In this document: in pieces, positions 1 to 64,000 of the stretch | Layout of the letters: each line of letters starts with the position of its first letter | How positions within the stretch are numbered: the stretch's first letter is position 1 | Origin: an uncultured virus (IMG/VR IMGVR_UViG_3300024308_000303) | Lineage: Duplodnaviria > Heunggongvirae > Uroviricota > Caudoviricetes | Length of the DNA stretch: 64,000 nucleotides | Reading direction: 5' to 3' (one strand) | Virus record (IMG/VR): IMGVR_UViG_3300024308_000303 | Notes under the pieces: model-generated | Told to the model about the DNA's origin: nothing | Seen by the model: only the letters and a program-made list of their open reading frames with translations | Databases searched by the model: none | Position numbers and translations under genes: made by a program

Positions 1-531
1 TTACTTTGAAAAGATAGCTAGAAAATCTAAATTGCCTGTAGCTGCCATCAATCCACGATAAGTTGTCCCTGAAAAATGACTATCATCAATCACAAGCCCC
101 TTTCCTTCTGGCAATGCTACTGTTTCAAAGATGACTTGTTCATATTTAACCCTTTGAGTTGATTTCATCAAGTTAATCTTAAAAGTAGGCCCCATACTAT
201 TTAATCGCTCAAGATGGCTTTCACGTTCTTTCTTTTGAAGTGGTAGAGTCTCAAAAAACTCCATAACACTTTCAATTGAACGCTTCTTAACTAATACAGT
301 AGGCTTATCAAAGCCTTTAACTACGTCAGCCAAAAAACTTGAACTGCTTTCTGGATAAACGATATAGTCATAAGCATCAACAACATCTTTAATTGACGAC
401 TGAATAAATTTAATAACTTCTTCACGATTATCAACTTTATATTCAAAACGACCTTTCAATCCATAGTACAGATGCATGGATTCTTTACTTTTAAGATCGA
501 TAAGATAAAAACCAGCATCATTTTTGTTCAT
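1..531 (-). CDS. Phosphoribosyltransferase (type I PRTase)-fold protein
   Basis: PRPP-binding loop-like motif GLVIDDSHFSGTT near the C-terminus; N-terminal IVYPESSS loop; the stop codon is at 1-3. Confidence 0.65.
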   Translation of the reverse strand: MNKNDAGFYLIDLKSKESMHLYYGLKGRFEYKVDNREEVIKFIQSSIKDVVDAYDYIVYPESSSSFLADVVKGFDKPTVLVKKRSIESVMEFFETLPLQKKERESHLERLNSMGPTFKINLMKSTQRVKYEQVIFETVALPEGKGLVIDDSHFSGTTYRGLMAATGNLDFLAIFSK

Positions 532-665
532 TTTATTTTCCGTAGTTAAATTCCTCTTTAATAGTGTCTACAATGATATCAGAAAACTCAAAACTTGTCA
601 CTACTTTTGTTTCTTTGGTATCTATTAAGGATGAAATTGTAAAAGAAATAAAGAGAAAAAACAAT

Positions 666-686
666 AAAAAAGCCTCCGAAGAGGCT
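666..686 (-). terminator. Intrinsic terminator
   Basis: Minus strand AGCCTC-TTCG-GAGGCT followed by a T tract, directly after ORF 690-959. Confidence 0.85.
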
Positions 687-689
687 ATA

Positions 690-959
690 TTAAGCAGGAC
701 TGAGAGAACGCTTCATTTCCTCAACCCACAGACGCGAGTCAAGATTACGAGCCTGATTTTTTGCACTCATCACCAAACCAACAGCATCATAGATTTCTGG
801 ATAATCACTTTCAAGAGTGCTTGCAATGACATAACGCCCTGATACAGAGTGTTTAAAAACTTGAAAGCCCATCAGTAGTGCAACATGTTCTGCTTCACTT
901 TTTTCGGTGAAAAAACGAACTACAATGTTGTCTACACTTACTCGTTCCATTTTGTACAT
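690..959 (-). CDS. Hypothetical protein
   Basis: ORF; start moved to the ATG at 959, which follows a GAGGTG RBS; promoter-like TGATATACT upstream. Confidence 0.75.
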   Translation of the reverse strand: MYKMERVSVDNIVVRFFTEKSEAEHVALLMGFQVFKHSVSGRYVIASTLESDYPEIYDAVGLVMSAKNQARNLDSRLWVEEMKRSLSPA

Positions 960-1032
960 AGGTAACACCTCAATTTGTCGATTTCGCTAAGTATATCAAA
1001 AAACAACATACAAAGCAAACTTATTTAAAAAT

Positions 1033-1644
1033 TTAAAGATTGTCGAAAAACTCATTTATGTATTTAGAAAGATCTTCTTTGGCTTTTTGTTGATCCGTCA
1101 ATTCAAACTGTTCATTAATTCGATATTCAAGATTTGAAAGACTATCTCTACGAGCTTTTTCAACATCTAATTGTTTATAAAATTCTAATTTAACGGCATC
1201 AATGTTAGTGGCATTGACATCAAATTTTAAAGAATATTTGTATTCTTTCAAAGCAATATTGATACGATTCGATGTAAATTCACGCTCAAAAGCAGAAATC
1301 AATTCTTTATATGGATATTTCGCCTTCGGCAGATCAGTATGCGAAGAAACAAGGTTTTTCCATTCAATTGCAGCAGATTCATGAGCAATTACTTTCAGTT
1401 CCTCAATATTCTTAGGGCTGTGACGATAATATAATGGAACCTGAATTGAAGCATGGCGAGCAACAGATGAGGAATAAGAATGCCAATTAAACATTGGACC
1501 TTGATTTTCAACATCAAGATAGGTTTCAAACATATCTTTTGCAACCACAATGCCAAGCTCTTGAGCAAGCCGTTTATTTTTACCATTACGTGTTTTGTTT
1601 CCACGCTCGTTTAGTTCGTCAGCATAAACATGATGGGCAATCAT
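1033..1644 (-). CDS. Hypothetical protein
   Basis: Long ORF; start moved to MIAHH, which follows GGAG. Confidence 0.75.
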   Translation of the reverse strand: MIAHHVYADELNERGNKTRNGKNKRLAQELGIVVAKDMFETYLDVENQGPMFNWHSYSSSVARHASIQVPLYYRHSPKNIEELKVIAHESAAIEWKNLVSSHTDLPKAKYPYKELISAFEREFTSNRINIALKEYKYSLKFDVNATNIDAVKLEFYKQLDVEKARRDSLSNLEYRINEQFELTDQQKAKEDLSKYINEFFDNL

Positions 1645-1769
1645 AAAAATAACTCCGATTTTTAAATTGATTGAATTATAGCATATTAAAATATTGCTGT
1701 CTACCTGCAAAAAAAATTCATTTTTTTATATAAGTATGCTATAATGATTAAAAACCAAGAGGCCATTAA

Positions 1770-2405
1770 ATGAATAAGCAAACCGTAGATTTTTACAATG
1801 AAAATGCTGAACAGTATGCTAGCACCACTCTTAATCTGGATGTTAACAAAGAGATTGTTAATTTCTTGAATGGTATCCCATTTGCAGGAAAGATTCTGGA
1901 CGCAGGATGTGGATCTGGCCGTGACCTTAAAACCTTTACAAGTTTAGGCTATAATGCGATTGGAATAGATGCATCAGAAGAATTAGTAAAAATTGCTACT
2001 AAGAACTCAGGAGCACCCGTTCATTGCAAAGGCTTCTTGGATGTAGATTGGAAAGATGAATTTGATGGCATTTGGTGTATGGCATCTCTACTTCACCTTA
2101 ATAAAGTAGAATTGAAAGAATCTCTCGAAAAGCTGGGAGAAGCCATGAAGTCAAAAGCAAAATTCTATGCAAGCTTCAAGGTAGGTGAAGGTGAAAAGTA
2201 TGATGACAAAGGTAGGTTTTTCTCTTATGTAAATAAACAAGAACTTGAAGAAATCTTCCAATCAGTCAATAAATTCAAAGATATTAAAGTTGAGTTTGGA
2301 AATGATGACAAATTAGGTCGTGTAGATACGCAGTGGATCAATGTCTATGCAATCAGTAATAAACCAGCACCAGAGCCAAAAGTTAGAACACGATTTAAAC
2401 CATAA
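1770..2405 (+). CDS. Class I SAM-dependent methyltransferase
   Basis: Motif I ILDAGCGSGRD, GIDAS, FDGIWCMASLLH; GAGG RBS; TGCTATAAT promoter; basic tail KVRTRFKP. Confidence 0.92.
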   Translation: MNKQTVDFYNENAEQYASTTLNLDVNKEIVNFLNGIPFAGKILDAGCGSGRDLKTFTSLGYNAIGIDASEELVKIATKNSGAPVHCKGFLDVDWKDEFDGIWCMASLLHLNKVELKESLEKLGEAMKSKAKFYASFKVGEGEKYDDKGRFFSYVNKQELEEIFQSVNKFKDIKVEFGNDDKLGRVDTQWINVYAISNKPAPEPKVRTRFKP

Positions 2406-2481
2406 CTAAACAAAGGCAATCTTCGGATTGTCTTTTTTTTGTCTATATGCTATAATTACAAATCAATTTATGGTGAATATT

Positions 2482-2721
2482 ATGATTAAATCAATAGCAA
2501 TTTTTATTACATTTGTTCTCGTCTCAACAAGTTTGATGGCATCACCAACTATTATGTTCACAAACCCTGCATTCTTGTCAAAACCAAAAGAAAAACAAGC
2601 AAAAGAAAAAACAGAAACATATGACGCTGGTAAAATCATTTATCCAGTACAAAAAGACGATGGCAAAGACTGTTCTAAATCATCTGTAGACTGTACTTCC
2701 GAAGTGGAGAAAAATAAATGA
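2482..2721 (+). CDS. Small exported protein
   Basis: MIKSIAIFITFVLVSTSLMA looks like a signal peptide; start refined to this Met. Confidence 0.65.
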   Translation: MIKSIAIFITFVLVSTSLMASPTIMFTNPAFLSKPKEKQAKEKTETYDAGKIIYPVQKDDGKDCSKSSVDCTSEVEKNK

Positions 2722-3347
2722 CTTCATATGCAAAAATAAAAGAAAGACAACAAAAAAACAAAGAGTACGTTATTGAAAAACTTGAAGAAAACTATGGTTT
2801 CATATTCAACAAAACATTTGATGAAACAACCAAGAATTGTCATTTGAATGTAATTTGTCACACAAATTATGGGAAGATTAAAATTGAAATTCTCTATGGA
2901 TATGCGTTGATAAGATTAAATCCATTTATAAAATATGAAAAAGGAATTGTGACTTCAAAAATTGAAGCATTCAATGAACACCTTGCTATATTGACACCTC
3001 AATTAAAAATACTTGATTGTGTAAAATATAAAGTAAATGACAACAAAACAGATTCTATTATTAATATTAAATGGAAAAGTAATCTAACTCTTGAGATTGG
3101 TTACAGAAAAACCACACATGATACTTTTCGTGTTGAATTGGAAACAATGCCAATTGATCTATATTCTGGAAATTCAACCACTTCAATAGAGTATATTGAC
3201 TTTGAAATAAAAAACAAAAAAATAGTTTCAAACCATACTATAAATTGGCTTAAATGCTGGGTTCATGAATCACATGAAATTTCTGTAATGAAAAGAAAAG
3301 TTAATTATGAACAACTATCTGAATTAACAGATATTATGATTTACTAA
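2718..3347 (+). CDS. Hypothetical protein, paralog of 4007-4648; variant C-terminal tag
   Basis: Shares the G-x-I...IKYE block with 4007-4648; ends LTDIMIY. Confidence 0.8.
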   Translation: MTSYAKIKERQQKNKEYVIEKLEENYGFIFNKTFDETTKNCHLNVICHTNYGKIKIEILYGYALIRLNPFIKYEKGIVTSKIEAFNEHLAILTPQLKILDCVKYKVNDNKTDSIINIKWKSNLTLEIGYRKTTHDTFRVELETMPIDLYSGNSTTSIEYIDFEIKNKKIVSNHTINWLKCWVHESHEISVMKRKVNYEQLSELTDIMIY

Positions 3348-3384
3348 CAATTATGCTATACTGTCATTAACAATTGAGGATATT

Positions 3385-3960
3385 ATGGAAAAGCAAGAAA
3401 TTTTAAAGTATTTAGCAAATAACAATGTTAAAAATGGTGATGTTTTAAAAGAGTTCTTAGAAACTGACCAAGAACATTATCTAAGAAGTAACCAGTTCGG
3501 TCATATTACAGGATCTTCATTCATATTGAATGATACAATGGACGAAGCTTTGTTAATCTTACACAAAAAGTATAACAAATGGCTTGCGGCTGGTGGTCAT
3601 GTTGATGAAAATGAAACAGCAAAACAAGCCTCAAAAAGAGAATCTGGTGAAGAAGTTGGTCTTGATAAACTTGAATTGCTAAAACCAGAAATTTTTGATA
3701 TTGATGTACATAGAGTTCCAGCGGCTACGAAAAAAGACGTTTTTGAACCTGAACATTGGCATTTTGATGTGCGTTATTTATACAAAGCTGAGAAAGGTGC
3801 TAAAGTTGAGGCCAACATGGAAGAAACCAATGGTTTCAAATGGAATAATCTTAAAATGTTAACAACTGTTGATGATGAATCCATTAAACGTCAGGCAACT
3901 AAAGCAATAGAATTTGTGGAAAGTCTAAAAAACAAACCTAAAAGAAAATTCAAAATCTAA
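3385..3960 (+). CDS. Nudix hydrolase
   Basis: Nudix box GGHVDENETAKQASKRESGEEVG; GHITGS and HWHFDVRY motifs; basic tail KPKRKFKI. Confidence 0.92.
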   Translation: MEKQEILKYLANNNVKNGDVLKEFLETDQEHYLRSNQFGHITGSSFILNDTMDEALLILHKKYNKWLAAGGHVDENETAKQASKRESGEEVGLDKLELLKPEIFDIDVHRVPAATKKDVFEPEHWHFDVRYLYKAEKGAKVEANMEETNGFKWNNLKMLTTVDDESIKRQATKAIEFVESLKNKPKRKFKI

Positions 3961-4006
3961 ATCCACAACAATCATTTCCGAATGATTGTTTTTTTAGGAG
4001 AATATA

Positions 4007-4648
4007 ATGGCATCATTAGCATCTAGAATAGAAAAAGCAGAAGAAAGAATAGTTCTGATCAAAGAAAGGTTGTTAAACAATTATAATTTACTACTTGAAG
4101 AAAAAGTAAACAAAAACCAGTCCTATAAAAGCTTTGTATATAAGAGTTCATTTGGCGAAGTAGAAATAACCCTTGATAGTAGGTGTGCTTATATTTGTGT
4201 GCGAAATGTAATCAAATATGAAAATGAACAATTTATATCAAAAAACGAGACTATTAATGAAGTTCTTAAAGTTTTAAATAAGGAGCTTCAAATATTTGAT
4301 GCTTTAATGTATAAGAGACTAGCTGAGAAGCCACGAAGATTAAAAACTGCTCCACTTGTGGCTAATATGCATATTAAAATTCAATATCAAAAAAGTTTGA
4401 AAGATAGCTATTATATTACTGTAGCATCACTTAATAATGTATTGATGTTTGCAGATATATTCTCAGGAGAAAATGAGTTTAAATTCCCAGCAATGTTAGA
4501 ATTCTATATAAAGGATGGTAAATTACATGATTCCAATGAACTGAGAGAACTGAGAGAAAATATATGTAAAGGACATGGATTAGATTTAAACACCAAGAAT
4601 ATTAGATATAAAGATTTAGGCGACATAACAGAAATGGTAGAATATTAA
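4007..4648 (+). CDS. Hypothetical protein with C-terminal MxxY tag
   Basis: AGGAG RBS; ends ITEMVEY. Confidence 0.82.
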   Translation: MASLASRIEKAEERIVLIKERLLNNYNLLLEEKVNKNQSYKSFVYKSSFGEVEITLDSRCAYICVRNVIKYENEQFISKNETINEVLKVLNKELQIFDALMYKRLAEKPRRLKTAPLVANMHIKIQYQKSLKDSYYITVASLNNVLMFADIFSGENEFKFPAMLEFYIKDGKLHDSNELRELRENICKGHGLDLNTKNIRYKDLGDITEMVEY

Positions 4649-4701
4649 AAAATGATAAAAATAAAGCACTCATGAGAGTGCTTTTTAATTATTACAATAT
4701 T

Positions 4702-5187
4702 TTAAGTCAAAACAATTTGAACTTTAGGAATCTTCAAAAAGACACCAGTTTCAAGACAACTCTCAATTTGTTTCTCCATTATATGGACCAAAATTTCATT
4801 GCCAAAACCATCAATAAAATCAAAATAAGTAGCTTCATCTGGAGTGAAATCAGCAAGATTTTTTTCTTGCCAAAAATTAGCTTGCAAAGAAGATGTAATC
4901 CCAGTAATCGTTTTGACATCAAAAACAACTGCTACAATATTTTGATTGTCTTCCATTGAAAATTGAAGTAGACGCTCTCTCATATTCTGCCGGTTTTTCA
5001 TGGCTTTAGTAAGATAAGCAGTTCTATTCGGTTCAGTAGACTGATCAATGATTGATTGCAAAGAATTAGCCCAAGAATCAAGACCATTAAGGAAGAGTTT
5101 TTTTAATGATTCTACATTGAATTCATCAAGTCTGTTGGTAATATCAAAAGTGATTTTCATTTTCGGATTTTCAATCAAGTGTTGCAT
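4702..5187 (-). CDS. Hypothetical protein downstream of a structured leader
   Basis: ORF; start refined to MQHLI, which follows AAGG. Confidence 0.75.
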   Translation of the reverse strand: MQHLIENPKMKITFDITNRLDEFNVESLKKLFLNGLDSWANSLQSIIDQSTEPNRTAYLTKAMKNRQNMRERLLQFSMEDNQNIVAVVFDVKTITGITSSLQANFWQEKNLADFTPDEATYFDFIDGFGNEILVHIMEKQIESCLETGVFLKIPKVQIVLT

Positions 5188-5223
5188 AGTCAATACCTTT
5201 GTAGGATAGAAAATATGAATCAA

Positions 5224-5380
5224 ACAAGGCTATAGAACAGGTCAGTCCGCCCAACCGTTTTATTTTGAGAGAACTCAAAATCCTATTCTATAATAGCGGG
5301 AGATAATTCATCACCACATAAGTGGTTCGACTACCCCAGCCTTACCACAACATGCCATCCAAGGCATACTCCAAACCAAG
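5224..5380 (-). ncRNA. Candidate structured 5' leader or small RNA
   Basis: Locally GC-rich intergenic stretch with nested helices: ATGCC/GGCAT, AAGGCT/AGCCTT, GGGGTAGT/ATTATCTC, ACCAC/GTGGT, TATAGAATAGG/CCTGTTCTATA, TTTTGAG/CTCAAAA. Confidence 0.6.
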
Positions 5381-5386
5381 AATGCT

Positions 5387-5415
5387 ATTGTATCAAAAAA
5401 TAGACAATAATACAA
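5387..5415 (-). promoter_or_regulatory. sigma70-like promoter
   Basis: TTGTAT-17 bp-TACAAT with extended -10 TG. Confidence 0.7.
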
Positions 5416-5417
5416 GT

Positions 5418-5552
5418 TTAATTAAAAAATGGTGAAATTATAATCAGGAGCAAAGCCAGTGCTACAAGACCAACAGTCACGCCTGAAAATAAAAAGATCA
5501 TTAATATGTAATATTTCAAAAATTTTGAATTTGCATCTGTTGTTTCGCTCAT
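5418..5552 (-). CDS. Small membrane protein (44 aa, absent from ORF track)
   Basis: MSETTDANSKFLKYYILMIFLFSGVTVGLVALALLLIIISPFFN; promoter-like TTGACA upstream. Confidence 0.55.
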   Translation of the reverse strand: MSETTDANSKFLKYYILMIFLFSGVTVGLVALALLLIIISPFFN

Positions 5553-5895
5553 GATATGTCTCGGTTGTTGATTAGAATATAAGTCTAATTATATAATTGT
5601 CAATAGTGTTTTTCCCGACATACAATGCTTTTTTAGTATATTATTGAATTTTACTTTGATAGAATAACAACTCCTTATGCTCTACAACAGACCTTAAAAA
5701 GTTGATTAAACGTCAAAATAAAGACGTTAATTATAATATAAAAAGTTAAAATTGAGAAATAGCCATTATTATGACATGTGTAAATTTAAGGTTACAAAAA
5801 TCAACCACAGAAATAAAGGTTATAGTATTATTATTGACAATCAAGCCTGTTTTTTGATAAAATAACCACAAATTTTATTGAAGGAATTACCAAGA

Positions 5896-6534
5896 ATGCA
5901 AAATAACAGAATATTTACACCAGAGAACTTTATAGAAACAACTGGCTTAATTATACCATCTGATGCTACTTTTACAATTGACCTACAAGAAGATTCATGT
6001 GACATAACTTCTAACTTTCGTATTGAAAAGACTAATGGATTTGTATATAGAAAGTTTTTTGAATATCAAGGAATACAATGTTCAGCAGGCTCAACAACCT
6101 ATGCAGTATCTGAAAATTATGAGAACTCATATAAACCAGCAGTATCATTATTAATACATGGACAATTATTGGATGGATTAAATTTAGATTTATTTTTAAA
6201 ATTCAACAATGAATCACTCAATAAACAAATTAAATTAAATGAAAAAGAATTGGCTATATATCTACAATGGAAAAATATTGATCCTAATAGCCTTGATAAC
6301 ATTTATGTAATTGTTGATTTTTATTATGACAACACATCAGCACTGAAACTTACCAAGATGGAAAGTGAAGTTAAGGTGAACTTAAAAGATAACAAAAATT
6401 GCAATGTAAGTAGAATTATGGAGAATGTTTTATCAACAAACGAAATGGATCAAATCAATATGAATTCCGATATCAAGGATATAGTCAGAAAATTAAAAGA
6501 TTTAGATATTGTGGAAGACATGGAGCGTTATTAA
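5896..6534 (+). CDS. Hypothetical protein with C-terminal MxxY tag
   Basis: AAGGA RBS before MQNN; TTGACA...TGATAAAAT promoter upstream; ends VEDMERY. Confidence 0.8.
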   Translation: MQNNRIFTPENFIETTGLIIPSDATFTIDLQEDSCDITSNFRIEKTNGFVYRKFFEYQGIQCSAGSTTYAVSENYENSYKPAVSLLIHGQLLDGLNLDLFLKFNNESLNKQIKLNEKELAIYLQWKNIDPNSLDNIYVIVDFYYDNTSALKLTKMESEVKVNLKDNKNCNVSRIMENVLSTNEMDQINMNSDIKDIVRKLKDLDIVEDMERY

Positions 6535-6556
6535 AAATGGTATGAAATCATACCAT

Positions 6557-6697
6557 TTATTTTTTGATCAATGAACAATCAAAAACATTGTTGCCAACAT
6601 AGAAAGAACCCACTTTTTGACATTCACTTGATACTGTACTATGAGCAAATACCCAACCTAAAACGAAACCAATTAGCATCATTATGAAAGTTTTCAT
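6557..6697 (-). CDS. Small membrane-anchored protein (46 aa, absent from ORF track)
   Basis: MKTFIMMLIGFVLGWVFAHSTVSSECQKVGSFYVGNNVFDCSLIKK; GAGG RBS; own TGTTATAAT promoter. Confidence 0.7.
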   Translation of the reverse strand: MKTFIMMLIGFVLGWVFAHSTVSSECQKVGSFYVGNNVFDCSLIKK

Positions 6698-6752
6698 ATT
6701 ATGTCCTCTATAACATTTATAATATTATAACAAAAAACCAAAATTAAGTAAA

Positions 6753-7385
6753 CTATTTAGAAAAAAAAGAACATCGATAAGGTCTGAATAAATCATGGCT
6801 CTTAAACAATAAAAACTCTGATGATTCCAGTCTAAAATCTCTATATTTAAAACCTTTTAAATCAAAACTACACATTAAATAAAATGGCTCTCTTATATTG
6901 AATATAAGCAAAAAGTCTATGTACGGACTTAACAGATTTTTATAAAAATCATAATCTTGTTCTTGAGCACCATTATCTACCTGAATTACAATTAAATTAA
7001 TTTTTTTTTGCTTTGCAAAAACTAAAATTCTCTTTAGCCATAAGAAAGGAGCAAATGTGGGATTGAAAAGACAGATAGTTTCATTAACAGTGGAACACAA
7101 CAAATGATTATAAATAGAATTAAGATACCTATTAATATCAGAGCCTTTAATGATGCCTTCTGATAACTTAACAGACATCACTAAATTATATGTATCAATA
7201 ATAGAATGATTCTGTTTACCAAAATCATAGAAAGTGAATTTTTTATTTGAAGAATTATTATACAAAAAATTCAAATTTTCAACAACAACATAGTGATCAG
7301 CAATCCAAAGGAAATTTCCTGATAACGATATTTTCTTATTAAAAAATAATCGCCTCCGAACAGAAAATGCCGTAATAAGAGACAT
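6753..7385 (-). CDS. Hypothetical protein
   Basis: 210-aa ORF following 7391-7861. Confidence 0.6.
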   Translation of the reverse strand: MSLITAFSVRRRLFFNKKISLSGNFLWIADHYVVVENLNFLYNNSSNKKFTFYDFGKQNHSIIDTYNLVMSVKLSEGIIKGSDINRYLNSIYNHLLCSTVNETICLFNPTFAPFLWLKRILVFAKQKKINLIVIQVDNGAQEQDYDFYKNLLSPYIDFLLIFNIREPFYLMCSFDLKGFKYRDFRLESSEFLLFKSHDLFRPYRCSFFSK

Positions 7386-7390
7386 GCCAA

Positions 7391-7861
7391 TTAATCAATA
7401 AAGCCAGCAGATTTAACTTGTTTAAACTCTAAAAATATACACTTGAGAAAATTTAAAGAGATAAAAATTGTAAAAAACATAGCAATAAAACTTAAACCAT
7501 AATCATTACTCTCTGCATTATATGTATAAACAAGAGAATAAGAAAGAGCAACGAACCCAACATAAAGGGTTGTTAAAATTGCCCCAAAAAAACCAAGGAT
7601 TTTGCTATAGTGATGCTCTTGAGGTATTCTAGAACAAAATATCAAATTCCAAATAATTAAAACAGGGATAATAGCAACAAAAATCTTCCAATTCTCGTAA
7701 ACATAATTTATTGTTGGAGACAGTAATAAATAATAAGCACTCCAATGATTGTAAATTTCAAGAAAAACTGAAGTCAATAAACAAATAACCATCACACCAA
7801 TCATAACCATTACTGTTGTAAAAGATAGATTTTTAAATAATTCTTTCAATTCTGCTGGCAT
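7391..7861 (-). CDS. Integral membrane protein (about 4 TM)
   Basis: Four hydrophobic segments. Confidence 0.75.
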   Translation of the reverse strand: MPAELKELFKNLSFTTVMVMIGVMVICLLTSVFLEIYNHWSAYYLLLSPTINYVYENWKIFVAIIPVLIIWNLIFCSRIPQEHHYSKILGFFGAILTTLYVGFVALSYSLVYTYNAESNDYGLSFIAMFFTIFISLNFLKCIFLEFKQVKSAGFID

Positions 7862-7991
7862 ATAATAATATCCTATTTAAGTGCAAAATATATTAACAGA
7901 AATGGGTGAATAAATCAATTATAATTTGAAAAAAACAGTATCTTTTGATATAATCAAGAGATGCAAATATGTCTAAATATGGAGCATTTAA

Positions 7992-8549
7992 ATGTATAAA
8001 GTTCAACGACCAACTGAAAGACAAATTATAAACATAATAGGCTTAGTGCTTAACAAACCGTATATTGTTAACTATAAACAAGAATTGTCACAAGAAGATG
8101 ACCACTCAATTTATTTTGGTGATTGTAAAATATTGGATGCAAGTAATAAATCAACAGTAGTAAATGTATCTATATTTGAGGAATCAAATTATATTTCAAT
8201 TAGAGGTTACATCAAAATCAATAAAGCCTATTCTGGTAAATTAACCAGTGCTATTGATTTAAAAAGTGACGAATTGAATAACTATATTAAAACAGTAGAA
8301 AAGAACTTTAAAAGGCTTCAAATTATACATAAAGAAGCTAAAGATTATAATTTGCAATGTATGTTCCAAATATATTACGATCCTAAAAAAGATACTAAAC
8401 ATTATTTAGATTTAAAATTAGTAAATGAAATGTGTGTAGATATCAAAGCATTAACTGATAGAAAGATGACAGAATTAGGTTATGGAAAATCCTATGAAAA
8501 AACAAGTTTAAGAGATTTGCAAACAGTAAAAGATATGATTGATATTTAA
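7992..8549 (+). CDS. Hypothetical protein with C-terminal MxxI tag
   Basis: GGAG RBS; TTGAAA...TGATATAAT promoter; ends VKDMIDI. Confidence 0.82.
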   Translation: MYKVQRPTERQIINIIGLVLNKPYIVNYKQELSQEDDHSIYFGDCKILDASNKSTVVNVSIFEESNYISIRGYIKINKAYSGKLTSAIDLKSDELNNYIKTVEKNFKRLQIIHKEAKDYNLQCMFQIYYDPKKDTKHYLDLKLVNEMCVDIKALTDRKMTELGYGKSYEKTSLRDLQTVKDMIDI

Positions 8550-8563
8550 AAATGTATGAATAT

Positions 8564-8591
8564 AAAAAAACCTACCGAAGTAGGTTTTTTT
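8564..8591. terminator. Bidirectional intrinsic terminator
   Basis: A7-CCTAC-CGAA-GTAGG-T7 between convergent genes. Confidence 0.88.
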
Positions 8592-8602
8592 GTGCCTGTC
8601 AT

Positions 8603-9307
8603 TTATTTAAGAAAATCAAATGACTCATATGTAGTTCCTTTGGAAAGGTTATAAAACCCAAGGACAGATTGTTTGATACAGTTGTGTGACTCACTTTTTA
8701 GGAATTGATCTTTGTGAACTTGGAGAGAGAATCCTCCAATATCAAAATGCCAATAAGTATTGTTAACATTCACATTGAATCCATCAATCTTCAAGGATAC
8801 ACCGGGAGATGATCCAAACATGCGAACAATGTTAATACCTTTAAAAGTGTCTTTATGGCCAATGTTGGTATATGAGAAAGATGATTTTTTCATGTGTTGA
8901 TAGAATTCACCATCAAAACCAAACAATTCATCAAAAACCTTGATATTAGTAAACAGAGAATTGAATTCATCAATAGGCAGTGAACGCTTGTGATAAGCAG
9001 ATTCTTCAACAGCAGTATCAATGATTTCTGCCATGCTTACACTACCATCAAGTTTATAAATGAAATCATGCTGATCATTTTGCAAGAAAGGAAATGACTT
9101 GTTGAAGCCAACATAGAGACATCCCATATTCAAATTGAAATTGAACTCAACCTCAATATCTTGACGCATAAGCAAAATTTCAGAAATAAGGCTTTTGATA
9201 AAAGACGTAACAACAGGTTTGAATTCAGAATTTACAATAAAATCGCCATCAGCAATCTCTGAGAGTTTTACATTATAGACATCAAAACTTTTGAATTTAG
9301 TCATCAT
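8603..9307 (-). CDS. Hypothetical protein
   Basis: ORF; start refined to MMTKF, which follows GGAG. Confidence 0.75.
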   Translation of the reverse strand: MMTKFKSFDVYNVKLSEIADGDFIVNSEFKPVVTSFIKSLISEILLMRQDIEVEFNFNLNMGCLYVGFNKSFPFLQNDQHDFIYKLDGSVSMAEIIDTAVEESAYHKRSLPIDEFNSLFTNIKVFDELFGFDGEFYQHMKKSSFSYTNIGHKDTFKGINIVRMFGSSPGVSLKIDGFNVNVNNTYWHFDIGGFSLQVHKDQFLKSESHNCIKQSVLGFYNLSKGTTYESFDFLK

Positions 9308-9396
9308 TAAACTCCATAATTTGTTCGTCATTATATCACAAAAACAAACATCTTAACAGTCTTTATTAGTATTCAAAACGATTTTTTCAATTTAAA

Positions 9397-10044
9397 TCAA
9401 ATATCCATCATTTGTAAGACACTAAGATAATTTTCAAAAGATTTTGATTGTCTATCAATATTATAACCAGCAACATAATTGAAATGATGATTGACGATAT
9501 TGAAAGATTCTGTATTGTAATCATAAGGTGTGGTTAAAGCTAAAATAACTTTAAGGCATTCAATAACCTGACGATCAGAACTTTTTTTATCTAATAATGT
9601 AAAAATGATAGTTAAAACATTCGTATCACTATTTTTCTGTATCTCATCTTTTGATGTTGGAAAATTTCCTAAGCAAACTGCCCGCATAGAGATTTCTCCC
9701 ATAACTGGCAAAGTATATTTAAACAAAAAATCACCTTCATTTTGTGCTCTAACAATCCGTTGAATCATATTCATCATAATTTCATCATGATAAAAACCAT
9801 TATCAAATTGGAATAAAAGGCTATTAGAATCATAACTGATAATATTAGAAATGTTACGACCATTTTTTTTATATTTATAATATGATTTTTCTGGACGTTT
9901 ATAATCTAAGCTAACTGTGAAATTAGAAACGCCTTCAATAAGGTGTAAAGCTTCAATCAGGCGATTTTCATAAAAAGATTTTGATGAAGTAATTCTGTTG
10001 AAAATATTGATTAATTCCAATCGTTGATAGGCTGTATTATACAT
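9397..10044 (-). CDS. Hypothetical protein with C-terminal MxxI tag
   Basis: GAGG RBS; ends LQMMDI. Confidence 0.8.
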   Translation of the reverse strand: MYNTAYQRLELINIFNRITSSKSFYENRLIEALHLIEGVSNFTVSLDYKRPEKSYYKYKKNGRNISNIISYDSNSLLFQFDNGFYHDEIMMNMIQRIVRAQNEGDFLFKYTLPVMGEISMRAVCLGNFPTSKDEIQKNSDTNVLTIIFTLLDKKSSDRQVIECLKVILALTTPYDYNTESFNIVNHHFNYVAGYNIDRQSKSFENYLSVLQMMDI

Positions 10045-10065
10045 GATGACCTCTAATATTGATAA

Positions 10066-10806
10066 TTAATCAAAATATTGAACATAAGCCAATTTAAGCT
10101 CGACAGAACCAATTCCATAGGCAGTTTCAATAGCTTCAACAGATTGTTTGTAATAATCAGTGTTTCTATAAGTGTCAATGAACCTATTAAAAATTGTGTG
10201 ATTCAAAAAACTGAATTTTTCAATCATCATATCATTCAGATCTTTGAAATAGGTAATAATTTCTTCTGATGATAACACACCGTAAGGATTGTCATCAATT
10301 TTATCTGCTAACTTATGACCACAATGCTGGCAATAACTATAGCTAATATTAGTACGATTAGAATGATTGTCACATAGTTTGTTATGACATACTTTACTCA
10401 ACATACGTTTATTAATAATACCAAATTCAAATTTTTCATGGTAAATATCAGGAACATAAACAACTTCTGAATCAGTATCAAAAGGTGCCAAGTCAGATTT
10501 AAAAATATTAAATTTATAATTACTAATATGCTTGTTATACTCAGAAAAAGATTTTTGATATTTTGCTGGTGTTATTTCAACTTGTTTATCCATCCTAAAA
10601 TAACCAATCTTTGTACCACAGTCAGTGCAAAAAAGATCATCGTCAACTTCGACGGAAAGCTTATCACCATAAGAAGCACATTTTTGATTAGAGCATCCCT
10701 TTGCATCTTTAGATAGGGTAATAAAATCAGCTTTCCTTTTATGAACATGTAAAACTGGACCAATGTAATAGGTCATATACTTCAAATCTTTTCTATTCAT
10801 ATACAT
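10066..10806 (-). CDS. Double zinc-ribbon protein (paralog of 10825-11565)
   Basis: Two CxNxxC...CxxCG units; shares YIGPV and AYVQY with its neighbour. Confidence 0.8.
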   Translation of the reverse strand: MYMNRKDLKYMTYYIGPVLHVHKRKADFITLSKDAKGCSNQKCASYGDKLSVEVDDDLFCTDCGTKIGYFRMDKQVEITPAKYQKSFSEYNKHISNYKFNIFKSDLAPFDTDSEVVYVPDIYHEKFEFGIINKRMLSKVCHNKLCDNHSNRTNISYSYCQHCGHKLADKIDDNPYGVLSSEEIITYFKDLNDMMIEKFSFLNHTIFNRFIDTYRNTDYYKQSVEAIETAYGIGSVELKLAYVQYFD

Positions 10807-10824
10807 AAATAAAATCCTTAATAT

Positions 10825-11565
10825 TTAGTAATTATCATGATACTGAACAAAAGCGGTCAGTAAGGTTACTGAATTTTCACCATAAAGATCTTCAAGAATT
10901 TTTACTACTCGATGATAATCCTCTGTTTCTTTATATTTTTTGATAACATCATCAAAAATAGGATTTTCAAATAGAACAAAATAATCAGTATTTGATTTAT
11001 TAACATAAGTATTCAAGATTTCTTTAGTAATTTTCTTTTCAAAAATACTGGTGGTTTCTGCTTCCCAATCAGATTTTAATTTACCACCACATTCAACACA
11101 ATAATCATAAGAACCATTAGTACATTCATCATAATCATTGCATTTTTTATTTTTACAATATTTCCCTAATGAAACAGAACTGTAGATAGCAAAATCAGAT
11201 TTATCTTCAACAAAAGGAAGATACAAGAATTCATCAGATGATAATAATGGTTCTACCAAATACATAGATATCCCATTAAAGTAATCATTTGAAATGGTAA
11301 TCATATTATTTGCAAACCAATCGTCTGAAATGCTTGGATAAACTTCAACCTTTTTTTCAATTGAGCAATATTTAACTTTACTACCACATTTAGGGCAATA
11401 GTTATAAAAACCAAGTTGAAGAGTATCATCACCATGATTACAACATGATGGATTAGAGCAAGTTTCACGTTTAATATCTCTAGCTGCAAATGTTATTTTT
11501 TTCTTTTTAAGAAAAAAAACCGGGCCAACATAATTATTAATATATTGTAAATTGCGGTTAGACAT
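10825..11565 (-). CDS. Double zinc-ribbon protein
   Basis: CSNPSC...CPKCG and CKNKKC...CVECG; start refined to MSNRN after AGGAG (the longer track start runs into the tRNA-like RNA). Confidence 0.8.
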   Translation of the reverse strand: MSNRNLQYINNYVGPVFFLKKKKITFAARDIKRETCSNPSCCNHGDDTLQLGFYNYCPKCGSKVKYCSIEKKVEVYPSISDDWFANNMITISNDYFNGISMYLVEPLLSSDEFLYLPFVEDKSDFAIYSSVSLGKYCKNKKCNDYDECTNGSYDYCVECGGKLKSDWEAETTSIFEKKITKEILNTYVNKSNTDYFVLFENPIFDDVIKKYKETEDYHRVVKILEDLYGENSVTLLTAFVQYHDNY

Positions 11566-11589
11566 GTAAAACAAGCTCCTATAATATGT

Positions 11590-11692
11590 TTGGAATGAGC
11601 AGATTCGAACTGCCACTAACTATCAGCACACAAGAGTGATGATTTAAGATACGAGGATCTCCCCGCTATTCTCCCAATTAAAATACATTCCA
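11590..11692 (-). ncRNA. tRNA-like RNA with non-canonical anticodon/variable region
   Basis: Acceptor stem TGGAATG/CATTCCA; D-loop-like AATTGGGA; T-arm GGCAG-TTCGAAT-CTGCT; no 7-nt anticodon loop; no encoded CCA. Confidence 0.72.
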
Positions 11693-11699
11693 AGCTTTA

Positions 11700-11728
11700 A
11701 TAATATCAAATAATAGGTTAGCTGTCAA
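11700..11728 (-). promoter_or_regulatory. sigma70-like promoter for the tRNA-like RNA
   Basis: TTGACA-17 bp-TATTAT with extended TG, ending 7 nt upstream of the acceptor stem. Confidence 0.8.
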
Positions 11729-11761
11729 ACAAAAAACTCCTTTGGAAAGGAGTTTAGTAAA

Positions 11762-12070
11762 TTAAATATTCAAGATTTCTTTTTTGAATTCTGCTGACGG
11801 TTCAATATTATGTTCAACAATATAATGCATCAAGCCTTCTGGCCATTTCCAGTTTTTATGGCTATATTCGCCACTACCATTACAGGTTTTGCAACAACGA
11901 CAACTTGAAATACCTTTATAATGTACTTTTCTTGCTCGTTCCTCAACACTACGCAGTTTTTTAACCACAACATCTTTATCTGCAAATGGAACTTTTGATT
12001 CGACAGGAATTGGATATTCTGGTGACTGTTGTGACCACCAATAGCCTTCAATCTTTTCTTTAGATGACAT
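11762..12070 (-). CDS. Hypothetical Cys/His-rich phage-type protein
   Basis: YKGISSCRCC..NGSGEY..WPEGLMHYIVEH; AGGAG RBS. Confidence 0.8.
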   Translation of the reverse strand: MSSKEKIEGYWWSQQSPEYPIPVESKVPFADKDVVVKKLRSVEERARKVHYKGISSCRCCKTCNGSGEYSHKNWKWPEGLMHYIVEHNIEPSAEFKKEILNI

Positions 12071-12512
12071 AGTTATCTCCTAGTTGTTTTCTTAATGGAT
12101 AAATCGTAAATTCTGGGTTTAGCTTTGCTTCATGTCTTTCTGGATTGCGAATAAATGTGCGTAGAGTAAAAATACCGCGATCACGATCACAACTAACTTG
12201 AATATGATGGATTTGGTCGGTAAAGCACATACGGATGCCACCAGTATGTTCTGCATGCATGAAATAGAAGATTTCACACAAGTTACGCTCAAAAGTTGAT
12301 TTAACAATTTTCTTGATATACTCAGGATCAGCATTACGATCCATCAAACGATCAAGAAAGTGATCAGTAACTTGTACACGAATTTGTTTATCCGCTGGTA
12401 ATTTTGATTTAAGCGAATCATTTAACCCTTTCATGAATTCGCCAAAATCCATACGAGCATGAGAACGATTTCTATAACGTAACTGATAAAGTGGTTTAAT
12501 TTTCTCTTTCAT
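12060..12512 (-). CDS. Hypothetical protein, possible RelE/DUF4258-like RNase fold
   Basis: VTDHFLDRLMDR resembles the H-x-x-[DE]-R-x-x-x-R helix of such folds; C-terminal LRTF strand. The fold call is weak. Confidence 0.6.
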   Translation of the reverse strand: MKEKIKPLYQLRYRNRSHARMDFGEFMKGLNDSLKSKLPADKQIRVQVTDHFLDRLMDRNADPEYIKKIVKSTFERNLCEIFYFMHAEHTGGIRMCFTDQIHHIQVSCDRDRGIFTLRTFIRNPERHEAKLNPEFTIYPLRKQLGDNYVI

Positions 12513-12874
12513 TTATTGAAAATCCCCATCATTTCAAGCTCAATAATGCCAAAAGTATAGTCTTCACCATTTACAATGAAGGTATAATGTGCCAAATGGT
12601 TAACAGTATATTCATTGTTATAGTACATTTTTTTGATAATCGGGTTGATAGTTGGCCGTTGCTTCTCCACACCAATATCTACTACTTTATCATCATTGTA
12701 TTTCAGCTTTGATTTTTTAGATTTAATATCAATGCCAAAAAGAATTTTCAAAAAATCAATAAAAGTAGGTCTATAAGCAGTTTTTTTAGCTTCATTCTTC
12801 AAGCTCAACTCATTAGCTGCTGACAATTTCTCATTCGTTTCATTAGAGTTTGGAAATTTAACCACATTCTTCAT
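12509..12874 (-). CDS. Hypothetical protein
   Basis: GAGG RBS; own TGGTATAAT promoter. Confidence 0.7.
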   Translation of the reverse strand: MKNVVKFPNSNETNEKLSAANELSLKNEAKKTAYRPTFIDFLKILFGIDIKSKKSKLKYNDDKVVDIGVEKQRPTINPIIKKMYYNNEYTVNHLAHYTFIVNGEDYTFGIIELEMMGIFNK

Positions 12875-12934
12875 TGTTGATTCCTCAATGATTTATGGCT
12901 CAATTATACCATGTTGAAGACTCTATGCCTAGTC

Positions 12935-13822
12935 TTAAATGTCCATCGCATTCTGCAGTAGCCTGATATTTTCATTAAATTTTTGAATATAATCACAAGT
13001 AAACTCTTTTTTAAAATCCAAAGGTTCAAATGGAGTTAAATCAGTCTTGAAAGGCAAAAAGAAATCATTAAAAATGAATGTTTGATTTTTAAAAAGCTCT
13101 TCATATTCTCCCATACTGTTAGCCATTGATGGGATACTATACAAATATTGTCTATCTTGTATAAGTTTTTTGTCATAGAATAAGCGTATAATCATAACAG
13201 TTTTAAATGAAGTTTGAGCAACATCAATTTCAACAATAGGTGCATTTAAAGGAACCATAGATATCTCCAGTTCAAACAAATTAGAATCATTAAATAGACA
13301 CCATTCAAAAACAGATCTAGAAAAACATGAATAATCAATTGCAAACATAGGTTTAAAGTTGTTATCAAAAACTTTACATGCACTGCTATTAAAATTATTA
13401 AAAGATTGATTTAATATTGAGTGAATATCTGACTGAAGCTTTGAATAGTGACAATCAGAGATTCTTAACCAATTTTTATCAAAAATATCAATGACTGTTA
13501 TATATTCATAAATTTGGCATTTCTCAGCCTTCACTATAACAAATGTAGAATCAACAGAATAAACATTGGTTTTTTGTATTTCCAATATATAGAAAGGAAG
13601 CGATTTAATTAATTCATCAAAATAATCTTGACCGCCTATTTGTTTAGCCCCAGTATAAAAATTGCGTTTTATCCTTTCTTCTTGATGCCCCAACAATTGC
13701 ATAACTATTTTATCATGCATTAGAAAATTAGCATGATCAAATGTATGAATATAACAGGTATCAAATATATTGTTTTTTTGACTGCGTAAGTTATCGATAA
13801 AGCTTTCAATTATAATTGTCAT
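12935..13822 (-). CDS. Tandem paralog family A, member 4
   Basis: C-terminal PFKTDLTPFEPLDFKKEFTCDYIQKFNENI...NAMDI. Confidence 0.85.
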   Translation of the reverse strand: MTIIIESFIDNLRSQKNNIFDTCYIHTFDHANFLMHDKIVMQLLGHQEERIKRNFYTGAKQIGGQDYFDELIKSLPFYILEIQKTNVYSVDSTFVIVKAEKCQIYEYITVIDIFDKNWLRISDCHYSKLQSDIHSILNQSFNNFNSSACKVFDNNFKPMFAIDYSCFSRSVFEWCLFNDSNLFELEISMVPLNAPIVEIDVAQTSFKTVMIIRLFYDKKLIQDRQYLYSIPSMANSMGEYEELFKNQTFIFNDFFLPFKTDLTPFEPLDFKKEFTCDYIQKFNENIRLLQNAMDI

Positions 13823-14655
13823 TAGATATCTTCCATTTCTTTTAAGTTTCGAATGTATTTTTCAAAGTTTTTTATATATTTTTTAGTTGTTGCCTTTTTG
13901 AAGTTCAAAGGCTCGTAAAGAGATAAATCAGTTGTGAATGGTGCTAAAAAGTCTATAATGAACTTATTCAAATACTGATTATAATTAACACCTTTTTTAA
14001 TAGTCTCATAAGGCTCTATTTGTGAACTAAATTCATAGAAAAGAAAACCATTTTCATACATTCTAAGAACAAGATGTAAATCAGATAACGCTAAAGGATG
14101 TTGCATTCCAATATTCTTGTCTAATAGAGAATATTCAAACTCAATCATAGAGTATTTGGATGTACCAAAAAAATCATCTTGGTTATGAAGATGAGCAATA
14201 TTTCTATTAAAAATTTTAAACTCTTTATTAAATGCACAATTATATTTATAACATTCACCAAGAACAGACTTTGGTACATGATTAGAAATATTAAAAGGAG
14301 TATTTAAATGTGAAGAAGAAGTCTTGATACTACCAATTAAATCAGAACTTATATATAAAATAGATATAAAATCACTATTGATTTGTTGAAAAATTATATA
14401 TGACTTTACTTTGTTAAGAAAAAAATCTTTTTCAACTTCAATTATATAAAATGGTAATAATGTTTTTAATCTCATTAAAACCTCATTGACATTATCCTCG
14501 ATTTTAGAATAATTATGAAAAGAAACTTTATCTGCAACATAATATAAATAATTAATATTATTGTTCATATTGTCAAAATCAATAAGTTTCAATGTGTATT
14601 TATTGTAATTAAAGGTTTTACATAAATAATCACCAAAAAAATTAACAAGTTCCAT
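13822..14655 (-). CDS. Tandem paralog family A, member 3
   Basis: PFTTDLSLYEPLNFKKATTKKYIKNF...EMEDI; start refined after GAGG. Confidence 0.85.
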   Translation of the reverse strand: MELVNFFGDYLCKTFNYNKYTLKLIDFDNMNNNINYLYYVADKVSFHNYSKIEDNVNEVLMRLKTLLPFYIIEVEKDFFLNKVKSYIIFQQINSDFISILYISSDLIGSIKTSSSHLNTPFNISNHVPKSVLGECYKYNCAFNKEFKIFNRNIAHLHNQDDFFGTSKYSMIEFEYSLLDKNIGMQHPLALSDLHLVLRMYENGFLFYEFSSQIEPYETIKKGVNYNQYLNKFIIDFLAPFTTDLSLYEPLNFKKATTKKYIKNFEKYIRNLKEMEDI

Positions 14656-14665
14656 AATGTTACCT

Positions 14666-15502
14666 CTAATAATCACGCATGGCTTGTATGCCAGCAATAT
14701 GGGTATTAAAATTATTAATGTAATCTAATGTAAGTTCTTTTTCAAAATTTAAAGGCATATATTCTGAGAGGTCTGTCCTAAATGGTTCAAATAATTTAAA
14801 ATACATATTATTAAATTTTATAGTGTACTCTTCATCTTTAGTGAATTCAAAATCAAAATCAAATGATTGAGAACCCAATAATACTTTATTTGAATACAAA
14901 TTAACAATAATTCTAAAATCTTCAATCATAGTGTCATTACAATCTTCTGAAACATGGTCATATTTTAATACAATAGTTTCTAATTCAACAAAACCTGAAA
15001 TGTCCTTACCAAAATCTTCATTTTTATTATGTAGAATAACTGAATGTTTAAAATGAAATCCATAATCTGTATTATGATGAATACCATTCTCATGATATTT
15101 TACAATAAATCCGTAATTCAAAGCAGTTATAACTGAGCCTACAAAAAATCTAATTTTTAAGTCGTCAAATTCTCGCAATAAAACATCAATATCACTCAAA
15201 GAATTAGATGCACCATAACATCTAATATCACCAACTGATTCATCAGCACAAACAATATAGTCAGTAACAGCAACAGATTTAAATTTTTTAATACATTCTA
15301 TAACAAAGCAATCAACTTTACTTGCAATATAATCCAATTTAAGAGCATAATCAGAATGTTTATTTAAATTTATATAATGTTGAACTTTGTTAATGTAATT
15401 AACATGAGTAGAATAATCATCAGCCTTCAACTGTTTAATATTGAAAGAGTCATAACCATAATTACTTAGTATAAAATTTGCGAATTCTATAGCTTTATCC
15501 AT
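14666..15502 (-). CDS. Tandem paralog family A, member 2
   Basis: PFRTDLSEYMPLNFEKELTLDYINNF...AMRDY. Confidence 0.85.
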   Translation of the reverse strand: MDKAIEFANFILSNYGYDSFNIKQLKADDYSTHVNYINKVQHYINLNKHSDYALKLDYIASKVDCFVIECIKKFKSVAVTDYIVCADESVGDIRCYGASNSLSDIDVLLREFDDLKIRFFVGSVITALNYGFIVKYHENGIHHNTDYGFHFKHSVILHNKNEDFGKDISGFVELETIVLKYDHVSEDCNDTMIEDFRIIVNLYSNKVLLGSQSFDFDFEFTKDEEYTIKFNNMYFKLFEPFRTDLSEYMPLNFEKELTLDYINNFNTHIAGIQAMRDY

Positions 15503-16299
15503 TATATATCCCTCATAGATTGAATACAGGAAATATTTTTATTAAAGTTATCAATATATTCAAGTGTTAACTCTTTTTTAAATTGTAAAGGTTGATATTC
15601 GTCTAGCTCTGTAGTGTAGGGTTTCAAAACTTCATATGCATTTTGTTTAAATGTATCTCCGTCATCAACATTGTTGGTAAAGCGATGCTCATTCAATAAA
15701 ACTCCTTCATAATAGAGTTGAGCAATAGAATCTATTTGGTCATTTTCAGAAGAACGTTTTCTTAATATTTGAAAATAAGCAGAAGAATTATTAGGATCAC
15801 CAAAGAATCCTTTCTTACAAGATATTTGAATCAATGTACGATGAAAATAACAATTATCAGAATAATCGTGATAATAGACGAATTGTTCTGTTTGCAAGGC
15901 TATATGTGAACGGAGATTAAACTTTCTTGTAAATAGAGGATCATGTATTCTTAGTTTTGAAACGTCATCTAATATAGAACTTGTAGTAACAAACAATACC
16001 TGAATAAAATCTAAAGGTAATTTTTTAACAATGGCATAATGACATAAACCAGAAATGTTATGGTCGTCATCAAAAGAAACAATAGAAACTGGATAATAAG
16101 TCTCAATCAGAGAAATAATATAGTCAGACTTTAAATTTTTAAAATCATCCCTAAGACTGTATTGTTTCTTTGAATTAACTATTTTTGAAGAAATACCGTT
16201 TAATTTATCAATATTTGAATCATCAATATCCATGATTGATGATTTATTAAATCCTAAGTTATTCAATACATTCTGTATATAGTTGTCAATTGTTTCCAT
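15502..16299 (-). CDS. Tandem paralog family A, member 1
   Basis: PYTTELDEYQPLQFKKELTLEYIDNF...SMRDI. Confidence 0.85.
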   Translation of the reverse strand: METIDNYIQNVLNNLGFNKSSIMDIDDSNIDKLNGISSKIVNSKKQYSLRDDFKNLKSDYIISLIETYYPVSIVSFDDDHNISGLCHYAIVKKLPLDFIQVLFVTTSSILDDVSKLRIHDPLFTRKFNLRSHIALQTEQFVYYHDYSDNCYFHRTLIQISCKKGFFGDPNNSSAYFQILRKRSSENDQIDSIAQLYYEGVLLNEHRFTNNVDDGDTFKQNAYEVLKPYTTELDEYQPLQFKKELTLEYIDNFNKNISCIQSMRDI

Positions 16300-16301
16300 A
16301 A

Positions 16302-16574
16302 TTAATCCTTGATTTGATGATAGAATTTTGAAATATGGAAATACTTGCGTATCAAATACAGTTTTTCAAAGTATAATTCGCTGGCTAAACCACCTCTATG
16401 CTCTCTATAGTTACAATGAGAGCATTCAAAAAGAGAAACTGCTTGACCACTACATTCTTGACCAACTAAATGATTCATTGAATGATTGCATTCTGGACAA
16501 GGTTCTTTCTCTTCTTGTGTTTTAGGTAATGCCTTAAACAAATCTTTTAATGAATATTGCATGGATATCTCCAT
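16302..16574 (-). CDS. Small zinc-ribbon protein
   Basis: CPEC...CSHC; the start may be the second Met. Confidence 0.7.
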   Translation of the reverse strand: MEISMQYSLKDLFKALPKTQEEKEPCPECNHSMNHLVGQECSGQAVSLFECSHCNYREHRGGLASELYFEKLYLIRKYFHISKFYHQIKD

Positions 16575-16678
16575 ATTAGAGTTCGGTCATACATAATATC
16601 ATTAAAAATAGAATAAGACAAGAAAAAAGTGACAATTAACGTCACTAATAGATGATAATAAGAAAAGTCCCGAAGGAC

Positions 16679-18076
16679 TTATTTTGAAGCAGTAATCGTA
16701 TTTTCTTTGAAATTAACACTAAGATGTAAACCTTCTTTAAACAAACTCATTGCATTATCAATTCTGATAAGCGGAAGCCCAAATTCACGACCAACAATGA
16801 CTAAGTGAGCCAACTTACCACCAACCTCAGTAATAACCAGACCTGCCTTTCGTGCTTGAAGCTCATATTCTGGGCCAGCATGTGGAATTACCAAAATATC
16901 ATTTTTAGTAATTTCTTTACTGTTTACAGTTACTACGGAACCTTCAAAAAAGTCCAATCCAGCAGAGTTAAGCGTTACAAATTCACCAAGCGGGAAGACT
17001 TCTTTTTGCAGTGCTGATACGATAAAACCAAGAATATGGTTTTCACGAGTCTTGTAATTATAAACAAGACCATCAAAATTAAAGCCAAGGGCCAGCCACA
17101 AATCAGTATGAAGCTGAGAATCGTCATTCATTTTAAGATCATGCGAAGACACTGGAACCCATTTTGCAGCCAATTTAGACAAAGAGGTCTTTGAAAGTGC
17201 ATAAGCTTGAGCCAATTCATAAGGATAATTAATCATCTCAACAGTTTCACCCATTGGAACTGCAATTTCTTTCCATTCTACACCACGTTCAAGAATAGCA
17301 CTCATAACCTTTTCACGATGATGATCAGAATAAGCTTGAACAGACTCAAAACCATAGTGTTCAGCAGTAGCACGAGCCGTTTCCATATTGATGCGGTCAA
17401 TCACATCAACCTCAAACGAAGTGTTGAACTCATCAGCAACACATTGATCAATGACTGCTTGAGTAGGCTCTACAAGTGGAATAGCATCTTCTTGCGGTGT
17501 AACATCTTGAAAACCACGCTGTACATAGACTTCTGGAAGATTTTTTTTAGCATAGAGTTTTGCATTAGCACTAAAATCATCTTTAGTCAGCCATACTGGC
17601 ATAGTATTTTTATCAATTTTACGAGCAATGATGCCACGATAACGACCAATAGTAGTAGACACATCAAAAATTGATTCATCAGTACCCAACATGTATTTAC
17701 GAACATAAGCATCACAAGCAGGGATAGCATAAGTCAGACCACGAACACGAATGTCTTCATCAATATCAGCCATTTCAACCAAACGTGCAAACTCATAAAT
17801 AGAGTTCATTTCATAAAACTTATCATCACAATAAATATCACGAACATCTGCCTGATATTCTTCATCAAGTTCTGCAACAAGAATGATATTTTCATTTTTT
17901 CCTTGAAGAATATGAGTCCCCTTCAGGATGCTATGTGCTACATCATAAGTCATACCATCAAAGGATTCAATCAGGAGTTGAAGGCCATCACGCCAATCAC
18001 CATCCAAAACCTTGCTACGAGCCAAGTTTGAATACTGAGTGCCATCAATCGAAAAAGAAACAGTCATAGTGGTCAT
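16679..18076 (-). CDS. Protein with C-terminal PEP-utilising enzyme mobile (swivel phosphohistidine) domain
   Basis: DILVIPHAGPEY...AGLVITEVGGKLAHLVIVGREFGLP matches the T-x-x-GG-x-x-[SA]-H...RE-x-G-x-P signature; start refined to MTTMT. Confidence 0.85.
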   Translation of the reverse strand: MTTMTVSFSIDGTQYSNLARSKVLDGDWRDGLQLLIESFDGMTYDVAHSILKGTHILQGKNENIILVAELDEEYQADVRDIYCDDKFYEMNSIYEFARLVEMADIDEDIRVRGLTYAIPACDAYVRKYMLGTDESIFDVSTTIGRYRGIIARKIDKNTMPVWLTKDDFSANAKLYAKKNLPEVYVQRGFQDVTPQEDAIPLVEPTQAVIDQCVADEFNTSFEVDVIDRINMETARATAEHYGFESVQAYSDHHREKVMSAILERGVEWKEIAVPMGETVEMINYPYELAQAYALSKTSLSKLAAKWVPVSSHDLKMNDDSQLHTDLWLALGFNFDGLVYNYKTRENHILGFIVSALQKEVFPLGEFVTLNSAGLDFFEGSVVTVNSKEITKNDILVIPHAGPEYELQARKAGLVITEVGGKLAHLVIVGREFGLPLIRIDNAMSLFKEGLHLSVNFKENTITASK

Positions 18077-18147
18077 TGAATAATCCTGATTGGTTAAGAT
18101 GGTGCCATTATAACACAATCACAATATTCAATCAACAAAAGGATTAT

Positions 18148-18300
18148 TCAAGATCTTTGTTTGAAACTGTTAACATAGTAACCGTCTGCCATTAAGCAGC
18201 GAATTTTGTCATATTCCTTTTCTTGCTGCTTGGCTTTTTCTACGGCTTTTTTAAGCCATAAACGTTTAATTTTAAAAAGGCAATAATCTAAAGCTGTCAT
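18148..18300 (-). CDS. Small hypothetical protein (50 aa, absent from ORF track)
   Basis: MTALDYCLFKIKRLWLKKAVEKAKQQEKEY...; begins immediately after the stop of 18302-18925. Confidence 0.5.
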   Translation of the reverse strand: MTALDYCLFKIKRLWLKKAVEKAKQQEKEYDKIRCLMADGYYVNSFKQRS

Positions 18301-18301
18301 A

Positions 18302-18925
18302 TTAATAATTCAACATGTCAATCAACACAATGTCATCTTGTGTCATTTTGGCCATAGACATTTTATTGTCTTCAAGATATTGAATGATTTCATAAATATT
18401 GTATTGTTTATTATCAATAAATACATCACCAAATCCAAAAGTAACAACACCAACATTACTTAGAATTTTCTGATTGCCAAAAAGTGCAACATGAATATCT
18501 AAGTTATCACTTCTCTTAAACAGTTTATAACAGTCATGCATACTAAAAAGCGTATAATCATAATTTGATAAACTTAAAGTAAAACAGAAATTAGGAACTG
18601 TGAAAAGAAATATAATCAAAAAACCCAAAGGAAAGACAGACGAAAGAAATAGCCAATATACCAAAGAAGTCACACCAAGAAAATAGTTAAACGGTGCCAA
18701 ATAATGATAATAGGTATTGTTACTTTTAGGCTTCAAGAAATACTCAGCCGATACAGCAAAGCCAAAACTACATACAGCCATTATAAACTGGGAAATAAAA
18801 GCTGGATCTTCTTTGTAATTAGTAACCCAATATAAGCTAACTAATGCTCCAATACCACTAAGCCTTGAAAAGAACTTAATGGATGGAATCACTTCAAACA
18901 TCTTTGATTTGATATTTAGTTGCAT
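18302..18925 (-). CDS. Membrane protein with C-terminal MxxY tag (paralog of 41947-42627)
   Basis: About 4 TM segments, then a soluble tail ending MTQDDIVLIDMLNY. Confidence 0.8.
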   Translation of the reverse strand: MQLNIKSKMFEVIPSIKFFSRLSGIGALVSLYWVTNYKEDPAFISQFIMAVCSFGFAVSAEYFLKPKSNNTYYHYLAPFNYFLGVTSLVYWLFLSSVFPLGFLIIFLFTVPNFCFTLSLSNYDYTLFSMHDCYKLFKRSDNLDIHVALFGNQKILSNVGVVTFGFGDVFIDNKQYNIYEIIQYLEDNKMSMAKMTQDDIVLIDMLNY

Positions 18926-18929
18926 ACTA

Positions 18930-19175
18930 TTAACTCTTAATCATGTTGTCATAAATTTTATAAAGAGTAGAAGACTCTTCACCCAACTTGTTATAATTAG
19001 CCTTTTCTTGAGCCAAAGTATCAGCCAGAACAGCTTTATCTTCTGTAGTGAGATTATAACCTTTCATCAGGATCAATTCAAGTTGCAATGCATTATTCTT
19101 CGCTTTACGAAAATAGTTAAGAATTTTAAGATAGTGACGTTTCATTGCCAAACTTTCTTTATTGAGTTCACTCAT
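18930..19175 (-). CDS. Hypothetical helical protein
   Basis: AAGGA RBS; in series with its neighbours. Confidence 0.7.
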   Translation of the reverse strand: MSELNKESLAMKRHYLKILNYFRKAKNNALQLELILMKGYNLTTEDKAVLADTLAQEKANYNKLGEESSTLYKIYDNMIKS

Positions 19176-19187
19176 TTCAATTATCCT

Positions 19188-19679
19188 TTAAGATTTGACT
19201 TTCAAAAATTCAGTTGAAGGATCAACAATGATTTTACTATTTTTAAAGCTGATGACAGTACGTTTTACACCTTTCTTGAAAGTAATCTTTTCCCACAGAT
19301 TACGTGGAAACATTCTGGTTTCAACAGAACAAACAACACCAAGAAAGTTAATGTCATTCAGTTGAAGCTCTTTTGAACGACTGGTAATTTTTGCAATAAA
19401 TTCGCCTTTACGCTGACCAATAGCATGGCCAACACGAACTTTTTCAGCAACAATTTCTCGAACCAAAATACTTTTTTGAATTTTTGATGTAGCTTTATAG
19501 ATACGCTTGTTTTCAACTTCAAATTTGGTAACAAGGCCATCATCGACCATTTGTTCAAGAATACGCATAGCTGGCTCATATACAGCAGTAACAGGCAAAC
19601 TATAAGAACCAGTTGTACGAATAGTACGGGTGATTTTTTCTTCGAGGTCTTCGAGTTCATGATTGTTTTGCATGGTCAA
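19188..19679 (-). CDS. Hypothetical protein
   Basis: AGGAGG RBS; TGCTATAAT promoter. Confidence 0.75.
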   Translation of the reverse strand: MTMQNNHELEDLEEKITRTIRTTGSYSLPVTAVYEPAMRILEQMVDDGLVTKFEVENKRIYKATSKIQKSILVREIVAEKVRVGHAIGQRKGEFIAKITSRSKELQLNDINFLGVVCSVETRMFPRNLWEKITFKKGVKRTVISFKNSKIIVDPSTEFLKVKS

Positions 19680-19740
19680 ATCCTCCTACCTGTTAAGTTA
19701 GAGGATTATTATAGCAAAAAAGAAAACCTGTGTAAAGATT

Positions 19741-20322
19741 TTATTTTTTTAAGATATCTGACAATCGATTATACAAAGATTCAGCTTCGTGATAGTGCCA
19801 TTCAATAACACCAGACTCATGCTTGATACCATGCTCTTTCAAAATACCTTCCATTACACGATGAATAAAATCTTTAATAACAAACAACCATGAAGTATTT
19901 ACGTTATCAGGAATATCTGAAATAATATTGTTAATATGGATATTAGACAATCTACCTTTAGAATAATTTGGTCTTTGAGAATCTTCAAAATAAAAGAAAT
20001 TGTTTGAAATTAAATCAATATATTCTTTTTTAAACTCCAATTGAGCTTGAAGATATTTGATTTTCAAATCAAATTTTTCTTTAAAATGGTTAGCATTACT
20101 ACCAAAAAAGTCTTTCAACTCTGAATAGGTTGAAATGTCAGAATCTTGGAAGGGGTCATCTTTAAATGGGCTTGCAAATTCCAAATTACCATCATTGCCC
20201 CATCGCATACCATTGCCAATTACAAAACAAATATGATGCAGAACAGCATAACGAGTTTTATATGCAGTGCTACTATTAACTATAATATATTTAATCAATT
20301 CATTGGGTGAAAGAAAATTCAT
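19741..20322 (-). CDS. Hypothetical protein (probable paralog of 20319-20882)
   Basis: Similar N-terminus to its neighbour; overlapping stop/start. Confidence 0.75.
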   Translation of the reverse strand: MNFLSPNELIKYIIVNSSTAYKTRYAVLHHICFVIGNGMRWGNDGNLEFASPFKDDPFQDSDISTYSELKDFFGSNANHFKEKFDLKIKYLQAQLEFKKEYIDLISNNFFYFEDSQRPNYSKGRLSNIHINNIISDIPDNVNTSWLFVIKDFIHRVMEGILKEHGIKHESGVIEWHYHEAESLYNRLSDILKK

Positions 20323-20882
20323 TTTTTTTCTCCATTGAGTGAGTCAATTAATTTTTTCAACTTAATATAGTCCTCATAATCCTTTGAATCTCTCCAATTG
20401 TTAGGGTCTTCTGTTTTACCATCTGCACATTGTTCAGCCCAAAGTAAGTGAGCCAATTCTTGAGCACAATCAATTGCTTCAATAATAATTTCTTTAGGGT
20501 GATTAACTGTAATATCCCAAATATTGGAATCAGATGAAATACAGAAATCTGTAAAACATTTATTATGGATTGGAACAAAATCCTTACCCAGTAACATTTC
20601 ATCAATATTCTGTTCAATAAAATCACACATAAATACAGCATGATGATAATTAATAAGATCCAGATCAGAATTATTTGTGTTTAGAGATTTTTCAAGGATT
20701 TTTAAACGAGATTTATTAATCTTTGGATCTTCATCAATGATATAAGAGTGTGAAAATCCGTTATTCTTAAAATTATAATCTATTGAGTTATTAACGAAGA
20801 TATCACAAAGGCATTTCCATTTTGAAGAAAAACACAATGGATTAGAAAAAATCATAGTTTTTAAAAGTAAATTAAGGTCCAT
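20319..20882 (-). CDS. Hypothetical protein
   Basis: 187-aa ORF. Confidence 0.75.
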   Translation of the reverse strand: MDLNLLLKTMIFSNPLCFSSKWKCLCDIFVNNSIDYNFKNNGFSHSYIIDEDPKINKSRLKILEKSLNTNNSDLDLINYHHAVFMCDFIEQNIDEMLLGKDFVPIHNKCFTDFCISSDSNIWDITVNHPKEIIIEAIDCAQELAHLLWAEQCADGKTEDPNNWRDSKDYEDYIKLKKLIDSLNGEKK

Positions 20883-20930
20883 AACACTCTCTTTAAAAAT
20901 ATTGGAGTTAGTAGTTATAACGGAAAAATT

Positions 20931-21398
20931 TCAATCATTTACAAATAATTCAATGTAGTTGTCTCGAATATATTTATAAATTTTAATATAGTTATCACCT
21001 CGATCATCAAATATAAAACCAGTTGTTGTATTATACGAATAATTAATATTAAATCGTTTATTATGGCTATCAAAATTCTTATCAATACAAGTAGGTATAA
21101 TAGCATGATGATTGAATTCATTGCTATTTGAAAATAAAGATGATTGCAAATTTAGATTAATTTTTGAAGCATATTTACTGATGAAATCTAAATCATTATA
21201 ATTTGATGCAATAAGGTTTTCTAAATCAATCTTTCTATTTTCAAAAAATGAAAACGGTAGATACTCATCGTTAGTACGTGGATAAGTGATAAAGCCATCT
21301 TTATACAAAAGATTCAAGGCTTCTATAATAGTAGTGTCATGCATACCAAGAATGTCAGCCTTATCAATAAGTTTTTTATAAGTAATTAGTTCTGGCAT
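20931..21398 (-). CDS. Stand-alone type IA topoisomerase catalytic-domain fragment
   Basis: LYKDGFITYPRT (catalytic Tyr motif) and HHAIIPT; no TOPRIM domain. Confidence 0.75.
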   Translation of the reverse strand: MPELITYKKLIDKADILGMHDTTIIEALNLLYKDGFITYPRTNDEYLPFSFFENRKIDLENLIASNYNDLDFISKYASKINLNLQSSLFSNSNEFNHHAIIPTCIDKNFDSHNKRFNINYSYNTTTGFIFDDRGDNYIKIYKYIRDNYIELFVND

Positions 21399-21412
21399 AC
21401 AATCCTCTGAAT

Positions 21413-21499
21413 TGGTGCGGATGAAGGGACTCGAACCCTTACGCCAAGATGGCCACGGCTTCTGAGGCCGTTACGTCTACCAAATTCCGTCACATCCGC
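21413..21499 (-). tRNA. tRNA-Leu(CAG)
   Basis: GCGGATG/CATCCGC acceptor stem; ACGGC-CTCAGAA-GCCGT anticodon arm; long variable arm; AAGGG-TTCGAGT-CCCTT T-arm; encoded ACCA. Confidence 0.96.
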
Positions 21500-21510
21500 A
21501 TTGAGTCACC

Positions 21511-21539
21511 ATTATAACATAAACACATTATAATGGCAA
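21511..21539 (-). promoter_or_regulatory. sigma70-like promoter for tRNA-Leu
   Basis: TTGCCA-17 bp-TATAAT with extended TG. Confidence 0.8.
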
Positions 21540-21543
21540 TAAT

Positions 21544-21915
21544 TTAACGAAGCTTTTTCAAGAAATCAGCAAAAAATTCTGGTTTCCTATTTTGCCAAAT
21601 ATGGTCAGCACTGAATGAACCTGATTCACGTTCAAACCAAAGACGGGATAACTCACCTGTTGCAGCACTCAAATTACCTAAACCATGGAATAGAATAGTA
21701 AAAGGAAAAAGAATAGTAGCTACAATCTTTGCCCAAAGTCTGGTTCGATAATGAATAACAATATCAGTATCTTTAACAAAACATTCAATAAACTGATAGC
21801 ATTTAATTTTCCTAGTTGGTATAAGAATCATAAAGTCTTTAGCTGAAATAGTCTTTCTAACATAACCTTTAGTTCTTAAATCAACATATTTATAATTAGA
21901 TTTACGCATATTCAA
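21544..21915 (-). CDS. Hypothetical protein with one hydrophobic segment
   Basis: GAGG RBS. Confidence 0.7.
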   Translation of the reverse strand: MNMRKSNYKYVDLRTKGYVRKTISAKDFMILIPTRKIKCYQFIECFVKDTDIVIHYRTRLWAKIVATILFPFTILFHGLGNLSAATGELSRLWFERESGSFSADHIWQNRKPEFFADFLKKLR

Positions 21916-21923
21916 TCCTCTAA

Positions 21924-22403
21924 TTAGTTAAAAAAATATTCCAATTTTCCGTTATTAACTACAACACTAGTACAATTAAAGCCAAACTTTTTATTAAGAC
22001 CATCAAACTTAGCAAGATTATCTTCTGAAACAGTATAATGAGGCTTCAAAGTATTCAATACATTGAAAGAGATTTCAAAAAATTTAGTAGCTAATCCCAT
22101 TTTTCTATATTTTTTTGAAACAACCAGAGTACACACTTTCTTTTCTTCTGGACTATCTTTCAAAATCAAAATACCAGCAATAGCTGTACCATCAAAAGCT
22201 ATCACAATATTCCGTTTTAGTGAACTATGACTGAAGCATTCAGCATAAATTTTTTCAAACCATTTATTAAAATTATCATATTTAATGTTGAAATCTTCAA
22301 AAAAGGAGAATATGACAGAGCACATATCATCATGACTACACTCCAATAGAGTAGCAATGGCATTAATATCATCTGGTAATGTTAAGAATTTGAAATTGAC
22401 CAT
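21924..22403 (-). CDS. GNAT family acetyltransferase
   Basis: KVCTLVVSKKYRKMGLAT (acetyl-CoA binding motif A); KKFGF; AGGAGG RBS. Confidence 0.85.
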   Translation of the reverse strand: MVNFKFLTLPDDINAIATLLECSHDDMCSVIFSFFEDFNIKYDNFNKWFEKIYAECFSHSSLKRNIVIAFDGTAIAGILILKDSPEEKKVCTLVVSKKYRKMGLATKFFEISFNVLNTLKPHYTVSEDNLAKFDGLNKKFGFNCTSVVVNNGKLEYFFN

Positions 22404-22602
22404 AATGCCTCCTTTTTGATACTACCATTATATCAAAACTCTGAAATTTTTACAACAATTTAAACGTATGTCCGATAAAACGGATTTTTGTAAAATAATA
22501 ATTGGAAATTTTATTCTATTTAGGATTTTATTTCTATTTAAACATTGATTGTTTTTTTATTGATGTTATTGTATCTATTAACTTTAAATAAAGGAAAAAA
22601 GT

Positions 22603-23259
22603 ATGATAAATAACACTTTTGAATCTAATAGTAAAATGGCTGCTAAAGAAAACAAAGCTGGGATAGGAATTATTGTTTACTTGTTTTACATTGTAATGAG
22701 CGTTGGGTATATAGTGATAAAATCACAAGTTAATAAAGAGATAGTAACAACAGGATTTATTATAACTACCGCAATAACAATTGGCCTAATATGTTGGTTA
22801 CGCGGATTTAAAGATTTATATAAAGTAGCAGTAATGATTGGGGCTGGAATTATTATATTTTGCTTTGTAATAACAAAAGAAGATATTCAAAGAAAATATA
22901 TGAGCAATAAGTATGATTATTATATAGGTTTGAATAGTAATTTCGAAAATACAGATAATGCTCATATAATAAAAGAAGCAATTGATGCATATTCGAATGA
23001 AAACTACAACAAAGCATTAGCAGTAATAAAGAATAGAGATCAAAATAATTCAGAAACTTTAGATAGAGTTTTTAATTTAGCTAACGTAATAAAGGAGTTA
23101 ACTCCAGAATTAAAAGGAGATCTTAAAGTTGCACTAAAAGATAACTTTGTATCAATTGAAGAATATAAAATATTGAAATTAAAAACGGTAGAAAATATTC
23201 AGGCTAAAATAGATACATTAACTACAGAGCAATTGATATTGTTAGGGAGTATAAAATGA
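22603..23259 (+). CDS. Membrane protein (3 TM plus soluble domain)
   Basis: Hydrophobic N-terminal half; C-terminal LKDNFVSIEE resembles MKDGEINLIE in the neighbour. Confidence 0.78.
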   Translation: MINNTFESNSKMAAKENKAGIGIIVYLFYIVMSVGYIVIKSQVNKEIVTTGFIITTAITIGLICWLRGFKDLYKVAVMIGAGIIIFCFVITKEDIQRKYMSNKYDYYIGLNSNFENTDNAHIIKEAIDAYSNENYNKALAVIKNRDQNNSETLDRVFNLANVIKELTPELKGDLKVALKDNFVSIEEYKILKLKTVENIQAKIDTLTTEQLILLGSIK

Positions 23260-23879
23260 TAAGACCAATAAGGCAAAAGAGTTATATTGAAATCTTTTTA
23301 CGAATTATATTAGGAATAACAGGTATTTATTTAAGTATTAAATTATTTAATTATAGTATGATATACCCATCAAATCTATATATATTAAATAATAATAAAA
23401 TTGCATCTGATTATAGTTTGATTTATACCATGTTTTCACTAATATTATTCTTTATATCTATTACTATAACTTCTCTTATACCAAAAAAAGAATCTAGTAT
23501 GTTAGCACTATTATCAATCTTGATATTGGTGACAGTTATATTAAATCTTTTTTATCAAAAAACTGACAAATATTTAACTGACAAACAAGAATATTTTATA
23601 AATAATACAACTAATTTTATGAAGAAATATCCACATACAGACGAAGTTAAAGAATTAATGGCATATGTAAATAAAAAGGACTTTAAATCATTAGAAAAAA
23701 TGAACCCTAATACATTTGTGTATACTGATATTATAGATTTAGCATCTAAAATAAAAACACTCAATGATACAGAAGTAACAGAGTTATATAGACATTATAT
23801 GAAAGATGGAGAAATAAATTTAATAGAGAAAAAAGATCTTGAGTCATTAATTATAAAGAAAATCAATGAAAGGTTATAA
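23256..23879 (+). CDS. Membrane protein (probable paralog of 22603-23259)
   Basis: 3 TM; overlapping ATGA junction. Confidence 0.78.
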   Translation: MIRPIRQKSYIEIFLRIILGITGIYLSIKLFNYSMIYPSNLYILNNNKIASDYSLIYTMFSLILFFISITITSLIPKKESSMLALLSILILVTVILNLFYQKTDKYLTDKQEYFINNTTNFMKKYPHTDEVKELMAYVNKKDFKSLEKMNPNTFVYTDIIDLASKIKTLNDTEVTELYRHYMKDGEINLIEKKDLESLIIKKINERL

Positions 23880-23903
23880 AAAAAAGGCCATCTGGCCTTT
23901 TTT
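23879..23903. terminator. Bidirectional intrinsic terminator
   Basis: A tract-GGCCA-TC-TGGCC-T tract between convergent genes. Confidence 0.75.
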
Positions 23904-23907
23904 TGTA

Positions 23908-24948
23908 TCAAAGTTTTTCTTTAAGTTCCAATCTTCCCCAAATAGAAGGTTCATCATCAATGAGATAAGGGACTTCAAAAATAGATGTTGAAGTATAAAT
24001 ACCCGGCTCCACATCGACAATAAAAGCATTAATAGATTTCAAATAATTTTCAAATTCAATCTGTAATGCAGACTCATCGTTAGATTCATCATCATCTTGC
24101 TTCATGAATTCATCAAATGCATTTTTAAGAATACCATAATCAACACCTTGAACAGCCCAAAGACTTGTTGATACATATCCCTGATATACATCATTTTTAG
24201 TTGCTAAAGAGTCACGTTTAATTTCAATGACACCAGTAACAGAATCTTTGAATACAGAAGGATCGCTATTCCCACATGCATAATAAGCAACATTTCGAGT
24301 CGCTTGGAATTCTTGTTGAATAAGCGTACCATTACCATAATTTAAACTTGGATAAAAATTATACTTATTTTTACCATAAGAAGTAAAATCACTATAATCA
24401 GTATCATAAACATCTTTAAAGATATTAGCAAAAACAATTTTACCACTTTCAAAAGTTACAGTAACTTGTGGGTCTTTGATCCCATTAGGATATGGGCAGG
24501 CACTTACACCAGAACAGCGAATAAGACCATTTTCATAATCAGCAAGCCAAAAATATCCTTGACCACAGCAAGAGCATTGATAACTGGTCAATTGATTACA
24601 CATAACTGTAACTGTCATTTCCCAACCTTCATCACTGAAAGGTTTAGGTTCTTTACCTTTACGATTTTTAATAACAGCATTGGCTAAATCAATAAACCTA
24701 TCTTGCAACCTGAAAAGAATATCATTGATTTCACCATATTTTTCAACATATTCTTTATAAGTAATACCATTCATATAACCAGCATTATGAGTGGTTTCTT
24801 GAAATTTAAGATCATTCCAACTTTCAAGAACTGCCAAAGTCATTTTTTGGGTTAATTCACGAATGGATCGATTATCATCAACAAGATTTTCAAGTTCAGC
24901 CCTAAAATGATTGACTTTATCAAAGAGTTCTTTTGGGGGAGTATTCAT
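23908..24948 (-). CDS. Hypothetical protein with a CxxC motif
   Basis: 346-aa ORF containing CSCCG. Confidence 0.8.
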   Translation of the reverse strand: MNTPPKELFDKVNHFRAELENLVDDNRSIRELTQKMTLAVLESWNDLKFQETTHNAGYMNGITYKEYVEKYGEINDILFRLQDRFIDLANAVIKNRKGKEPKPFSDEGWEMTVTVMCNQLTSYQCSCCGQGYFWLADYENGLIRCSGVSACPYPNGIKDPQVTVTFESGKIVFANIFKDVYDTDYSDFTSYGKNKYNFYPSLNYGNGTLIQQEFQATRNVAYYACGNSDPSVFKDSVTGVIEIKRDSLATKNDVYQGYVSTSLWAVQGVDYGILKNAFDEFMKQDDDESNDESALQIEFENYLKSINAFIVDVEPGIYTSTSIFEVPYLIDDEPSIWGRLELKEKL

Positions 24949-25250
24949 TTATTCACCATAATGTTAAGAATTTTTTCAAATGTGTCATATTGCTTGGTAG
25001 TTGTTTTAGAGTAATTATTTTCCATAATTACAAGAGCTTCTTCTGAAAGCTGTTCACCTACATTACATTTTGGATATTGTCCATTCTTTTTAAGAAGTAC
25101 ACCATTTTCAACCACGAAAACAGCTTGCTCAAAAATAGATGCAGGAATTGTACCAGTAACTTTAAGCAAACTTGCAGTAGGGTCATTAGGTCCACAATGA
25201 TTCAATGCATTAGTAAGCTTATTTTTAATCGAAAGATAGTAGAGATTCAT
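24945..25250 (-). CDS. Hypothetical protein
   Basis: GAGG RBS; TGCTATAAT promoter. Confidence 0.72.
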   Translation of the reverse strand: MNLYYLSIKNKLTNALNHCGPNDPTASLLKVTGTIPASIFEQAVFVVENGVLLKKNGQYPKCNVGEQLSEEALVIMENNYSKTTTKQYDTFEKILNIMVNK

Positions 25251-25318
25251 ACTTGCCTCGTATAATAATTAATGCCTAATTATAGCATAATTAACAATAA
25301 ATGTATACAGCTATCTGG

Positions 25319-25828
25319 TCAATCGTCAATGCTGACCAGATGATAAAGGGTTCTTTGGCCACTAACCCAGTTGCGAGCAACTTCATGTTCATCAAAACCT
25401 AATACAGCATTAAAGTTCCGCATTGAAAGTCGTTTTGAACTACGATGATGATTAAATGAACGCTTACCAATGTGAAATTTAGGGTCTTCTACTTTTTCAA
25501 CAGTCTTTCTTACATAATTTAATTCATTGGTAGTCAAATCAATGTCAAAACAATATAGATGGCTGTTATAAGAAATACAAAAACCTAATGCAAGCAAATT
25601 ATTGTCGTAATCAAATAATTCATCATTATCTTCATCTGAGTAAGTATCAAATACAATAATTTCTTTTCTATCAACAGTAAAAGAATAAGATCCATTTGCG
25701 ACTTCTTTACCACCAAAGTTTTCGGCAACAACTTGAATAATATCAGAAGAACTAACAATTCCAGTCAAGCGAGCATCCCGTACAGCCATTTTAAAATGGG
25801 GTACAATTTTTTGCAAAATAGAATCCAT
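25319..25828 (-). CDS. Hypothetical protein
   Basis: Start refined to MDSIL, which follows AGGTG. Confidence 0.75.
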   Translation of the reverse strand: MDSILQKIVPHFKMAVRDARLTGIVSSSDIIQVVAENFGGKEVANGSYSFTVDRKEIIVFDTYSDEDNDELFDYDNNLLALGFCISYNSHLYCFDIDLTTNELNYVRKTVEKVEDPKFHIGKRSFNHHRSSKRLSMRNFNAVLGFDEHEVARNWVSGQRTLYHLVSIDD

Positions 25829-25829
25829 A

Positions 25830-26231
25830 TTACTCACCTTTTGCAGCTTGTTGATCTTCAAATTCTTTTTGTGCTTTATCTGTCATTAATTGAAGCTCAA
25901 CTAATGTTTCTTCAAACAATTCTTTAATATAAGTGATAACTTCGTCACGGACTCCACCTTGCTCAAGGTTGTTAAAAAAATTAATTGAGTAACTACGAAT
26001 TTTTTCCATGTCAAAGCTGTGAGCATAAAATCCACCAATAGGAATCTCAAGAGGCTCTTTTTTATTAAGATGTTCAATCATATTATTCAAAACAGCAGAA
26101 ACAAAACGAATTGGATTGTAAAATGCCCCTGAATGATTAAGGTGATTAATGTAATGATACTTTTCAGCTACAATAACAACCTTTTCGAGATCAGTTACGG
26201 AAATTGGCTTAATAACAAGAGTGTCAGACAT
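25830..26231 (-). CDS. Hypothetical protein
   Basis: Start refined to MSDTL, which follows AAGGA. Confidence 0.75.
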   Translation of the reverse strand: MSDTLVIKPISVTDLEKVVIVAEKYHYINHLNHSGAFYNPIRFVSAVLNNMIEHLNKKEPLEIPIGGFYAHSFDMEKIRSYSINFFNNLEQGGVRDEVITYIKELFEETLVELQLMTDKAQKEFEDQQAAKGE

Positions 26232-26305
26232 AATCGTATCCTTTAATGAATAGTAGAACATTATTATAACACAATAGAGGTGTGATGTATAGAAAAAACC
26301 ACCTA

Positions 26306-26929
26306 TTAAATAGGTGGCATAATGAGTGAAAAATCTCGACTAGCATAATAGTTTTCTATTAATTGATTACTAGATCGATCTTCTATAATAGATTTTTCTT
26401 TAATAGCTAAATAACTTTTGAAGTCATCCAATGTACGTTCATTTAGAAGATGGGTCAGAATTTTTTCATAAAATACAGAACTAAAATTATATATCAATGG
26501 AGAATATTCTCGAAAAGATTCTGTATCTGCATAAGACATCACTTTTGCATTGTTAAAAATAGGATAAAAGTATAAATTAATACCATAATCTTTATTATAA
26601 GATAAAGAGAAATAATAGACATTATCATCATATTCATATTTTAAAGCGTAATGTTTAAATCGAGTACCATCATTAACAGTAAAGCTTGATTTTGTTAATC
26701 CAAATGCAGATATAAAATCATCATAGATATAAAATTGCAAATAGAACATTATATAATGTGCTGGCGAATCATTAGACAAGTTATAAGTAATGTTTCTAAA
26801 TAAAGGTGATAAAACATGCCAACTCTTGAATGAGACAACATTGTATGATTCATCAGAATCAATAGTCGCCTTCATAATTTTTAATATTTTTTTATCATTA
26901 ACTATTTCGATCATGTACAGTTTCTCCAA
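26306..26929 (-). CDS. Paralog pair B, member 2; MxxI tag
   Basis: KHYALKYEY..YYFSLS shared with 26932-27534; ends SLIMPPI. Confidence 0.82.
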   Translation of the reverse strand: MEKLYMIEIVNDKKILKIMKATIDSDESYNVVSFKSWHVLSPLFRNITYNLSNDSPAHYIMFYLQFYIYDDFISAFGLTKSSFTVNDGTRFKHYALKYEYDDNVYYFSLSYNKDYGINLYFYPIFNNAKVMSYADTESFREYSPLIYNFSSVFYEKILTHLLNERTLDDFKSYLAIKEKSIIEDRSSNQLIENYYASRDFSLIMPPI

Positions 26930-26931
26930 AT

Positions 26932-27534
26932 TTAAATAGTGGGCATAATAATTGAAAAATTTCTATCTTTATTAAAGCTATCCAAAATATCATGTGTACT
27001 TGGATAGTGTTTAAAACCAGCTTTAATTGTATCCAAATCATAATTCTCAAAAAGATGATTCAAAATTTTCAAGAATAATTCCCGACAAAAATTATACATT
27101 AAAGGCTCATATTTAATATAAGATGGAGAGTTATATGTATTATCAATTTCAATGTTGCTAAGTGTTGTATAATTAATTAAATCAATTCCTCTGTTTTTAT
27201 TATGACTTAACGAAAAGTAATATGTTTCATTGTTATAGTCAAACTTAAGAGCATAATGTTTATAGCGACGATAAGTATCAACTACAAAACTGCTTTTTTC
27301 AATATTGAATAATTTAAGAAAATCTTTATAACATGTACAATTAAAATAACTTATTAATTGAAACTGAGGCGTAGGTCTTCCATCTTTATCGTAAGAAAGA
27401 TAAATAAAACATGATGAATTATAAAGCCAGTTATTTATTGAAACTACATCAGAATCAGATGATGATTTATAACTATCTCTCATTGATTTAATGATTTTTT
27501 TATCTGTTACCAATGTAATCATCAAAAACTCCAA
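26932..27534 (-). CDS. Paralog pair B, member 1; MxxI tag
   Basis: KHYALKFDY..YYFSLS; ends SIIMPTI. Confidence 0.82.
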   Translation of the reverse strand: MEFLMITLVTDKKIIKSMRDSYKSSSDSDVVSINNWLYNSSCFIYLSYDKDGRPTPQFQLISYFNCTCYKDFLKLFNIEKSSFVVDTYRRYKHYALKFDYNNETYYFSLSHNKNRGIDLINYTTLSNIEIDNTYNSPSYIKYEPLMYNFCRELFLKILNHLFENYDLDTIKAGFKHYPSTHDILDSFNKDRNFSIIMPTI

Positions 27535-27573
27535 TTAAAAAAAATTAAAACCAAAAAGCTGGCTAGGCCAGCT

Positions 27574-28710
27574 TTAAGCTTCTTCTTCTGGTTCACCCGC
27601 AAATTCACCTAAATCAATTTGTTCTAATGACCAAACTTCACGAAGGCGATTGCGTTCATAGTAATCCAAATAGTTATTGGTTTTACCACGAACCAAGTTC
27701 ATAACAAACTTGAAGTGTGGATGATCTTTCAAATCCAATGCAACAGTTTTGAAATCAACACCAGCATAATGTTTAGCCAATGCAGTCACTTCACGTTCAA
27801 TTCCTTCAACTTCTGCTTTAATAGTATCGTTGATATAACGAATATGAGTCAAATCTGCATCTGGAGCATTTAATGCAACAAAAGCAATATAGTCGTCAAT
27901 TTGTTCTTCAACAACCATTCGAGCAATATCACGCTCACGAACAAAAGTAACAGCATGATGAAGATTAACATACCATTTGGTTTTAACCTTTACCATTTCA
28001 CCATTTTCAAACTGAATTACATAACCCTCAATACCTTCAACAGTATTAAGTGATTTAAGCAACTCTGGCAAATCCAATTCACGACCATGTACTGGGCTGT
28101 TAACTGGAATATCATATTTACTTGCAAGTTGTGCAAGTTCTTCTGGCATAAGGTATACACCAGTAAAGTTATCACGAACATGCAACAACGTCATGTTATC
28201 TTGAGAATAACGCAAAACAATACGGTGATTTGGTGAAGTGAACTCAAAAATAGGAGTCATGTTAGCCAAAGCACAATAACGAGTAAAATCATAATATTTT
28301 TGATTCTTTTGAACAAAAGCAGTAGCAGAAACAGCAACATCAGACTGGAATGATTTTTTAGATTTAGCAAAGAATTCACCATTGATAAGACCAGTAGTGA
28401 TCATTGAACCATCCATTTTATCAAAAGCAGCAACCATTTTATTCCAATCAAGGTTATGTGGCTGAACTTCTTCACGCTCCGCAAGGTTGAAGAACTTATG
28501 CAATGGGCGTGAAATGATCTTACCATCAACATCAAAGGTAATACCACGAGCTTCTTTTTCAAAGGAATTATTAAAAGATTCACCATTGCTAATGTTATAG
28601 CAAATTACAGTAGCTCCATTGGACTGTTTATTAACACCAATGTAGTCCTGATCCTTAACATAAGGCAAGATATCGTTTAAGTTTTCGATTTTAGGGAAAA
28701 GAGTAGACAA
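27574..28710 (-). CDS. rnlA: T4 Rnl1-like RNA ligase
   Basis: EARGITF, RPLHKFFNL, motif I KMDGS, FEFTSPNHRIV, motif IV EGYV, motif V KVKTKWY. Confidence 0.92.
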   Translation of the reverse strand: MSTLFPKIENLNDILPYVKDQDYIGVNKQSNGATVICYNISNGESFNNSFEKEARGITFDVDGKIISRPLHKFFNLAEREEVQPHNLDWNKMVAAFDKMDGSMITTGLINGEFFAKSKKSFQSDVAVSATAFVQKNQKYYDFTRYCALANMTPIFEFTSPNHRIVLRYSQDNMTLLHVRDNFTGVYLMPEELAQLASKYDIPVNSPVHGRELDLPELLKSLNTVEGIEGYVIQFENGEMVKVKTKWYVNLHHAVTFVRERDIARMVVEEQIDDYIAFVALNAPDADLTHIRYINDTIKAEVEGIEREVTALAKHYAGVDFKTVALDLKDHPHFKFVMNLVRGKTNNYLDYYERNRLREVWSLEQIDLGEFAGEPEEEA

Positions 28711-28778
28711 TTTTTACATCTCCATTGGTTTTAATTGAGCTATTCTAACAAAATAAACAAATAAAAGCAAGATTTTAT

Positions 28779-29321
28779 TTAAAGAGAAAAATAGTCTTCT
28801 GGCAATTCTTTGTTAACTTCCATTATGAGTTCATTGTCTTTTGGCATCTTGATATTAACAGGTTTACCAACTTGAACAGTACCAGCCCAACGAACAGTTG
28901 TTGTAGTAATAACATCATTAGCAACTGAACAACTATCAGTTAGTTTTATTGACGGAGACACTGAATTTGTTTCATTTAAATTTAATTCAAGAATTATGGT
29001 ATAAGCGTTATCTTTTTTAGATATTACGTTTATTTTATAATCCATGTAAGAATCAACGTCTTCTTTCATTGAAAAATCACTATCTCCATCCTTAATAGAG
29101 TAGGATGGATTACCTAATTGTATAGAGCAATCAGTTTTCATGTTCTCTTTCCTACCACCAAAACTTGATCCAGCCTGAATATGTTCAATGTCTAAGTCCA
29201 CAAAAAGTTGAACATCTTTATTTTTGTCATAAATAACTAAGAAATTTACAGGATCTGTTTCTGCAAATAAAGGCATTGAAACAAAAGATAAAATGGAACA
29301 GAACATAATTTTTTTGAACAT
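28779..29321 (-). CDS. Exported protein
   Basis: Signal peptide MFKKIMFCSILSFVSMPLFA. Confidence 0.78.
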   Translation of the reverse strand: MFKKIMFCSILSFVSMPLFAETDPVNFLVIYDKNKDVQLFVDLDIEHIQAGSSFGGRKENMKTDCSIQLGNPSYSIKDGDSDFSMKEDVDSYMDYKINVISKKDNAYTIILELNLNETNSVSPSIKLTDSCSVANDVITTTTVRWAGTVQVGKPVNIKMPKDNELIMEVNKELPEDYFSL

Positions 29322-29391
29322 AAATAATCCATCATATTATTTTAAGTCAATATAACATAAAAAAGATTTTTTCAAAATTCAAATAAAAAAA

Positions 29392-29420
29392 TTGATTGCA
29401 GTTTATTTTTTTGATATAAT
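29392..29420 (+). promoter_or_regulatory. sigma70-like promoter for alkB
   Basis: TTGATT-17 bp-TATAAT with extended TG. Confidence 0.72.
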
Positions 29421-29444
29421 ACCCAACGAAAAAAGGAAATTTAT

Positions 29445-30053
29445 ATGCAAATATCTTCTAATAGTCAAATATTGAAAGGTTTTTTAATCAAAAAAGAAAT
29501 AGAAATTTTGAAAGCCATTAAAGATGTGTTGCGAGCTAACTACTGGAGAGATATTTACACTCCGGGTGGTAAACAAATGTCTATCAAAATTACCAACTGT
29601 GGAGAGTTTGGTTGGTACACTGATAACAAAGGATACCGCTACACAAAAATAGACCCAAAAACCAATCAACCATGGGTTGAAATGCCTACAATTTTGGAAG
29701 ATTTAGCTATTGAAGCAGCAGAATTAACAGGTTATTCAGACTTTAAACCAAATTGTTGCCTAATGAACAGATATGAAATAGGCTCAAAGCTATCTTTGCA
29801 TCAAGATACAGATGAAAAAGATTACACTCAACCAATTGTCTCATTCTCATTTGGAGTGCCAGCTAATTTTCTTTTTGGTGGTTTAAGTAGAAAAGACAAG
29901 GTAGATAAATATTTGCTTGAGAATGGCGATGTATTAGTCTTTGGCGGTCAAGATAGAATGAGATTCCATGGAGTTGAAGAAATAAAATCAAAACCGAATA
30001 CAGGAAAGATTGGAGACATTCGAATCAATCTAACATTCAGAAAAGCTGATTAA
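29445..30053 (+). CDS. alkB: AlkB Fe(II)/2-oxoglutarate dioxygenase (nucleic-acid demethylase)
   Basis: TPGGKQMS, NCGEFGW, CLMNRY, LHQD, FHG and RINLTFR motifs. Confidence 0.95.
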   Translation: MQISSNSQILKGFLIKKEIEILKAIKDVLRANYWRDIYTPGGKQMSIKITNCGEFGWYTDNKGYRYTKIDPKTNQPWVEMPTILEDLAIEAAELTGYSDFKPNCCLMNRYEIGSKLSLHQDTDEKDYTQPIVSFSFGVPANFLFGGLSRKDKVDKYLLENGDVLVFGGQDRMRFHGVEEIKSKPNTGKIGDIRINLTFRKAD

Positions 30054-30287
30054 TCAAAAATCAAAACTCTGGAAATGTTGCTGGAGTTTTTGATGAATAT
30101 ACATAACGTCTCGTTGATTCCCATAAATTTCGAATCTATTTTCGAAGAAACGTACAGATTCACTGTATTTAACTGGCCAACCTTTCTCTTCAATAAGATC
30201 ATTGAGATAATTTCTAACTTGGCCAACATACAGCCAGCCAATGTAGAAAACTGTTGAAACCATTTCAGTAGACGTACCGTTAGCCAT
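30054..30287 (-). CDS. Hypothetical protein
   Basis: 77-aa ORF converging on alkB. Confidence 0.6.
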   Translation of the reverse strand: MANGTSTEMVSTVFYIGWLYVGQVRNYLNDLIEEKGWPVKYSESVRFFENRFEIYGNQRDVMYIHQKLQQHFQSFDF

Positions 30288-30573
30288 CTCTTCAAATTCC
30301 TTTATTTATGTAATAAAAAGTATAGCTCTTTTGAACTTAAAAATCAATGATATTTTATTTTAAAAAACATATAAAAAATAATCTTAGCCAATGATAACCA
30401 TATCCTATTTTTTTTCTTGTCTTCTTTTGATTGATTTGATATAATTGTTGTACAAAATTATCCATATATGACACTCCCCATTGAGAATATAGGGGTTTCC
30501 ATTTTATAAAAAATTGGTGAAATTTTATGCTAATAAAAAACATTTATAATCACTACAGTATTTTCAAAAAAAA

Positions 30574-31266
30574 ATGAATGAGTTTTTGAATTCAAGAAAA
30601 AAAATATCTGATGGTAGTATTATGTTGGTACTCAATAGCTTAGATATTGCAGAACATAAGAAAATAGTAAACTTTGAATTATTAAATGAAATTGCACAAA
30701 AAATTATTGATAAATTCAATCTTGATATTAATATGGATGATAAAAATCGTCTTTGCTCATTGTACAAAGAAATGTTAAATGTATATGACGATAATCTAAC
30801 AAGGAATGCAAATTTAAAATTACATTCAAACATGGGTGGACATAATTGTCCAGAATGGTTTAAGGATTTTATTTCAAAGTATCCACAACATTTTAGTCTC
30901 TCTAAAACATATACAGATTATAAATCAGAATTAAAAAAATTTGAAACATTATACTTCTTTTATAATGGAGATAATAATAGAATTCCAAGTATTGTTTTTG
31001 AATATGATAAACAATTAAATTTTGTATCTATGAACTATGTAGAAGAATATAGAAATTCAAATGTAATAAAAAAAATTAGCAAAAAAGAAGACATGATTAG
31101 TGATGACAAAAATGATGAATTTTTACTGCTTAAAAGATTTATTCATCTAGATGATACAGAGCTAAAAGAAATATATCCATCAATTAATGATTGTGGAGCA
31201 AACGTAATAAATGTTAAGGAATTAAAAGAATCATTATCTGTTATAGAAATGTTAAACTATAATTAA
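30574..31266 (+). CDS. Hypothetical protein with near-terminal MxxY tag
   Basis: Ends SVIEMLNYN. Confidence 0.78.
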   Translation: MNEFLNSRKKISDGSIMLVLNSLDIAEHKKIVNFELLNEIAQKIIDKFNLDINMDDKNRLCSLYKEMLNVYDDNLTRNANLKLHSNMGGHNCPEWFKDFISKYPQHFSLSKTYTDYKSELKKFETLYFFYNGDNNRIPSIVFEYDKQLNFVSMNYVEEYRNSNVIKKISKKEDMISDDKNDEFLLLKRFIHLDDTELKEIYPSINDCGANVINVKELKESLSVIEMLNYN

Positions 31267-31268
31267 AA

Positions 31269-31298
31269 TAAAGGCGAACTTGAAAATTCGCCTTTTAT
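31269..31298. terminator. Bidirectional intrinsic terminator
   Basis: TAAAGGCGAA-loop-TTCGCCTTTTA between convergent genes. Confidence 0.75.
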
Positions 31299-31315
31299 AT
31301 TTTTAAAATGAATTA

Positions 31316-31753
31316 TCATTCACCATCTACATCAACTCTAATCCAAATTTGAGTAACATCTTTTAACTTGTAAAAATCATTATTGAAATAAACAAACCAC
31401 TCATCCTTAATCTTAGAAGAAACTGGACGGGGATTGTCATACAAACAGCCAGAAAAAATGTTACCATTGTAATTAATAACAAGTGAAAGGTGGGGAGCAT
31501 CATTAGAATATGGATATTTCCTCATGAAATCATTATAACTAATTTCTACAAGTTTAAACTTTTTTTCTGTTTTTGCACGAAGTTGGTTAATAATAAATGT
31601 AGAATCTTCATCTGAAAGATGTTTTGCAATCATCTTTTTTGCCTTATTAAATTTCCTTTCATTAATAGCTTTATTAAATGCTTCTGCTTCTGGTGTAGCA
31701 AATTTATAACTTAGATCTCGAAATAGCTCTTTAAACTTTTCATCGTTACTCAT
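31316..31753 (-). CDS. Hypothetical protein
   Basis: Start refined to MSNDE, which follows GGAG. Confidence 0.75.
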   Translation of the reverse strand: MSNDEKFKELFRDLSYKFATPEAEAFNKAINERKFNKAKKMIAKHLSDEDSTFIINQLRAKTEKKFKLVEISYNDFMRKYPYSNDAPHLSLVINYNGNIFSGCLYDNPRPVSSKIKDEWFVYFNNDFYKLKDVTQIWIRVDVDGE

Positions 31754-31795
31754 ATTAAATCTCCAGTAAAAAAAGATAACCAGCATGAGAGCTGG

Positions 31796-32209
31796 TTATT
31801 TGAACAACACTTTATATAATGCTTTAAGATTGACATACAAGCGAGTATATTCATAATTGTTACCATAATACTCGTAAGTAGTAAATGAAATGCTCTTGAT
31901 TAATGGATGTACTTCATCAAAATACTCAATCATGAGCAAATCAGGTTTAATATCTCTCACAATAGCTGACAATTTTGGAGAAATATCTTCTGGTTCACTA
32001 GGAGTTACGGAATGATAATTATCAACACCATAACAATTACCACCAGTGATACCACCAGATACCCAACTGGTTTCAATAGAGAGTTTATCCCAATCAGCAG
32101 GCTTCAGTTTGTTTAGTTTTTTATTGTCAATATAATCATACTGACTATCTAAATCAATGATAACAGAGTGTTTTGCCATAACATTTTCGATGAACTCTTT
32201 GAATTCCAC
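31796..32209 (-). CDS. Hypothetical protein (YYG family)
   Basis: GTG start after AGGAG; WVSGG..GGNCY and EYYGN motifs. Confidence 0.78.
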   Translation of the reverse strand: MEFKEFIENVMAKHSVIIDLDSQYDYIDNKKLNKLKPADWDKLSIETSWVSGGITGGNCYGVDNYHSVTPSEPEDISPKLSAIVRDIKPDLLMIEYFDEVHPLIKSISFTTYEYYGNNYEYTRLYVNLKALYKVLFK

Positions 32210-32280
32210 GACAGATCTCCTAAATTATGAAAATGAATGGTAATAATATCAAAAAAAGACTAAAAAATCAATACTTAAGC

Positions 32281-32309
32281 TTGACATAAATTGTTTAATT
32301 TCTTATAAT
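32281..32309 (+). promoter_or_regulatory. Perfect-consensus sigma70 promoter
   Basis: TTGACA-17 bp-TATAAT. Confidence 0.9.
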
Positions 32310-32315
32310 TTAGTT

Positions 32316-32511
32316 CTTGGCCGAATTAGAGTTGTGTTTTTCTGGACTTTTCTAAGCAATCAATTCGGGCTGTAAAAACAAAATAAAAGTCCCTACCAAT
32401 CTGCATGGTTTTATAATCTAACCTTTTAGCGTGCAGTGTAGTATGTCCAAAAGACAAAAAATAAGGTTGATACCTTTTAAAGATTAGTCATCTGAAAGAG
32501 GTGTTGCAAAA
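32316..32511 (+). ncRNA. Candidate structured 5' leader with pseudoknots
   Basis: CCGAATT/AATTCGG with loop GGACTTTT pairing to downstream AAAAGTCC; CTGCATG/CGTGCAG with loop AACCTT pairing to AAGGTT; final hairpin covers the GAGGTG RBS. Confidence 0.55.
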
Positions 32512-33933
32512 ATGACTAAGCTATTGGATGAACCAAGATATATTCCAATGGTGGGATCACGAGAGTATTCATCGGCAATTCATCGCCCTCTCGCCTATTC
32601 AGAAGATCACACATGTGTGGTCTTTTTTTTTGACTCTCAAATTGATTATTATAATTTACATATATTTGAGCCATGCTATAATGAAAATAATAACTTTTCT
32701 AATATTAAAATGGATAAAAAAAGTAAAGAAAATATAATAGGAACATTAAATGGCCAAAATTTTAATGTGGAAATTAAATATAAAGATCATTTAAATTTTG
32801 ATAATTATTTTTTTAAAGGAAAAGAATACAACTGTTATAATCTTAGAAAGATTTCTTTAAACAGATTATTAAATACAAATAATAAATACAAAAAAAATTT
32901 AGATATCTTGAAAAATAATTTAATAAAAATAGAGAACAATGAAGTGGCTTCTCAAGAAGATTTTGCAATTATTGCAAAACAATCAAAAGACTTAAAAGAT
33001 CTATTGCTCCATATTAAAGTGTATTATGAAGAAATATCAGATGATTTGTTTAGCCTTTCAGAAAGATCAAACGAGTTTTTTAAATTAAAACTAAAAGATG
33101 AGAATTTCAATTCAAACGAAATAAAGACAATTATATCAAATGTAAGTTTTGAAAAAGAATTAGAAAATGTAGAAAAAATATTTAAAACATTAGATAAAAT
33201 GATTGTTGCAATACAAGGTGGATATGAAGAAAATATCAAAAAATTTTCAAAAGAACTATCATCTTTTGAATTGCCATATGAAATATATGAAGATAAATTT
33301 GATAAAGAAATAATCAGTATAACCAATATTTATTCCAATAACTATGAAAAAATAAGATCTAAACAAATAGAAGCAAATGAAGAATCGACTGATGCTGAGA
33401 TGTATGTTTCCATGGTCACATCAAATATTGAGAGAAATAGAGAATTAAGTGCTTATTTAGTAAAATATAACAACAAAGCTCATATTAAAAATGAAGACTT
33501 AAAGTATAAAGAAATAATGCTTTTTGCAGATGGCAGTCTTGCCGCCAAAAATGAAATAGGACAATATGAGCTACCATATTGTCATTATGACATGAATAAA
33601 ATACTAAAAGAGCCACTTATACATGAAATAAATAAAAAAATAATGAAGTATTCAACAATAAGAAGAGCTATCATTGATAAATTAGAAAAAGGTTCTTATT
33701 CTGAATTTGATTCCGCAATGAGTGTAATAGATAATCTTATCAATAATATAGCCATATTAAAAAACTCTGGATACGACATAATAGGTAATATCAGGAATAA
33801 ATCGTTTGAAAATGTTGATGATGAAATAGAAACACCAGAAATTTTAGATATTATAAAACAAATAAATACAGCAGAAGCATTGATTAGAAAAGAAAAGAAA
33901 CTTTCAAAAAATAAAAAGTCTTCAATAGAATAA
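32512..33933 (+). CDS. Large hypothetical protein, partial paralog of 62057-63868
   Basis: MLFADGS and KSFENVDDEI correspond to MFADAS and KSFEVMDDFI in 62057-63868. Confidence 0.82.
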   Translation: MTKLLDEPRYIPMVGSREYSSAIHRPLAYSEDHTCVVFFFDSQIDYYNLHIFEPCYNENNNFSNIKMDKKSKENIIGTLNGQNFNVEIKYKDHLNFDNYFFKGKEYNCYNLRKISLNRLLNTNNKYKKNLDILKNNLIKIENNEVASQEDFAIIAKQSKDLKDLLLHIKVYYEEISDDLFSLSERSNEFFKLKLKDENFNSNEIKTIISNVSFEKELENVEKIFKTLDKMIVAIQGGYEENIKKFSKELSSFELPYEIYEDKFDKEIISITNIYSNNYEKIRSKQIEANEESTDAEMYVSMVTSNIERNRELSAYLVKYNNKAHIKNEDLKYKEIMLFADGSLAAKNEIGQYELPYCHYDMNKILKEPLIHEINKKIMKYSTIRRAIIDKLEKGSYSEFDSAMSVIDNLINNIAILKNSGYDIIGNIRNKSFENVDDEIETPEILDIIKQINTAEALIRKEKKLSKNKKSSIE

Positions 33934-33939
33934 AACCAC

Positions 33940-34506
33940 TTATGTGGTTTTATTATTTTTGATAAGGTAGCAAATCATCATAATAGCATTTCGGACACGA
34001 TGTCTTTTACCACCACCAAAATATGTCCTAAAACGAAGTCCATCAAGAGCCTGAACAGATAGATAAACACCTTCTGAATCAAAAGAAAGATTCAAAGTTT
34101 CATGCAAATTTCCACCATTATCATCATGAATAATACTATATTCCTTTTCTGATATTTCAGGATAAGTGTTATTTGCAATAATACTATCAATCAGGCTTTC
34201 AGCATTATCAAGACTATCAGAAGCTTTTAAACCATTGTCTTTATCTTGCTCCATTGCAACAGCTAATATTTTAAAGAAACCTGTAAGAACTGGATATTCT
34301 TCATATGAGTAGAATAATTCTTCATAAGGGGACTTATAATCACCTTCTATGTTTAAAGACGGCATAATATGAATATCTTGATCATAAGAGATAATCATTT
34401 CAAATGGAGACAGGCAGTCAGACGGAATTGTAGGCATAACAGCATAAGATTCATTCGTTGGTAATGGAAGGTTAAACACACTGTCAAGTAAAGTCTGATA
34501 GCTCAT
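33940..34506 (-). CDS. Hypothetical protein
   Basis: AGGAG RBS; LRFRTYFGGG..RVRNA motif. Confidence 0.78.
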   Translation of the reverse strand: MSYQTLLDSVFNLPLPTNESYAVMPTIPSDCLSPFEMIISYDQDIHIMPSLNIEGDYKSPYEELFYSYEEYPVLTGFFKILAVAMEQDKDNGLKASDSLDNAESLIDSIIANNTYPEISEKEYSIIHDDNGGNLHETLNLSFDSEGVYLSVQALDGLRFRTYFGGGKRHRVRNAIMMICYLIKNNKTT

Positions 34507-34571
34507 TATGATCTCCTAAGATATGCTTAATTATATCATAGCAGAAAGAAAAAAGGAACCTTTCGGCTCCT

Positions 34572-35657
34572 TTAGTTAAACTCTGTACCACCTTTTCGTG
34601 CTAAGTAGATTGCTGAAACACTTTTCAAAGCAACACGACCTACTTCTGGATCTCTACGCTGTACAAGTGGCTCAACAATGACACCTTCACGCATATGGAG
34701 TTCTTTACCTGAGTAAGTTTCCATACCATCAGTGTACTGCAACATAATTTCTTTACTGAATGGGCCTTTGTAAAGCACAGGAACACGTTGCAAACCAAAT
34801 TCAGCTAAGGTAGACTCTAAATCAGCATCATCAAGAGCACGAATACCACCAACACTACCTTTTTTACCTACGAAAATGTTGAACACTCTGAAATCAAACT
34901 TACCGTTATCTAAACCATAACGTAAATCTTGAACATCACCAAAAGTTTCACCAGCAATGTAAACGTTAGTCTGGAAACGGTCAGATAACGTCTCAGCAAT
35001 ACGGTACAAATCGAATTTGTGAGCAATACGAATGTAAGTGTTATTAGCATTACGCTCGTTGTCACGAATCACGATACCTTTGTTAAAGTTCCCTTTACTA
35101 CTTACAAAAGAGCGACCATTGACAATATTAGCAATAGGAGCAAGACCAAACAAAGAACCAACAATGGTAAATGTACCATGAAGCTTTTCAGTCATTGAAA
35201 CCAATTCACCTTCTTGAATAACATGTGGATAACGTTTCACGTTATCAATATCAAAAGTAAATACGTTTTCAAAACCAACATTTGAAACTTCGCCAGCAAG
35301 TTTTGCTGGAATAACTGGCTCATATTTGGTAATACCAAGCTTTTCAGCCATATCATCACCAACATTCCAACCATCACGGGCTTTGTAGCAAAGACCTTGG
35401 CTTAAAATGCCACGAAGCACACTAGCTTTTACACGATCTTTTTTAGAACCTGCAAGTTTACCCAAGCAGCCAACTTCTTCTTGAATGTATTCAGGCACCA
35501 AAGCACCTTCTGGAATATAGACAGCCAAGTCACCAGTTTTCAGATAACCTTTTTTAATAATTGAGAAAAAGTCACCAACGCGAGCCAGTTCAATAGCATC
35601 AGCATTAGGATGTGGTTCCACTATAACTGGAAGAACTGTTGCGTTAAAAGTTGCCAT
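34572..35657 (-). CDS. RNA ligase, DRB0094 family
   Basis: N-terminal HPNADAIELA/GDLAVYIPE and RGILSQGL; motif I TEKLHGT; GETFG; REGVIV; LKSVS..YL. Confidence 0.9.
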   Translation of the reverse strand: MATFNATVLPVIVEPHPNADAIELARVGDFFSIIKKGYLKTGDLAVYIPEGALVPEYIQEEVGCLGKLAGSKKDRVKASVLRGILSQGLCYKARDGWNVGDDMAEKLGITKYEPVIPAKLAGEVSNVGFENVFTFDIDNVKRYPHVIQEGELVSMTEKLHGTFTIVGSLFGLAPIANIVNGRSFVSSKGNFNKGIVIRDNERNANNTYIRIAHKFDLYRIAETLSDRFQTNVYIAGETFGDVQDLRYGLDNGKFDFRVFNIFVGKKGSVGGIRALDDADLESTLAEFGLQRVPVLYKGPFSKEIMLQYTDGMETYSGKELHMREGVIVEPLVQRRDPEVGRVALKSVSAIYLARKGGTEFN

Positions 35658-35744
35658 TAGATATCACCTCATAAATATTATTAATTGCCAAATTATAGCA
35701 ATAAATTAAGAAAACGTCAACAAGAAAATAAATCTCTCAAATAA

Positions 35745-36161
35745 TTATCTTAATGTACGAATTTTTGCTATTTTTTGTTTAAATTCTTCATCAATTTCTT
35801 TCATCCGAGCATGATAACGAATATCAATTTCTTCTAATTTTTTTTTGTATTCAGCATCACGAACAGCAGCAGCAATTTTACGATTTTCAGTTTCAATTCT
35901 GCGATTTTCATGTTCAATTTCTACTTCTTTAACAGCAGCTTTAGAAGACAGATACAAAAAGAATAATGAAATTGAAGCACCAATAAGAAATGGGAACAAA
36001 TGAACAGAAAACATAGTAAAAGAAGTCATATCAAATTCAGTTTTAAATAAATCATAAAACTTAATTTTCAATAGATACAACCAAACTGGAGTAAACAATC
36101 CCCCAGATGTTAATGCACAAAGTGCAAAAGTTGATAATCTATCTGATCTTTTTTTACTCAT
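35745..36161 (-). CDS. Membrane protein (2 TM plus coiled coil)
   Basis: Start refined after GGAG. Confidence 0.72.
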   Translation of the reverse strand: MSKKRSDRLSTFALCALTSGGLFTPVWLYLLKIKFYDLFKTEFDMTSFTMFSVHLFPFLIGASISLFFLYLSSKAAVKEVEIEHENRRIETENRKIAAAVRDAEYKKKLEEIDIRYHARMKEIDEEFKQKIAKIRTLR

Positions 36162-36163
36162 AG

Positions 36164-36646
36164 TTAACTCCAAAAGACATTAAACTTATTCTTATAGGCC
36201 CCGTCCATAATTGCCAACATAGCATTTAAACCATTTGTAATACGATCCATAGAATATCCAAAAAAAATCATATTACAAGATGTTTCTCCAGAAACAATAT
36301 GTTTTTCATTGATCTTATTCAATGCAAAAAACACTTTTTTCCTAAACGATTGAATATCATTATGCTCAATGTATCCATAACCACCATCATCAATAGATTT
36401 AACTTTGATGTTATGATCGATCAGTGAAAGAAGATAATTAAAGAAATCAGATGTAAAGTTCTTCTCATACATGAAGTCACAAACAGGTTCCTTTACAACT
36501 TGATAATGTTTTTGAAGAGTTTCATCAAAAAGAGCAAAGGGATCATGTTTAAAATATTCTTCGTCCAAACCATAGACATCAGCCAGATACTCCTTCTTTT
36601 CGATTTCTGGAACATCTTTGAGTTCAACTTGAAAAGTAATAGACAT
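36164..36646 (-). CDS. Hypothetical protein
   Basis: Own TGTTATAAT promoter; start refined to MSITF. Confidence 0.75.
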   Translation of the reverse strand: MSITFQVELKDVPEIEKKEYLADVYGLDEEYFKHDPFALFDETLQKHYQVVKEPVCDFMYEKNFTSDFFNYLLSLIDHNIKVKSIDDGGYGYIEHNDIQSFRKKVFFALNKINEKHIVSGETSCNMIFFGYSMDRITNGLNAMLAIMDGAYKNKFNVFWS

Positions 36647-36710
36647 TTGACTGATTCCCATATCATTAAATAATGCGAAAATTATAACATAAGATATGGA
36701 AAAATAAAAG

Positions 36711-37154
36711 TTAAATTTTAAATAAACCTTTTTTGACTAAAGGATCTGATTTATTAAGAAAATTACAAACTTCATCATTTCTGAACACATATTGCATTGA
36801 AAGAATACCATTATGAGAAATATTAACGATGTAATCATAAGGTAATGCTACAGACGTTTTTTGCGGTTTATCAATACAAGTAACAGAATATGCTTTATTA
36901 TTTTTTCGATTACCATCATCATCTGCACGTTCTACAATAGCTACGAGATAATGACCAGAATCATCAGGAATAGCCCCAATAACGTCAAAATAAGCAGCTT
37001 GTACACCAGCAGGAATCGCGTATTCAACTGGGTCTGTTACATAATTGTAAGAAGCATATGACCCATACATTAAACAAACCGAAACAAGTAAATAAATAGA
37101 AGCCTTCATAAAATGTGCATTCAGAAATCCATTAATTTTTTTAAACATAAACAA
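36711..37154 (-). CDS. Membrane-anchored protein
   Basis: One N-terminal TM segment; AGGAG RBS. Confidence 0.72.
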   Translation of the reverse strand: MFMFKKINGFLNAHFMKASIYLLVSVCLMYGSYASYNYVTDPVEYAIPAGVQAAYFDVIGAIPDDSGHYLVAIVERADDDGNRKNNKAYSVTCIDKPQKTSVALPYDYIVNISHNGILSMQYVFRNDEVCNFLNKSDPLVKKGLFKI

Positions 37155-37159
37155 ACTCC

Positions 37160-37495
37160 TTAATTGCTATATTTACGAAAGCTGTAGGCTGAAAAATTAT
37201 CAACATCAAAGGCAGATTTGATAAAGCTTGATTTAAAGTGTTCATAAGTTGTACGAACAACATCATCAAGGAATTGATATTTAAAACGATTAACAGCAAA
37301 AATTTTAACATGATAATCAGATTCACCATCTGAGCAAAGAACAGCTTCTTTTTCAGTAATTCCACCTTTGATACTCATGTCGGAATTAACATGCTCAAGA
37401 AGAGCAGAGTCTCGTTTCACTTTGTCAAAAGAATCATAAATACTAATGCTGTTTTTATATTCAACAATAATGACTTTTGCAAAAATATTAAACAT
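37160..37495 (-). CDS. Hypothetical protein
   Basis: Start refined to MFNIF, which follows AGGAG. Confidence 0.68.
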   Translation of the reverse strand: MFNIFAKVIIVEYKNSISIYDSFDKVKRDSALLEHVNSDMSIKGGITEKEAVLCSDGESDYHVKIFAVNRFKYQFLDDVVRTTYEHFKSSFIKSAFDVDNFSAYSFRKYSN

Positions 37496-37579
37496 CCACT
37501 CTCTCCTATTAAAACTGATGCCATATAATAACAAAAAGCCAGCATAATTGCAATATGCTGGCATGTTATTAATTTAAAT

Positions 37580-38011
37580 TTAGAATCCCATACCTTTTAA
37601 TTTATTTGCAATGACATCTTCTTTGTATGATTGAAGTCTTTGAAGAATGGTTGCCATTCTATTATCAAGAGAATCAATAATCGCATCAGCCATAGCTGCA
37701 TAATGATTACGACATTCACTTTCATTATCAAAGATACTCACTGGAACAGTTGAACCAGTATTATCACAGATTGGAATAATACTACCATCAACAATAGCAC
37801 CTTTATTGTTCAACTTTTTGAAAAAGTTATAGGAACCAAAGACTCTTTTTCCTTTAGGGAGTTCACTTTCAGAAACGAGAACTACAGGAGTTGGTTGTAC
37901 ATGACGAATTGCTTTTTTATCCAAATCTGGTTGGCGATAGTCACAAATCCAAAAAATTTTACCAAGATGAGGTGAATCTTTTTTAGTAAGCTCTTTAGAA
38001 TCCAATTTCAT
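37580..38011 (-). CDS. Hypothetical protein
   Basis: WICDYRQPDLDKKAIRHV; start refined after GAGG. Confidence 0.78.
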   Translation of the reverse strand: MKLDSKELTKKDSPHLGKIFWICDYRQPDLDKKAIRHVQPTPVVLVSESELPKGKRVFGSYNFFKKLNNKGAIVDGSIIPICDNTGSTVPVSIFDNESECRNHYAAMADAIIDSLDNRMATILQRLQSYKEDVIANKLKGMGF

Positions 38012-38071
38012 TGTTAATTCCTCTGTAAATAAAAGCAATTTTATCAAAAATAATCTAACAAATCAACAATT

Positions 38072-38740
38072 TTAGATATTCATCATATCAACCAAAATAA
38101 CTAAATCATCTGTAAAAATTCTTTTAGACATATCATAACAATCATCAAGATTCATATTTACCAAATTTGGAAAATGTTCACTCATCTCTCGTAAATTAAG
38201 TTTCTTGCCACAATAATGGAATGAAGCATCAATGACAGAATCTATGGCTGTGTTATAGATAATGTAATTTATAAAAACATTATTATAGTTTAAATCTTTG
38301 TCCATTTCTTTTTTATTAACACGAGAATAAGTAAACATATGTAAATTTTTTATTTTATGTAATTTAAACATATAATCAATCTTAGATGGTGTAAATCTAT
38401 TATCTCGTCCCCAACCAATTTTATAAAACCACTCTTTAATTTTTATATTTCCTTTTTCATCATAATGTATTGTTGTTGGCAATGATTCCTTACGATAAAC
38501 AACAGTACATTCGTCGTCAGAATGAAATTCTTTAAAATTTATTTGTTTTGTATTATGCCTGTATACGAGCATAATAAAACAGGTGTCAGAAATTTTAAGA
38601 CAAAAGACAGCCGATTCCTCACCATCTGAAAGAACGAAAAAGTTTTCATTAACTAAAGAATAAGGAGAAACAACAAACACAACACATTGATCATCATGCT
38701 CAAGAGTTAACAAATCTTCAAAGGCAGTAATATTTCTCAA
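38072..38740 (-). CDS. Hypothetical protein with MxxI tag
   Basis: TTG start after GGAG; ends LVDMMNI. Confidence 0.8.
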   Translation of the reverse strand: MRNITAFEDLLTLEHDDQCVVFVVSPYSLVNENFFVLSDGEESAVFCLKISDTCFIMLVYRHNTKQINFKEFHSDDECTVVYRKESLPTTIHYDEKGNIKIKEWFYKIGWGRDNRFTPSKIDYMFKLHKIKNLHMFTYSRVNKKEMDKDLNYNNVFINYIIYNTAIDSVIDASFHYCGKKLNLREMSEHFPNLVNMNLDDCYDMSKRIFTDDLVILVDMMNI

Positions 38741-38760
38741 CTATGTAATCTCCAAAATAA

Positions 38761-39465
38761 TTAAATACAGATCATTTCAATCAAAGTGAATAATTCTTTG
38801 ATTTCTTTATTTACTAATGAAACTTTATCAAGAGATCTAAATTTAATGTGCCGACATCTTAATTCAGGGTATTGCATAAAAAGTTCATGAAGCCTTACAG
38901 AACTGTTATTAAATGTAATCAACATATCTACCAAATAATGATTTTCATCTACTGTGATTTTCTTAATAGGTAACTTGTTTCCTGTATATTGATCAAATGT
39001 AAGATTATAATGAAAAATATTATTTTCAATAGTAGATGGTGCATTCTTTTTTTCATGCAATTTTTTTAATGACCAAGAAAAATTTTTGCAATCATAACGA
39101 ATAGCATAAACTCTTGTTTTACGAATTGGTTTATAAGGTAAACTATAATTCCAATTGATAGTATCTACAAAGAATTGTCTTTCATGAACAAGGTTAGTTT
39201 TCAAATCAATAAGAAAATACAATTTCATGCCTTTTGAAAGGACATAAAACATAGAAAAATTGTACCTTGATTCATCAAAATAAACATCATACTTCATTTC
39301 AGTTACATATTGATGCATAACTTTATCACACCAATCATCAGTAGAGATTTCAGATGACATTAAAACTTCTGGATCTAATTCAAATGTGTAATCATCACCC
39401 TTGAATGATTCAATCTTCAATTCTTCAACTGATGAAATATATTTATGTTTTCTTTTTATTGGCAT
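38761..39465 (-). CDS. Hypothetical protein with MxxI tag
   Basis: Ends LIEMICI; probably related to 38072-38740. Confidence 0.8.
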   Translation of the reverse strand: MPIKRKHKYISSVEELKIESFKGDDYTFELDPEVLMSSEISTDDWCDKVMHQYVTEMKYDVYFDESRYNFSMFYVLSKGMKLYFLIDLKTNLVHERQFFVDTINWNYSLPYKPIRKTRVYAIRYDCKNFSWSLKKLHEKKNAPSTIENNIFHYNLTFDQYTGNKLPIKKITVDENHYLVDMLITFNNSSVRLHELFMQYPELRCRHIKFRSLDKVSLVNKEIKELFTLIEMICI

Positions 39466-39479
39466 GATTTAAAATCTCT

Positions 39480-39905
39480 TTATTCCAAAAGATCAATAGT
39501 AAGCGGCCCAACAACAAGCTCAGTAGCAGCACTAACAATGCTAACATCCAAAGTTTGATTGCCGCCACGAGAAGCATGGCCGGTAGACACTTCTGCAAGA
39601 GTATCACGAGATTTCAGAAGCTTTTTAAAATCGTCCACTTTATATTGGCTGTTAACATGATTCGTGAATACCAGTGTTGCAATGGCTTTTTTATAGACTT
39701 CAGTTAGAGATCCATCAACAATAAAATGACCAACATAATTAGAATGACCATTTACAGCAAAATCGTCATCAGTATCGATACTGATAACCATAACTTCTTT
39801 ACCAACATCTTGAACAGCCGCCTCAATAGCCTGAACAAATTTAGCAGCATTAGGGCCAGCAGAAGCCAATTCAGAAATAAGAGCACTTGCAGAAATAATA
39901 GTCAT
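39480..39905 (-). CDS. Hypothetical protein
   Basis: GAGG RBS; TTGACC-17 bp-TATAAT promoter at 39934-39962. Confidence 0.8.
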   Translation of the reverse strand: MTIISASALISELASAGPNAAKFVQAIEAAVQDVGKEVMVISIDTDDDFAVNGHSNYVGHFIVDGSLTEVYKKAIATLVFTNHVNSQYKVDDFKKLLKSRDTLAEVSTGHASRGGNQTLDVSIVSAATELVVGPLTIDLLE

Positions 39906-40034
39906 GGTAATAACCTCTAATTAAATTTGAGATATTATACCAAAATCTAAATAGATGGTCAATGAATATCAATCATTTCTGCCATAGTAATGGGTTCAAA
40001 AATGAAAAAGGCCAGCGTTAACTGACCTGTTGAA

Positions 40035-40385
40035 TTAAAGGTTCTTTGTTTCTAAGTCAAATTGTTTTTGAGCATAAACTCTTGATTTAATATCAGAATT
40101 AAGCACAACAAGACCACGATATTTGCGAGTTGACCCCATATAATAAGACCAAAAATAGAATGTACATTCTTGGCCAAGGCAAGTTGCTGGATAAATACCA
40201 TCTGCATAAGCCCTTGGATCTACTGACGTTGCACAAAGGTCACCGCCAGCAACTGAATCCAATCGTCCATGGAGATACCAACCCATAGCTCCTTTAAAGT
40301 ACCCTTCTGGTGCATCATCTAAAAGAGTAAAATCAAATACAGGAGCTTCTGATGGACGTTTTATCTCAAATTGATTCGACATCAA
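40035..40385 (-). CDS. Hypothetical protein
   Basis: 116-aa ORF followed by a terminator-like hairpin. Confidence 0.72.
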   Translation of the reverse strand: MMSNQFEIKRPSEAPVFDFTLLDDAPEGYFKGAMGWYLHGRLDSVAGGDLCATSVDPRAYADGIYPATCLGQECTFYFWSYYMGSTRKYRGLVVLNSDIKSRVYAQKQFDLETKNL

Positions 40386-40403
40386 ATACTCTCTAAAATA
40401 AAG

Positions 40404-40520
40404 TTAGCGTTTTTTCTTTTCGTGTGCAGCCCACATTGCATCTTCTTGTGCCTTTTTCTCAGCTTCACGTTTTGCATAAGCTGCATCAATTTCACTTGCT
40501 TTATTAGTTGATTTAATCAT
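40404..40520 (-). CDS. Small charged helical protein (38 aa, absent from ORF track)
   Basis: MIKSTNKASEIDAAYAKREAEKKAQEDAMWAAHEKKKR; GAGGA RBS; TTGCAA...TGATATAAT promoter; similar to 58216-58338. Confidence 0.75.
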   Translation of the reverse strand: MIKSTNKASEIDAAYAKREAEKKAQEDAMWAAHEKKKR

Positions 40521-40583
40521 AGTTATTTCCTCTTTCGTTTTTAGTGTGTTAATTATATCAAAAAGTTATTAAGCTTGCAACAT

Positions 40584-40892
40584 TTATTTCCACATGTATG
40601 TTGCTGGGTAACTATTGTTAGTTACACAACCATGTTTCTGTGCATAGTACAGTTTTACAACATCACTAGTTGCAGAATAATCATTGTTTTCAACGACCCG
40701 TTTAACATAGTCGTAGAATTCTTGATGAACAGAGCCATCAGTATCAAAAACAAGTTCATAGAGTTCTACTTGACCTTTATCATTATCATCGAGACGATAA
40801 GGATCAAAATAACGTGCATCGAATTCTTTAAGGTTGAATTGACCTTTTTTAGTAAAGACCCGATTGAAGCGAACTGCCATTGAACCACTCAT
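40584..40892 (-). CDS. Hypothetical protein
   Basis: AAGGA RBS. Confidence 0.72.
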   Translation of the reverse strand: MSGSMAVRFNRVFTKKGQFNLKEFDARYFDPYRLDDNDKGQVELYELVFDTDGSVHQEFYDYVKRVVENNDYSATSDVVKLYYAQKHGCVTNNSYPATYMWK

Positions 40893-40930
40893 GATGTTAT
40901 TCCTTATTTGTTTTCAAGAACACTATAATA

Positions 40931-41443
40931 TCAAATTCCAAGCAACTTATCAAGCGTTTCTTCTGCTGGGATAATAAGACAGTTGTAAAGGACACTATCA
41001 CCATAGTACATGTCATAATTGTATTCTTTCGAATGCTTTTCAATTAACATTTCTACTTGGGCATAACTCAAATCATGCTGGAAATGAGAAACCAAATGAC
41101 CATAAATATCAAACGTAGGCACAGAAAGTTCAACTACATTTGAACCTGCTGAACAATAAGACCCAACTTCATCTTGATAAGTCCCAGTTGAACGTTTTTC
41201 TTCTACCGGATAATAAATAACAAGATATTTATCAGAAACAGCAGTATAGAAGCCAATCTTTGCTGATTTATAAGCATCTGGATCATACTGGTCTTCACTT
41301 TTTACATCAAATTCTTTTTTCAAATTTGGAAACAACTCTCCAAGCATAGGCGTAATACTGTCATACAAAGTGCCGTTATCAAATCTCCAAGTCAGAGCAT
41401 CACCAATAGAGTGTTCAATATCAGCAACATGAATGATAGCCAT
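40931..41443 (-). CDS. Hypothetical protein (YYG family)
   Basis: C-terminal YDMYYGDSVLYNCLIIP. Confidence 0.78.
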   Translation of the reverse strand: MAIIHVADIEHSIGDALTWRFDNGTLYDSITPMLGELFPNLKKEFDVKSEDQYDPDAYKSAKIGFYTAVSDKYLVIYYPVEEKRSTGTYQDEVGSYCSAGSNVVELSVPTFDIYGHLVSHFQHDLSYAQVEMLIEKHSKEYNYDMYYGDSVLYNCLIIPAEETLDKLLGI

Positions 41444-41445
41444 AA

Positions 41446-41904
41446 TTATACTTCCTTTTTAAGTGGAATGACGACATAAGAATAACGAAGGTATTCACCA
41501 TAATACATGTTGAATGCATGAGTTTCATATTTCGCAACCTTCAATGCAGCCATAGGATCAGAAACACCATCAGCAGTCAAAATAGCTAACAAATCCTTCA
41601 TTGGTGTATCATATGATTCATATTCAATATCATACTCTTCATCCTCATCCTTCATAGGATTCAAAGGATATTCGTAAGTTGTTGCCCACATGATGACAGA
41701 ATGGGATTCACCCACTAATTCACAGAATTCTTTATATTTATCTTCTGCCAACCATTCTTGTGGTGTAGCATTTTCATAAAATTCTTTACGAAGTTTTTTA
41801 AATGCAGTAAGGATAATCTCACGTTGATATCCATCATAGTGAGATGGTTTTTGATCTTCTTGATGAATGTAGTGAATACCCATGATTTTAGCCTCTGTTT
41901 TCAA
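41446..41904 (-). CDS. Hypothetical protein (YYG family)
   Basis: C-terminal FNMYYGEYLRYSYVVIP; the start may be MGIHY. Confidence 0.78.
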   Translation of the reverse strand: MKTEAKIMGIHYIHQEDQKPSHYDGYQREIILTAFKKLRKEFYENATPQEWLAEDKYKEFCELVGESHSVIMWATTYEYPLNPMKDEDEEYDIEYESYDTPMKDLLAILTADGVSDPMAALKVAKYETHAFNMYYGEYLRYSYVVIPLKKEV

Positions 41905-41946
41905 TTAGAGGCTATTATACATCAAAAAGTATAAGATGACAACCTG

Positions 41947-42627
41947 TCAAATAGACATCATTTTAATCATTTCAATATCATCTTGAGTCAATGATGTTAA
42001 TGGAATTCCAAAATCAGATGAATAGCTAATTAAAGAATTATAATTAATAGATGTTTCATTCCAAAAAGTTTCATCAATTGAAAACAAAAAACTACCAACC
42101 CTGAATTTATTATTAGGAATTTTTTTAGGATTTTGAATTTGATTTTCAACATAGGTTAATTCTGGCAATTTTTCACATGATTTATAAACGTCTGCAAGAA
42201 TATGAACCAACCTGTAATGTGCTGATTTTGTTAGTTTCAAAGATTCAACAACAGGACTGAACATCCAGAATGAAAAAACAGCAGTAAATCCATAATAGAC
42301 AAACTTCAATCCTTCCAAATTAGGTGAAAAATCAGATATAAAGAAAAACCCATAGAGAAAAGCCAACGCTGGTAGAACAATAAAGAATATAATACTATAT
42401 AGAAAATGGAAAATACTATATTCAAGAATAATCCCATGTTTAAAATTTAAATACGATTTATAAGCAAGAAAACCTATAATTGGAACAAGAGTACAAATAA
42501 ATATAACATGTGCATTGATATAAAAAGCACTAATCAAAATCAAAGAATAAATTGAAATTAACAAAAAAAGAAAATCTTTTTTAATGAATTCCAAAGATTT
42601 GAATGTAAAAGAACTGTAATTTTTCAT
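41947..42627 (-). CDS. Membrane protein with MxxI tag
   Basis: About 4 TM; ends LTQDDIEMIKMMSI. Confidence 0.8.
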   Translation of the reverse strand: MKNYSSFTFKSLEFIKKDFLFLLISIYSLILISAFYINAHVIFICTLVPIIGFLAYKSYLNFKHGIILEYSIFHFLYSIIFFIVLPALAFLYGFFFISDFSPNLEGLKFVYYGFTAVFSFWMFSPVVESLKLTKSAHYRLVHILADVYKSCEKLPELTYVENQIQNPKKIPNNKFRVGSFLFSIDETFWNETSINYNSLISYSSDFGIPLTSLTQDDIEMIKMMSI

Positions 42628-42648
42628 TAGTTATCCTAATTTATTTCA

Positions 42649-42948
42649 TTAAATAAACATATAAAGACAATCATACTGACCATCATATGAAATACCACAA
42701 CGTACCAGTTCTAACACTTCGTCTTCTGTAACAACAGCAGCAAAGTCATCAACATTAATGTTAAACCAAATTTCTTTGTGCCTCGCACTTGAAATAATAT
42801 TGAGATTAGTAGGTAAAATACGATCCATCAAAATAAAAGCATGCAAATCTGCTCTCTGAGATAGCTTATTTTCAACAAGTTCAAATTTACATCCTTGCAA
42901 ATTTTCACAATGTTGGTTAATCAATTCTTTTAATTGTTTCGAGTTCAT
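42649..42948 (-). CDS. Hypothetical phage-type protein
   Basis: RADLHAFILMD..ISSARH..ELVRCG; AGGAG RBS. Confidence 0.78.
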   Translation of the reverse strand: MNSKQLKELINQHCENLQGCKFELVENKLSQRADLHAFILMDRILPTNLNIISSARHKEIWFNINVDDFAAVVTEDEVLELVRCGISYDGQYDCLYMFI

Positions 42949-42956
42949 GTTTGCTC

Positions 42957-43394
42957 CTAATGAGTAGTGGCAAAGCCACCAGCAATGCTGTGAGTTACCT
43001 TTTTGATTCCAAAATGGTTAATACATTCTTGACAACCGGGGCAAGGCTGACTATTTGCCAAGTGCTTTTCAACAATTTGAGTGCCATGAGAATTCATAGT
43101 TTTCGAAAATCTAACAACAATCAACTCACATTTTTTCAATTTGTCTTCACCCAAAATACCAAGTGCTTTCTTGATAGCAAAGGTTTCAGCATGCAAGTAA
43201 ATAGCATGTTCATTTTTCGAAAATTTGTTTTGAAAAGTATGAGTTTTCTTTTGATTCGATGCTTTGCTGATAATACGATTTTTATAGACAACAGCAGCCA
43301 TGATTTGATGTTTAAATCCATTGTCATGGATATTATCCAAATCTTGAGTGATTCGCTCAATGATGTTTTTGCGTTTTTGGCTAATTTCAAGCAT
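42957..43394 (-). CDS. Zinc-dependent deaminase (CMP/dCMP-deaminase fold)
   Basis: LHAE and SQPCPGC motifs; GIKKV. Confidence 0.85.
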   Translation of the reverse strand: MLEISQKRKNIIERITQDLDNIHDNGFKHQIMAAVVYKNRIISKASNQKKTHTFQNKFSKNEHAIYLHAETFAIKKALGILGEDKLKKCELIVVRFSKTMNSHGTQIVEKHLANSQPCPGCQECINHFGIKKVTHSIAGGFATTH

Positions 43395-43476
43395 GATTAA
43401 GTCTCTTGAATCTCTAAATATTTAAGCAATTATACATTATTTTGAGTCAAGATGCAAGAAAAGACACCGAAGTGTC

Positions 43477-43803
43477 TTATACTTTTACAATCAAGTTGGC
43501 GTCTTGTTTGCTGGCAGCAATTTGAGCTTCTGTATCTTCTGAAAGTTGTTTTAGTTTGCATGTGCCAGACATCCAAACAGGATCATAATTCAAAGGAAAC
43601 ATGCAATAACCAGATTGAATACCATAAGAATCAAAAGACAAACCAGTAACATCAGTAACAGCCTTAATCAAAACTGGAATTCCACTTGTAACAGCCGCAA
43701 AAATTTTTGTAGCTGATTCATTGCTCAATACAATGGCTGCACATGAAATATGACAATCACCCGGAATAGAACGACTATATTTACAAGAATGACAATTGAC
43801 CAT
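43477..43803 (-). CDS. Cys-rich hypothetical protein
   Basis: CHSCKY..PGDCHISC..FPLNYDPVW; GAGG RBS. Confidence 0.78.
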   Translation of the reverse strand: MVNCHSCKYSRSIPGDCHISCAAIVLSNESATKIFAAVTSGIPVLIKAVTDVTGLSFDSYGIQSGYCMFPLNYDPVWMSGTCKLKQLSEDTEAQIAASKQDANLIVKV

Positions 43804-43884
43804 AATAGAATATCCTCGTTGATTTAATCATTTGAGTATATCAAAAAAAATCAAAAATGTCCACAAAAAGAGGTTGATTAATGG

Positions 43885-44997
43885 TCAAAAATGACCATCA
43901 TCAATCAACATTTTAAGAATATCAAAATCACTAATCATGTTACTAACATGCTTCGAACGGGTATTATAACCACGAACAGAATCATAAATAATATTATCAT
44001 CACTATCAAAATTATTCATGTGATACTCTGGTGATTTCAAATAACCATCAAGATGGTCCAAATCAACTGGATACATAGGAGCACCATAAGAGTCCATAAT
44101 ATGATTCATTACTTCAACATAAGTCAAATCATCAGAAGTCCAATCTTGAATCCTGTCTTTCATATGATCTACTGAAATAGCAACACTATTAAAGACTTTG
44201 ATAGTGCCAGAAGATTTTTCACGAACATAGACATAAACCACATTTTGACTACGTTGGAACATCATTTCACACCTATCATTAGATGCTTGATATGCAAAAT
44301 TATCATGGTCGTTATAAATGAACTGATTGTTGACAGTTGCTTTCTCTTTGATAAGGAATTTAAACCATTTATCAAAAATATAATTCAAATTGCCATTAAC
44401 TTCTGGAATAGATACCATTGGGTTCTCTTCCAAAGCCAGTAAAGTATCACAACTTTCCTGATCAATAAGAACTTCTGCTTTACGGCAAAGGTCAATAAAG
44501 TGCTCTGAAATAAAATAAGTCATAGGCAAATACATTCCAAAACCAATCACACCACATTTAACAAAGCGATCATAAGGAGTATCAAGTGCAAAATCATCTG
44601 ATGTATGACCAATAGCAAGTTCTTTAAAACGGTCTTTAAGTACAGAAATATCATCAGTTACTGTTTCATTAAACTTAGGATCAATTGCAGAGAAATCACC
44701 TTTATAAAGGCGATAAATTGAAACTAATCCATAGCGTTCTGACTTTTTAAAATGAAAATCAATACCATCAACAGCAATAAGAGCTTCGGCTGGTTTACCA
44801 CGAGATAATAAAGATTCTCTAAAGCGATCAGAAAATTCACGATCACTCATAATCCTTTGCATAAACGCATCGTCCATCACTGGATATTCAAGTTCGAAAA
44901 GATTGAAAGTATTTGATTTGACAACAACACCATCAACGTTACCACTAACAAGAGCTTGCAGCAATTTAAGAGCAACGGTTTCCAATGCAAAGTTCAT
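43885..44997 (-). CDS. Paralog pair C, member 2
   Basis: LDHLDGYLKSPEYHMNNF..IIYDSVRGY, shared with 45830-46951. Confidence 0.85.
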   Translation of the reverse strand: MNFALETVALKLLQALVSGNVDGVVVKSNTFNLFELEYPVMDDAFMQRIMSDREFSDRFRESLLSRGKPAEALIAVDGIDFHFKKSERYGLVSIYRLYKGDFSAIDPKFNETVTDDISVLKDRFKELAIGHTSDDFALDTPYDRFVKCGVIGFGMYLPMTYFISEHFIDLCRKAEVLIDQESCDTLLALEENPMVSIPEVNGNLNYIFDKWFKFLIKEKATVNNQFIYNDHDNFAYQASNDRCEMMFQRSQNVVYVYVREKSSGTIKVFNSVAISVDHMKDRIQDWTSDDLTYVEVMNHIMDSYGAPMYPVDLDHLDGYLKSPEYHMNNFDSDDNIIYDSVRGYNTRSKHVSNMISDFDILKMLIDDGHF

Positions 44998-45049
44998 AAA
45001 TCTCTCCTTTAAATTTGTTAAGGATTATAACATAGTTTCGAATGGTTTT

Positions 45050-45247
45050 CTAGAATTTTTCTTTGTAGAATAGTTTTGAAAACAACATTGTAAGCAAAGG
45101 AATACAAATAGTTGGAAGGAAAATAGCTAAAGATACACCAATCCATTGTACTGGGTACTCAACTAAGACACCAATAAAAATAAATAGACCAATAATAGCA
45201 AAATGTTTTTCAAAATTGAAGAAGAAAGAACGTGTAAAAGTTTTCAT
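45050..45247 (-). CDS. Small 2-TM membrane protein
   Basis: Two hydrophobic segments. Confidence 0.6.
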   Translation of the reverse strand: MKTFTRSFFFNFEKHFAIIGLFIFIGVLVEYPVQWIGVSLAIFLPTICIPLLTMLFSKLFYKEKF

Positions 45248-45283
45248 GTAAATGCAACAACCATATTAAATTAAAGTGAATAC

Positions 45284-45766
45284 TCAATTAAACGAGTATT
45301 CTAAAGATTCTGTGTTAGACGAATGTTTGAATACAAAAATAGCACCAGTGCCTTTTGTGCTTGGATCAATACGCTCCATTAGTGGAATGTATAAATCTTT
45401 ATAAAGGGATTCAATGTCTGTAGTATCAATGGCTCGACTGCAACTAAATCCCAGTTGAATGATTTCTTCTGCTACATTGTCTTTATATCCAAAAATCCAA
45501 TCAATAACATCAAGCGTTCTGGTTGTAAATTCAATATTTCCATTACCATCATGCTCGGTATGCTCATTAAAAAGAAAAACCTTAGAATAAATTTCATATT
45601 CTTCGATCAACAATTCTTTTTTAGCAACATCTGGATTACTTAGGATATTTAGAAGCTTATCATGAATTTTACGCTCTTCAAATGCAACACTTGGAATAAA
45701 ATCGAAAACGAGTTCAAATTCTTTAAGTAATTTAAATTTTAGAGGATTATGTTGTACCAGATGCAT
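45284..45766 (-). CDS. Hypothetical protein
   Basis: Start refined to MHLVQ. Confidence 0.72.
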   Translation of the reverse strand: MHLVQHNPLKFKLLKEFELVFDFIPSVAFEERKIHDKLLNILSNPDVAKKELLIEEYEIYSKVFLFNEHTEHDGNGNIEFTTRTLDVIDWIFGYKDNVAEEIIQLGFSCSRAIDTTDIESLYKDLYIPLMERIDPSTKGTGAIFVFKHSSNTESLEYSFN

Positions 45767-45829
45767 GATAGATACCTGTCTGTTAAAGTATGCGACAATT
45801 ATATCACAAAACAAGACGACTGAAAAGCA

Positions 45830-46951
45830 TCAGTCGTCATCATCTTCATAATATTTCAAGATGTCATTCAAAAGAGTAAAATCACTCATCGCATTTTGAG
45901 CATGAGCAGAATTAATCTTATAACCTCTTGCTGTATCGTAAATAATACCAAATTCAATATTGAAATTATTGAAATAATAAGATGGTGTTTTTAGATAACT
46001 ATCCAAATGATCAAGATTGGCATAGTAAATATCATAACTATAAGGTTTCATAACATTGGTAACAGCATCCAAATAAGTATATTTTTCTTTAGAATAGGAG
46101 TCCAAATCACATTCTGATGATGGGAAAACTGCACAACTGTTCCATACTTTAATACGTTTTGTAGATTTTTCACGAATATAGACGTAGATTGTATTTTGGC
46201 TTTTCTGAACCATTAACTGATAAATATCATTCTCTTCAAAATAAGCATAGTTGTCAGAATCATTAAATACAAATGGCTTATCTACAGTTGCATTTTTAGC
46301 AACCAAAAATGGGAACCAATTTTTAAACATACGATTTAGATCACGGTTATATGCTGTTGCATGAAAATTATCAAATTCACACTGCCTAAATTGAGCAATT
46401 TCATTTAATTGATTAGAAGTGAAGGCTTCTGGAAATTGTTCACATAAATCTAAGAAAGCAGGATCACAAAATTCTGCTACATCGTCTGAAAGAATAACTG
46501 CTTTGAAAGATGCATCCTTCTTTTTATCCATCAAAAATGAGTCGCGTGGAATATCTGCTGCAATACGCAAGAACATTTTTTCAAATTTAGCAGGATCAAT
46601 GGTAACAAGGGCTTGATAATCAGGGTTAAGTTTTTTTGCATCAATTTTTTTATGTCGAGTAACGATGATGCCAGTTTTATTAGGGTAACGATGAAAAACG
46701 TAAGTATATCCATCAATTTTAATAGTGGCTTCACCACCCAAACGAATTGCTGCTAGTTGTTGCCCCATATATTTTACAACTGAATCATGATTTTCACCAA
46801 AAAGATCATTTTCATCTGTTTGATCACTGTAAATGCTCATAGCCTCATCAGACAATACAGGAAATGTGTTTTTCTGGACTTTTACTTTGGATGAACGGCG
46901 AGTAAGAAAATAATGCAAGAGATTAGATGCAAATTTTTGTGATTGAGACAT
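45830..46951 (-). CDS. Paralog pair C, member 1
   Basis: LDHLDSYLKTPSYYFNNF..IIYDTARGY. Confidence 0.85.
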   Translation of the reverse strand: MSQSQKFASNLLHYFLTRRSSKVKVQKNTFPVLSDEAMSIYSDQTDENDLFGENHDSVVKYMGQQLAAIRLGGEATIKIDGYTYVFHRYPNKTGIIVTRHKKIDAKKLNPDYQALVTIDPAKFEKMFLRIAADIPRDSFLMDKKKDASFKAVILSDDVAEFCDPAFLDLCEQFPEAFTSNQLNEIAQFRQCEFDNFHATAYNRDLNRMFKNWFPFLVAKNATVDKPFVFNDSDNYAYFEENDIYQLMVQKSQNTIYVYIREKSTKRIKVWNSCAVFPSSECDLDSYSKEKYTYLDAVTNVMKPYSYDIYYANLDHLDSYLKTPSYYFNNFNIEFGIIYDTARGYKINSAHAQNAMSDFTLLNDILKYYEDDDD

Positions 46952-46977
46952 AAATAATCCTTAATTAAAAAAGGGGC

Positions 46978-47172
46978 CTATGCCCCTTGGTTGAAATAGT
47001 TCTTGCTGAATTTATATGCAGGTTGACTATGAAAAATATGAGTTATATTCATTTTCTCTGAAAAAGACAAACCAACACACAATATTAGTCCAATAAAAGC
47101 CCACACATTAGTCGTAGAAACAAACAGAGTAAAACTTACTAATGTAAGAATTTTTAACATTAACATTCTCAT
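46978..47172 (-). CDS. Small membrane protein
   Basis: AGGAGG RBS; hydrophobic N-terminal half. Confidence 0.65.
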   Translation of the reverse strand: MRMLMLKILTLVSFTLFVSTTNVWAFIGLILCVGLSFSEKMNITHIFHSQPAYKFSKNYFNQGA

Positions 47173-47242
47173 AGTCCCTCCTAATATATGACTTTTAGAA
47201 TGACAAAGATTATATCACAATATAAATAAATCGTCAATTATT

Positions 47243-47527
47243 TTAAGAGTTGCATTCTCCACACCCACAAAGACCATCAAGGTATTCTTGTTTTGCTTTT
47301 AAATGAATGATTGAAGCCATCTTTGCTCGCTTAACTTCAATAATAGAAACATCAGTAGCATTAGTGTATTCATTTACAATAGCCCACAAAGCATGAATCT
47401 CAGTGTTAAGATCTTCAACGAAGTCTTCATCTTTCAATGAATCATCGGCTTTAAATGAAGTATAAAGTGCTTGTTTTTTTTCAATGATTGACAAAAATTT
47501 AACCAAAACAGTAGTATCTTTATTCAT
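47243..47527 (-). CDS. Hypothetical protein
   Basis: Ends LCGCGECNS. Confidence 0.7.
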   Translation of the reverse strand: MNKDTTVLVKFLSIIEKKQALYTSFKADDSLKDEDFVEDLNTEIHALWAIVNEYTNATDVSIIEVKRAKMASIIHLKAKQEYLDGLCGCGECNS

Positions 47528-47539
47528 ATTTAATCTCTC

Positions 47540-48430
47540 TTATTCAATGCAAGGACTTACGTATTTAGCAAGACGTTTAGTTTCGTCATAGAAATACATA
47601 TCCAAATCTTCCAATTCACGACCTTCCAAACGTTTGATGAACTCTGCCATAACGCTGGTTGGAACCATTTTAAAATCTACAGTACCATTACTAAGCCTTT
47701 TAACAAAAAAAGGTTTATTGAATGGACGATCAAGAACAAATTCTTCAACTCGAACACTAAAACCTAAAGGAGCAATAGCCTCCTTAATCAGATTTAGAGA
47801 ATGACCTTCCTTTTCAAAAACCAATTCATCCGAAGACAAACTATAAACTGATTTAACATCCACACCAACTGCCATAACACGTTCAGCAATTAGATTCATC
47901 ATGTAATATTGAATCTTTTGTTGACGCTGTGGATTCAAGTTACCAAACAGAATTTGACGAATTTGTTTACTAATTAACATGTATTCATTGAAACCACGAC
48001 TCAAAGCAAAATCATTGTAAGTTGTATGACCATCAAAGATTTCAGGATTAACAAACATAAATGATTGGAAGTTTGCCTTTACCAAATCAATGCTGATAAA
48101 AGTTTTACCAGCATTAGGTGATTTATAAAGCTCTTTTGCCTGAATCGAGATTTCTTTCTTGAATTGATTCATATCAAGAGTATTGAATGCTGCATACTCT
48201 GGTTTATCTTTCACATAATCCAAAGTGGCATTAACCACTTGACGGTTGTAATCAAATACTTTTTCACCACCAAAATCATTGAAAGTACGCTGAAAAATGT
48301 CATACTTTTCAAATGATTGATAGTATGGGTCTATCAAAGCCATCAGGTGAGAGAAATAAGGATCAACATCAACTGCAACTGGCAGCTTGAGATCTTTAAG
48401 AAAGTTTTTGTTGTAGAGAGAAACGTTCAT
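47540..48430 (-). CDS. Hypothetical protein, possible polymerase palm-like fold
   Basis: FISIDLVKANF and SLSSDELVF resemble palm motifs A and C; the function call is tentative. Confidence 0.7.
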   Translation of the reverse strand: MNVSLYNKNFLKDLKLPVAVDVDPYFSHLMALIDPYYQSFEKYDIFQRTFNDFGGEKVFDYNRQVVNATLDYVKDKPEYAAFNTLDMNQFKKEISIQAKELYKSPNAGKTFISIDLVKANFQSFMFVNPEIFDGHTTYNDFALSRGFNEYMLISKQIRQILFGNLNPQRQQKIQYYMMNLIAERVMAVGVDVKSVYSLSSDELVFEKEGHSLNLIKEAIAPLGFSVRVEEFVLDRPFNKPFFVKRLSNGTVDFKMVPTSVMAEFIKRLEGRELEDLDMYFYDETKRLAKYVSPCIE

Positions 48431-48491
48431 TTGTATAGTCTCACTGTTGATTTAATAAGGTAATTATAGCAAAAATCACCTCTAAAAGCAA

Positions 48492-49313
48492 TCAAATAGT
48501 TAACATATCGTAGACATCAATAAAGTTCAAAAGCTCTTCTTTTTTGTTGGTATAATGACGAATAAAAATATTTTCCAACATTTGAATCCAACAGCGATCA
48601 GTAAAATTAATGGAATAATAATTAATAGCACTTGATGCAACATAATCTGGTGACTCATAATATGCTTTCAAAAATTTTAAATAAACTAAAATATCTTCAA
48701 TTTTGTTAAGTCCTTTGCTTGGATAACTTGAAGAACTGCTATTGTTAGTGGATTTAAAATGATAACATGAATTATAAAGATTTTTTGATGTAGAGAAGTA
48801 ATAGACAAAAAAAAGTCTACTCTGTAATTCTGAATCAAGTTTAATGTAATCTTTCAATATCAGTTTATAGAGAGATGTACTGTCAGGGCTTAAATCAATT
48901 TCAAAACCACATGATACATTTAATGATTTGAAATGATTAATATTCAAAATGTCCAAAATAGATGAATTATACACCTCATTATGAGAATAATTTAAAAAAT
49001 GACTTTTAGAATGATGGGCATAATATACATCACCATTTGGTTTATAATGAATTACGCAAGAAATATCAATTACATGATCAAAAAATTTGTAATATAGATT
49101 AAGATTAATGTACTCTTTTTTATGTTTAGGTACATATTTCATATAACTAGAAAAAACCAAATTAGACTTAATCTCATCAGAATTAAGCTCTAAATTATTG
49201 TTACATTTGATTAATTGTGATAACAAAATAGAATAAATGTTATCAACTAAAAGATTAATAGAGGATTCTGAATGCTCATTGAAGTCATCAAATTTTGGAA
49301 AAACAATATTCAT
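48492..49313 (-). CDS. Hypothetical protein with MxxI tag
   Basis: GAGG RBS; ends VYDMLTI. Confidence 0.8.
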   Translation of the reverse strand: MNIVFPKFDDFNEHSESSINLLVDNIYSILLSQLIKCNNNLELNSDEIKSNLVFSSYMKYVPKHKKEYINLNLYYKFFDHVIDISCVIHYKPNGDVYYAHHSKSHFLNYSHNEVYNSSILDILNINHFKSLNVSCGFEIDLSPDSTSLYKLILKDYIKLDSELQSRLFFVYYFSTSKNLYNSCYHFKSTNNSSSSSYPSKGLNKIEDILVYLKFLKAYYESPDYVASSAINYYSINFTDRCWIQMLENIFIRHYTNKKEELLNFIDVYDMLTI

Positions 49314-49381
49314 CTTTCATCCTCAAATAGAAATGAGGCTATTATACTATAAATACATATTTAAGACAACAAAAAAGGTGC

Positions 49382-49978
49382 TTAGGCACCTTTTGTATTC
49401 TCTTCTTTTTGTTTGTGTAAGTCTTTTTGTTCCTGATTGAATTCTGGTTTAGAAGATTTCGGAATAAAAGATTTGAGTTCAGCAATAGTACCTACATATT
49501 TACCAACCAAATTAGCTTCTGGAACATAACCCCAGTAACGGCTGTCATAAGAATTCAATATGTTATCACCAATAGCAAAGTAACTTCCAGTAGGAATAAC
49601 TGCTCTGTGCATATTTGGCATATTTTTAGGAACTTCATTCACTGTAAATTTTTCTTCATTATAGTAAATAGTATCACCCGGTATCGCAACAATACGCTTA
49701 ATGAAGTTTGTACCTTCATCACCCGGCTTTCTAAATACAGCAATATCACCACGTTCTGGTTTACCATTTTCAAACAAAGTTACTTTTGTGAAAGGTATTT
49801 TTACACCATAAGCATGAACATCAACCAGAATCAAAGCTTTTTCATCAATGGTTGGAATCATTGAACCAGTTGGCACATATGAAGGGTTATATGCAAAAGA
49901 TTTAAAACATAGTATGAATAAAATAAGTAAAGCAGTCTTTTTATCTATTTTAAAAAAGTTAACAATTGATTTTAACAT
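49382..49978 (-). CDS. lepB: Signal peptidase I (peptidase S26)
   Basis: TM anchor; VPTGSMIPTI (catalytic Ser); RGDIAVF; FIKRIVAIPGD (catalytic Lys); GDNILNSYDSRYWG. Confidence 0.93.
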   Translation of the reverse strand: MLKSIVNFFKIDKKTALLILFILCFKSFAYNPSYVPTGSMIPTIDEKALILVDVHAYGVKIPFTKVTLFENGKPERGDIAVFRKPGDEGTNFIKRIVAIPGDTIYYNEEKFTVNEVPKNMPNMHRAVIPTGSYFAIGDNILNSYDSRYWGYVPEANLVGKYVGTIAELKSFIPKSSKPEFNQEQKDLHKQKEENTKGA

Positions 49979-50083
49979 GATATCCTCTTGATTTAACAAT
50001 AGCATCCTATCATTAAAAAAAAATAAATCAAATTAAAATATAGAAAAATACTGCCGAAACAGTATTTAATGATAGGTCAACAA

Positions 50084-50611
50084 TTAATTAACAGCAGTAT
50101 AGAGAACGGCTTTAGCTTTTTCGCACTTAACTTGTTGTTTAGCTTTCCAAGAAAAATGTTCAACAATATGACTGTTTGGACGAATAACAATCAAATTTTT
50201 TGAAATAGTGGAAAGATAATATAACATGGTGTTTAGGTATGATTTTTCTACCAAATCAATTGCATAACTGAATACAATCACATCAACTGATGGCAATTGT
50301 GCTAAACCATTTGCAACATCTTCAAAAGAATATGAAAAAGTTAAATTGCCTGTTTCATGTAGATAACGTTCATGGAGAAATTTATCACAACCAGAAACTA
50401 AAATATCTGGATACTTGTTCTTCAAGTGCTTGGACACAAGACCGTCACCACAAGCAAAATCAAGCACACTCTTGAATTCTTGATTCCATAGGGCATCAAG
50501 GCAAGTCAATGCAAAGACTGCATGTGGATTATGATAACTATCCGCATTGTCACTGTAGTAAGTGTCAACACCTAATGTCTCATATTCTTTTCGGATTGAT
50601 AAAGTAGTCAT
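50084..50611 (-). CDS. Class I SAM-dependent methyltransferase
   Basis: VLDFACGDGLV; GCD; DVIVFSYAIDL. Confidence 0.85.
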   Translation of the reverse strand: MTTLSIRKEYETLGVDTYYSDNADSYHNPHAVFALTCLDALWNQEFKSVLDFACGDGLVSKHLKNKYPDILVSGCDKFLHERYLHETGNLTFSYSFEDVANGLAQLPSVDVIVFSYAIDLVEKSYLNTMLYYLSTISKNLIVIRPNSHIVEHFSWKAKQQVKCEKAKAVLYTAVN

Positions 50612-50656
50612 AATAAAGACTCCAACTCTATATTGAAGCCTTATTATAGCATATTA

Positions 50657-51175
50657 TTAACAGTTTTGGCTATCAAAAATATGCGAAAACATAAAACAAT
50701 CATTTAAACTGAAGATGTCAAAATAAGTAGCATGAGAAGGTACTTTAGAATCTTTTGGATAAACATTTAAATCCAATAAAAATTGTTCAAGCTCAAAAAT
50801 GTCAGATTTACGTTCAACATCTGTTTCATATTCAGTATTATTAATGAATTCAATAATCATGTGCTTAAATAGCGTACCATTAACAATATATGAGCCATTG
50901 TGATCATCACCTTCACGACCACCAGTGACACAAAACATGACAACTTCGCCAGCGTAGGTAACATAAAACAATTTCCAAACACGGCGATGATCAAATTTAT
51001 GGTCAATAATGTAATGAATATCAATATTATCAAAAACAGTTTTACAATCTAACAAATAAGCAAGATTAAAAACAAGAGAATAATAATGACCAGTTAAAAC
51101 AGAAACATCTTTAGATTTTGAAACAACTGGATAATCAAGCAAATCATTGAAAGTCCACATAATTACCTCAAACAT
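50657..51175 (-). CDS. Hypothetical protein
   Basis: FDHRRVW..GGREGDDH motif; the start may be MWTF. Confidence 0.78.
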   Translation of the reverse strand: MFEVIMWTFNDLLDYPVVSKSKDVSVLTGHYYSLVFNLAYLLDCKTVFDNIDIHYIIDHKFDHRRVWKLFYVTYAGEVVMFCVTGGREGDDHNGSYIVNGTLFKHMIIEFINNTEYETDVERKSDIFELEQFLLDLNVYPKDSKVPSHATYFDIFSLNDCFMFSHIFDSQNC

Positions 51176-51815
51176 TGACCATTTCAGTTAAAACACCATA
51201 ATGTTTAAAATCAAAACTACCATCAGAATTATACTCAAGCATGCCATCCCAAGCAGCAATAGCTTTATTCCTAACCAAACCTAAACGGTTGTTTTTGATA
51301 TTACCATCCAAATCAAAAGCAATATACATTGAAGTATGATTGGCAGAACCAATTTTATTTTTATTTGAAACTAATGATGACAAAGAAGAATTGGGATGGT
51401 CAAAATTTAAACGGATTTCATTTTCGTCGGAGTCTTGCCAATCAAAATCAAAATCCATAAATACTTTAACCTGCTCATGATAAGAAATCATTTTATTATT
51501 AACATGATCAAGTAAACGAATCCCTTCAAAAAAGTCAACGTATTGATTGCCAATGTCAACAATCTTCATTAATCTATCACTAAGTTTGACTTTAGGGACA
51601 ATTTTTCCATTTTTATATTTTAAAAAGTTGAAATTAACGGAGTCACCAATTTCACCATGTAATAGCACAGCCTTATTATGACTTGTAGTAAGACTAAATT
51701 CAAATGCAGCAGTTTGCTTAATGGTTTTTAAATCAACATCAAATAAATTAAAAACTTGATTATTTTGTTTTAAAATAAGCTCAAGTTCATTTTGATTTAA
51801 ACGAGGATATGTCAT
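51168..51815 (-). CDS. Hypothetical protein with MxxV tag
   Basis: LKYKNGK block resembles 2718-3347 and 4007-4648; ends LTEMVNV. Confidence 0.8.
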   Translation of the reverse strand: MTYPRLNQNELELILKQNNQVFNLFDVDLKTIKQTAAFEFSLTTSHNKAVLLHGEIGDSVNFNFLKYKNGKIVPKVKLSDRLMKIVDIGNQYVDFFEGIRLLDHVNNKMISYHEQVKVFMDFDFDWQDSDENEIRLNFDHPNSSLSSLVSNKNKIGSANHTSMYIAFDLDGNIKNNRLGLVRNKAIAAWDGMLEYNSDGSFDFKHYGVLTEMVNV

Positions 51816-51870
51816 TGTAATGCTCTCTTAAATTTTAAGAATTATAGCAAAATATTTAATTTAAATCAAT

Positions 51871-51893
51871 AAAAAAAGCCTCCGAAGAGGCTT
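51871..51893 (-). terminator. Intrinsic terminator of the 23S-mimic RNA
   Basis: AAGCCTC-TTCG-GAGGCTT followed by a T tract; same core as 666-686. Confidence 0.88.
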
Positions 51894-51897
51894 GTTT

Positions 51898-52168
51898 AAT
51901 TGGTGTGCTTGTACGCCAAACAGGATTAACCAAGACCACTACCATGGCACCTTGCCAAGTTTCATGGCAAGTTGGAGGCTTTAGCTGATTCGTCTTGAAT
52001 ATTTCTGGTTTACTTTAAAGTGGATTCGCCAAAAACACCCTTGTCTCAATTGTCCTTCGATAACCATTGTTTCCAATGTCGAAGTATGCCTTGCCTTAAT
52101 CCAAGCACCGATGGCCTTTGCCTGACTCTTTAAAGGATGGCTGCTTTTAAGCCCACCTTCCAATCAAC
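51898..52168 (-). ncRNA. Stand-alone structured RNA mimicking the 23S rRNA uL11-binding GTPase-associated centre (H43/H44)
   Basis: 52160-52127 GAAGGTGGGCTTAAAAGCAGCCATCCTTTAAAGA and 51916-51903 GCGTACAAGCACAC match 23S rRNA nt ~1055-1088 and ~1091-1104; closed by GATTGG/CCAATT; own promoter and terminator. Confidence 0.85.
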
Positions 52169-52174
52169 AAAACA

Positions 52175-52203
52175 ATTATAGCAAAATATTAATCAATATT
52201 CAA
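52175..52203 (-). promoter_or_regulatory. sigma70-like promoter of the 23S-mimic RNA
   Basis: TTGAAT-17 bp-TATAAT with extended TG; the -35 lies in the last codons of the upstream gene. Confidence 0.8.
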
Positions 52204-53002
52204 CCATTTCTACAACTGGTTTAATATGTTCTTCAAAATAATCACAATACTTTTTTGTCAATTCTCGATGACAAGAATTGTCGATAACTGAAATAGACTT
52301 AGTTAAACATGTAAATGGAAGCAAAAATTCATTAAAATGTTTCGCTATATCATCCAATGTAGATTTTCTTTCATCAATCAAAAATTGTTTTTCCTTTATG
52401 ACACCATCGAGAGAAATCAATTCAAGATGGAAAACATTCTTGTAATATGAAATTGAAAATTCCGCCTTTTCTGTTGATGTAGAATAGGGATCAAAAGTAT
52501 ACTCACCAGAACGATAATCTCTGCTAAGATAATACGAAACTTGATTCACCAATTTTAAACCATCGAATACAACATTGCTCACTTTATAATCTAAACAAAC
52601 GCCTTTAGCTGAAAATGAGATACGACCGCCATAGGGTAATTCAATAGTCGAAAATGGCTGAATGATAGAAATGAAATTATCATAATTTTTAAAAAACGCA
52701 TATTTTTTATCAGTCAAAAATCGAAGAGATCTTGAAAAAACACAAACTGAAAAAGGAATCATCTTTTTTAGTTCCATAACAGTCTCATCAATATTAGGCT
52801 CTTCATTATTAAACTTGTTTGTGAGAATATAATCTGTAGAATAAGCCGGATTGCGAGATTTAACACTGTCCATAAAGAGGCCAATGTAATTATTGAAATT
52901 ATTATAATCAATATGATAAATTTCAAAACTATTATGATTAAATAGCTTATTATTTACAAGATCAGCAAATTTATTAATGAGTGAATTATTTGTAGTATTC
53001 AT
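52193..53002 (-). CDS. Paralog family A distant member; MxxY tag
   Basis: FLLPFT...RELTKKYCDYFEEHIKPVVEMVEY; start refined after GGAG. Confidence 0.82.
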   Translation of the reverse strand: MNTTNNSLINKFADLVNNKLFNHNSFEIYHIDYNNFNNYIGLFMDSVKSRNPAYSTDYILTNKFNNEEPNIDETVMELKKMIPFSVCVFSRSLRFLTDKKYAFFKNYDNFISIIQPFSTIELPYGGRISFSAKGVCLDYKVSNVVFDGLKLVNQVSYYLSRDYRSGEYTFDPYSTSTEKAEFSISYYKNVFHLELISLDGVIKEKQFLIDERKSTLDDIAKHFNEFLLPFTCLTKSISVIDNSCHRELTKKYCDYFEEHIKPVVEMVEY

Positions 53003-53017
53003 GATGTTTAACTCCAA

Positions 53018-53419
53018 TTAATAAGAATGAACAATATAAACTTCGTAATCACTATGATCTTCATCATAATAGCCATTTTCAATACAAGCTTCTATATCGT
53101 CCTCATCACATTCAGGATCTTGTTCAAGAATAAGCTTTCTAAAAATAGCTTCTGCCTTTTTGTTACCTTTGTCATCATCAATAAAGTCAATTTTTTGTTT
53201 GATAGCACCATCAAAATATTCAATGACAGAAACAACTTGAATTTCACTAGTTTTCGCTTCATCACGCTTATCAAAAAATGCTTTAACAGCTTGGAAATTA
53301 GAAAAACCTGCAAGTTGAGAGAATCGTTCGCGGAATTTTGAAAGAGTCATTTTTTCAGATTTGCTTTCTGAATACAGCATTTCTGTGGCTTTTTTCAAAT
53401 GATTAAAATTTGTAAACAT
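53018..53419 (-). CDS. Hypothetical protein with N-terminal helical domain (resembles 'glyoxalase superfamily protein' N-termini)
   Basis: LKKATEML..MTLSKFRERFSQLAGFSNFQAVKA pattern; acidic C-terminus; GGAG RBS. Confidence 0.7.
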   Translation of the reverse strand: MFTNFNHLKKATEMLYSESKSEKMTLSKFRERFSQLAGFSNFQAVKAFFDKRDEAKTSEIQVVSVIEYFDGAIKQKIDFIDDDKGNKKAEAIFRKLILEQDPECDEDDIEACIENGYYDEDHSDYEVYIVHSY

Positions 53420-53434
53420 AGATAGATCTCCAAT

Positions 53435-53600
53435 AAGTTAATTTATTCAGTTCGGAAAGTTGCTCTCGTTACCTTTATCTGAAAACTAATTAGAGTGACT
53501 AATTGATTTTAAGAGAAATCGAATTTTACCAATGTGAGAGCGGCTGGCATTCGAAAGCCATGCACAAGATGACACCCATTTGTGGTCTTGTTGATTGCGA
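53435..53600 (-). ncRNA. Candidate structured 5' leader
   Basis: ACAAGA/TCTTGT; TGGC-TTTCGAAT-GCCA; GCTCTC/GAGAGC enclosing GATTT/AAATC and AATTAG/CTAATT; promoter TTTACA-17 bp-TATAAT at 53606-53634. Confidence 0.55.
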
Positions 53601-53668
53601 GGTTAATTATATCAAAATAATGCTCTCATGTAAAGGGATATCGAAAAGAAAAATAAATACAGATTCAA

Positions 53669-53697
53669 TTGACTTTTAATGCTCTATTTGATAATAT
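53669..53697 (+). promoter_or_regulatory. sigma70-like promoter (divergent pair)
   Basis: TTGACT-17 bp-TAATAT with extended TG. Confidence 0.65.
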
Positions 53698-53757
53698 TGA
53701 AAACGTTCGTAAATTCAATAAATATAGCCTTTTAATAGCATATTATTAGGAGGATTT

Positions 53758-54132
53758 ATGAACAAGTTACAATCATTAATTGGGAAAACAGTTGTAGAAG
53801 TAAAAGGAAACAGATTTGATGATGATTTTGTTATGGTTACAAAATGTGGGCTTGTATACACATTATACCATAACCAAGATTGTTGTGAGCATGTTTATCT
53901 AGAAGACATTATTGGAGACAATGATGATTTACTTGGTGAAATTGTTTTGGCTGAAGAGGTAACAAACAGAGATATAGAACCACCAAACGAACAAAGCTAC
54001 GCTGATTCATATACGTGGACATTCTATAGACTTGCAACAAAAAAAGGATTAGTAGTTTTGAGGTTCTTCGGATCTTCCAACGGTTACTATTCAGAAGAAG
54101 TATCATTGACTATAACAGAACTTGAAAAATAG
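53758..54132 (+). CDS. Conserved phage-type hypothetical protein
   Basis: YHNQDCCEHVYLEDI..SYTWTFY..GSSNGYYSE; AGGAGG RBS. Confidence 0.85.
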   Translation: MNKLQSLIGKTVVEVKGNRFDDDFVMVTKCGLVYTLYHNQDCCEHVYLEDIIGDNDDLLGEIVLAEEVTNRDIEPPNEQSYADSYTWTFYRLATKKGLVVLRFFGSSNGYYSEEVSLTITELEK

Positions 54133-54153
54133 TTCTTTTTTTGGAGATTTTTT

Positions 54154-54663
54154 ATGACATTAAGAGAAAAAATTCTTGAGCGTGCTTATCAATTTGATAA
54201 TGATGAAGGTAAAAAAGTTTACAATATTTTCTCAATATTAAACGATATGAAAAAATTTAAAAATCTTGATTATTGGGATGCAAAAGATTCTGATGGGGAT
54301 TTTGATCGATGGTGTGATTCAAAAGGATATCCAGAAGTAGATCCAAAAGGAAAAAACCGAAGGCAGAGTAACATTTGGTTCGCAGAACAACAAAAAGAAA
54401 TCAAAGATGGTCTTTGGATTTCACCACAATATTGTCCATTTATTGATATTTTTGTTGATGGAGAACTATACCCAGAATTGTTAATTCCACAAAATTATAT
54501 GCGTGGTGACGAATATGCTGATTTAAATTTTAAAGAATTGCTCAGCCATTGTGAAAAATTAGACATTGAAGAATATGGAAAAGAAGATTATCGAGTGACC
54601 CTTGCAAAAGAATTGAAAGATCTTTTTATTGATGATTTTTCTTTTACAACATATCAAGAATAA
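54154..54663 (+). CDS. Hypothetical protein
   Basis: GGAG RBS. Confidence 0.78.
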   Translation: MTLREKILERAYQFDNDEGKKVYNIFSILNDMKKFKNLDYWDAKDSDGDFDRWCDSKGYPEVDPKGKNRRQSNIWFAEQQKEIKDGLWISPQYCPFIDIFVDGELYPELLIPQNYMRGDEYADLNFKELLSHCEKLDIEEYGKEDYRVTLAKELKDLFIDDFSFTTYQE

Positions 54664-54672
54664 CAAAATACT

Positions 54673-54700
54673 AAAAAAGACCTGAAAAGGTCTTTTTTTT
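54673..54700 (+). terminator. Intrinsic terminator
   Basis: AAAAAAGACCT-GAAA-AGGTCTTTTTTTT. Confidence 0.85.
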
Positions 54701-54776
54701 ATTCTAAATAATTCTTTTAAATATTGATATATTTACAAAATAGTGTATGTTATAAAAAAAACATTAAGAGAATTAT

Positions 54777-55247
54777 ATGACTAAAAAATTACCATTCCTT
54801 TTATTCAGTGCATTAAGTGCTATGACTCTAGTTGCATGTGCTGACAGTGCATCTGATGATAAAGTAATTAATGCCGAAAATTATGAAGTCAAAGTTGCAA
54901 AAAATATAAGTGATACAAGTAAATCGAATTGTGTCTATGATGAAGATAAAAGTATCATGGTATCACAGAGAATTAAGCCACTTGGGCCATATCAAATAGA
55001 CGACTATATTGCAATATATGGAGATAATGTAATTGGGATTGAAAGTCCAACTAATAATTTGAAATTACCTGATGGACTCAGTAAAGGCAAATATGTTGAA
55101 AGCTTTGGAGAAGAAGCTTATTATGAATTATGTGGAGATAACCTTGAAAAGTATCCACATTTAGAGCTTGCAGAAGTTAATATACCAGATACATCGCCTG
55201 ATCAAATAGACAATACAGAAGAAGAAATAGAAGAGCCTACAGAGTAG
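54777..55247 (+). CDS. Lipoprotein
   Basis: Signal peptide with lipobox LVAC; acidic tail. Confidence 0.8.
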   Translation: MTKKLPFLLFSALSAMTLVACADSASDDKVINAENYEVKVAKNISDTSKSNCVYDEDKSIMVSQRIKPLGPYQIDDYIAIYGDNVIGIESPTNNLKLPDGLSKGKYVESFGEEAYYELCGDNLEKYPHLELAEVNIPDTSPDQIDNTEEEIEEPTE

Positions 55248-55254
55248 GCTTTTT

Positions 55255-55467
55255 TTAACGCAATCTCCATTGATCTGCAAAAAATTTAGGCATGGTTATA
55301 ATGGCACAAAGATACAATAGAGTTTCAGAGCTAAGTTTCCAGTAATTGTATGTAGTACCTGCCATTAAAGATTCATAAAATGGAATATACACATTTTTGA
55401 AAATTACAAAAGTTGCCATTGGAAAAATTATTGTAAATGCAATTAACCTAACTTTATCTTTAAACAT
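55255..55467 (-). CDS. Small 2-TM membrane protein
   Basis: GAGG RBS; two hydrophobic segments. Confidence 0.68.
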   Translation of the reverse strand: MFKDKVRLIAFTIIFPMATFVIFKNVYIPFYESLMAGTTYNYWKLSSETLLYLCAIITMPKFFADQWRLR

Positions 55468-55531
55468 AGAGTCCTCAACAAAAAAAAGAGCCTGATGGCT
55501 CTCTTTAATATAACAGATATATCAATAAAAC

Positions 55532-55783
55532 TCAACCCAAAGTCATTATGTTGGACTGTAGTTTTTCAAGTTTCTTAATAGCTTTTTGATAAGTGCTAGT
55601 CCTGTAAACTGGTCTGAATACTCTGTATGGGCCATTAATTGGATTACGAGTAATGTTGTTTACATCTTGATAAATATCCCAATATCCTACTTCATATTTT
55701 TTAAAAAATTTGCTTTTATTATAATTAAACTCAACTTTACCTGTTTTCACAAGTTGCTGACTAACGTTCACTGGAAAGTACAT
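55532..55783 (-). CDS. Hypothetical protein
   Basis: AGGTG RBS; promoter and leader hairpin CGGACA/TGTCCG upstream. Confidence 0.7.
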   Translation of the reverse strand: MYFPVNVSQQLVKTGKVEFNYNKSKFFKKYEVGYWDIYQDVNNITRNPINGPYRVFRPVYRTSTYQKAIKKLEKLQSNIMTLG

Positions 55784-55917
55784 GATTTCACCTTTTATTT
55801 AATGTATGTTTTTTATGTTTGTGTATTTTACGGACACTATGTCCGAGATCGTAACACTATTATAACACCAGTATAAAAAGTAATCAATTCCTGTAATGAG
55901 ACATTTTATTACATTTT

Positions 55918-56376
55918 TTAGTCTTCATACAAAAGAGCATGGTTAGACCAGAACTCTTTAACAAAAAGCAGTTCATCTGGATCGGTTACATTAAAATCAT
56001 GTTCTTCACGGGCAGATTTAATACCAAAATAAGCAGTAAGTAGTCTAAATACATTATTGTAACGAGTACGTCTGATAACAAGACAAATTGTTGAACATGG
56101 AACAGGCTCTCGATCAAGAACCATTTTTGAAGGCCATTTACGTCCATGTCGAGTTTTGTAAACAATGGTATCACTATCGGTAACAGTTACACATGTTGTG
56201 AAACCAACCTTGTCTCCAAGGTCTACAAGAACTTTTTGAAAACTTTCTTCAGTTGGATTAAACAGATTGAATGCTTTTTCAAGATGTTCGAGAACATCAG
56301 AATGAACTTTCATATGTTTATTACTGTACATGAGAACATTACCATTTGATGAAACAATTCGATCAATATTTTTCAT
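55918..56376 (-). CDS. Hypothetical protein
   Basis: VGFTTCV..LLTAYFG..EFWSNHAL. Confidence 0.8.
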   Translation of the reverse strand: MKNIDRIVSSNGNVLMYSNKHMKVHSDVLEHLEKAFNLFNPTEESFQKVLVDLGDKVGFTTCVTVTDSDTIVYKTRHGRKWPSKMVLDREPVPCSTICLVIRRTRYNNVFRLLTAYFGIKSAREEHDFNVTDPDELLFVKEFWSNHALLYED

Positions 56377-56588
56377 TTTTTAGATTTCCGGTGAGCGGCC
56401 CAATAACCTCGTGACCAAAGACCTCTTTTGCGACGATCATTGTCACAAGCATATGAAGTTGAAGCAAGAATAGGATATGGGTTCATAGAAAAAGAATTTC
56501 CACGAATGGAATCATCATAACCTTCCTTCCAATATTTAATCCAATTAAGCCTTGAAAGAAGAGTGCGAATTTTCATAATGACCTCCAA
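56373..56588 (-). CDS. Small hypothetical protein
   Basis: EGY..NPY..WSRGY pattern; the start is probably MKIR after GGAGG. Confidence 0.68.
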   Translation of the reverse strand: MEVIMKIRTLLSRLNWIKYWKEGYDDSIRGNSFSMNPYPILASTSYACDNDRRKRGLWSRGYWAAHRKSKK

Positions 56589-56724
56589 TATAATAAATTA
56601 AGTATATCATTTTAGACAAAAAAAGACAAGAAACATACAATAACAAATAATACAAGATCTTAAATAAATTGACACAAATACAAATAATGCTAACATTATA
56701 GTATAAAAACAAAAACAAAAAGAT

Positions 56725-57540
56725 ATGAAAAAGAGTATACTTGGAATTATTATTGCTGCTGCAGCAATACAAACTGCATCTGCAAATTATACTGTTATTA
56801 TTGGCGTTAAAGATAAAGACATAAACTTTATAAACAATGTAGAAAAGCCAGCAGAATCCAAGTGGATCAGCATTGAAGATAACATTACAGATTGGGTTTA
56901 TGGTAATACTGAATGTAACAAATGGTTGCCACTACCAGATGATATAGAGTCTGGAGTAGAGTATATACAAAATGGTACTGATTGTGTAACGAACAAAGAA
57001 AGAACAATTGAAAAAAGAGAACAGAACACAGTTAATGGAGAAATTAGAATAATTTCGACTGAAACTGAATCCACCATTGATACAGAAAAACTAGCTACAA
57101 GAGAAGCTATCGGTTCATCTACAGCACAAATATTCAATATAACAGTTGGGTTACATCCAAACTATTCAGCTTGCTCAATAAAACTAAAAGGGTATGGAAG
57201 AAATTCTGGCTGCAATACCGTAACAGGTAATTATGGCAATATTGATGATAATACTATTAGAATCAATGGTATTGAAGAGACTTTTGCACAAATATACACT
57301 TACAAAACAGGCACATCGACCACATGCACACAAGCTTTACAGGTAGTAAATAGTGGTGGCAGATATGACAGCTTACCAAGTACATTAGAAATGGTCTGGA
57401 ATGGAAAACCATATGTAGGAACTAAGAACAAAGATGCCTATCCTTCGTTCTCTGGGTTTAAATTTACAGCACCATGTTCAGAGTTTTTTGATGTTTTACC
57501 TGCTGGTTCAACATTACAAATTAAAGTAAATGGCCATTAA
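56725..57540 (+). CDS. Exported or surface protein, Cys/Thr-rich
   Basis: Signal peptide MKKSILGIIIAAAAIQTASA; TTGACA promoter upstream. Confidence 0.8.
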   Translation: MKKSILGIIIAAAAIQTASANYTVIIGVKDKDINFINNVEKPAESKWISIEDNITDWVYGNTECNKWLPLPDDIESGVEYIQNGTDCVTNKERTIEKREQNTVNGEIRIISTETESTIDTEKLATREAIGSSTAQIFNITVGLHPNYSACSIKLKGYGRNSGCNTVTGNYGNIDDNTIRINGIEETFAQIYTYKTGTSTTCTQALQVVNSGGRYDSLPSTLEMVWNGKPYVGTKNKDAYPSFSGFKFTAPCSEFFDVLPAGSTLQIKVNGH

Positions 57541-57872
57541 TAGAAAGGAAAGTCATCATCGTCATCGTCTGATTGGCCATTTTTTGGCTCATAGAAATCG
57601 CTGATTTCTTCTTCTTTCTCAAAGATCTTGATTACTGATTCATCTTCTGTGATTGCAATAGGAACAAATTTATCTTGTTTGTCTACCGAGAAATATCTGT
57701 ATTCAACTGAATACAATAGATCATCTTGGGCACGATAAATAAACAGCCCTGATGTTTCTTCATGAGAATGCCAAGCATCATCATAGATAACTTCTTTTAC
57801 ATTATCAATATCAGCTTGTGAAAAGCTTGCAAAGTTATCAGTGAAGAATTCAGAAAGCTCTATTTGGTTCAT
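57537..57872 (-). CDS. Acidic hypothetical protein
   Basis: GGAG RBS; ends SDDDDDDFPFY. Confidence 0.75.
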   Translation of the reverse strand: MNQIELSEFFTDNFASFSQADIDNVKEVIYDDAWHSHEETSGLFIYRAQDDLLYSVEYRYFSVDKQDKFVPIAITEDESVIKIFEKEEEISDFYEPKNGQSDDDDDDFPFY

Positions 57873-57996
57873 AATGTTGACTCCAATAAGTTTAGGTTTA
57901 TTATACCAAAAAAGATCATAAAATAAAAGAGATTTAAATTAAAATATTGAAAAGTGCCATCAAAATGATAGCATAAAATTAATAAGGAGGGAAAAC

Positions 57997-58170
57997 ATGT
58001 ATATGATAACAAGCGTATTAACCATCGCTCTGGCTTTAATGATGGGTCTTGCAACGATATTTATAAGTGATATGTCACTTTGGGAAAATAAATTAATTGT
58101 AGGCGTTACCTTGGTGTTTTCAATAACTGTTATAATTCACATCATAATGAAATGGAAAGAACTTAATTGA
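57997..58170 (+). CDS. Small 2-TM membrane protein (57 aa, absent from ORF track)
   Basis: AAGGAGG RBS; MYMITSVLTIALALMMGLATIFISDMSLWENKLIVGVTLVFSITVIIHIIMKWKELN; terminator at 58178-58204. Confidence 0.72.
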   Translation: MYMITSVLTIALALMMGLATIFISDMSLWENKLIVGVTLVFSITVIIHIIMKWKELN

Positions 58171-58215
58171 TGGAAAATAAAAAAGGCCCCAAAGGAGCCT
58201 TTTTCTGTTTATTAC

Positions 58216-58338
58216 TTAACGACGCTTATCTCTTTCAAAACGACGCCAATCTCGTTCTTTTTGTCGTTCAACATCGGCTTCACGTTGCATATAAGCCAGT
58301 TCAATTTCACGTTGCACTTTTTCACTTTGTTTCTTCAT
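58216..58338 (-). CDS. Small charged helical protein (40 aa, absent from ORF track)
   Basis: MKKQSEKVQREIELAYMQREADVERQKERDWRRFERDKRR; AGGAG RBS; similar to 40404-40520. Confidence 0.75.
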   Translation of the reverse strand: MKKQSEKVQREIELAYMQREADVERQKERDWRRFERDKRR

Positions 58339-58583
58339 AATGTAACTCCTAAGACAGTTAAATAAATTTTTTAAATCGTTAAATCTTCTCAATCATCAAT
58401 CTTAATATATTTAACTAAGTTTTACATTGGCTTCATAAATCATTCTCCTAAAAAACCATAATCAGAATTGTTAAGTATCGTGTGCGTTTTAAAAATCAAG
58501 CTTGCATGCATATTGGTTTGCCGCGATTAGCTCTGTATTTTACACGACTTCGGTGTTTAAACCTTATCTTTTTAACTTGCTGT

Positions 58584-58612
58584 ATTCTAACACTTTTTTT
58601 CTTATTTGGCAA
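58584..58612 (-). promoter_or_regulatory. sigma70-like promoter with a long leader
   Basis: TTGCCA-17 bp-TAGAAT with extended TG. Confidence 0.7.
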
Positions 58613-58679
58613 GCTTTTTTATTTTTATGCTTGTTTGTTGTGTTGAAGCTATAGTATCAATTTGAAATTTTTTTTGCAA

Positions 58680-59063
58680 CTACTTTTTGTACTTTCTTAC
58701 TGTTTTCTTTTCAAAAAAATGAAGATGTCTCATACCAACACAATCAAGATATTGAACACCAATTACAGACCCACAGCATAAACATTCGATTGGCTTGTCA
58801 TAATTACCACAACACCCCCAACCTTTGCTGTATTTTAATTGTTGAGGATCTAAAAAACAATCGTCTCCAGTAATGTAATCATTTTTATATTTTAACGTAT
58901 ATGCTGATAACCACATAACATGACGGAAAAGAGAAAAACTGCCTTTACAAACAAAATTCTCATCACCAGAAATACCCAATCGTCTGATTGGATAAAGTGA
59001 TGTTGTATTAATCATTTGACATTTTCTACAAGCTATATACATAAGAATTAAGAGGTCTGACAA
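58680..59063 (-). CDS. Cys-rich (zinc-binding) hypothetical protein
   Basis: CRKC, GCCG, CLCCG, DC. Confidence 0.75.
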   Translation of the reverse strand: MSDLLILMYIACRKCQMINTTSLYPIRRLGISGDENFVCKGSFSLFRHVMWLSAYTLKYKNDYITGDDCFLDPQQLKYSKGWGCCGNYDKPIECLCCGSVIGVQYLDCVGMRHLHFFEKKTVRKYKK

Positions 59064-59290
59064 GTATATTTAAGTTTGAATGAATCAACAGACTCTTTAT
59101 TATGAACACCATAATTAGAGCTAAAATAAACAACACCATCAACAACACGATTAACAGTTAGCAGAATAGGTGTGCAATATTTATCAACAATAGTATCCCC
59201 CATCAACCAAAGCTGACCATTTTTCGGTTCAGGTTGTTCTACCTTTTTATTGGAAAACAAATTTTTAAAGATATTCATGTGAATCTCCAA
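59048..59290 (-). CDS. Hypothetical protein
   Basis: PKNGQLW motif; the start is probably MNIF. Confidence 0.68.
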   Translation of the reverse strand: MEIHMNIFKNLFSNKKVEQPEPKNGQLWLMGDTIVDKYCTPILLTVNRVVDGVVYFSSNYGVHNKESVDSFKLKYTCQTS

Positions 59291-59293
59291 TCG

Positions 59294-60055
59294 TTAATAA
59301 GTAATAATTTCATTCAAATCAATTTCATTAACAAACTGATCCTTATAAGTATCATATTTTACCAAATATTGTTGATAAAAGCTATTTAAATCTTTATTAC
59401 TTGTATCAAATCCATATGATTTAAGAACATTTGACCCATAATTCATACCAAGGATCATTAAATGAACAAAAGTGTGCTCTTTTGAAAGATCAATATCTGT
59501 TGCCAGTGTTTTAGACATTGCTTTTGCTTTTGGATTTTCATTAATCAAATTAACATTTTGATAGAAAACTCTTGAAATAAAAGCATTAGAATGATCGAAT
59601 TCATATTCTATATATCTACCATTTGAAATGGGAACATGGATTTTAAAATTTGGCAAAAATTTATCACCTGATAGTGAACAACAAAGTAGATTAGGACAAT
59701 CAGCAATAAAATGAACACCCAATACTTTAGCAATATCAGTTGATGCAGCAGTATCATTGGGTTCAATAGAACAACTGATACTGTTATAATCACCAACAGT
59801 ATCAAAATACATCACTACTTTAACTGGAACGAGCACTTTATTGACAGCAGCTTTAAAAATAGCACTAACCGTCTTAGCACTGTTTGAGACAAATACAGGA
59901 ATAGAAGTTGTAGCAGTACATTCAATTTCTACTTCAACTTTATTTGTTGAAGCAATAGATTTAATTTTTAGTTTAAATATATCTAAAGCATATTGATATA
60001 CATCTAAAGGTAATGCGTCCATAAGACGCATTTCTTTGAAAGTGTAACTAAACAT
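59294..60055 (-). CDS. Hypothetical protein with variant C-terminal tag
   Basis: Ends DLNEIITY. Confidence 0.78.
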   Translation of the reverse strand: MFSYTFKEMRLMDALPLDVYQYALDIFKLKIKSIASTNKVEVEIECTATTSIPVFVSNSAKTVSAIFKAAVNKVLVPVKVVMYFDTVGDYNSISCSIEPNDTAASTDIAKVLGVHFIADCPNLLCCSLSGDKFLPNFKIHVPISNGRYIEYEFDHSNAFISRVFYQNVNLINENPKAKAMSKTLATDIDLSKEHTFVHLMILGMNYGSNVLKSYGFDTSNKDLNSFYQQYLVKYDTYKDQFVNEIDLNEIITY

Positions 60056-60057
60056 AA

Positions 60058-60249
60058 TTATGCCGCCTTTGAAATTCTTTTTTCAACTTTTTTAAGCTCT
60101 TTCTTAGCAATATCAAGAGCCAACTTAAACATAGCAGCAGATTTACCACTATCCTTTGAAATCAAGGTTTTCATGCCAGCAATATCCTTGATCAATTTAT
60201 CTTGAGTTTCCTGCAATTTTTGAATATCAACTTCTTTTGCCATTTTCAA
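60058..60249 (-). CDS. Small coiled-coil protein
   Basis: GGAGG RBS; TGTATAAT promoter. Confidence 0.72.
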   Translation of the reverse strand: MKMAKEVDIQKLQETQDKLIKDIAGMKTLISKDSGKSAAMFKLALDIAKKELKKVEKRISKAA

Positions 60250-60322
60250 AGTCCTCCATTGCTATTTAATCACATTATACAACAAAAAAAGACCTAACAC
60301 AATAAAAAAAATCTGACGTTTG

Positions 60323-62050
60323 TCAGATCTTGTTTTTAAACTTTTCTTGAATGGCTTGATGGCATAGTTGTTCTATTTTACAATCTAAATCAAAATCAAT
60401 ACTATCATGACCTGCACTATCAACAAAACGTTCAAGTTCTTTTTGTAATGCAATACGTTCACGATAAGATAGTTTTGAATCTACAATATGTAATGGCCCA
60501 TCTATTAAATGATATCTATTATTTGAAAATTCTTTTTCAAATGATTTTGAGAATAACACAGTATCCTTATAATCAATCATAACATCTCGAATAATGGATA
60601 CAACATTCTCTTTACTCATATTGCCAATTGAAAATCTTGGGTTTAGGCTAAAATTAACTAATATTTCATTTTTAGCCGCATAATCAAATACAGCTTTGAA
60701 AGTGGATTTAACATTGTCAGGATTAGCACACGCTTTTATTATAAGAGAATTTATAGCTAACTCTTTAACTTTATTGTCTTCATAAAGTTCACACTTTACA
60801 AACATGTCAGCATTAAATTGATTTTTAGATACAAAAAATAATGTTTCATCATTAAATGTTAATTCTAATTTATCTGCATACATACCAAAGTTAATCATAT
60901 AAGATTCAGTAGTTGATGACCAAGCAGCAGCTAAATCAGAAACATCAACTTTGTCTAACATAAGATAAAATGAATCAGTATAATTCGTAATAGAATCATG
61001 ATTACCATTGATATCTAATTCTTTGTTTTGAATAATATCAACATCATGAACAGTATAATCAATAATTGGATATTTATCTGAAAGTGTTTCACTTAATTCA
61101 AAGAGGGCTTTGCTTGTGATTTCTTCATTTAATATGTCCTCTAATACTGGAGCCGAGGTTACTTTGTCTGTAAAAAGTTCAACTTGTGTTTTCACATTAC
61201 TAAGTTCAAAAGAGTTATAAAAAGCCATAGTGATTTCTTTAAGATCAGATGAAGTTAACATTTTACCTATCAATGTATTTTCAAATAATGGATTATTTTG
61301 AGCTAAGCTTAATAATTCTTCAAAAGAATGATCTCTTAGATGAAGAAAACCATCTACTGCTAAAATTTTATTTAAAGAATCCCCTTCAAAGAAATCTAGA
61401 AGAGATTGATTAGAAATAGGATATGAATAACGTAAAGAAAAATCATGTAATTCACGGATAACATTTAGAGATGCATCTTCATAAACATTAGATTTTACTG
61501 TTGGATTATGCAGAAGGTCTTTAAACTTAGATAACTGAACAAGAGGTTTAGAATTAATAAATCCATATTCATTTAATTCTAAATTGTACTCATTTTGTAT
61601 AAGAGTATGAAAAATCCAAGTATGACTTAATAAAAGTCCAAGATGATTAACAGCAGTAGAAATTTCAACATCAGAAAACTCTGTTTGAAGATCATAAAAG
61701 TTATCCATATCCTGAACAATGTTATTAAATCTTTCAAGTAATTCCCTATCCTTTTGTGTATGTATAGAATTTGAGAATGTAGATTTATCAATTTCTTCAT
61801 CACGTATAGTGAATTGACGACCATCAAAACGAATCAATTGATATTCAGGATGTGATTTATAATTCAACAACCTTTTAAGGCTAAAGCTGGAATCAGCATG
61901 CTGATGTAAATGAAGATCACCATAAGTTTCTTTTAAAGCAGTATTCTGAATGAGTTGATATAATCCCAATGTAATGAAATTATTATCAACAATACCATAA
62001 TGTTTTTTACTGATATCTTTTGCAATTTCTATATAATTTTTTATCTTCAT
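60323..62050 (-). CDS. Large hypothetical protein
   Basis: 575-aa ORF; ends EKFKNKI. Confidence 0.85.
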   Translation of the reverse strand: MKIKNYIEIAKDISKKHYGIVDNNFITLGLYQLIQNTALKETYGDLHLHQHADSSFSLKRLLNYKSHPEYQLIRFDGRQFTIRDEEIDKSTFSNSIHTQKDRELLERFNNIVQDMDNFYDLQTEFSDVEISTAVNHLGLLLSHTWIFHTLIQNEYNLELNEYGFINSKPLVQLSKFKDLLHNPTVKSNVYEDASLNVIRELHDFSLRYSYPISNQSLLDFFEGDSLNKILAVDGFLHLRDHSFEELLSLAQNNPLFENTLIGKMLTSSDLKEITMAFYNSFELSNVKTQVELFTDKVTSAPVLEDILNEEITSKALFELSETLSDKYPIIDYTVHDVDIIQNKELDINGNHDSITNYTDSFYLMLDKVDVSDLAAAWSSTTESYMINFGMYADKLELTFNDETLFFVSKNQFNADMFVKCELYEDNKVKELAINSLIIKACANPDNVKSTFKAVFDYAAKNEILVNFSLNPRFSIGNMSKENVVSIIRDVMIDYKDTVLFSKSFEKEFSNNRYHLIDGPLHIVDSKLSYRERIALQKELERFVDSAGHDSIDFDLDCKIEQLCHQAIQEKFKNKI

Positions 62051-62056
62051 AATTGT

Positions 62057-63868
62057 TTATGCTTGTTTTAAGGTTAATTTATTTTTACTTTGCACATCAT
62101 TCATCTCAAGAATTTTTAATTTCAAGCTTTCATTCATATATGGTTCATATTCTTCAAATTGTAAAGCCAGTATTTTATATCTAAAATCAGTTACAATAGG
62201 TAATCCAGTAACACTATCATCATTCTTTTTATGAGCAGCATAAAGAGTTCCATCATCATTAATGGTGATACCTATCATTGAAAGTGTATCTTCTGATTCT
62301 TTAGTAAAGTCATATATAAAATATTGATTCTGATTATTATTGGTATAATCATTAAAATATGTGCTTGAACGAGATATGCACCAATTGTTTGTTCCAAGTT
62401 TATTACTTTCTTCAAAGTTATTGATTTGTATGATTGCCATATCATCATTGATGAACAATGCTTTTTTATTTATAGTCTCTAATTGTCTTTCAACAGTGGC
62501 TTTACCAAACACAAATAACTCATCGTGAAGTTTTTTAACAAAATCATTGAAGTCTTCTGGGCTTTTCAATAAAGACAACTTCTTACCAATATAGTCTTGT
62601 ATGAATTCTTTTTTTAAGCCTTCATCATAAAACTTTTCAAAGAAAGGATATGCAGTATCAGTATACAAATGTTTATTTTTTGCACTTAATATGCTGCCTG
62701 CATATTGAGTTACTTTATGTTTTTTAACACTGTTAACAATGAAGTCATCCATTACTTCAAATGATTTTTCGAAAAAGTCATTTGGAATTCCAATAATTTT
62801 CAATACATTGTAATTAGCTATAAAGTTATCCACTGTTGAAATTGCTTTCTCAATTTCACCATCTTCTTTAAATTTATTCTTAAATAATTTTGCAAATGTA
62901 GGTTGTTTTCTCATTTTGTAATCAATAATGTCTACAAACAATTCATTGATTTTATCTTTAAGTTCAGTGCCACTGTTAGGGATTAAAAGATTACCATCCC
63001 TTTCAATGAAGAGAAAACTAGCATCAGCAAACATTATGGCTTTTTGATTTTTTTGAGAACGGCTTAGCTCAACAGTTTCAAAAAAAGTTTCATCAATTTT
63101 TTCAAATAAGAATTTTTGAACATTTGATAAAGATTCTGTTTCTGTTAATGCTATTGATTTGTAAGATTCTGCATAATTTTCCAATGCAGATGGATTATTA
63201 ATACGCACTTTTGCTAAAATTTTTTCTGTTAACGATACATATTTATCTTTTTGATTAACAAGCCCATTAAATCCAGATCGGCAAAGATCTTCAAGAGTTC
63301 CACTTTTAAAGAACTCCATATTATCAGTAATATACTTGATAATATCCTTACCTTTATTATTTTTAATATCAAGGGTATCACCATAATCTGCGTAAGTAAC
63401 AGCTTTAAAACGTAGTGTTTCAATCGCTTTTTTAAATTGTTCCACTTTTTTTAGAATGGCTAAACTTTCATTATGTATTTGATTGAATGTAGTTAATTCA
63501 TCACTTATGTCAACATTGTTTTTCTTAGCAAAGTCTATCCATTGGGAGAAAATTAAATTAATACCATTACCAAATGTTTTTTTATTAGCTCCAATAAAAA
63601 CATTGTCAAAATTAAAACGAGTAATGGTTAATATATCTGATCGTTCTACTGTATCTTGATAGTAATATTTTTCTATAGTATTAAATGTTTTTAATTTTGC
63701 TACTTTATCAGGATTATTAATGATATGACGAACCATTGAATTACCTAATCCATAATTACTGTCAAAAAATTCTTCAAACCCTAAAAAGTTAAATTCCTTT
63801 TGATTTATTTGTTCACGGCTATAATGTGTGATGCCATTCGTGTAAGCAGCAAATTTAGATATGTCCAT
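62057..63868 (-). CDS. Large hypothetical protein with C-terminal LGxxxWCIS domain
   Basis: 603 aa; ESNKLGTNNWCISR..YF..QYFIYDF..SMIGIT; partial paralog of 32512-33933. Confidence 0.85.
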   Translation of the reverse strand: MDISKFAAYTNGITHYSREQINQKEFNFLGFEEFFDSNYGLGNSMVRHIINNPDKVAKLKTFNTIEKYYYQDTVERSDILTITRFNFDNVFIGANKKTFGNGINLIFSQWIDFAKKNNVDISDELTTFNQIHNESLAILKKVEQFKKAIETLRFKAVTYADYGDTLDIKNNKGKDIIKYITDNMEFFKSGTLEDLCRSGFNGLVNQKDKYVSLTEKILAKVRINNPSALENYAESYKSIALTETESLSNVQKFLFEKIDETFFETVELSRSQKNQKAIMFADASFLFIERDGNLLIPNSGTELKDKINELFVDIIDYKMRKQPTFAKLFKNKFKEDGEIEKAISTVDNFIANYNVLKIIGIPNDFFEKSFEVMDDFIVNSVKKHKVTQYAGSILSAKNKHLYTDTAYPFFEKFYDEGLKKEFIQDYIGKKLSLLKSPEDFNDFVKKLHDELFVFGKATVERQLETINKKALFINDDMAIIQINNFEESNKLGTNNWCISRSSTYFNDYTNNNQNQYFIYDFTKESEDTLSMIGITINDDGTLYAAHKKNDDSVTGLPIVTDFRYKILALQFEEYEPYMNESLKLKILEMNDVQSKNKLTLKQA

Positions 63869-64000
63869 TAAAATTTTAAATGTTTATCTATTTATTATAT
63901 CACAATTCAATATTAAAAAAAGAATCTAAATAATTAAATTGATTAAAACATGGCGATATGATAAAATAGCGAAAAATGGAGTATAAAATGAGAAAATATT

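Follow-up and report, generated by a model that had tools for sequence, protein, structure and literature searches.

About 18 proteins encoded in the window, by which we mean the whole 64,000-nucleotide stretch of uncultured viral DNA analyzed here, share one C-terminal tail, an acidic amphipathic helix, on bodies that otherwise show little or no similarity to one another. We consider the chances about even that this helix is a common docking element for one cytoplasmic partner, a hub of either phage or host origin.

Results

The tail is a terminal motif

The original prediction was that about 20 proteins carry a shared C-terminal tag, and all 20 tails that it quoted are present in the translations. 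Its positions give each ORF by its low coordinate, as do our carrier names; in the five plus-strand carriers (2718, 4007, 5878, 7992, and 30574), the tail lies at the high-coordinate end (e.g., at 4604–4645 for 4007). When enrichment over the background expectation was checked within the window ORFs, the strict pattern M..[IYV]-stop was found to end 16 of the 101 non-overlapping ORFs of at least 60 aa, versus 0.53 expected from composition (binomial P = 3.8 × 10−19), and the pattern M..[IYV] occurs at 90 of 18,299 positions inside ORFs (0.49%). All 16 strict carriers are in the 180–300 aa size class (16/38), and none is among the ORFs of 60–100 aa (0/17), 100–180 aa (0/37), or more than 300 aa (0/9), i.e., 0 of 63 ORFs outside that class.

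The tag had been described as short and as following an amphipathic helix. The helix is indeed seen, but it is part of the motif itself, which is longer than proposed and reads [ST]xx[DE]-φ-x-x-φ-x-[DEQ]-M-x-[DNE]-[IY]-COOH, a 12–14-residue acidic amphipathic helix whose last residue bears the free carboxylate. A 14-residue position matrix was trained leaving out each of the 13 sequence groups of carriers in turn. Eleven of the 13 had at least one held-out tail that outscored every one of the 135 non-carrier C-termini and ranked within the top 4 × 10−4 of 20,700 internal windows. The pair 26306/26932 (IMPPI/IMPTI) fails the left-out matrix, and 59294 is a borderline case. When the full 14-residue matrix is applied, no internal position in any ORF gives a tail-like score, and 1 of 18 tails has a residue beyond the motif end (one Asn in 30574). 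The motif is strictly C-terminally anchored. The tails carry a net charge of about −1 to −3, and this acidity disfavors tail–tail pairing and favors a partner with a basic or hydrophobic groove.

The carriers

Two plus-strand carriers belong to group A. ORF 4007 (4007–4648, 213 aa) ends in ...LGDITEMVEY with a left-out score of 12.7, its orthologs at 93% and 68% identity retain TEMVEY, and a terminator follows at 4663–4684. Its paralog 2718 (2718–3347, 209 aa; E = 1 × 10−12) ends in the variant ...LSELTDIMIY, with Ile at −4, and the tails of the two align. Also on the plus strand, 5878 (5878–6534, 218 aa, ...LDIVEDMERY) and 7992 (7992–8549, 185 aa, ...LQTVKDMIDI, left-out score 13.4) are stand-alone promoter–gene–terminator units, the former with a promoter-like site at 5834–5863 and a terminator at 6535–6558 and the latter with TGATATAAT at 7946–7954 upstream and a terminator at 8561–8594. 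The remaining plus-strand carrier, 30574 (30574–31266, 230 aa), ends in ...SLSVIEMLNY plus the extra Asn, scores 17.8 without that last residue, and is the sole carrier with a C-terminal extension.

All other carriers are on the minus strand. In group B, 12935 (12935–13822, 295 aa) has the variant tail ...IRLLQNAMDI and closes a tandem array of four genes, with its start overlapping the upstream stop (TAATG); within the group B array, stop and following start codons overlap in this way at two junctions. ORF 13822 (13822–14697; 277 aa from its likely true start) ends in ...IRNLKEMEDI, and its orthologs at 72% and 60% identity retain LKEMEDI and LKEMENI. ORF 14666 (14666–15502, 278 aa) ends in ...IAGIQAMRDY (IQTMRDY in its ortholog P0010), and 15502 (15502–16299, 265 aa) ends in ...ISCIQSMRDI (IEDMRTI in its ortholog P0011). 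A further group B member, 52193 (52193–53017), ends in ...IKPVVEMVEY and has a left-out score of 6.5.

The two membrane-type carriers, each with 3–4 hydrophobic N-terminal segments, form group C and match each other weakly (E = 3.6 × 10−4). In 18302 (18302–18925, 207 aa, ...DIVLIDMLNY, left-out score 11.9), these segments are followed by a soluble C-terminal part of ~80 aa, and orthologs at 86% and 80% identity retain IEMLNY and IDMMNY; the other is 41947 (41947–42627, 226 aa, ...DIEMIKMMSI). Left-out scores above 10 were also obtained for 9397 (9397–10044, 215 aa, ...YLSVLQMMDI, 12.1), for the tandem genes 38072 (38072–38740, 222 aa, ...LVILVDMMNI, 13.7) and 38761 (38761–39465, 234 aa, ...LFTLIEMICI, 11.4), for 48492 (48492–49313, 273 aa, ...FIDVYDMLTI, 11.2), and for 51168 (51168–51815, 215 aa, ...YGVLTEMVNV, 10.3), which has its own extended −10 promoter, TGCTATAAT at 51841–51849.

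Membership is doubtful for 26306 (26306–26929, 207 aa, ending IMPPI, left-out score −17.4), which matches M..I-stop but not the extended helix motif and is equaled or exceeded in score by 61 of 135 non-carrier C-termini, and for its paralog 26932 (26932–27534, 200 aa, ending IMPTI, score −1.6; E = 1 × 10−32). ORF 59294 (59294–60055, 253 aa, ...EIDLNEIITY, with Ile at −4, left-out score 1.7) is a marginal member, its score being reached by 1 of 135 non-carrier C-termini.

The constraint is on the protein and the tail is kept in orthologs

The prediction that the constraint lies on the protein rather than on the DNA was borne out. The tails use different synonymous codons for D, E, I, L, and V, the carriers use TAA, TGA, and TAG as stop codons, and the DNA 3′ of the carriers is unrelated, with the next feature being a terminator, a promoter, or an overlapping gene. 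All 9 pairs formed with orthologs from related contigs have the C-terminal end at the same residue, with bodies that are 36–92% identical, and the tail is retained. Identity is only modestly higher in the tail (50/63) than in the body (1354/2002; P = 0.055), a point against a docking element.

The carrier bodies

The 13 sequence groups are those into which BLAST and phmmer sort the carriers. Beyond the last 10–19 residues, no similarity between groups was found by BLAST, HMM, or profile–profile comparison. The best probability given by hhalign on 78 group profile pairs was only 6.6%, no similarity remained after tail removal in 33 profile pairs that included orthologs, and an iterative HMM search with trimmed tails linked no groups. 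This agrees with the earlier view that the carriers belong to several apparently unrelated families, both soluble and membrane-bound. Full-length homology of all carriers was thus looked for and not found, although their size class is narrow and their body scores are slightly raised, with body Smith–Waterman scores of 39.5 for carrier versus carrier and 34.7 for carrier versus 46 control ORFs (MWU P = 2 × 10−16). In addition, 5878 and 51168 share an internal 38-aa match (E = 1 × 10−4), and the group A profile gives collinear, non-significant matches to both. Ordinary paralogs in the window diverge at the C-terminus, as in VQYFD of 10066 versus VQYHDNY of 10825, and 43885 and 45830 also differ there.

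It had been noted that none of the carriers is a recognizable enzyme, and in keeping with this, no match above threshold was obtained for any of the 20 carriers in Pfam or PHROGs or for any of the 8 carriers searched against NCBIfam. The tail profile gave no match at E ≤ 10 against PDB sequences.

The only good structure model is the AF2 model of group B (13822; pLDDT 78, pTM 0.72); the group A model is poor (pLDDT 43). In the group B model, the terminal segment 258–276 is helical but lies within a low-confidence C-terminal stretch, where 10-residue block means are 55–64 over the last ~37 residues; most blocks of the body are at 76–94, apart from three short dips to 47–71. The group B tail includes some of the few residues conserved in the group. 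Helices and strands follow one another in a similar order in this model and in the poor one of group A. Foldseek with the group B model gave no match at E ≤ 1 × 10−3 against PDB and BFVD, and the best VIA-align hit had a Z of 6.6, which is at noise level.

Genomic setting

The window is an early-gene region of a large T4-like or jumbo-type phage. It contains 42 extended −10 promoters (TGnTATAAT) versus 8.5 ± 2.4 expected and 16 terminators versus 6.4 expected, and the T4 late promoter motif TATAAATA is not enriched (13 versus 14 expected). Neighboring genes encode RegB, Rnl1, Rnl2, NUDIX, and AlkB homologs and, at 49382–50005, an S26 peptidase, which is a membrane signal peptidase and works outside the cytoplasm. 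Within the window, we recognized no clamp, polymerase, or gp55, no structural or shell gene, and no chimallivirus marker. Because the carrier genes sit behind host-type early promoters, a virion-packaging signal looks a less likely role for the tail.

Discussion

The tail is constrained as protein, is anchored at the free C-terminus, is borne by dissimilar bodies that include membrane proteins, and is retained in orthologs, and a shared address or docking element, as originally proposed, fits all of these properties. A search of the window sequence yielded no partner, compartment, or protease for it. About 18 genes encode lineage-specific accessory proteins of 185–295 aa, in which at least 11 body groups without detectable mutual similarity, and two membrane-anchored proteins among them, have one tail helix in common. 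In the mechanism that we propose, the helix would fold or settle only upon binding its partner and would bring each variable body to that one shared partner, which is probably cytoplasmic because of the likely topology of the membrane carriers. As the family expanded, the bodies would have diversified while the docking end was held constant. A more far-reaching version, which we regard as possible but would sooner doubt than expect, is a phage C-terminal address code in which one hub reads the free end ...[DE]-M-x-x-[IY]-COOH and so gathers the early effectors. Such a hub could be a toolbelt resembling a clamp, a factor for sorting or assembly, or a machine of the host, and it would assemble soluble and membrane-bound, fast-evolving effectors at one place in the infected cell, with the tail acting as a modular plug so that effector bodies could be swapped freely.

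The restriction to 180–300 aa, the slightly raised body scores, and the collinear but non-significant group A matches point to common descent and count against docking, since with common descent a shared fold could by itself account for the helix. All carriers would then derive from one ancestor of ~200–290 aa whose bodies diverged, the C-terminal helix being the last element of the fold and kept for folding. That several groups are demonstrably paralogous internally, that 5878 and 51168 share their 38-aa stretch, and that the group B and poor group A models agree in secondary-structure order are all consistent with such a history. We nevertheless judge it unlikely, if a serious contender, since cross-group similarity is absent once the tail is removed, group C has 3–4 membrane segments in place of the N-terminal body, and the helix lies in the low-confidence end of the group B model. 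Moreover, the window's ordinary paralogs vary at their C-termini, whereas carriers stop exactly three residues past the Met with one exception.

The tail could instead be a degron by which an AAA+ protease or adaptor of host or phage clears early proteins at the end of the early phase. C-terminal degradation tags are well established in the ssrA tag and the lambda CII tail (for FtsH), and the strict dependence on a free C-terminus, the early-gene setting, the mixture of membrane and soluble carriers, and the low confidence with which the terminal segment is modeled all suit one. We consider a degron improbable, however, because the motif is to our knowledge unlike known degrons and no dedicated protease is indicated in the window, the S26 peptidase acting outside the cytoplasm. 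A nucleic-acid signal located where genes end, such as the promoter, terminator, or ribosome-binding site for the following gene, might be suspected from the TAATG overlaps of the group B array, and AT-rich chance might also be invoked. Both are refuted in practice and have a vanishingly small probability, the one by the variation in codons, stops, downstream sequence, and next feature and the other by the enrichment over composition.

As a docking plug, the tail would provide an experimental handle on ~18 of 101 ORFs, roughly a fifth of the genes in the region and none of them annotated; the hub could be captured with one tail peptide and would in turn reveal the target of the whole repertoire. 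It would also mean that phages outside the T4 clamp paradigm organize large effector sets by one short C-terminal motif, one whose occurrences in other phage genomes could be surveyed as a class and which could be reused as a small targeting tag. If it is simply the last helix of an old family, the carriers would add one more case to the early gene families that have expanded and diverge rapidly.

Comparison with known systems

Jumbo and T4-type phages have expanded early-gene families, in hyperplastic regions and tandem arrays, with many fast-diverging, unannotated genes. Compared with these arrays, the members here are larger (185–295 aa), are spread over 57 kb on both strands, and have only the extreme C-terminus in common. 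As in chimallivirus phage nucleus import by PicA, a large phage would here direct a group of its proteins to a single place, but the PicA pathway reportedly uses a folded recognition surface instead of an N- or C-terminal signal, with no conserved motif given in that account (PMC11087766). Encapsulin cargo-loading peptides, as described in PMC11866011 and PMC8346489, are short C-terminal peptides that direct different cargos to one shell of phage-capsid fold. They have no demonstrable sequence resemblance to the tails, and the genes here lie behind early host-type promoters with no shell gene in the window.

In T4, gp43, gp33, and gp55 are described as having in common an interchangeable hydrophobic-acidic C-terminal epitope for clamp binding (PMC2988020), and like the tails, such epitopes are short, acidic-hydrophobic, and at or near the C-terminus; they are common to functionally different proteins, which they dock on one hub. 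The T4-family polymerase C-termini that we read (SLDFLFG, SLFDMFDF, SLEDLFDFF, SLNDLFGDW, and SLEFLFG) follow the consensus S-L-x-[DEF]-[LM]-F, with aromatics and 0–3 trailing residues, whereas the tails lack the Ser-Leu start and Phe, end strictly at I/Y, and extend upstream as a 12–14-residue helix. Also unlike the clamp ligands, they occur on ~18 proteins without assigned function, including two membrane proteins, and a clamp ligand anchored in the membrane would be unusual. A T4-type sliding clamp is a long shot as a candidate partner within the docking reading. By sequence, the tails only loosely resemble the clamp epitopes, in a short stretch of low complexity, and the likeness may be seen in the Mosigvirus polymerase end, DMFDF, which compares with QMMDI, EMEDI, and DMIDI (7992) and shares the pattern D-M-φ-D-φ-COOH with the last.

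Carriers share an acidic C-terminal helix

All 20 tails quoted in the original prediction were found in the translations, and the coordinates quoted with them hold as the low end of each ORF, but the tails of plus-strand ORFs sit at the opposite end. The ending M-x-x-[I/Y/V]-stop occurs in 16 of 101 non-overlapping ORFs of 60 aa or more, where composition predicts 0.53 (P 3.8e-19), so the supposed enrichment over background is real; the same pattern occurs at 0.49% of internal positions. These strict carriers make up 16 of the 38 ORFs of 180–300 aa and 0 of the 63 outside that range. The five-residue tag first proposed is present, but the conserved element is longer than this. Alignment at the C termini gives the consensus [ST]-x-x-[DE]-φ-x-x-φ-x-[DEQ]-M-x-[DNE]-[IY], where φ is a hydrophobic position, and this is predicted to be a helix N-cap followed by a 12–14 residue amphipathic, net acidic helix, with a tail charge of about −1 to −3. 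One tail only, that of ORF 30574 (ORFs are named by their low coordinate), has an extra residue past the motif.

We then scored C-termini with a 14-residue position matrix from which each sequence group was left out in turn. For 11 of 13 groups, a held-out tail outscored all 135 non-carrier C-termini and, among 20,700 internal windows, ranked in the top 4e-4. The pair 26306/26932, with the proline-containing ends IMPPI and IMPTI, failed this test, and 59294 was marginal; when group B was left out whole, three of its five tails scored poorly, yet they align with two good scorers. Scored with the full matrix, every one of the 16 top-ranking windows across all ORFs is C-terminal; rank 17, the highest outside carrier tails, goes to a window in a 94-aa ORF overlapping a longer gene.

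A literature search on jumbo-phage early paralogs brought up, by title or abstract, no relevant description of a common C-terminal motif. Both this motif and its distribution across dissimilar bodies of 185–295 aa appear to be new.

The tail is carried on dissimilar bodies

BLAST and phmmer sorted the carriers into group A (2718, 4007), group B (12935, 13822, 14666, 15502, 52193), a weak group C (18302, 41947), group D (26306, 26932) and seven singletons; ORFs 5878 and 51168 also match weakly over an internal stretch of 38 aa (E 1e-4). Full-length homology of all carriers was sought and none was detected between groups, which agrees with the earlier impression of unrelated families. In a profile–profile comparison of 78 group pairs, the best probability was 6.6% and the C-terminal alignments covered the tail only. 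With orthologs added and the last 90 residues compared, 33 pairs align over the last 10–19 columns only, and once the last 12 residues are removed, these pairs retain zero similarity. Iterative HMM searches of a tail-trimmed database joined no groups. That both soluble and membrane proteins carry the tail also held up, as group C has 3–4 hydrophobic segments instead of a soluble N-terminal body; by the positive-inside rule, the tail-bearing end of these proteins would face the cytoplasm.

Four group B paralogs stand in tandem (12935–16299, minus strand), and a TAATG stop/start overlap at two junctions of this array suggests translational coupling. The window also holds three paralog pairs without the tail, one with zinc-ribbon motifs (10066–11616, minus), one of about 370 aa (43885–46951, minus) and a weaker one (32512–33933, plus, and 62057–63868, minus), and the C-terminal ends differ inside each pair.

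The tail is kept in orthologs

Relatives of the carriers were found on few contigs only. Group A orthologs at 93% and 68% identity retain TEMVEY, group B orthologs at 72% and 60% end in LKEMEDI and LKEMENI, and group C orthologs at 86% and 80% end in IEMLNY and IDMMNY. The C-terminal end coincides in nine of nine ortholog pairs, and identity is 50/63 in the last seven residues versus 1354/2002 in the bodies, a modest difference (P 0.055). A group B profile searched against 1.84 billion representative proteins gave nine matches at E ≤ 0.001, of which seven are members of this rare family, with ends such as IQTMRDY, IEDMRTI, IKEMIEI and LENIINI. The remaining two are spurious: one, of 2,559 aa, matches in 12 short stretches, and the other, of 289 aa, matches in its N-terminal part only and lacks the tail ending. 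No related loci of P0001, the database entry for a window protein, or of alignment A1 were found in genome, viral or metagenome contig sets, nor of carrier 4007 in the viral contig set. The longest contig listed in the collection for proteins identical to those of the window (entries P0001 and P0016) is 1,539,155 bases, and relatives lie on contigs of 30–185 kb; the long record may represent a phage of very large size, the chromosome of a host, or separate sequences joined in assembly.

A usable model was obtained for group B from an 11-sequence alignment (pLDDT 78, pTM 0.72). It predicts an alpha-plus-beta protein that contains two beta-meanders and ends in three helices, and the final helix, 258–276, is the tail. 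Most blocks of the body score 76–94, with three short dips to 47–71, while the last ~37 residues are of low confidence (10-residue block means of 55–64). The tail nevertheless holds some of the few conserved residues of the group, and low confidence combined with conservation is what a segment that becomes ordered only upon binding would show, but it could also mark a terminal helix with poor packing. The group A model was unusable (pLDDT 43). Foldseek with the group B model gave 0 matches at E ≤ 1e-3 in the PDB and BFVD, and the best Z in a wide VIA-align search was 6.6, noise level by the tool's own rating. None of the 20 carriers matched a Pfam or PHROGs family above threshold, nor did any of the 8 searched in NCBIfam, and Protein Atlas look-alikes of 7992 and P0001, with scores below 0.9 and poor models, were not usable. 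The tail profile had 0 matches in PDB sequences; its 0 matches in the Ralstonia phage RsoM2USA record are uninformative since that search was run without a positive control.

The window resembles a phage early region

The 64-kb window is AT-rich (27–33% G+C), with short, tightly packed genes that lie for the most part on the minus strand. Shine-Dalgarno sites and extended −10 promoters occur in upstream regions, and hairpin-plus-T-run terminators follow many genes; carriers 5878 and 7992 are among the stand-alone promoter-gene-terminator units. The extended −10 box TGnTATAAT has 42 sites in the whole window versus 8.5±2.4 in shuffles, often 25–60 bases ahead of a start codon, and the first 20 kb has 16 terminator-like sites versus 6.4±2.4 expected. 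Sites of the T4 late motif TATAAATA number 13 in the window versus 14 expected, which is no enrichment. We reject a giant-virus origin, because AAAATTGA, the early motif of mimivirus, is likewise not enriched (14 versus 24 expected) and because the promoters, ribosome-binding sites and terminators are of bacterial type.

The recognisable genes are of the early/accessory class typical of large T4-like phages. A RegB-like endoribonuclease (12060–12512), an Rnl1-type RNA ligase (27574–28710) and an Rnl2-type RNA ligase (34572–35657), all on the minus strand, form an RNA cleavage/repair set resembling that of T4, and further genes of this class encode NUDIX, AlkB-like oxygenase, dCMP deaminase, methyltransferase and GNAT proteins, an S26 signal peptidase and a tRNA-Leu. 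The best relative of the Rnl1 ligase is in RsoM2USA (344 kb; 42% identity). Megablast of 9 kb against 50,697 phage records found no close DNA relative, and tblastn with carrier 4007 found none among sequenced phages. From the promoters, the gene content, the Rnl1 relative and the lack of a close DNA relative, we take the window to be an early-gene stretch from a large uncultured phage.

Several other minus-strand features were seen. Directly adjoining a tRNA-Leu(CAG) gene (21413–21499) is a 155-aa ORF (20931–21398) that matches positions 126–251 only of a bacterial topoisomerase model and may be a fragment or split gene. A 479-aa protein (16679–18118) matches phrog_11532, a family of unknown function, and its sole domain is a C-terminal PEP-utilising-enzyme mobile (phosphohistidine) domain. 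An S26 (LepB-like) signal peptidase (49382–50005) neighbours carrier 48492, and no link was found that would make it a tail-processing enzyme; with an N-terminal membrane segment and the Ser/Lys motifs usual in such enzymes, its activity is most likely extracytoplasmic. Besides these, ORFs 28779–29321 and 56725–57540, near the peptidase gene, start with signal-peptide-like sequences.

A docking helix and its alternatives

Plain paralogy, with the last helix as a structural element, would account for the confinement of strict carriers to 180–300 aa and for body alignment scores that are slightly higher between carriers (mean 39.5) than against 46 control ORFs (34.7). Composition may contribute to these scores, as carriers are slightly richer in N/Q/S/T than 64 non-carriers, with pI, charge and Cys alike. 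Paralogy is also favoured by the group A profile, which aligns collinearly but without significance with 51168 and 5878, and by a Y-E-P-L...N-F element seen by eye ahead of the tail in groups B and D and in 48492. We read the carriers as several old lineages, some of which are probably interrelated. The loss of cross-group similarity once the tail is removed and the replacement of the soluble N-terminal body in group C make common descent of all carriers a plausible but less likely explanation of the tail.

A signal in the nucleic acid, or chance, is extremely improbable: the Asp, Glu, Ile, Leu and Val codons differ among tails, carriers stop at TAA, TGA or TAG, and the DNA past the stop, be it terminator, promoter or overlapping start, is unrelated between genes. 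The constraint therefore acts on the protein, as originally proposed. At that level, a degron shared by the carriers is a reasonable alternative, with a small chance of being correct. A virion-packaging signal is less likely given the early promoters, and a tail-tail zipper is disfavoured because every tail is acidic. For chimallivirus-type nuclear import, passages of PMC11087766 describe use of a folded surface, not a terminal signal.

The most economical reading, with about an even chance of being right, is that the tail would serve as a shared docking helix, because it is strictly terminal and acidic-amphipathic, is kept across dissimilar bodies, and occurs on early proteins that are soluble as well as on ones anchored in the membrane. 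Its partner would then be cytoplasmic. The best-documented phage precedent for such a tail is the T4 sliding clamp, whose ligands gp43, gp33 and gp55 are described in an excerpt of PMC2988020 as having highly similar, interchangeable hydrophobic-acidic C-terminal epitopes. In public records, T4 gp43 ends in ...SLDFLFG and gp55 in ...SLDFLYEAND, a Mosigvirus protein ends in ...SLFDMFDF, and others end in ...SLEDLFDFF, ...SLNDLFGDW, ...SLEFLFG and ...SLEDLFG. A clamp as the partner of the tails would be a slim prospect, counted within that of docking. The clamp epitopes start with Ser-Leu and contain phenylalanines, both absent from carrier tails, whereas the Mosigvirus end D-M-F-D-F, a short likeness, has the same pattern as the carrier ends DMIDI, QMMDI and EMEDI.

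Follow-up and report, generated by a model that had tools for sequence, protein, structure and literature searches.

A self-closed RNA copy of the 23S rRNA GTPase-associated centre in large phages: a candidate off-ribosome mimic with host uL11 as its likeliest ligand

The DNA that we analysed, referred to below as the window, is a 64-kb stretch from a large AT-rich phage, and its minus strand carries an RNA gene whose parts are listed in Table 1. A sequence-only reading had described here a GC-richer unit of ~270 nt on the minus strand, bracketed by an extended-TG promoter (TTGAAT-17-TATAAT) and a UUCG terminator, and this description holds: the unit is 268 nt long with a GC of 0.44 vs 0.30 window-wide, and a signal scan found both the promoter and the terminator. 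The two segments on which that reading was based, at 52160-52127 and 51916-51903 (minus strand), also read exactly as it had given them. The promoter belongs to a recurring TTTTGCTATAAT class, one copy of which lies at 52186-52175; at ≤1 mismatch there are 18 copies in the window, compared with 2.79 ± 1.74 in shuffles. By these promoter and terminator signals the window RNA is predicted to be a separately transcribed unit and, since the terminator and a separate promoter intervene, it is not the leader of the next gene. The earlier statement that the unit holds no credible ORF needs qualifying, as a 60-aa ORF with a TTG start does lie inside the RNA (51981-52163, minus strand); however, this ORF is not kept in the two nearest relatives, whose stop-free stretches reach at most 36 and 48 aa. 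Folded without constraints, the whole RNA has no notable thermodynamic stability (z = -1.86; 3 of 100 shuffles were equally stable).

Table 1. Features of the RNA gene and its flanks in the 64-kb window.
Feature	Coordinates	Strand	Basis or remark
Promoter TTGAAT, 17-nt spacer, TATAAT, TG extension	52175..52203	minus	10/12 consensus matches
RNA proper, 268 nt: self-closed GTPase-associated centre copy with inserted domain	51898..52165	minus	model R1 match
5' strand of closing helix, GAUUGG (~H42 tip, nt 1050-1055)	52160..52165	minus	pairs 6/6 with 51903-51898
H43 mimic (nt 1057-1081) with 1067 loop; G1058-C1080 in place of E. coli U-A	52134..52158	minus	
Lone pair U1082-A1086 and junction G1087 A1088 G1089 U1090	52125..52133	minus	
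204-nt inserted domain between 1090 and 1091	51921..52124	minus	
Insert block common to two related lineages: GCCAUCGGUG	52115-52106	minus	
Insert block common to two related lineages: GACAAGGG	52045-52038	minus	
Insert block common to two related lineages: CGAAUCCAC	52028-52020	minus	
Insert block common to two related lineages: UCAGCUAAAG	51988-51979	minus	
Insert block common to two related lineages: GUGCCAUGGU	51950-51941	minus	
Insert block common to two related lineages: GUGGUCUUGGU	51939-51929	minus	
3' core: UUUG, H44 hairpin GCGUACAAGC (1091-1100), A1101 C1102 A1103 C1104	51903..51920	minus	
3' strand of closing helix, CCAAUU	51898..51903	minus	pairing and family covariation
Intrinsic terminator AAGCCUC-UUCG-GAGGCUU, then U run	51869..51893, hairpin 51893-51876	minus	7 pairs, 4 G-C, loop 4
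Next gene's separate promoter TTGATT-17-TATAAT, TG	51841..51869	minus	signal scan

The window has the look of an early or accessory region within a very large phage genome. Its predicted products include a RegB-like endoribonuclease, Rnl1- and Rnl2-like RNA ligases, a NUDIX protein, an AlkB-like oxygenase, and a signal peptidase; Pfam gives no match for 82 of its 95 ORFs, and none of the matches obtained is to a ribosomal protein. Its only tRNA, a Leu-CAG (21413-21499), lies on the same strand as the RNA and 30 kb away from it. For ~20 kb the window and a 437-kb viral contig (completeness rating 98%) are collinear, with proteins that are ~30-65% identical, and the RNA is found at the matching place in this 437-kb phage. 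Querying 50,697 phage records by megablast with 8 kb of sequence surrounding the locus yielded no match.

A BlastN search with the window RNA against 5,426 complete E. coli genomes matched the 23S rRNA gene in all 5,426, at a median of seven places per genome and with 86-88% identity. In one E. coli locus (L039) the match covers annotated 23S nt 1054-1087, which corresponds to canonical nt 1055-1088; the 23S annotation of this locus begins one base late. The window RNA is identical to E. coli at 30 of 34 positions over nt 1055-1088 (the differences being U1058G, U1061G, G1068A, and A1080C) and at 11 of 14 over nt 1091-1104 (A1096C, U1097A, and U1101A). The sequence-only reading had counted 29/34 and 11/14; the latter is exact, and the former has to be raised to 30/34, as the E. 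coli copy compared has A1056 like the window. Together U1058G and A1080C form a compensatory change, as had been proposed, and GAUUGG/CCAAUU closes the domain in place of the H42 strands. The window RNA keeps A1067 and A1095 and carries G1061, A1068, C1096, A1097, and A1101. The 21-mer AAGCAGCCATCCTTTAAAGAG has a single occurrence in the window at ≤3 mismatches, with no match of any kind in 100 shuffles. We found no rRNA continuation beside the window RNA (H41/H42 stem, or H45 onward) and no LSU (RF02541) match at gathering score or at E ≤ 10, contrary to the split, partial LSU match that had been expected; weak LSU matches, at the E-value level, appeared in only 3 of 20 relative loci. Its flanks consist of the promoter, the terminator, and phage ORFs.

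The phage RNA and the 23S GTPase-associated centre (the tip of H42, H43, and H44; E. coli nt 1051-1108) agree in the junction and in the hairpins and loops of H43 and H44, and also in having the lone pair 1082-1086, U1060, and A1088. Unlike the 23S centre, however, the phage RNA is a separate phage gene outside any rRNA and is closed by its own 6-bp helix of free sequence; also unlike it, the phage RNAs as a family carry an insert of 23 to ~370 nt after position 1090, have A1101 where rRNA has U1101, and show several relaxed bases in the H43 loop.

The sequence-only reading had suggested a homolog search followed by a covariation check, and these yielded at least 104 unique family RNAs, 87-429 nt in length (median 206) and nearly all on viral contigs, with covariation in the 47 that were aligned. 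In IMG/VR, pattern scans retrieved 35 loci through a 21-mer from the 5' half, at least 119 through an 18-mer from the 3' half, and 36 through a variant 5' 22-mer, the other half being correctly placed in 36 of these 36; as the relatives were all found via exact core words, such counts are lower bounds, and the sequences cannot be treated as independent. When 185,579 prokaryote species were scanned with one genome per species, only 10 loci emerged, namely three family members (on MAG contigs), four true rRNAs, two insert-less copies (Nostoc), and one chance match. In cultured phages, the 5' core matches unannotated gaps in the tRNA clusters of Pseudomonas phages pf16, Astolliot, and UNO-G1W1, and both halves could be read in these three as well as in Xanthomonas phage XacN1 and Aeromonas phage 4_4572; immediately upstream of its copy, Astolliot carries a second, divergent one. 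In pf16 an RNA of about 187 nt is placed at approximately 29,600-29,415 of KU873925.1, with tRNA-Asn and tRNA-Pro on either side. Paenibacillus phage Pd_22F was rejected as a member, as it carries genuine 23S rRNA. True rRNA contamination is present in phage records, i.e., in that of Pd_22F and in many short ones. The carrier contigs are large (in the 21-mer scan, 16 of 35 exceed 100 kb and 7 of 35 exceed 200 kb), and five large carrier genomes have one locus each, with a possible weak second copy in one of them.

A covariance model (R1) built from 24 relatives, with the window left out, matched the window RNA at 78.8 bits (E 1.3e-26; 51898-52165, minus strand) over model positions 1-160 of 160; this was the sole significant match in the 64 kb, the only other being noise at 7.1 bits. 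The same model, which contains phage RNAs only, matches E. coli 23S (L039:1296-1355, 55.2 bits, E 1.8e-18) and scores genuine 23S rRNAs at 48-66 bits over ~60 nt, a score that is a sequence-level measure of the closeness of the phage core to the ribosomal domain. The window RNA also has the junction signature of the family (GAGU before the insert, UUU(G/A) after it, and an A at 1101) and, directly beside positions 1055 and 1104, a 6-bp helix of free sequence by which it closes on itself, and it lies on a phage genome whose sole tRNA in the window is co-oriented with it (30 kb off).

To examine the fold we aligned 47 family sequences with the 19 core pairs written in (alignment A2, 893 cells). 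In this alignment 97.9% of the 893 cells are paired, compared with 78.7 ± 0.8% in shuffles (none of 500 as high), and both sides change in 12 of the 19 pairs. Double changes occur in 174 cells vs 42.9 ± 6.7 in shuffles, and the covariation score of 0.521 exceeds that of shuffles (0.133) and of slid partners (no higher than 0.163). Covariation is seen in all six pairs of the closing helix, so the replaced, complementary helix noted earlier in the window (6/6 pairs) is a property of the family; likewise pair 1058-1080, the site of the compensatory change, covaries (GC 23, UA 13, AU 10, GU 1), as do the lone pair 1082-1086 (UA 35, CG 6, AU 5) and the two innermost pairs at the base of the insert (GC 24/AU 20 and GC 32/AU 11). 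Seven pairs are invariant or vary only by mismatch, and these are uninformative either way. Across 91 unique RNAs the closing helix is present in 70 different versions, with 6/6 pairs formed in 64 RNAs, 5/6 in 19, and 4/6 in 8, whereas shuffled partners form a mean of 3.47 of 6 pairs and are fully paired in 3.6% of cases. This pattern of change shows strong purifying selection on a fold equal to that of the GTPase-associated centre, in keeping with the earlier view that the locus is under selection on its fold and is not a decaying scrap of rRNA.

For an unbiased reading of single positions, the 5' half was examined in 56 unique RNAs found via the 3' word and the 3' half in 28 found via the 5' word; conservation in a word-seeded half is by construction. 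Invariant in 56 of 56 are G1055, G1059, U1060, G1063, U1066, A1069, G1071-C1075, A1077, and C1079, and also A1084, A1085, G1087, A1088, G1089, and U1090, the last four forming the GAGU junction. In the 3' half G1091, G1093, U1094, A1098, C1100, and A1103 are kept in 28 of 28 and A1095 in 26, the UUU after the insert is present in 25-27 of the 28, and the H44 loop is the best-kept loop of the family. As a cellular control we used 118 23S loci, which gave 53 unique 61-nt sequences, none with an insert, and in these A1067, G1068, A1070, U1065, A1095, A1096, and U1101 are each present in 53 of 53. The phage RNAs are more relaxed, with A1067 in 48, G1068 in 45, A1070 in 46, U1065 in 47, and U1061 in 39 of the 56 (phage vs cellular Fisher p 4e-5 to 6e-3, to be taken as indicative only, the sequences being related). 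The claim that A1067 is kept is therefore true of the window, but not of the family as a whole. The eight members that do not have A1067 have eight different closing helices, and its loss is therefore recurrent. Position 1101 behaves differently: A1101 is found in 26 of 28 phage RNAs and U1101 in 53 of 53 cellular rRNAs, and because this family mark is absent from cellular rRNAs, the comparison favours a single origin with spread from phage to phage over recurrent acquisition from hosts.

In the ribosome, factors, tRNA, and thiostrepton make use of A1067 and the bases next to it, and uL10 requires part of H42. Set against these roles, the pattern of conservation suggests that the family keeps the fold and the protein face, so that it is the factor-contact bases that are relaxed. 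The invariant fold and U1060-A1088, taken together with the relaxed A1067, G1068, and A1070, favour a predicted off-ribosome fold and uL11 mimic over a decoy of the full factor site. With moderate confidence we propose that the locus encodes a stable phage ncRNA that acts in trans and imitates the GTPase-associated centre off the ribosome, and that its likeliest ligand is host uL11. As the covariation shows, the ends of the RNA pair in a 6-bp helix and rebuild the three-way junction of 23S nt 1051-1108 (H42 tip, H43, and H44), i.e., the compact domain that in 23S rRNA binds uL11, and a lineage-specific domain, of 204 nt in the window, emerges between positions 1090 and 1091. We infer that the RNA acts away from the ribosome by imitating that domain, and that its likeliest ligand would be the host's own uL11, bound via its C-terminal domain; the RNA might capture free or exchanging uL11, or it might display a uL11-RNA surface. 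Free uL11 pools are small, which counts against titration. The functions put forward in the sequence-only reading, uL11 titration with a dampened RelA response or absorption of host defence enzymes, are favoured only in part.

Excerpts of a structural source (PMC2175356) describe the uL11 C-terminal domain as hydrogen-bonding the U1060-A1088 pair and binding this RNA tightly. A search for a uL11 gene in large carrier phages was negative in 5 of 5 (the control was positive in 14 of 14 genomes), so any uL11 involved would be that of the host. We regard uL11 as the best candidate ligand because U1060-A1088 is invariant, the bases that serve factors, tRNA, and thiostrepton are relaxed, the H42 portion required by uL10 is absent, and the carriers have no uL11 gene. 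As the conserved bases also hold the fold, however, their conservation fits uL11 binding or another need for the fold alike. With fewer uL11-bearing ribosomes the RelA response could be weaker, which is speculation on our part: any link to RelA or ppGpp is one that we purely infer, and a consequence for the stringent response is plausible in that RelA requires uL11.

Other functions have to be weighed, and the insert bears on the one that survives best, in which the rRNA-like frame would serve, in the manner of tRNA-like frames, as a very stable holder that resists nucleases, the working part being the variable insert. In the window the frame comprises the first 41 and last 23 bases, and the insert the 204 bases between them (52124-51921), with CAGG (52124-52121) and CCUG (51924-51921) forming its base helix. 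As a holder would predict, inserts are large, conserved within lineages, and vary widely between them, the base helix covaries, and the closing helix would protect both ends. Two related lineage groups, L038/L333 and L330-L332, have in common the six blocks of the window insert given in Table 1, and among them the base helix covaries as CAGG/CCUG, AGGG/CCCU, and AGAG/CUCU. The inner helices of the insert are predictions only (five sequences; constrained MFE), and RNAalifold on three sequences missed the closing helix and gave insert pairs that do not covary. A metagenome scan with the subtype motif and a companion scan provided 124 loci with DNA to examine, of which 6 (5 unique) had both cores; as this added little, the inner helices of the window insert stay at the level of prediction. 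Matches of a GGTAGTGGTCTTGGT scan (at least 117 loci) were set aside as noise, no core being found in any that came with DNA. We also considered the insert as a copy of another part of rRNA, such as the sarcin-ricin loop, and rejected this: when 39 family RNAs were compared with the whole E. coli rrn operon by blastn-short, significance was confined to 1059-1100, the other matches being at chance level and ≤13 nt. A likeness to RNase P or to a tetraloop receptor, suggested by eye and memory only, was dropped as it had no Rfam support; in comparisons with Rfam families the insert showed no significant likeness. Against the holder, the shortest member (L297) is 87 nt long with a 23-nt insert, and no insert module is universal: the commonest (CACCCC..GGUAAGG, 11 nt before the 3' core) is present in 34 of 104 members and absent from the window. 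Since members can be this short and have no universal module, the core appears to be sufficient. Moreover G1093, U1094, A1095, and A1098 are exposed loop bases, and they are kept to a degree beyond what a holder would be expected to need. We therefore consider the holder unlikely, though it ranks first among the alternatives.

A sponge for agents that attack this rRNA site, whether toxins or defence enzymes directed at the GTPase-associated centre, modifying enzymes, or thiopeptide antibiotics, we judge quite unlikely. It would account for the H44 loop being the best kept of the family, as the type VI secretion toxin Tre23 ADP-ribosylates 23S H44 at bases 1095-1098 (excerpts of PMC8661411 and PMC9990079), and also for the setting of two of the loci among RNA-repair genes, i.e., the Rnl1-, Rnl2-, and RegB-like genes of the window and a 2'-5' RNA ligase gene that adjoins the XacN1 copy. 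However, according to PMC8661411, Tre23 left purified 23S rRNA and ribosomes lacking tRNAs or factors unmodified, and a free decoy would thus not be a Tre23 substrate. In addition, the literature searched contained no anti-phage system aimed at the GTPase-associated centre, and A1067, the base critical for thiostrepton, is not strictly kept (48 of 56).

A distinctly improbable alternative is that the RNA, alone or with uL11 and phage bL12-like proteins, imitates the stalk base and engages GTPases, RelA, or tRNA elbows off the ribosome. The GTPase-associated centre is the docking site of translational factors (PMC2175356 and PMC8661411, both in excerpt), and phages encode bL12-domain proteins that keep the residues for uL11 and EF contacts (PMC6375957, in excerpt). 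We found a bL12 C-terminal-domain match above the Pfam cut-off in 2 of 10 carrier records, a count that has no control set, and a weaker one ~2 kb from the RNA in a 519-kb phage. Against this, no bL12-like motif was found within the 64-kb window, the H42 stem used by uL10 has been replaced by the 6-bp free-sequence helix, and A1067, G1068, and A1070 vary in the phage RNAs and never in the 53 cellular rRNAs.

The company that the family keeps with tRNAs raises a further possibility, namely an architectural or processing element of tRNA arrays, whose fold as a spacer would guide cutting by RNase P, Z, or E or protect the neighbouring tRNAs. A tRNA lies within 450 nt of 54 of 103 unique relatives (within 30 nt in 41), and all 123 such tRNAs are on the strand of the family RNA; the tRNAs of 36 loci examined with 6-kb flanks, as many as 19 per locus, are likewise all co-oriented. 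However, 49 of the 103 have no tRNA within 450 nt, the window copy has its own promoter and terminator with its only tRNA far away, the XacN1 copy ends in its own hairpin and T run (as read from the sequence), and a spacer would not require rRNA-grade conservation of tertiary-contact bases, which makes this role highly improbable. Protein neighbours provide little further guidance: across 21 unique loci with 6-kb flanks none was found to be shared beyond single lineages save a DUF2828/DUF7788 protein, near the RNA in 6 loci, 4 of which belong to one lineage. A GOLLD RNA (L004:1-324, 124 bits, truncated at the end of the locus) precedes one relative by ~110 nt. Lastly, a captured or decaying 23S fragment, host contamination, or an assembly chimera, which the high identity to rRNA and the real cases of contamination might suggest, is refuted by the non-rRNA flanks with their own promoter and terminator, the replacement of the H42 strands by a covarying self-closing sequence, the A1101 mark, and the orthologous position in the related 437-kb phage.

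Returning to the proposed uL11 mimic, we compared it with known RNAs. Rfam 15 at gathering score identified only the tRNA in the window, at 21416-21499, and no family covers the RNA in the window or in 20 relative loci, as the sequence-only reading had anticipated. The best sub-threshold match near the locus is to Atu_C8 (30.3 bits vs 50), largely over the terminator; a weak rsmX match (22.7 bits, the gathering score being 56) is due for the most part to the terminator hairpin and some flanking pairs of low confidence, and a weak SpF39 match mainly to that hairpin. The closest parallels are the ribosomal-protein leaders, e.g., the L10 leader (RF00557) and the L1-binding leaders, which like the phage RNA mimic an rRNA site off the ribosome, there for the binding of a ribosomal protein; the L10 leader imitates a neighbouring part of the same stalk base. 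These leaders, however, are cis-acting mRNA parts located before the gene of the bound protein and are loose mimics, whereas the phage RNA is a near-exact copy, stands alone or in tRNA arrays, and in the window has a terminator and a promoter between it and the next gene; a leader-type test on the window RNA found no ribosomal-protein gene (95 ORFs, Pfam) and no Rfam leader match. GOLLD (RF02032), ROOL, and the stable RNAs of the T4 tRNA cluster are likewise structured phage ncRNAs of unexplained role, often near tRNAs, but the window RNA has no match at gathering score to GOLLD, ROOL, HEARO, or the other curated large Rfam RNAs, and we know of no rRNA domain copied by GOLLD, ROOL, or the T4 RNAs. 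With 6S RNA and the CsrB/RsmX-type sponges the proposed likeness is that of an abundant RNA that imitates the nucleic-acid ligand of a protein and competes for that protein; the ligands and folds differ.

In the literature we found no description of such an RNA, nor of a stand-alone gene for a copy of an rRNA domain in any mobile element. The text of a study reporting 10,006 unnamed candidate viral RNAs (PMC10690425) contains none of the terms 23S, L11, and GTPase, and the core word is absent from the part of its supplements that was searched; the family could be listed there without a name. In the XacN1 genome paper (PMC5852040) the terms rRNA, ncRNA, and RNA ligase do not occur. Because no such gene was found, and because leaders and sponge RNAs share only the principle of mimicry, we rate the family as far from known kinds.

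If this reading holds, large phages would encode, besides tRNAs, a free-standing replica of the uL11-binding GTPase-associated centre, and with it a hitherto unrecognised means of influencing translation or stress signalling in the host. In a fuller form, which we put forward tentatively and as rather less than probable, this portable, self-closed copy of a ribosome centre would be used in trans to capture host uL11, possibly together with phage bL12-like proteins, and would re-tune translation, e.g., by leaving ribosomes blind to RelA so that the stringent response could not stop phage production. If true, this would be the first virus-encoded decoy of an rRNA domain and a new layer of phage translation control beside the phage tRNA sets. 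The window adds to the family a copy that stands alone under its own promoter and terminator, a subtype of insert in which the common module is missing, an orthologous position kept by the RNA in two distant giant phages, and a comparison with cellular rRNAs that sorts kept from relaxed positions. The family is large, easily recognised, and present in the cultured phages pf16 (Pseudomonas putida) and UNO-G1W1 (P. fluorescens), and it is therefore directly testable. It also offers structural biology a natural series of GTPase-associated centre domains with inserts, and shows which bases of the centre are needed for the fold and the protein face as opposed to ribosomal function.

Beside two family members we found other phage RNAs. 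In the extracted locus L004, a 126-nt member of the GAC-mimic family lies ~110 nt downstream of a GOLLD RNA whose 3' part falls within the locus, and two large phage RNAs are thus adjacent there. Pseudomonas phage Astolliot has a second, divergent RNA in the GAC frame; its insert resembles those of locus L032 and of Xanthomonas phage XacN1, with which it has the block GGGGAAGGA.AAG..CAGUUUG in common, and its match to R1, our covariance model from 24 family members with the window left out, covers only 17 nt (14.9 bits).

Sequences of this kind were also encountered outside the family. True 23S rRNA sequence was identified at the record end of Paenibacillus phage Pd_22F (locus L325), as well as in several short 'phage' records; it represents either host DNA or contamination, and such rRNA-bearing records could pass wrongly for members of the GAC-mimic family. 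Two Nostoc assemblies hold a GAC copy of ~60 nt, insert-less and self-closed, that is not within any rRNA gene; these copies have U1101, whereas the phage family differs at that position.

Features in the window and in loci from other records
Feature	Location	Remarks
GOLLD RNA, 3' part	L004:1-324	124 bits; match cut by the locus end
Second GAC-framed RNA, divergent	L002:1165-1490	Pseudomonas phage Astolliot; directly 5' of the regular copy
Nostoc GAC copy	L041:582-641	5' of an uncharacterised ORF; R1 51.6 bits
Nostoc GAC copy	L044:584-643	5' of an uncharacterised ORF; R1 50.8 bits
DUF2828/DUF7788 protein	L287, L288, L298, L301, L315, L297	four of these are one lineage
bL12-motif protein	G002:C1:131946-132035 (L327:1465-1671)	
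bL12-motif protein	L328:1132-1719	
Extended -10 element TTTTGCTATAAT, example sites	window 19708-19719, 48463-48474, 51841-51852, 52175-52186	
155-aa ORF and tRNA-Leu(CAG) gene	window 20934-21499	ORF directly downstream of the tRNA gene
RegB-like endoribonuclease	window 12063-12512	
Rnl1-like RNA ligase	window 27574-28710	
Rnl2-like RNA ligase	window 34572-35657	
2'-5' RNA ligase	L323:230-880	phage XacN1

Among the proteins encoded near the RNA, one of ~470 residues with DUF2828 and DUF7788 domains is recurrent at ≤6 kb (6 of 21 unique loci). The factor-docking motif of the bL12 C terminus is present in small phage proteins of carriers, one of them encoded ~2 kb 5' of the RNA in a 519-kb phage and another in UNO-G1W1; matches above the Pfam cut-off were obtained in 2 of 10 carrier records, a count that covers carriers alone.

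Within the window, the extended -10 element occurs at 18 sites at ≤1 mismatch against 2.79 expected, 14 of the 18 on the minus strand, and looks like a promoter class belonging to the phage itself. The tRNA-Leu(CAG) has a long variable arm, and the adjoining ORF, which matches only the middle of a bacterial topoisomerase (Topoisom_bac profile 126–251 of 411), could be a gene fragment or part of a split gene. In XacN1 the RNA copy comes directly after the 2'-5' RNA ligase gene; together with the RegB-, Rnl1- and Rnl2-like genes of the window, this indicates that RNA-repair genes are recurrent in the wider neighbourhood.

Follow-up and report, generated by a model that had tools for sequence, protein, structure and literature searches.

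A free-standing phage RNA gene that resembles the GTPase-associated center of 23S rRNA and carries a variable domain in helix 44

The mRNA leaders of ribosomal proteins mimic rRNA binding sites; the L10 leader, for example, imitates the H42 region, which neighbors the uL11-binding GTPase-associated center (GAC) of 23S rRNA. These leaders are cis-acting parts of an mRNA, and the imitation is loose. Structured blocks whose removal restores an rRNA junction are known as group I introns and rRNA intervening sequences, with a U in front of the block and usually a G at its end. Phages encode small RNAs of their own, often near tRNA genes and plausibly acting by mimicry, such as the species 1 and 2 RNAs of T4 and the pseudo-ToxI RNA of phage phiTE, a phage-encoded RNA decoy reported to mimic an antitoxin RNA (PMC3475682).

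We analyzed a 64,000-nt stretch of DNA from an uncultured virus (IMG/VR record IMGVR_UViG_3300024308_000303), referred to below as the window, in which positions 52172–51870 of the minus strand are a stand-alone phage non-coding RNA gene of about 300 nt. With the bacterial 23S GAC this RNA and its relatives share all helix pairs, U1060/A1088, U1082-A1086 and the A1067 and A1095 loops, and members are recognized by the large-subunit (LSU) rRNA model. They differ from the 23S GAC, however, in that (i) the RNA is free-standing, about 300 nt long, closed by a variable helix of its own and encoded by a phage; (ii) position 1101 is an A paired to U1090, where the E. coli 23S stretch has a U; and (iii) a domain of 44–337 nt is grafted into helix 44. 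Throughout, U1090, A1067, A1095 and other positions are given in what we take to be E. coli numbering, the GAC presumably corresponding to E. coli 1051–1108 (top of H42, H43 and H44).

Like the r-protein leaders, the phage RNA would be an off-ribosome imitation of a protein-binding site on rRNA, but unlike them it is a near-exact copy encoded by a separate gene with a terminator, adjoins no r-protein gene and matches no Rfam leader family. It resembles group I introns and intervening sequences in that its insert is a removable structured block, preceded by U and usually ending in G, whose loss restores an rRNA junction; in contrast to these, the phage inserts have no detectable catalytic core or common sequence family and do not lie in an rRNA gene. 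While pseudo-ToxI is reported to mimic an antitoxin RNA, the phage RNA mimics rRNA. The explanation that we favor for the locus as a whole, and hold to be reasonably probable, is a free-standing non-coding RNA gene that rebuilds the GAC, has a variable domain built in and would act as a uL11/GAC decoy off the ribosome.

The RNA is bracketed by promoter-like and terminator-like sites (Table 1), and the promoter motif TTTGCTATAAT occurs 27 times in the window at no more than one mismatch, compared with 6.8 copies expected. Nearby ORFs are phage genes, as judged by PHROG matches, and include RegB, Rnl1, Rnl2 and AlkB. The ORF downstream of the RNA has neither a Pfam nor a PHROG match. Relatives of the upstream ORF (52193–53017) were found neither in viral contigs nor in the five records with L066, L062, L020, L033 and L032, so that synteny could not be used, and a megablast search of positions 40000–60000 against GenBank phages gave no match. 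A mechanically called ORF of 60 aa with a TTG start (51981–52163) overlaps the RNA. A first interpretation, made from the letters of the window alone (the sequence-only reading), had described the site as an rRNA junction, implying an rRNA gene. The locus is instead a separate small RNA gene: no rRNA family reached the Rfam threshold anywhere in the 64-kb window, and the RNA is flanked by the promoter, the closing helix P1 and the terminator rather than by the H42 and H45 sequences that flank this region in an LSU rRNA gene.

Table 1. Features of the phage RNA gene in the window, in order of transcription
Feature	Coordinates	Strand	Basis or pairing
Putative promoter: TTGAAT, 17-nt spacer, TATAAT, TG preceding the -10 hexamer	52175..52203	-	consensus match 10/12
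P1 closing helix, 5' strand (UUGUUGAUUGG); top of rRNA H42 plus family-specific extension	52160..52170	-	family covariation
Copy of rRNA helix 43 (A1067 hairpin)	52134..52158	-	every helix pair kept
UUAAA turn (1082-1086) and GAGU (1087-1090), helix 44 5' strand up to the insertion point	52125..52133	-	family pair counts
Insert, including the 3' UUUG linker; CAGG...CCUGUUUG	51917..52124	-	same site in every family member except L044
Basal insert stem, 5' strand CAGG	52121..52124	-	pairs with CCUG 51924-51921
Helix P-i2, 5' strand (GCCAUCGGUG; C bulged)	52106..52115	-	pairs with 51950-51941
Hairpin P-i4 (CUUCGA-CAUUG-GAAA-CAAUG-GUUA-UCGAAG)	52055..52084	-	predicted
Hairpin P-i5: 12-bp stem, conserved 20-nt loop (CGAAUCCACUUUAAAGUAAA)	51997..52040	-	two-sided changes at 8/12 pairs, three sequences
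Pseudoknot, loop side CCACU	52019..52023	-	pairs with AGUGG 51940-51936
Hairpin P-i6 (CUUGCCA-UGAAACU-UGGCAAG)	51951..51971	-	relatives have hairpins of unrelated sequence
Helix P-i2, 3' strand (GUGCCAUGGU)	51941..51950	-	pairs with 52115-52106
Pseudoknot, target side AGUGG	51936..51940	-	pairs with CCACU 52023-52019
Basal insert stem, 3' strand CCUG	51921..51924	-	pairs with CAGG 52124-52121
Junction linker UUUG (family: UUU + purine)	51917..51920	-	U in 50, 50 and 48 of 51; purine G 41, A 10
Upper helix 44 hairpin and 3' strand (GCGUACAAGCAC; 1091-1102, with the A1095 loop)	51905..51916	-	family pair counts
P1 closing helix, 3' strand (CCAAUUAAACAA)	51892..51903	-	family covariation
Intrinsic terminator: 7-bp stem, UUCG loop, U run	51869..51893	-	terminator-like signal

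The insert boundaries drawn in the sequence-only reading proved exact: on the minus strand, ...UUUAAAGAGU stops at 52125, the insert runs from 52124 to 51917 and GCGUACAAGCAC begins at 51916, and deletion of these 208 nt rejoins the two halves of the GAC. The resulting 58-nt core of the window is identical to the E. coli 23S stretch at 43 of 58 positions, and between 38 and 49 of the 58 agree in the 51 family sequences described below. The 5' half of the window RNA matches 23S rRNA in 5426 of 5426 E. coli genomes; the uninterrupted junction was found as TTTAAAGAGTGCGTAA in two of five bacterial genomes and as TTTAAAGAAAGCGTAA in two others, matches being counted whether or not they lay in an rRNA gene.

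Searches for further copies point to what appears to be a widespread phage RNA family that has gone undescribed, since it was found neither in Rfam 15 nor in full-text literature searches; with no published name found, we define the family operationally. A pattern scan yielded 51 distinct members: 59 viral contigs hold the search 20-mer, and together with five GenBank phages, L066 and the window they give 51 distinct RNAs in which the 3' half follows an insert. A further 13 members come from genome contigs, where 13 of 82 loci have the split architecture, and two more from the cultured phages GAP32 and XaC1. Locus L002, from Pseudomonas putida phage pf16, is likewise a member from a cultured phage. 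In all, over 60 distinct sequences show this architecture, and their phages infect many different hosts. Two other candidates were rejected. The T4 species 1 and 2 RNAs (rnaC, rnaD) contain no GAC sequence and do not match the covariance model, and Paenibacillus phage Pd_22F, considered as a second insert-free member, matches through a genuine 23S sequence with H42 flanks.

The window RNA conforms to this family in both halves. Its 5' half (H43, the UUAAA turn and GAGU; 52158–52125) aligns without gaps to the 51-sequence set, and positions 51917–51903 follow the family 3'-half pattern, in which a purine precedes GCGUA..AGC-A-CAC and A1101 pairs with U1090. Within the 51 sequences, pair 1058-1080 covaries (G-C 33, A-U 17, G-U 1), G1091-C1100 is present in all 51, and C1092-G1099 is C-G in 49 and U-A in two, while U1090-A1101 occurs as U-A (46), U-G (4) and C-A (1). 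U1082-A1086 is U-A in 50 of the 51 and A-U in one, and G1087-C1102 is paired in 50 of 51; positions 1069–1088 were fixed by the search pattern, so that invariance there in the 51 sequences is no evidence of constraint, and this stretch is free of pattern bias only in the 13 sequences found via the 3' half. Loop bases outside the search pattern are also kept, A1067 in 46 and A1095 in 47 of the 51. We infer that the RNA would fold as the rRNA domain does and would bind host uL11. A uL11 gene (PF00298) was found in none of five complete genomes of phages carrying the RNA, while the control matched in 14 of 14 genomes; the ligand would thus be host-derived.

The core structure is supported by covariation across 24 members. 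In these, 95.5% of cells are paired, compared with 75.1% after shuffling (0 of 500 shuffles reach the observed value), and the covariation score is 0.572, compared with 0.176 in shuffles and 0.09–0.18 when partners are slid. Helix P1, which in the window comprises eight contiguous pairs, a bulge and three further pairs, shows two-sided changes at nine of nine pairs across the 24. We built a covariance model, R1, from eight members, excluding the window; it matches the window over model positions 1–140 of 140 (76.3 bits, E 1e-20) and scores 66.9–106.3 bits on members whose insert it can span. Scores are lower (33–58 bits), or the match is split in two, for L044, the single member without an insert, and where the insert reaches about 280 nt or more. 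True E. coli 23S rRNA reaches 43.5 bits, and the R1 score alone does not tell L044, which lacks an insert and scores 51.1 bits, apart from true rRNA at 43.5 and 53.2 bits. Homology to rRNA is detected independently by the Rfam bacterial LSU model, which matches L044 with 44 bits and in L011 runs across the whole 44-nt insert. Folding of the whole window RNA is less distinctive, with a z of -1.23 and 25 of 200 shuffles folding equally well.

These data bear on whether the locus has a function at all. Phage records can hold real fragments of host 23S rRNA, as in Paenibacillus phage Pd_22F, and a 60-aa ORF overlaps the RNA, so that one could regard the locus as captured host rRNA in decay with a junk insert, or as a gene for the 60-aa protein at 51981–52163. 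However, the flanks are not rRNA sequence but form a closing helix of their own in which 9/9 pairs show compensatory changes, the RNA has its own putative promoter and terminator, and the architecture recurs in over 60 distinct phage sequences across many hosts. Decay is contradicted by the covariation, and because insert length and sequence vary freely, there is no conserved reading frame. We therefore consider a non-functional or protein-coding origin hardly credible.

The insert lies at exactly U1090|G1091 in all members but one, L044. Family inserts range from 44 to 337 nt and are very diverse: clustering of 64 inserts by sequence gives 34 groups, of which 27 hold a single insert. They nevertheless open with a covarying stem and close with a near-constant UUU-purine linker. 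The end pairing CAGG/CCUG noted from the window alone is real, being the window form of this basal stem, which covaries at four of four pairs among the 24 members. The insert branches off helix 44 where the U1090-A1101 pair adjoins G1091-C1100, with the short covarying stem on one side and the UUU-purine linker on the other, forming a three-way junction. The 208-nt insert is best read as the window version of a variable accessory domain at this fixed site, and not as an intron or an rRNA intervening sequence; it would stay in the mature RNA. Comparison of homologs, which the sequence-only reading had advised, revealed inserts that vary widely in length and sequence and are lacking from L044 only. 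Compared with the E. coli rrn operon (blastn-short), the 64 inserts gave top matches of 12–13 nt, no better than shuffled inserts (12 nt), and Rfam searches on the inserts of 20 loci returned only tRNA, one tmRNA-like match and LSU matches on the GAC parts.

The sequence-only reading had also raised the possibility that the insert is excised and the flanks are re-ligated. As an intervening sequence, the insert would be self-spliced in the manner of a group I intron, or cut out by a nuclease of host or phage and the ends rejoined by one of the phage RNA ligases, to give a GAC mimic of about 90 nt. Its removal does leave a perfect rRNA-like junction, and the existence of the insert-free L044 is evidence that a joined RNA is viable. 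The ends look suggestive: 50 of 51 members have U just before the insert, and the insert ends in G in 41 of 51, the window among them. The U is, however, accounted for by its pairing with A or G at 1101 (50/51), and the remaining 10 of 51 inserts end in A, whereas the terminal G of group I introns is invariant. No P7 (R/S) elements had been discernible by eye, and a covariance-model search of 51700–52350 likewise returned no match at E ≤10 to introns of group I or group II or to small self-cleaving ribozymes; nor did ribozyme or intron models match the inserts of 20 other loci at E ≤0.05. At 44–65 nt, the inserts of L011, L013 and L054 leave no room for an intron core, and since the 34 insert clusters are unrelated, there is no shared catalytic core. 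Excision by nucleases fares no better: the basal stem has 4 bp in the window and 2–6 bp in the family (mostly 3–6), followed by asymmetric loops, and thus offers no long RNase III duplex, and no tRNA-splicing endonuclease was matched among the 80 window ORFs scanned. Rnl1-like and Rnl2-like ligases are encoded in the window, but their genes lie 17 and 24 kb from the RNA. A '2'-5' RNA ligase' annotation does stand beside the XacN1 copy of the RNA. We judge excision in any of these forms to be very improbable.

As far as can be predicted from sequence comparison, the window insert is a conserved multi-helix domain with a loop-to-strand pseudoknot, common to three other phage contigs, this insert subclass having four members only. 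Conservation and covariation of the insert, named beforehand as the test of a domain role, are both present in the window, L062 and L066. The structure derived from the window is 85.8% paired in these three sequences, compared with 76.4% after shuffling (0 of 500 reach it), a percentage that is inflated because the structure comes from the window itself; 14 pairs have two-sided changes, compared with 7.1 in shuffles. L020 was left out of the formal pair count because MAFFT misplaced its P-i5 hairpin.

Helix P-i2 keeps nine of nine pairs in the three sequences, with one-sided changes only at two of them. The pseudoknot keeps five of five, including one compensatory change (U-A to A-U in L066), and by eye L020 has a counterpart in CCUAC with GUAGG. 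These elements displace a pairing of AAGGCCAU with GUGGUCUU that the sequence-only reading had included: it competes with the pseudoknot, which uses GUGG, and with P-i2 (GCCAU-GGUG with GUGCC-AUGGU), which is the better supported, and we rejected it. Both hairpins listed in that reading (52084–52055 and 51971–51951) are present, and relatives have hairpins of different sequence at these places. The P-i4 site holds a hairpin differing in sequence and length, as read by eye, and P-i6 has two-sided changes at two of seven pairs in an uncorrected MAFFT alignment. The P-i5 loop motif GAAUCCAC / UAAUCCUAC occurs in 4 of the 64 inserts. The insert motif GCCRTGGTNNNGGTCTTGGT was found at four loci in viral contigs, of which only L066 was new. 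A metagenome scan with GCCRTGGTNNNGGTCTTGGT gave at least 120 loci, with the GAC 5' half in none of the matches listed; 60 of these loci were inspected and proved to be unrelated GC-rich DNA.

With respect to function, we consider it likely that the RNA is an off-ribosome uL11/GAC decoy. Its ends closed by P1, the RNA would rebuild the uL11-binding GAC (H43, H44 and the tertiary-contact nucleotides) and, as a sponge or decoy outside the ribosome, would sequester uL11 or some other molecule that binds the GAC site, a function that the insert may modulate or extend. The sequence-only reading had offered, as its other option, a cargo domain on a uL11-binding handle, and the anatomy it described agrees with ours: the flanks rebuild the uL11-binding domain, and the insert appears to be a separately folded, conserved domain.

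It does not follow that the insert is the working part and that the GAC copy only recruits uL11 to stabilize, localize or chaperone it. The window insert is indeed conserved and covarying, with a pseudoknot and a conserved 20-nt loop, and modules recur in otherwise different inserts, CCC(N4-7)GGUAAGG in 20 of 64 and UAAGAAC...GAAUUGAC-like sequences in 5 of 64. Against this, the GAC copy is the sole part common to all members, whereas the inserts differ in length (44–337 nt), fall into 34 clusters with 27 singletons and are dispensed with in L044. Since the GAC copy is constant, the insert hypervariable and L044 insert-free, we take the GAC copy to be the probable functional core and not just a handle, and we regard the cargo arrangement as unlikely. 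Furthermore, loop bases that have no role in the helices are conserved (A1067 46/51, A1095 47/51). In rRNA, A1067 and A1095 are not needed for uL11 to bind but are important in the binding of factors; if these roles are as given, their conservation suggests that the factor-facing side of the mimic matters.

The target might also be an attacker of the GAC rather than uL11, i.e., a toxin, an immune effector or a thiopeptide antibiotic that recognizes H43/H44. Phage tRNA genes and RNA repair, found together, are usually read as counter-defense for the translation apparatus, and the family resides among phage tRNA genes in genomes with RNA-repair enzymes: tRNA genes are present in the fetched flanks of 35 of 59 loci, all on the strand of the RNA and often abutting it. 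The window departs from most members in this regard, its sole tRNA gene lying 30 kb away. The H44 loop is, moreover, conserved in the family at G1093, U1094, A1095 and A1098. To our knowledge, though, no phage-defense system targets the GAC, and a stoichiometric decoy would be a weak answer to a catalytic toxin facing tens of thousands of ribosomes. Precedent for a GAC-directed toxin comes from Tre23, which ADP-ribosylates helix 44 around 1095–1098 (PMC8661411), but positions 1096 and 1097, inside this footprint, vary in the family (1096: A 38, G 11; 1097: U 27, C 20, A 4), the window having C and A. A decoy aimed at such an attacker is, in our estimate, decidedly unlikely.

Returning to the uL11/GAC decoy, we tentatively propose, as one possibility, a modular trans-acting GAC copy that would capture host uL11, and perhaps other partners of the GAC site, off the ribosome. 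Such partners might include translational GTPases, RelA or the elbow of an incoming tRNA; their capture or that of uL11 could dampen the stringent response, insofar as it depends on uL11, or protect translation against attacks directed at the GAC, and the helix-44 domain, which differs from phage to phage, would be the arms-race or specificity module. We found no description of a separate, near-exact, self-closed GAC copy residing among tRNA genes in many large phages. If the RNA binds uL11 or other GAC partners, it would represent a new form of viral interference with host translation or the stringent response and, if the decoy reading is true, the first case of a virus encoding a free-standing decoy of an rRNA domain. 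The fixed site, with its UUU-purine three-way junction and freely exchanged domains, shows where large grafts can be accommodated in the well-studied GAC fold, a point of practical value in RNA engineering and structural work.

On the minus strand of the window, the 5' half of a sequence resembling the GTPase-associated centre (GAC, the uL11-binding domain of 23S rRNA) ends in GAGU at 52125 and the 3' half begins with GCGUACAAGCAC at 51916, so that the coordinates that the sequence-only reading had assigned to the 208-nt insert between them are exact. The insert-free 58-nt core is identical to a fetched E. coli 23S stretch at 43 of 58 positions, and the 5' half alone matches 23S rRNA in 5426 of 5426 E. 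coli genomes. Positions follow what we take to be E. coli numbering, anchored on A1067 and A1095, from which the fetched 23S, as annotated, is offset by four bases at its start. The region does not belong to an rRNA operon: an Rfam search of the whole 64-kb window at gathering thresholds returned one tRNA and no other family. The window is phage DNA, with PHROG families matching the ORFs around the RNA gene. No close relative of the window was found among GenBank phages.

A putative promoter and terminator delimit a transcript some 300 nt long (see the table). The extended -10 motif TTTGCTATAAT occurs, at no more than one mismatch, at 27 sites in the window (6.8 expected; 27 reached by 0 of 100 shuffles), the majority on the minus strand and upstream of ORFs. 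The motif looks like the standard promoter of this phage, and its sites are probably an early or host-polymerase set.

Features of the window, of the proposed insert fold and of other records
Feature	Coordinates	Strand	Description
Sigma-70-like promoter	52203-52175	minus	TTGAAT, 17-nt spacer, TATAAT; TG before -10; consensus match
Insert	52124-51917	minus	208 nt
Intrinsic terminator	51893-51876, then U run	minus	sequence signal
TTTGCTATAAT sites (examples)	19708-19718, 48463-48473, 51841-51851, 52175-52185	minus	extended -10 motif
Strong covariance-model match	51891-52172	minus	76.3 bits, E 1e-20, full length
Weak covariance-model match	35835-35967		11.8 bits, E 0.087
RegB-like endoribonuclease	12060-12512	minus	RNA processing/repair
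T4 Rnl1-like RNA ligase	27574-28710	minus	RNA processing/repair
AlkB-type 2OG-Fe(II) oxygenase	29445-30053	plus	RNA processing/repair
Rnl2-like RNA ligase	34572-35657	minus	RNA processing/repair; OB-fold domain
155-aa ORF	20931-21398	minus	matches positions 126-251 of 411 only of a bacterial topoisomerase family
tRNA-Leu (CAG)	21413-21499	minus	sole tRNA of the window
Class I methyltransferase, 175 aa	50084-50611	minus	phrog_19153 'tRNA methyltransferase', E 1.6e-43
Basal stem			CAGG/CCUG; proposed fold
P-i2			GCCAU(C)GGUG with GUGCCAUGGU; proposed fold
P-i3			UUGG with CCAA; proposed fold
P-i4			variable hairpin, CUUCGA...UCGAAG; proposed fold
P-i5			12-bp hairpin, conserved 20-nt loop; proposed fold
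P-i6			3' hairpin, CUUGCCA/UGGCAAG; proposed fold
Pseudoknot			P-i5 loop CCACU with AGUGG directly 3' of P-i2; proposed fold
tmRNA-like match, contig L017	569-657	minus	41.2 bits (Rfam threshold 47), E 1.8e-13
tRNA-model match, contig L033	119-224	minus	106 nt; no ARAGORN call
tRNA-model match, contig L051	4-154	minus	151 nt; no ARAGORN call
23S stretch, Pd_22F record (L276)	~83.9-84.0 kb of 86.4 kb		H42 flanks; unannotated, near end

The window RNA belongs to a large family of phage RNAs. With the region as blastn query, the 5' half was matched in gaps that carry no annotation in Pseudomonas phages Astolliot, pf16, UNO-G1W1 and Milchi, Aeromonas phage 4_4572 and Xanthomonas phage XacN1. All five copies retrieved (Milchi was left out) have the same split layout, namely the 5' half, an insert and then UUUGGCGUA..AGC.CACC. 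At four of the five gaps, tRNA genes are found next to or around the gap; the XacN1 copy, unlike the other four, comes after a gene with the annotation '2'-5' RNA ligase'. Two more cultured phages, Cronobacter phage GAP32 and Xanthomonas phage XaC1, also carry the RNA. Scanning viral contigs for a 20-mer taken from the 5' half identified 59 loci; in 58 of them an insert precedes the 3' half, and in one (L044) the two halves are joined directly. In genome contigs the 3' half gave 82 loci against about 140 expected by chance (our own arithmetic); 13 of these show the split architecture, and the MAG or draft contigs on which they lie bear labels that include Clostridiaceae, Ruminococcus, Neisseriaceae, Bacteroidales and Saccharibacteria.

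Within flanks of about 450 nt, 35 of the 59 loci scanned carry tRNA genes, all on the strand of the RNA, and at one locus (L009) tRNA genes abut it on both sides. The window copy differs from these members in having a putative promoter and terminator of its own, its only tRNA being 30 kb away. The subthreshold tmRNA-like match on L017 directly adjoins a tRNA-Thr and a family member whose insert is 312 nt long; the matches on L033 and L051 may represent tRNA genes that contain long insertions and sit beside family members; and just downstream of the RNA on the reverse complement of L066 lies a sequence that ends in a T-arm-like GGTTCGACTCC...CCA, drew no ARAGORN call and may be a tRNA that is degenerate or interrupted by an intron.

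A covariance model built from eight members other than the window gave one strong match in the window; we take the second, weak one as chance. Members with a spannable insert scored 66.9-106.3 bits, whereas L044 and members with inserts of at least about 280 nt gave 33-58 bits or two separate hits. The T4 tRNA region gave no score. True E. coli 23S scored 43.5 bits, and a 53-bit match in the Paenibacillus phage Pd_22F record was rejected as genuine 23S, probably host DNA that was packaged or mis-assembled. Since L044 scores 51.1 bits, score alone cannot tell insert-free members from rRNA, but context can. The Rfam bacterial LSU model matches L044 (44 bits) and also L011, whose 44-nt insert it spans. 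The RNA falls under no Rfam 15 family, and full-text searches of one literature library, judged by title and abstract, found no description of such an RNA; what is added here are the junction rules, an insert census, a fold for the window's subclass and a case against splicing.

Adding the five GenBank copies, L066 and the window's RNA to the viral-contig loci gives 65 rows and 51 distinct sequences; L044 was omitted because the script found no P1 (closing) helix in it. These sequences show the RNA to be a transcribed-looking, self-closed, covarying GAC copy with a fixed grafting site. Each P1 pair from 1055-1104 to 1047-1112 forms in at least 42 and up to all 51 of the sequences and occurs as two to six standard pair types. 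The 1058-1080 pair is G-C in 33, A-U in 17 and G-U in 1; 1092-1099 is C-G in 49 and U-A in 2; and 1082-1086 is U-A in 50 and A-U in 1. Positions 1069-1088 were preset by the search pattern, so their invariance is uninformative. When 24 members were aligned and scored on a structure of our own, the paired share of cells was 95.5%, a value that 0 of 500 shuffles reached (shuffled 75.1%), and the covariation score was 0.572 (0.176 shuffled, 0.09-0.18 with partners slid); all nine P1 pairs and all four basal-stem pairs change on both sides.

All 51 sequences have the insertion point between U1090 and G1091. At its 5' end the insert forms a stem, 2-6 pairs long by script and mostly 3-6, whose sequence varies by member (GGGA/UCCC, AGAG/CUCU, GAAU/AUUC, GGCC/GGCC); it ends in UUU (U in 50, 50 and 48) and a purine (G in 41, A in 10). 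As the sequence-only reading had proposed to check, homologues vary widely in insert length and sequence: 64 inserts span 44-337 nt (median 141) and fall into 34 blastn clusters, of which one holds 22 members, the window's insert among them, and 27 are singletons. A CCC(N4-7)GGUAAGG hairpin close to the 3' end recurs in 20 of 64, an AAGACCC...GAG motif in 4, and a UAAGAAC(N3-6)GAAUUGAC-like module in five otherwise dissimilar inserts (L239, L241, L022, L041, L052), of which L239 bears the CCC...GGUAAGG module too. This recurrence suggests assembly from shuffled sub-motifs. At E <=0.05, no Rfam family matches any insert at 20 loci, and resemblance to the E. coli rRNA operon is no greater than in shuffled controls.

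That the insert is an intron or otherwise excised, as had been proposed from its flanking U and terminal G, is very improbable. The U is explained by base pairing (U1090 and 1101 are U-A in 46, U-G in 4 and C-A in 1), and the G is A in 10 of 51. Neither group I and other intron models nor self-cleaving ribozyme models match, inserts of 44-65 nt are too small to hold an intron core, no core is common to the inserts, and an RNase III site would need a much longer basal stem. Re-ligation by the window's RNA ligases finds no support either: the ligase genes lie 17-24 kb from the RNA gene and, as in T4, would fit tRNA repair.

The window's insert subclass is shared with L062 (437-kb contig), L066 (179 kb) and L020/L055. 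The proposed fold incorporates the end pairing and both hairpins noticed earlier; a AAGGCCAU/GUGGUCUU helix was abandoned, as it clashes with P-i2 and the pseudoknot and is not kept in L066. In an uncorrected MAFFT alignment of three sequences, with the structure derived from the window and a subclass of four sequences only, 85.8% is paired against 76.4% shuffled (0 of 500), and 14 pairs change on both sides against 7.1 shuffled, including 8 of 12 in P-i5. All 5 pseudoknot pairs are retained, one of them through a compensatory change (U-A to A-U in L066); L020, which MAFFT misaligned and which therefore stands outside the formal count, has CCUAC with GUAGG, read by eye. Whole-RNA minimum free energy is unremarkable (z -1.23).

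We infer that the RNA would adopt the rRNA GAC fold and bind host uL11, the insert being an accessory or specificity module. No uL11 gene was found in five complete carrier genomes searched (control 14/14). RelA depends on uL11, which is exchangeable, and titration of uL11 could plausibly leave ribosomes blind to RelA. Capture of another GAC partner is plausible as well. The 1067 and 1095 adenines have a role in factor and thiopeptide binding rather than uL11 binding; their retention (A1067 in 46 and A1095 in 47 of 51, 3' half re-indexed) hints that the factor-facing side is under selection too. The RNA could plausibly absorb a GAC-directed attacker; such toxins exist, Tre23 being one (PMC8661411).

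Pfam matches in the window comprise the RegB-like endoribonuclease, both RNA ligases, AlkB, NUDIX and dCMP deaminase. The methyltransferase gene follows the RNA gene at a distance of 1.3 kb downstream. The 155-aa topoisomerase-like ORF, which ends beside the tRNA, may be a split or interrupted gene.
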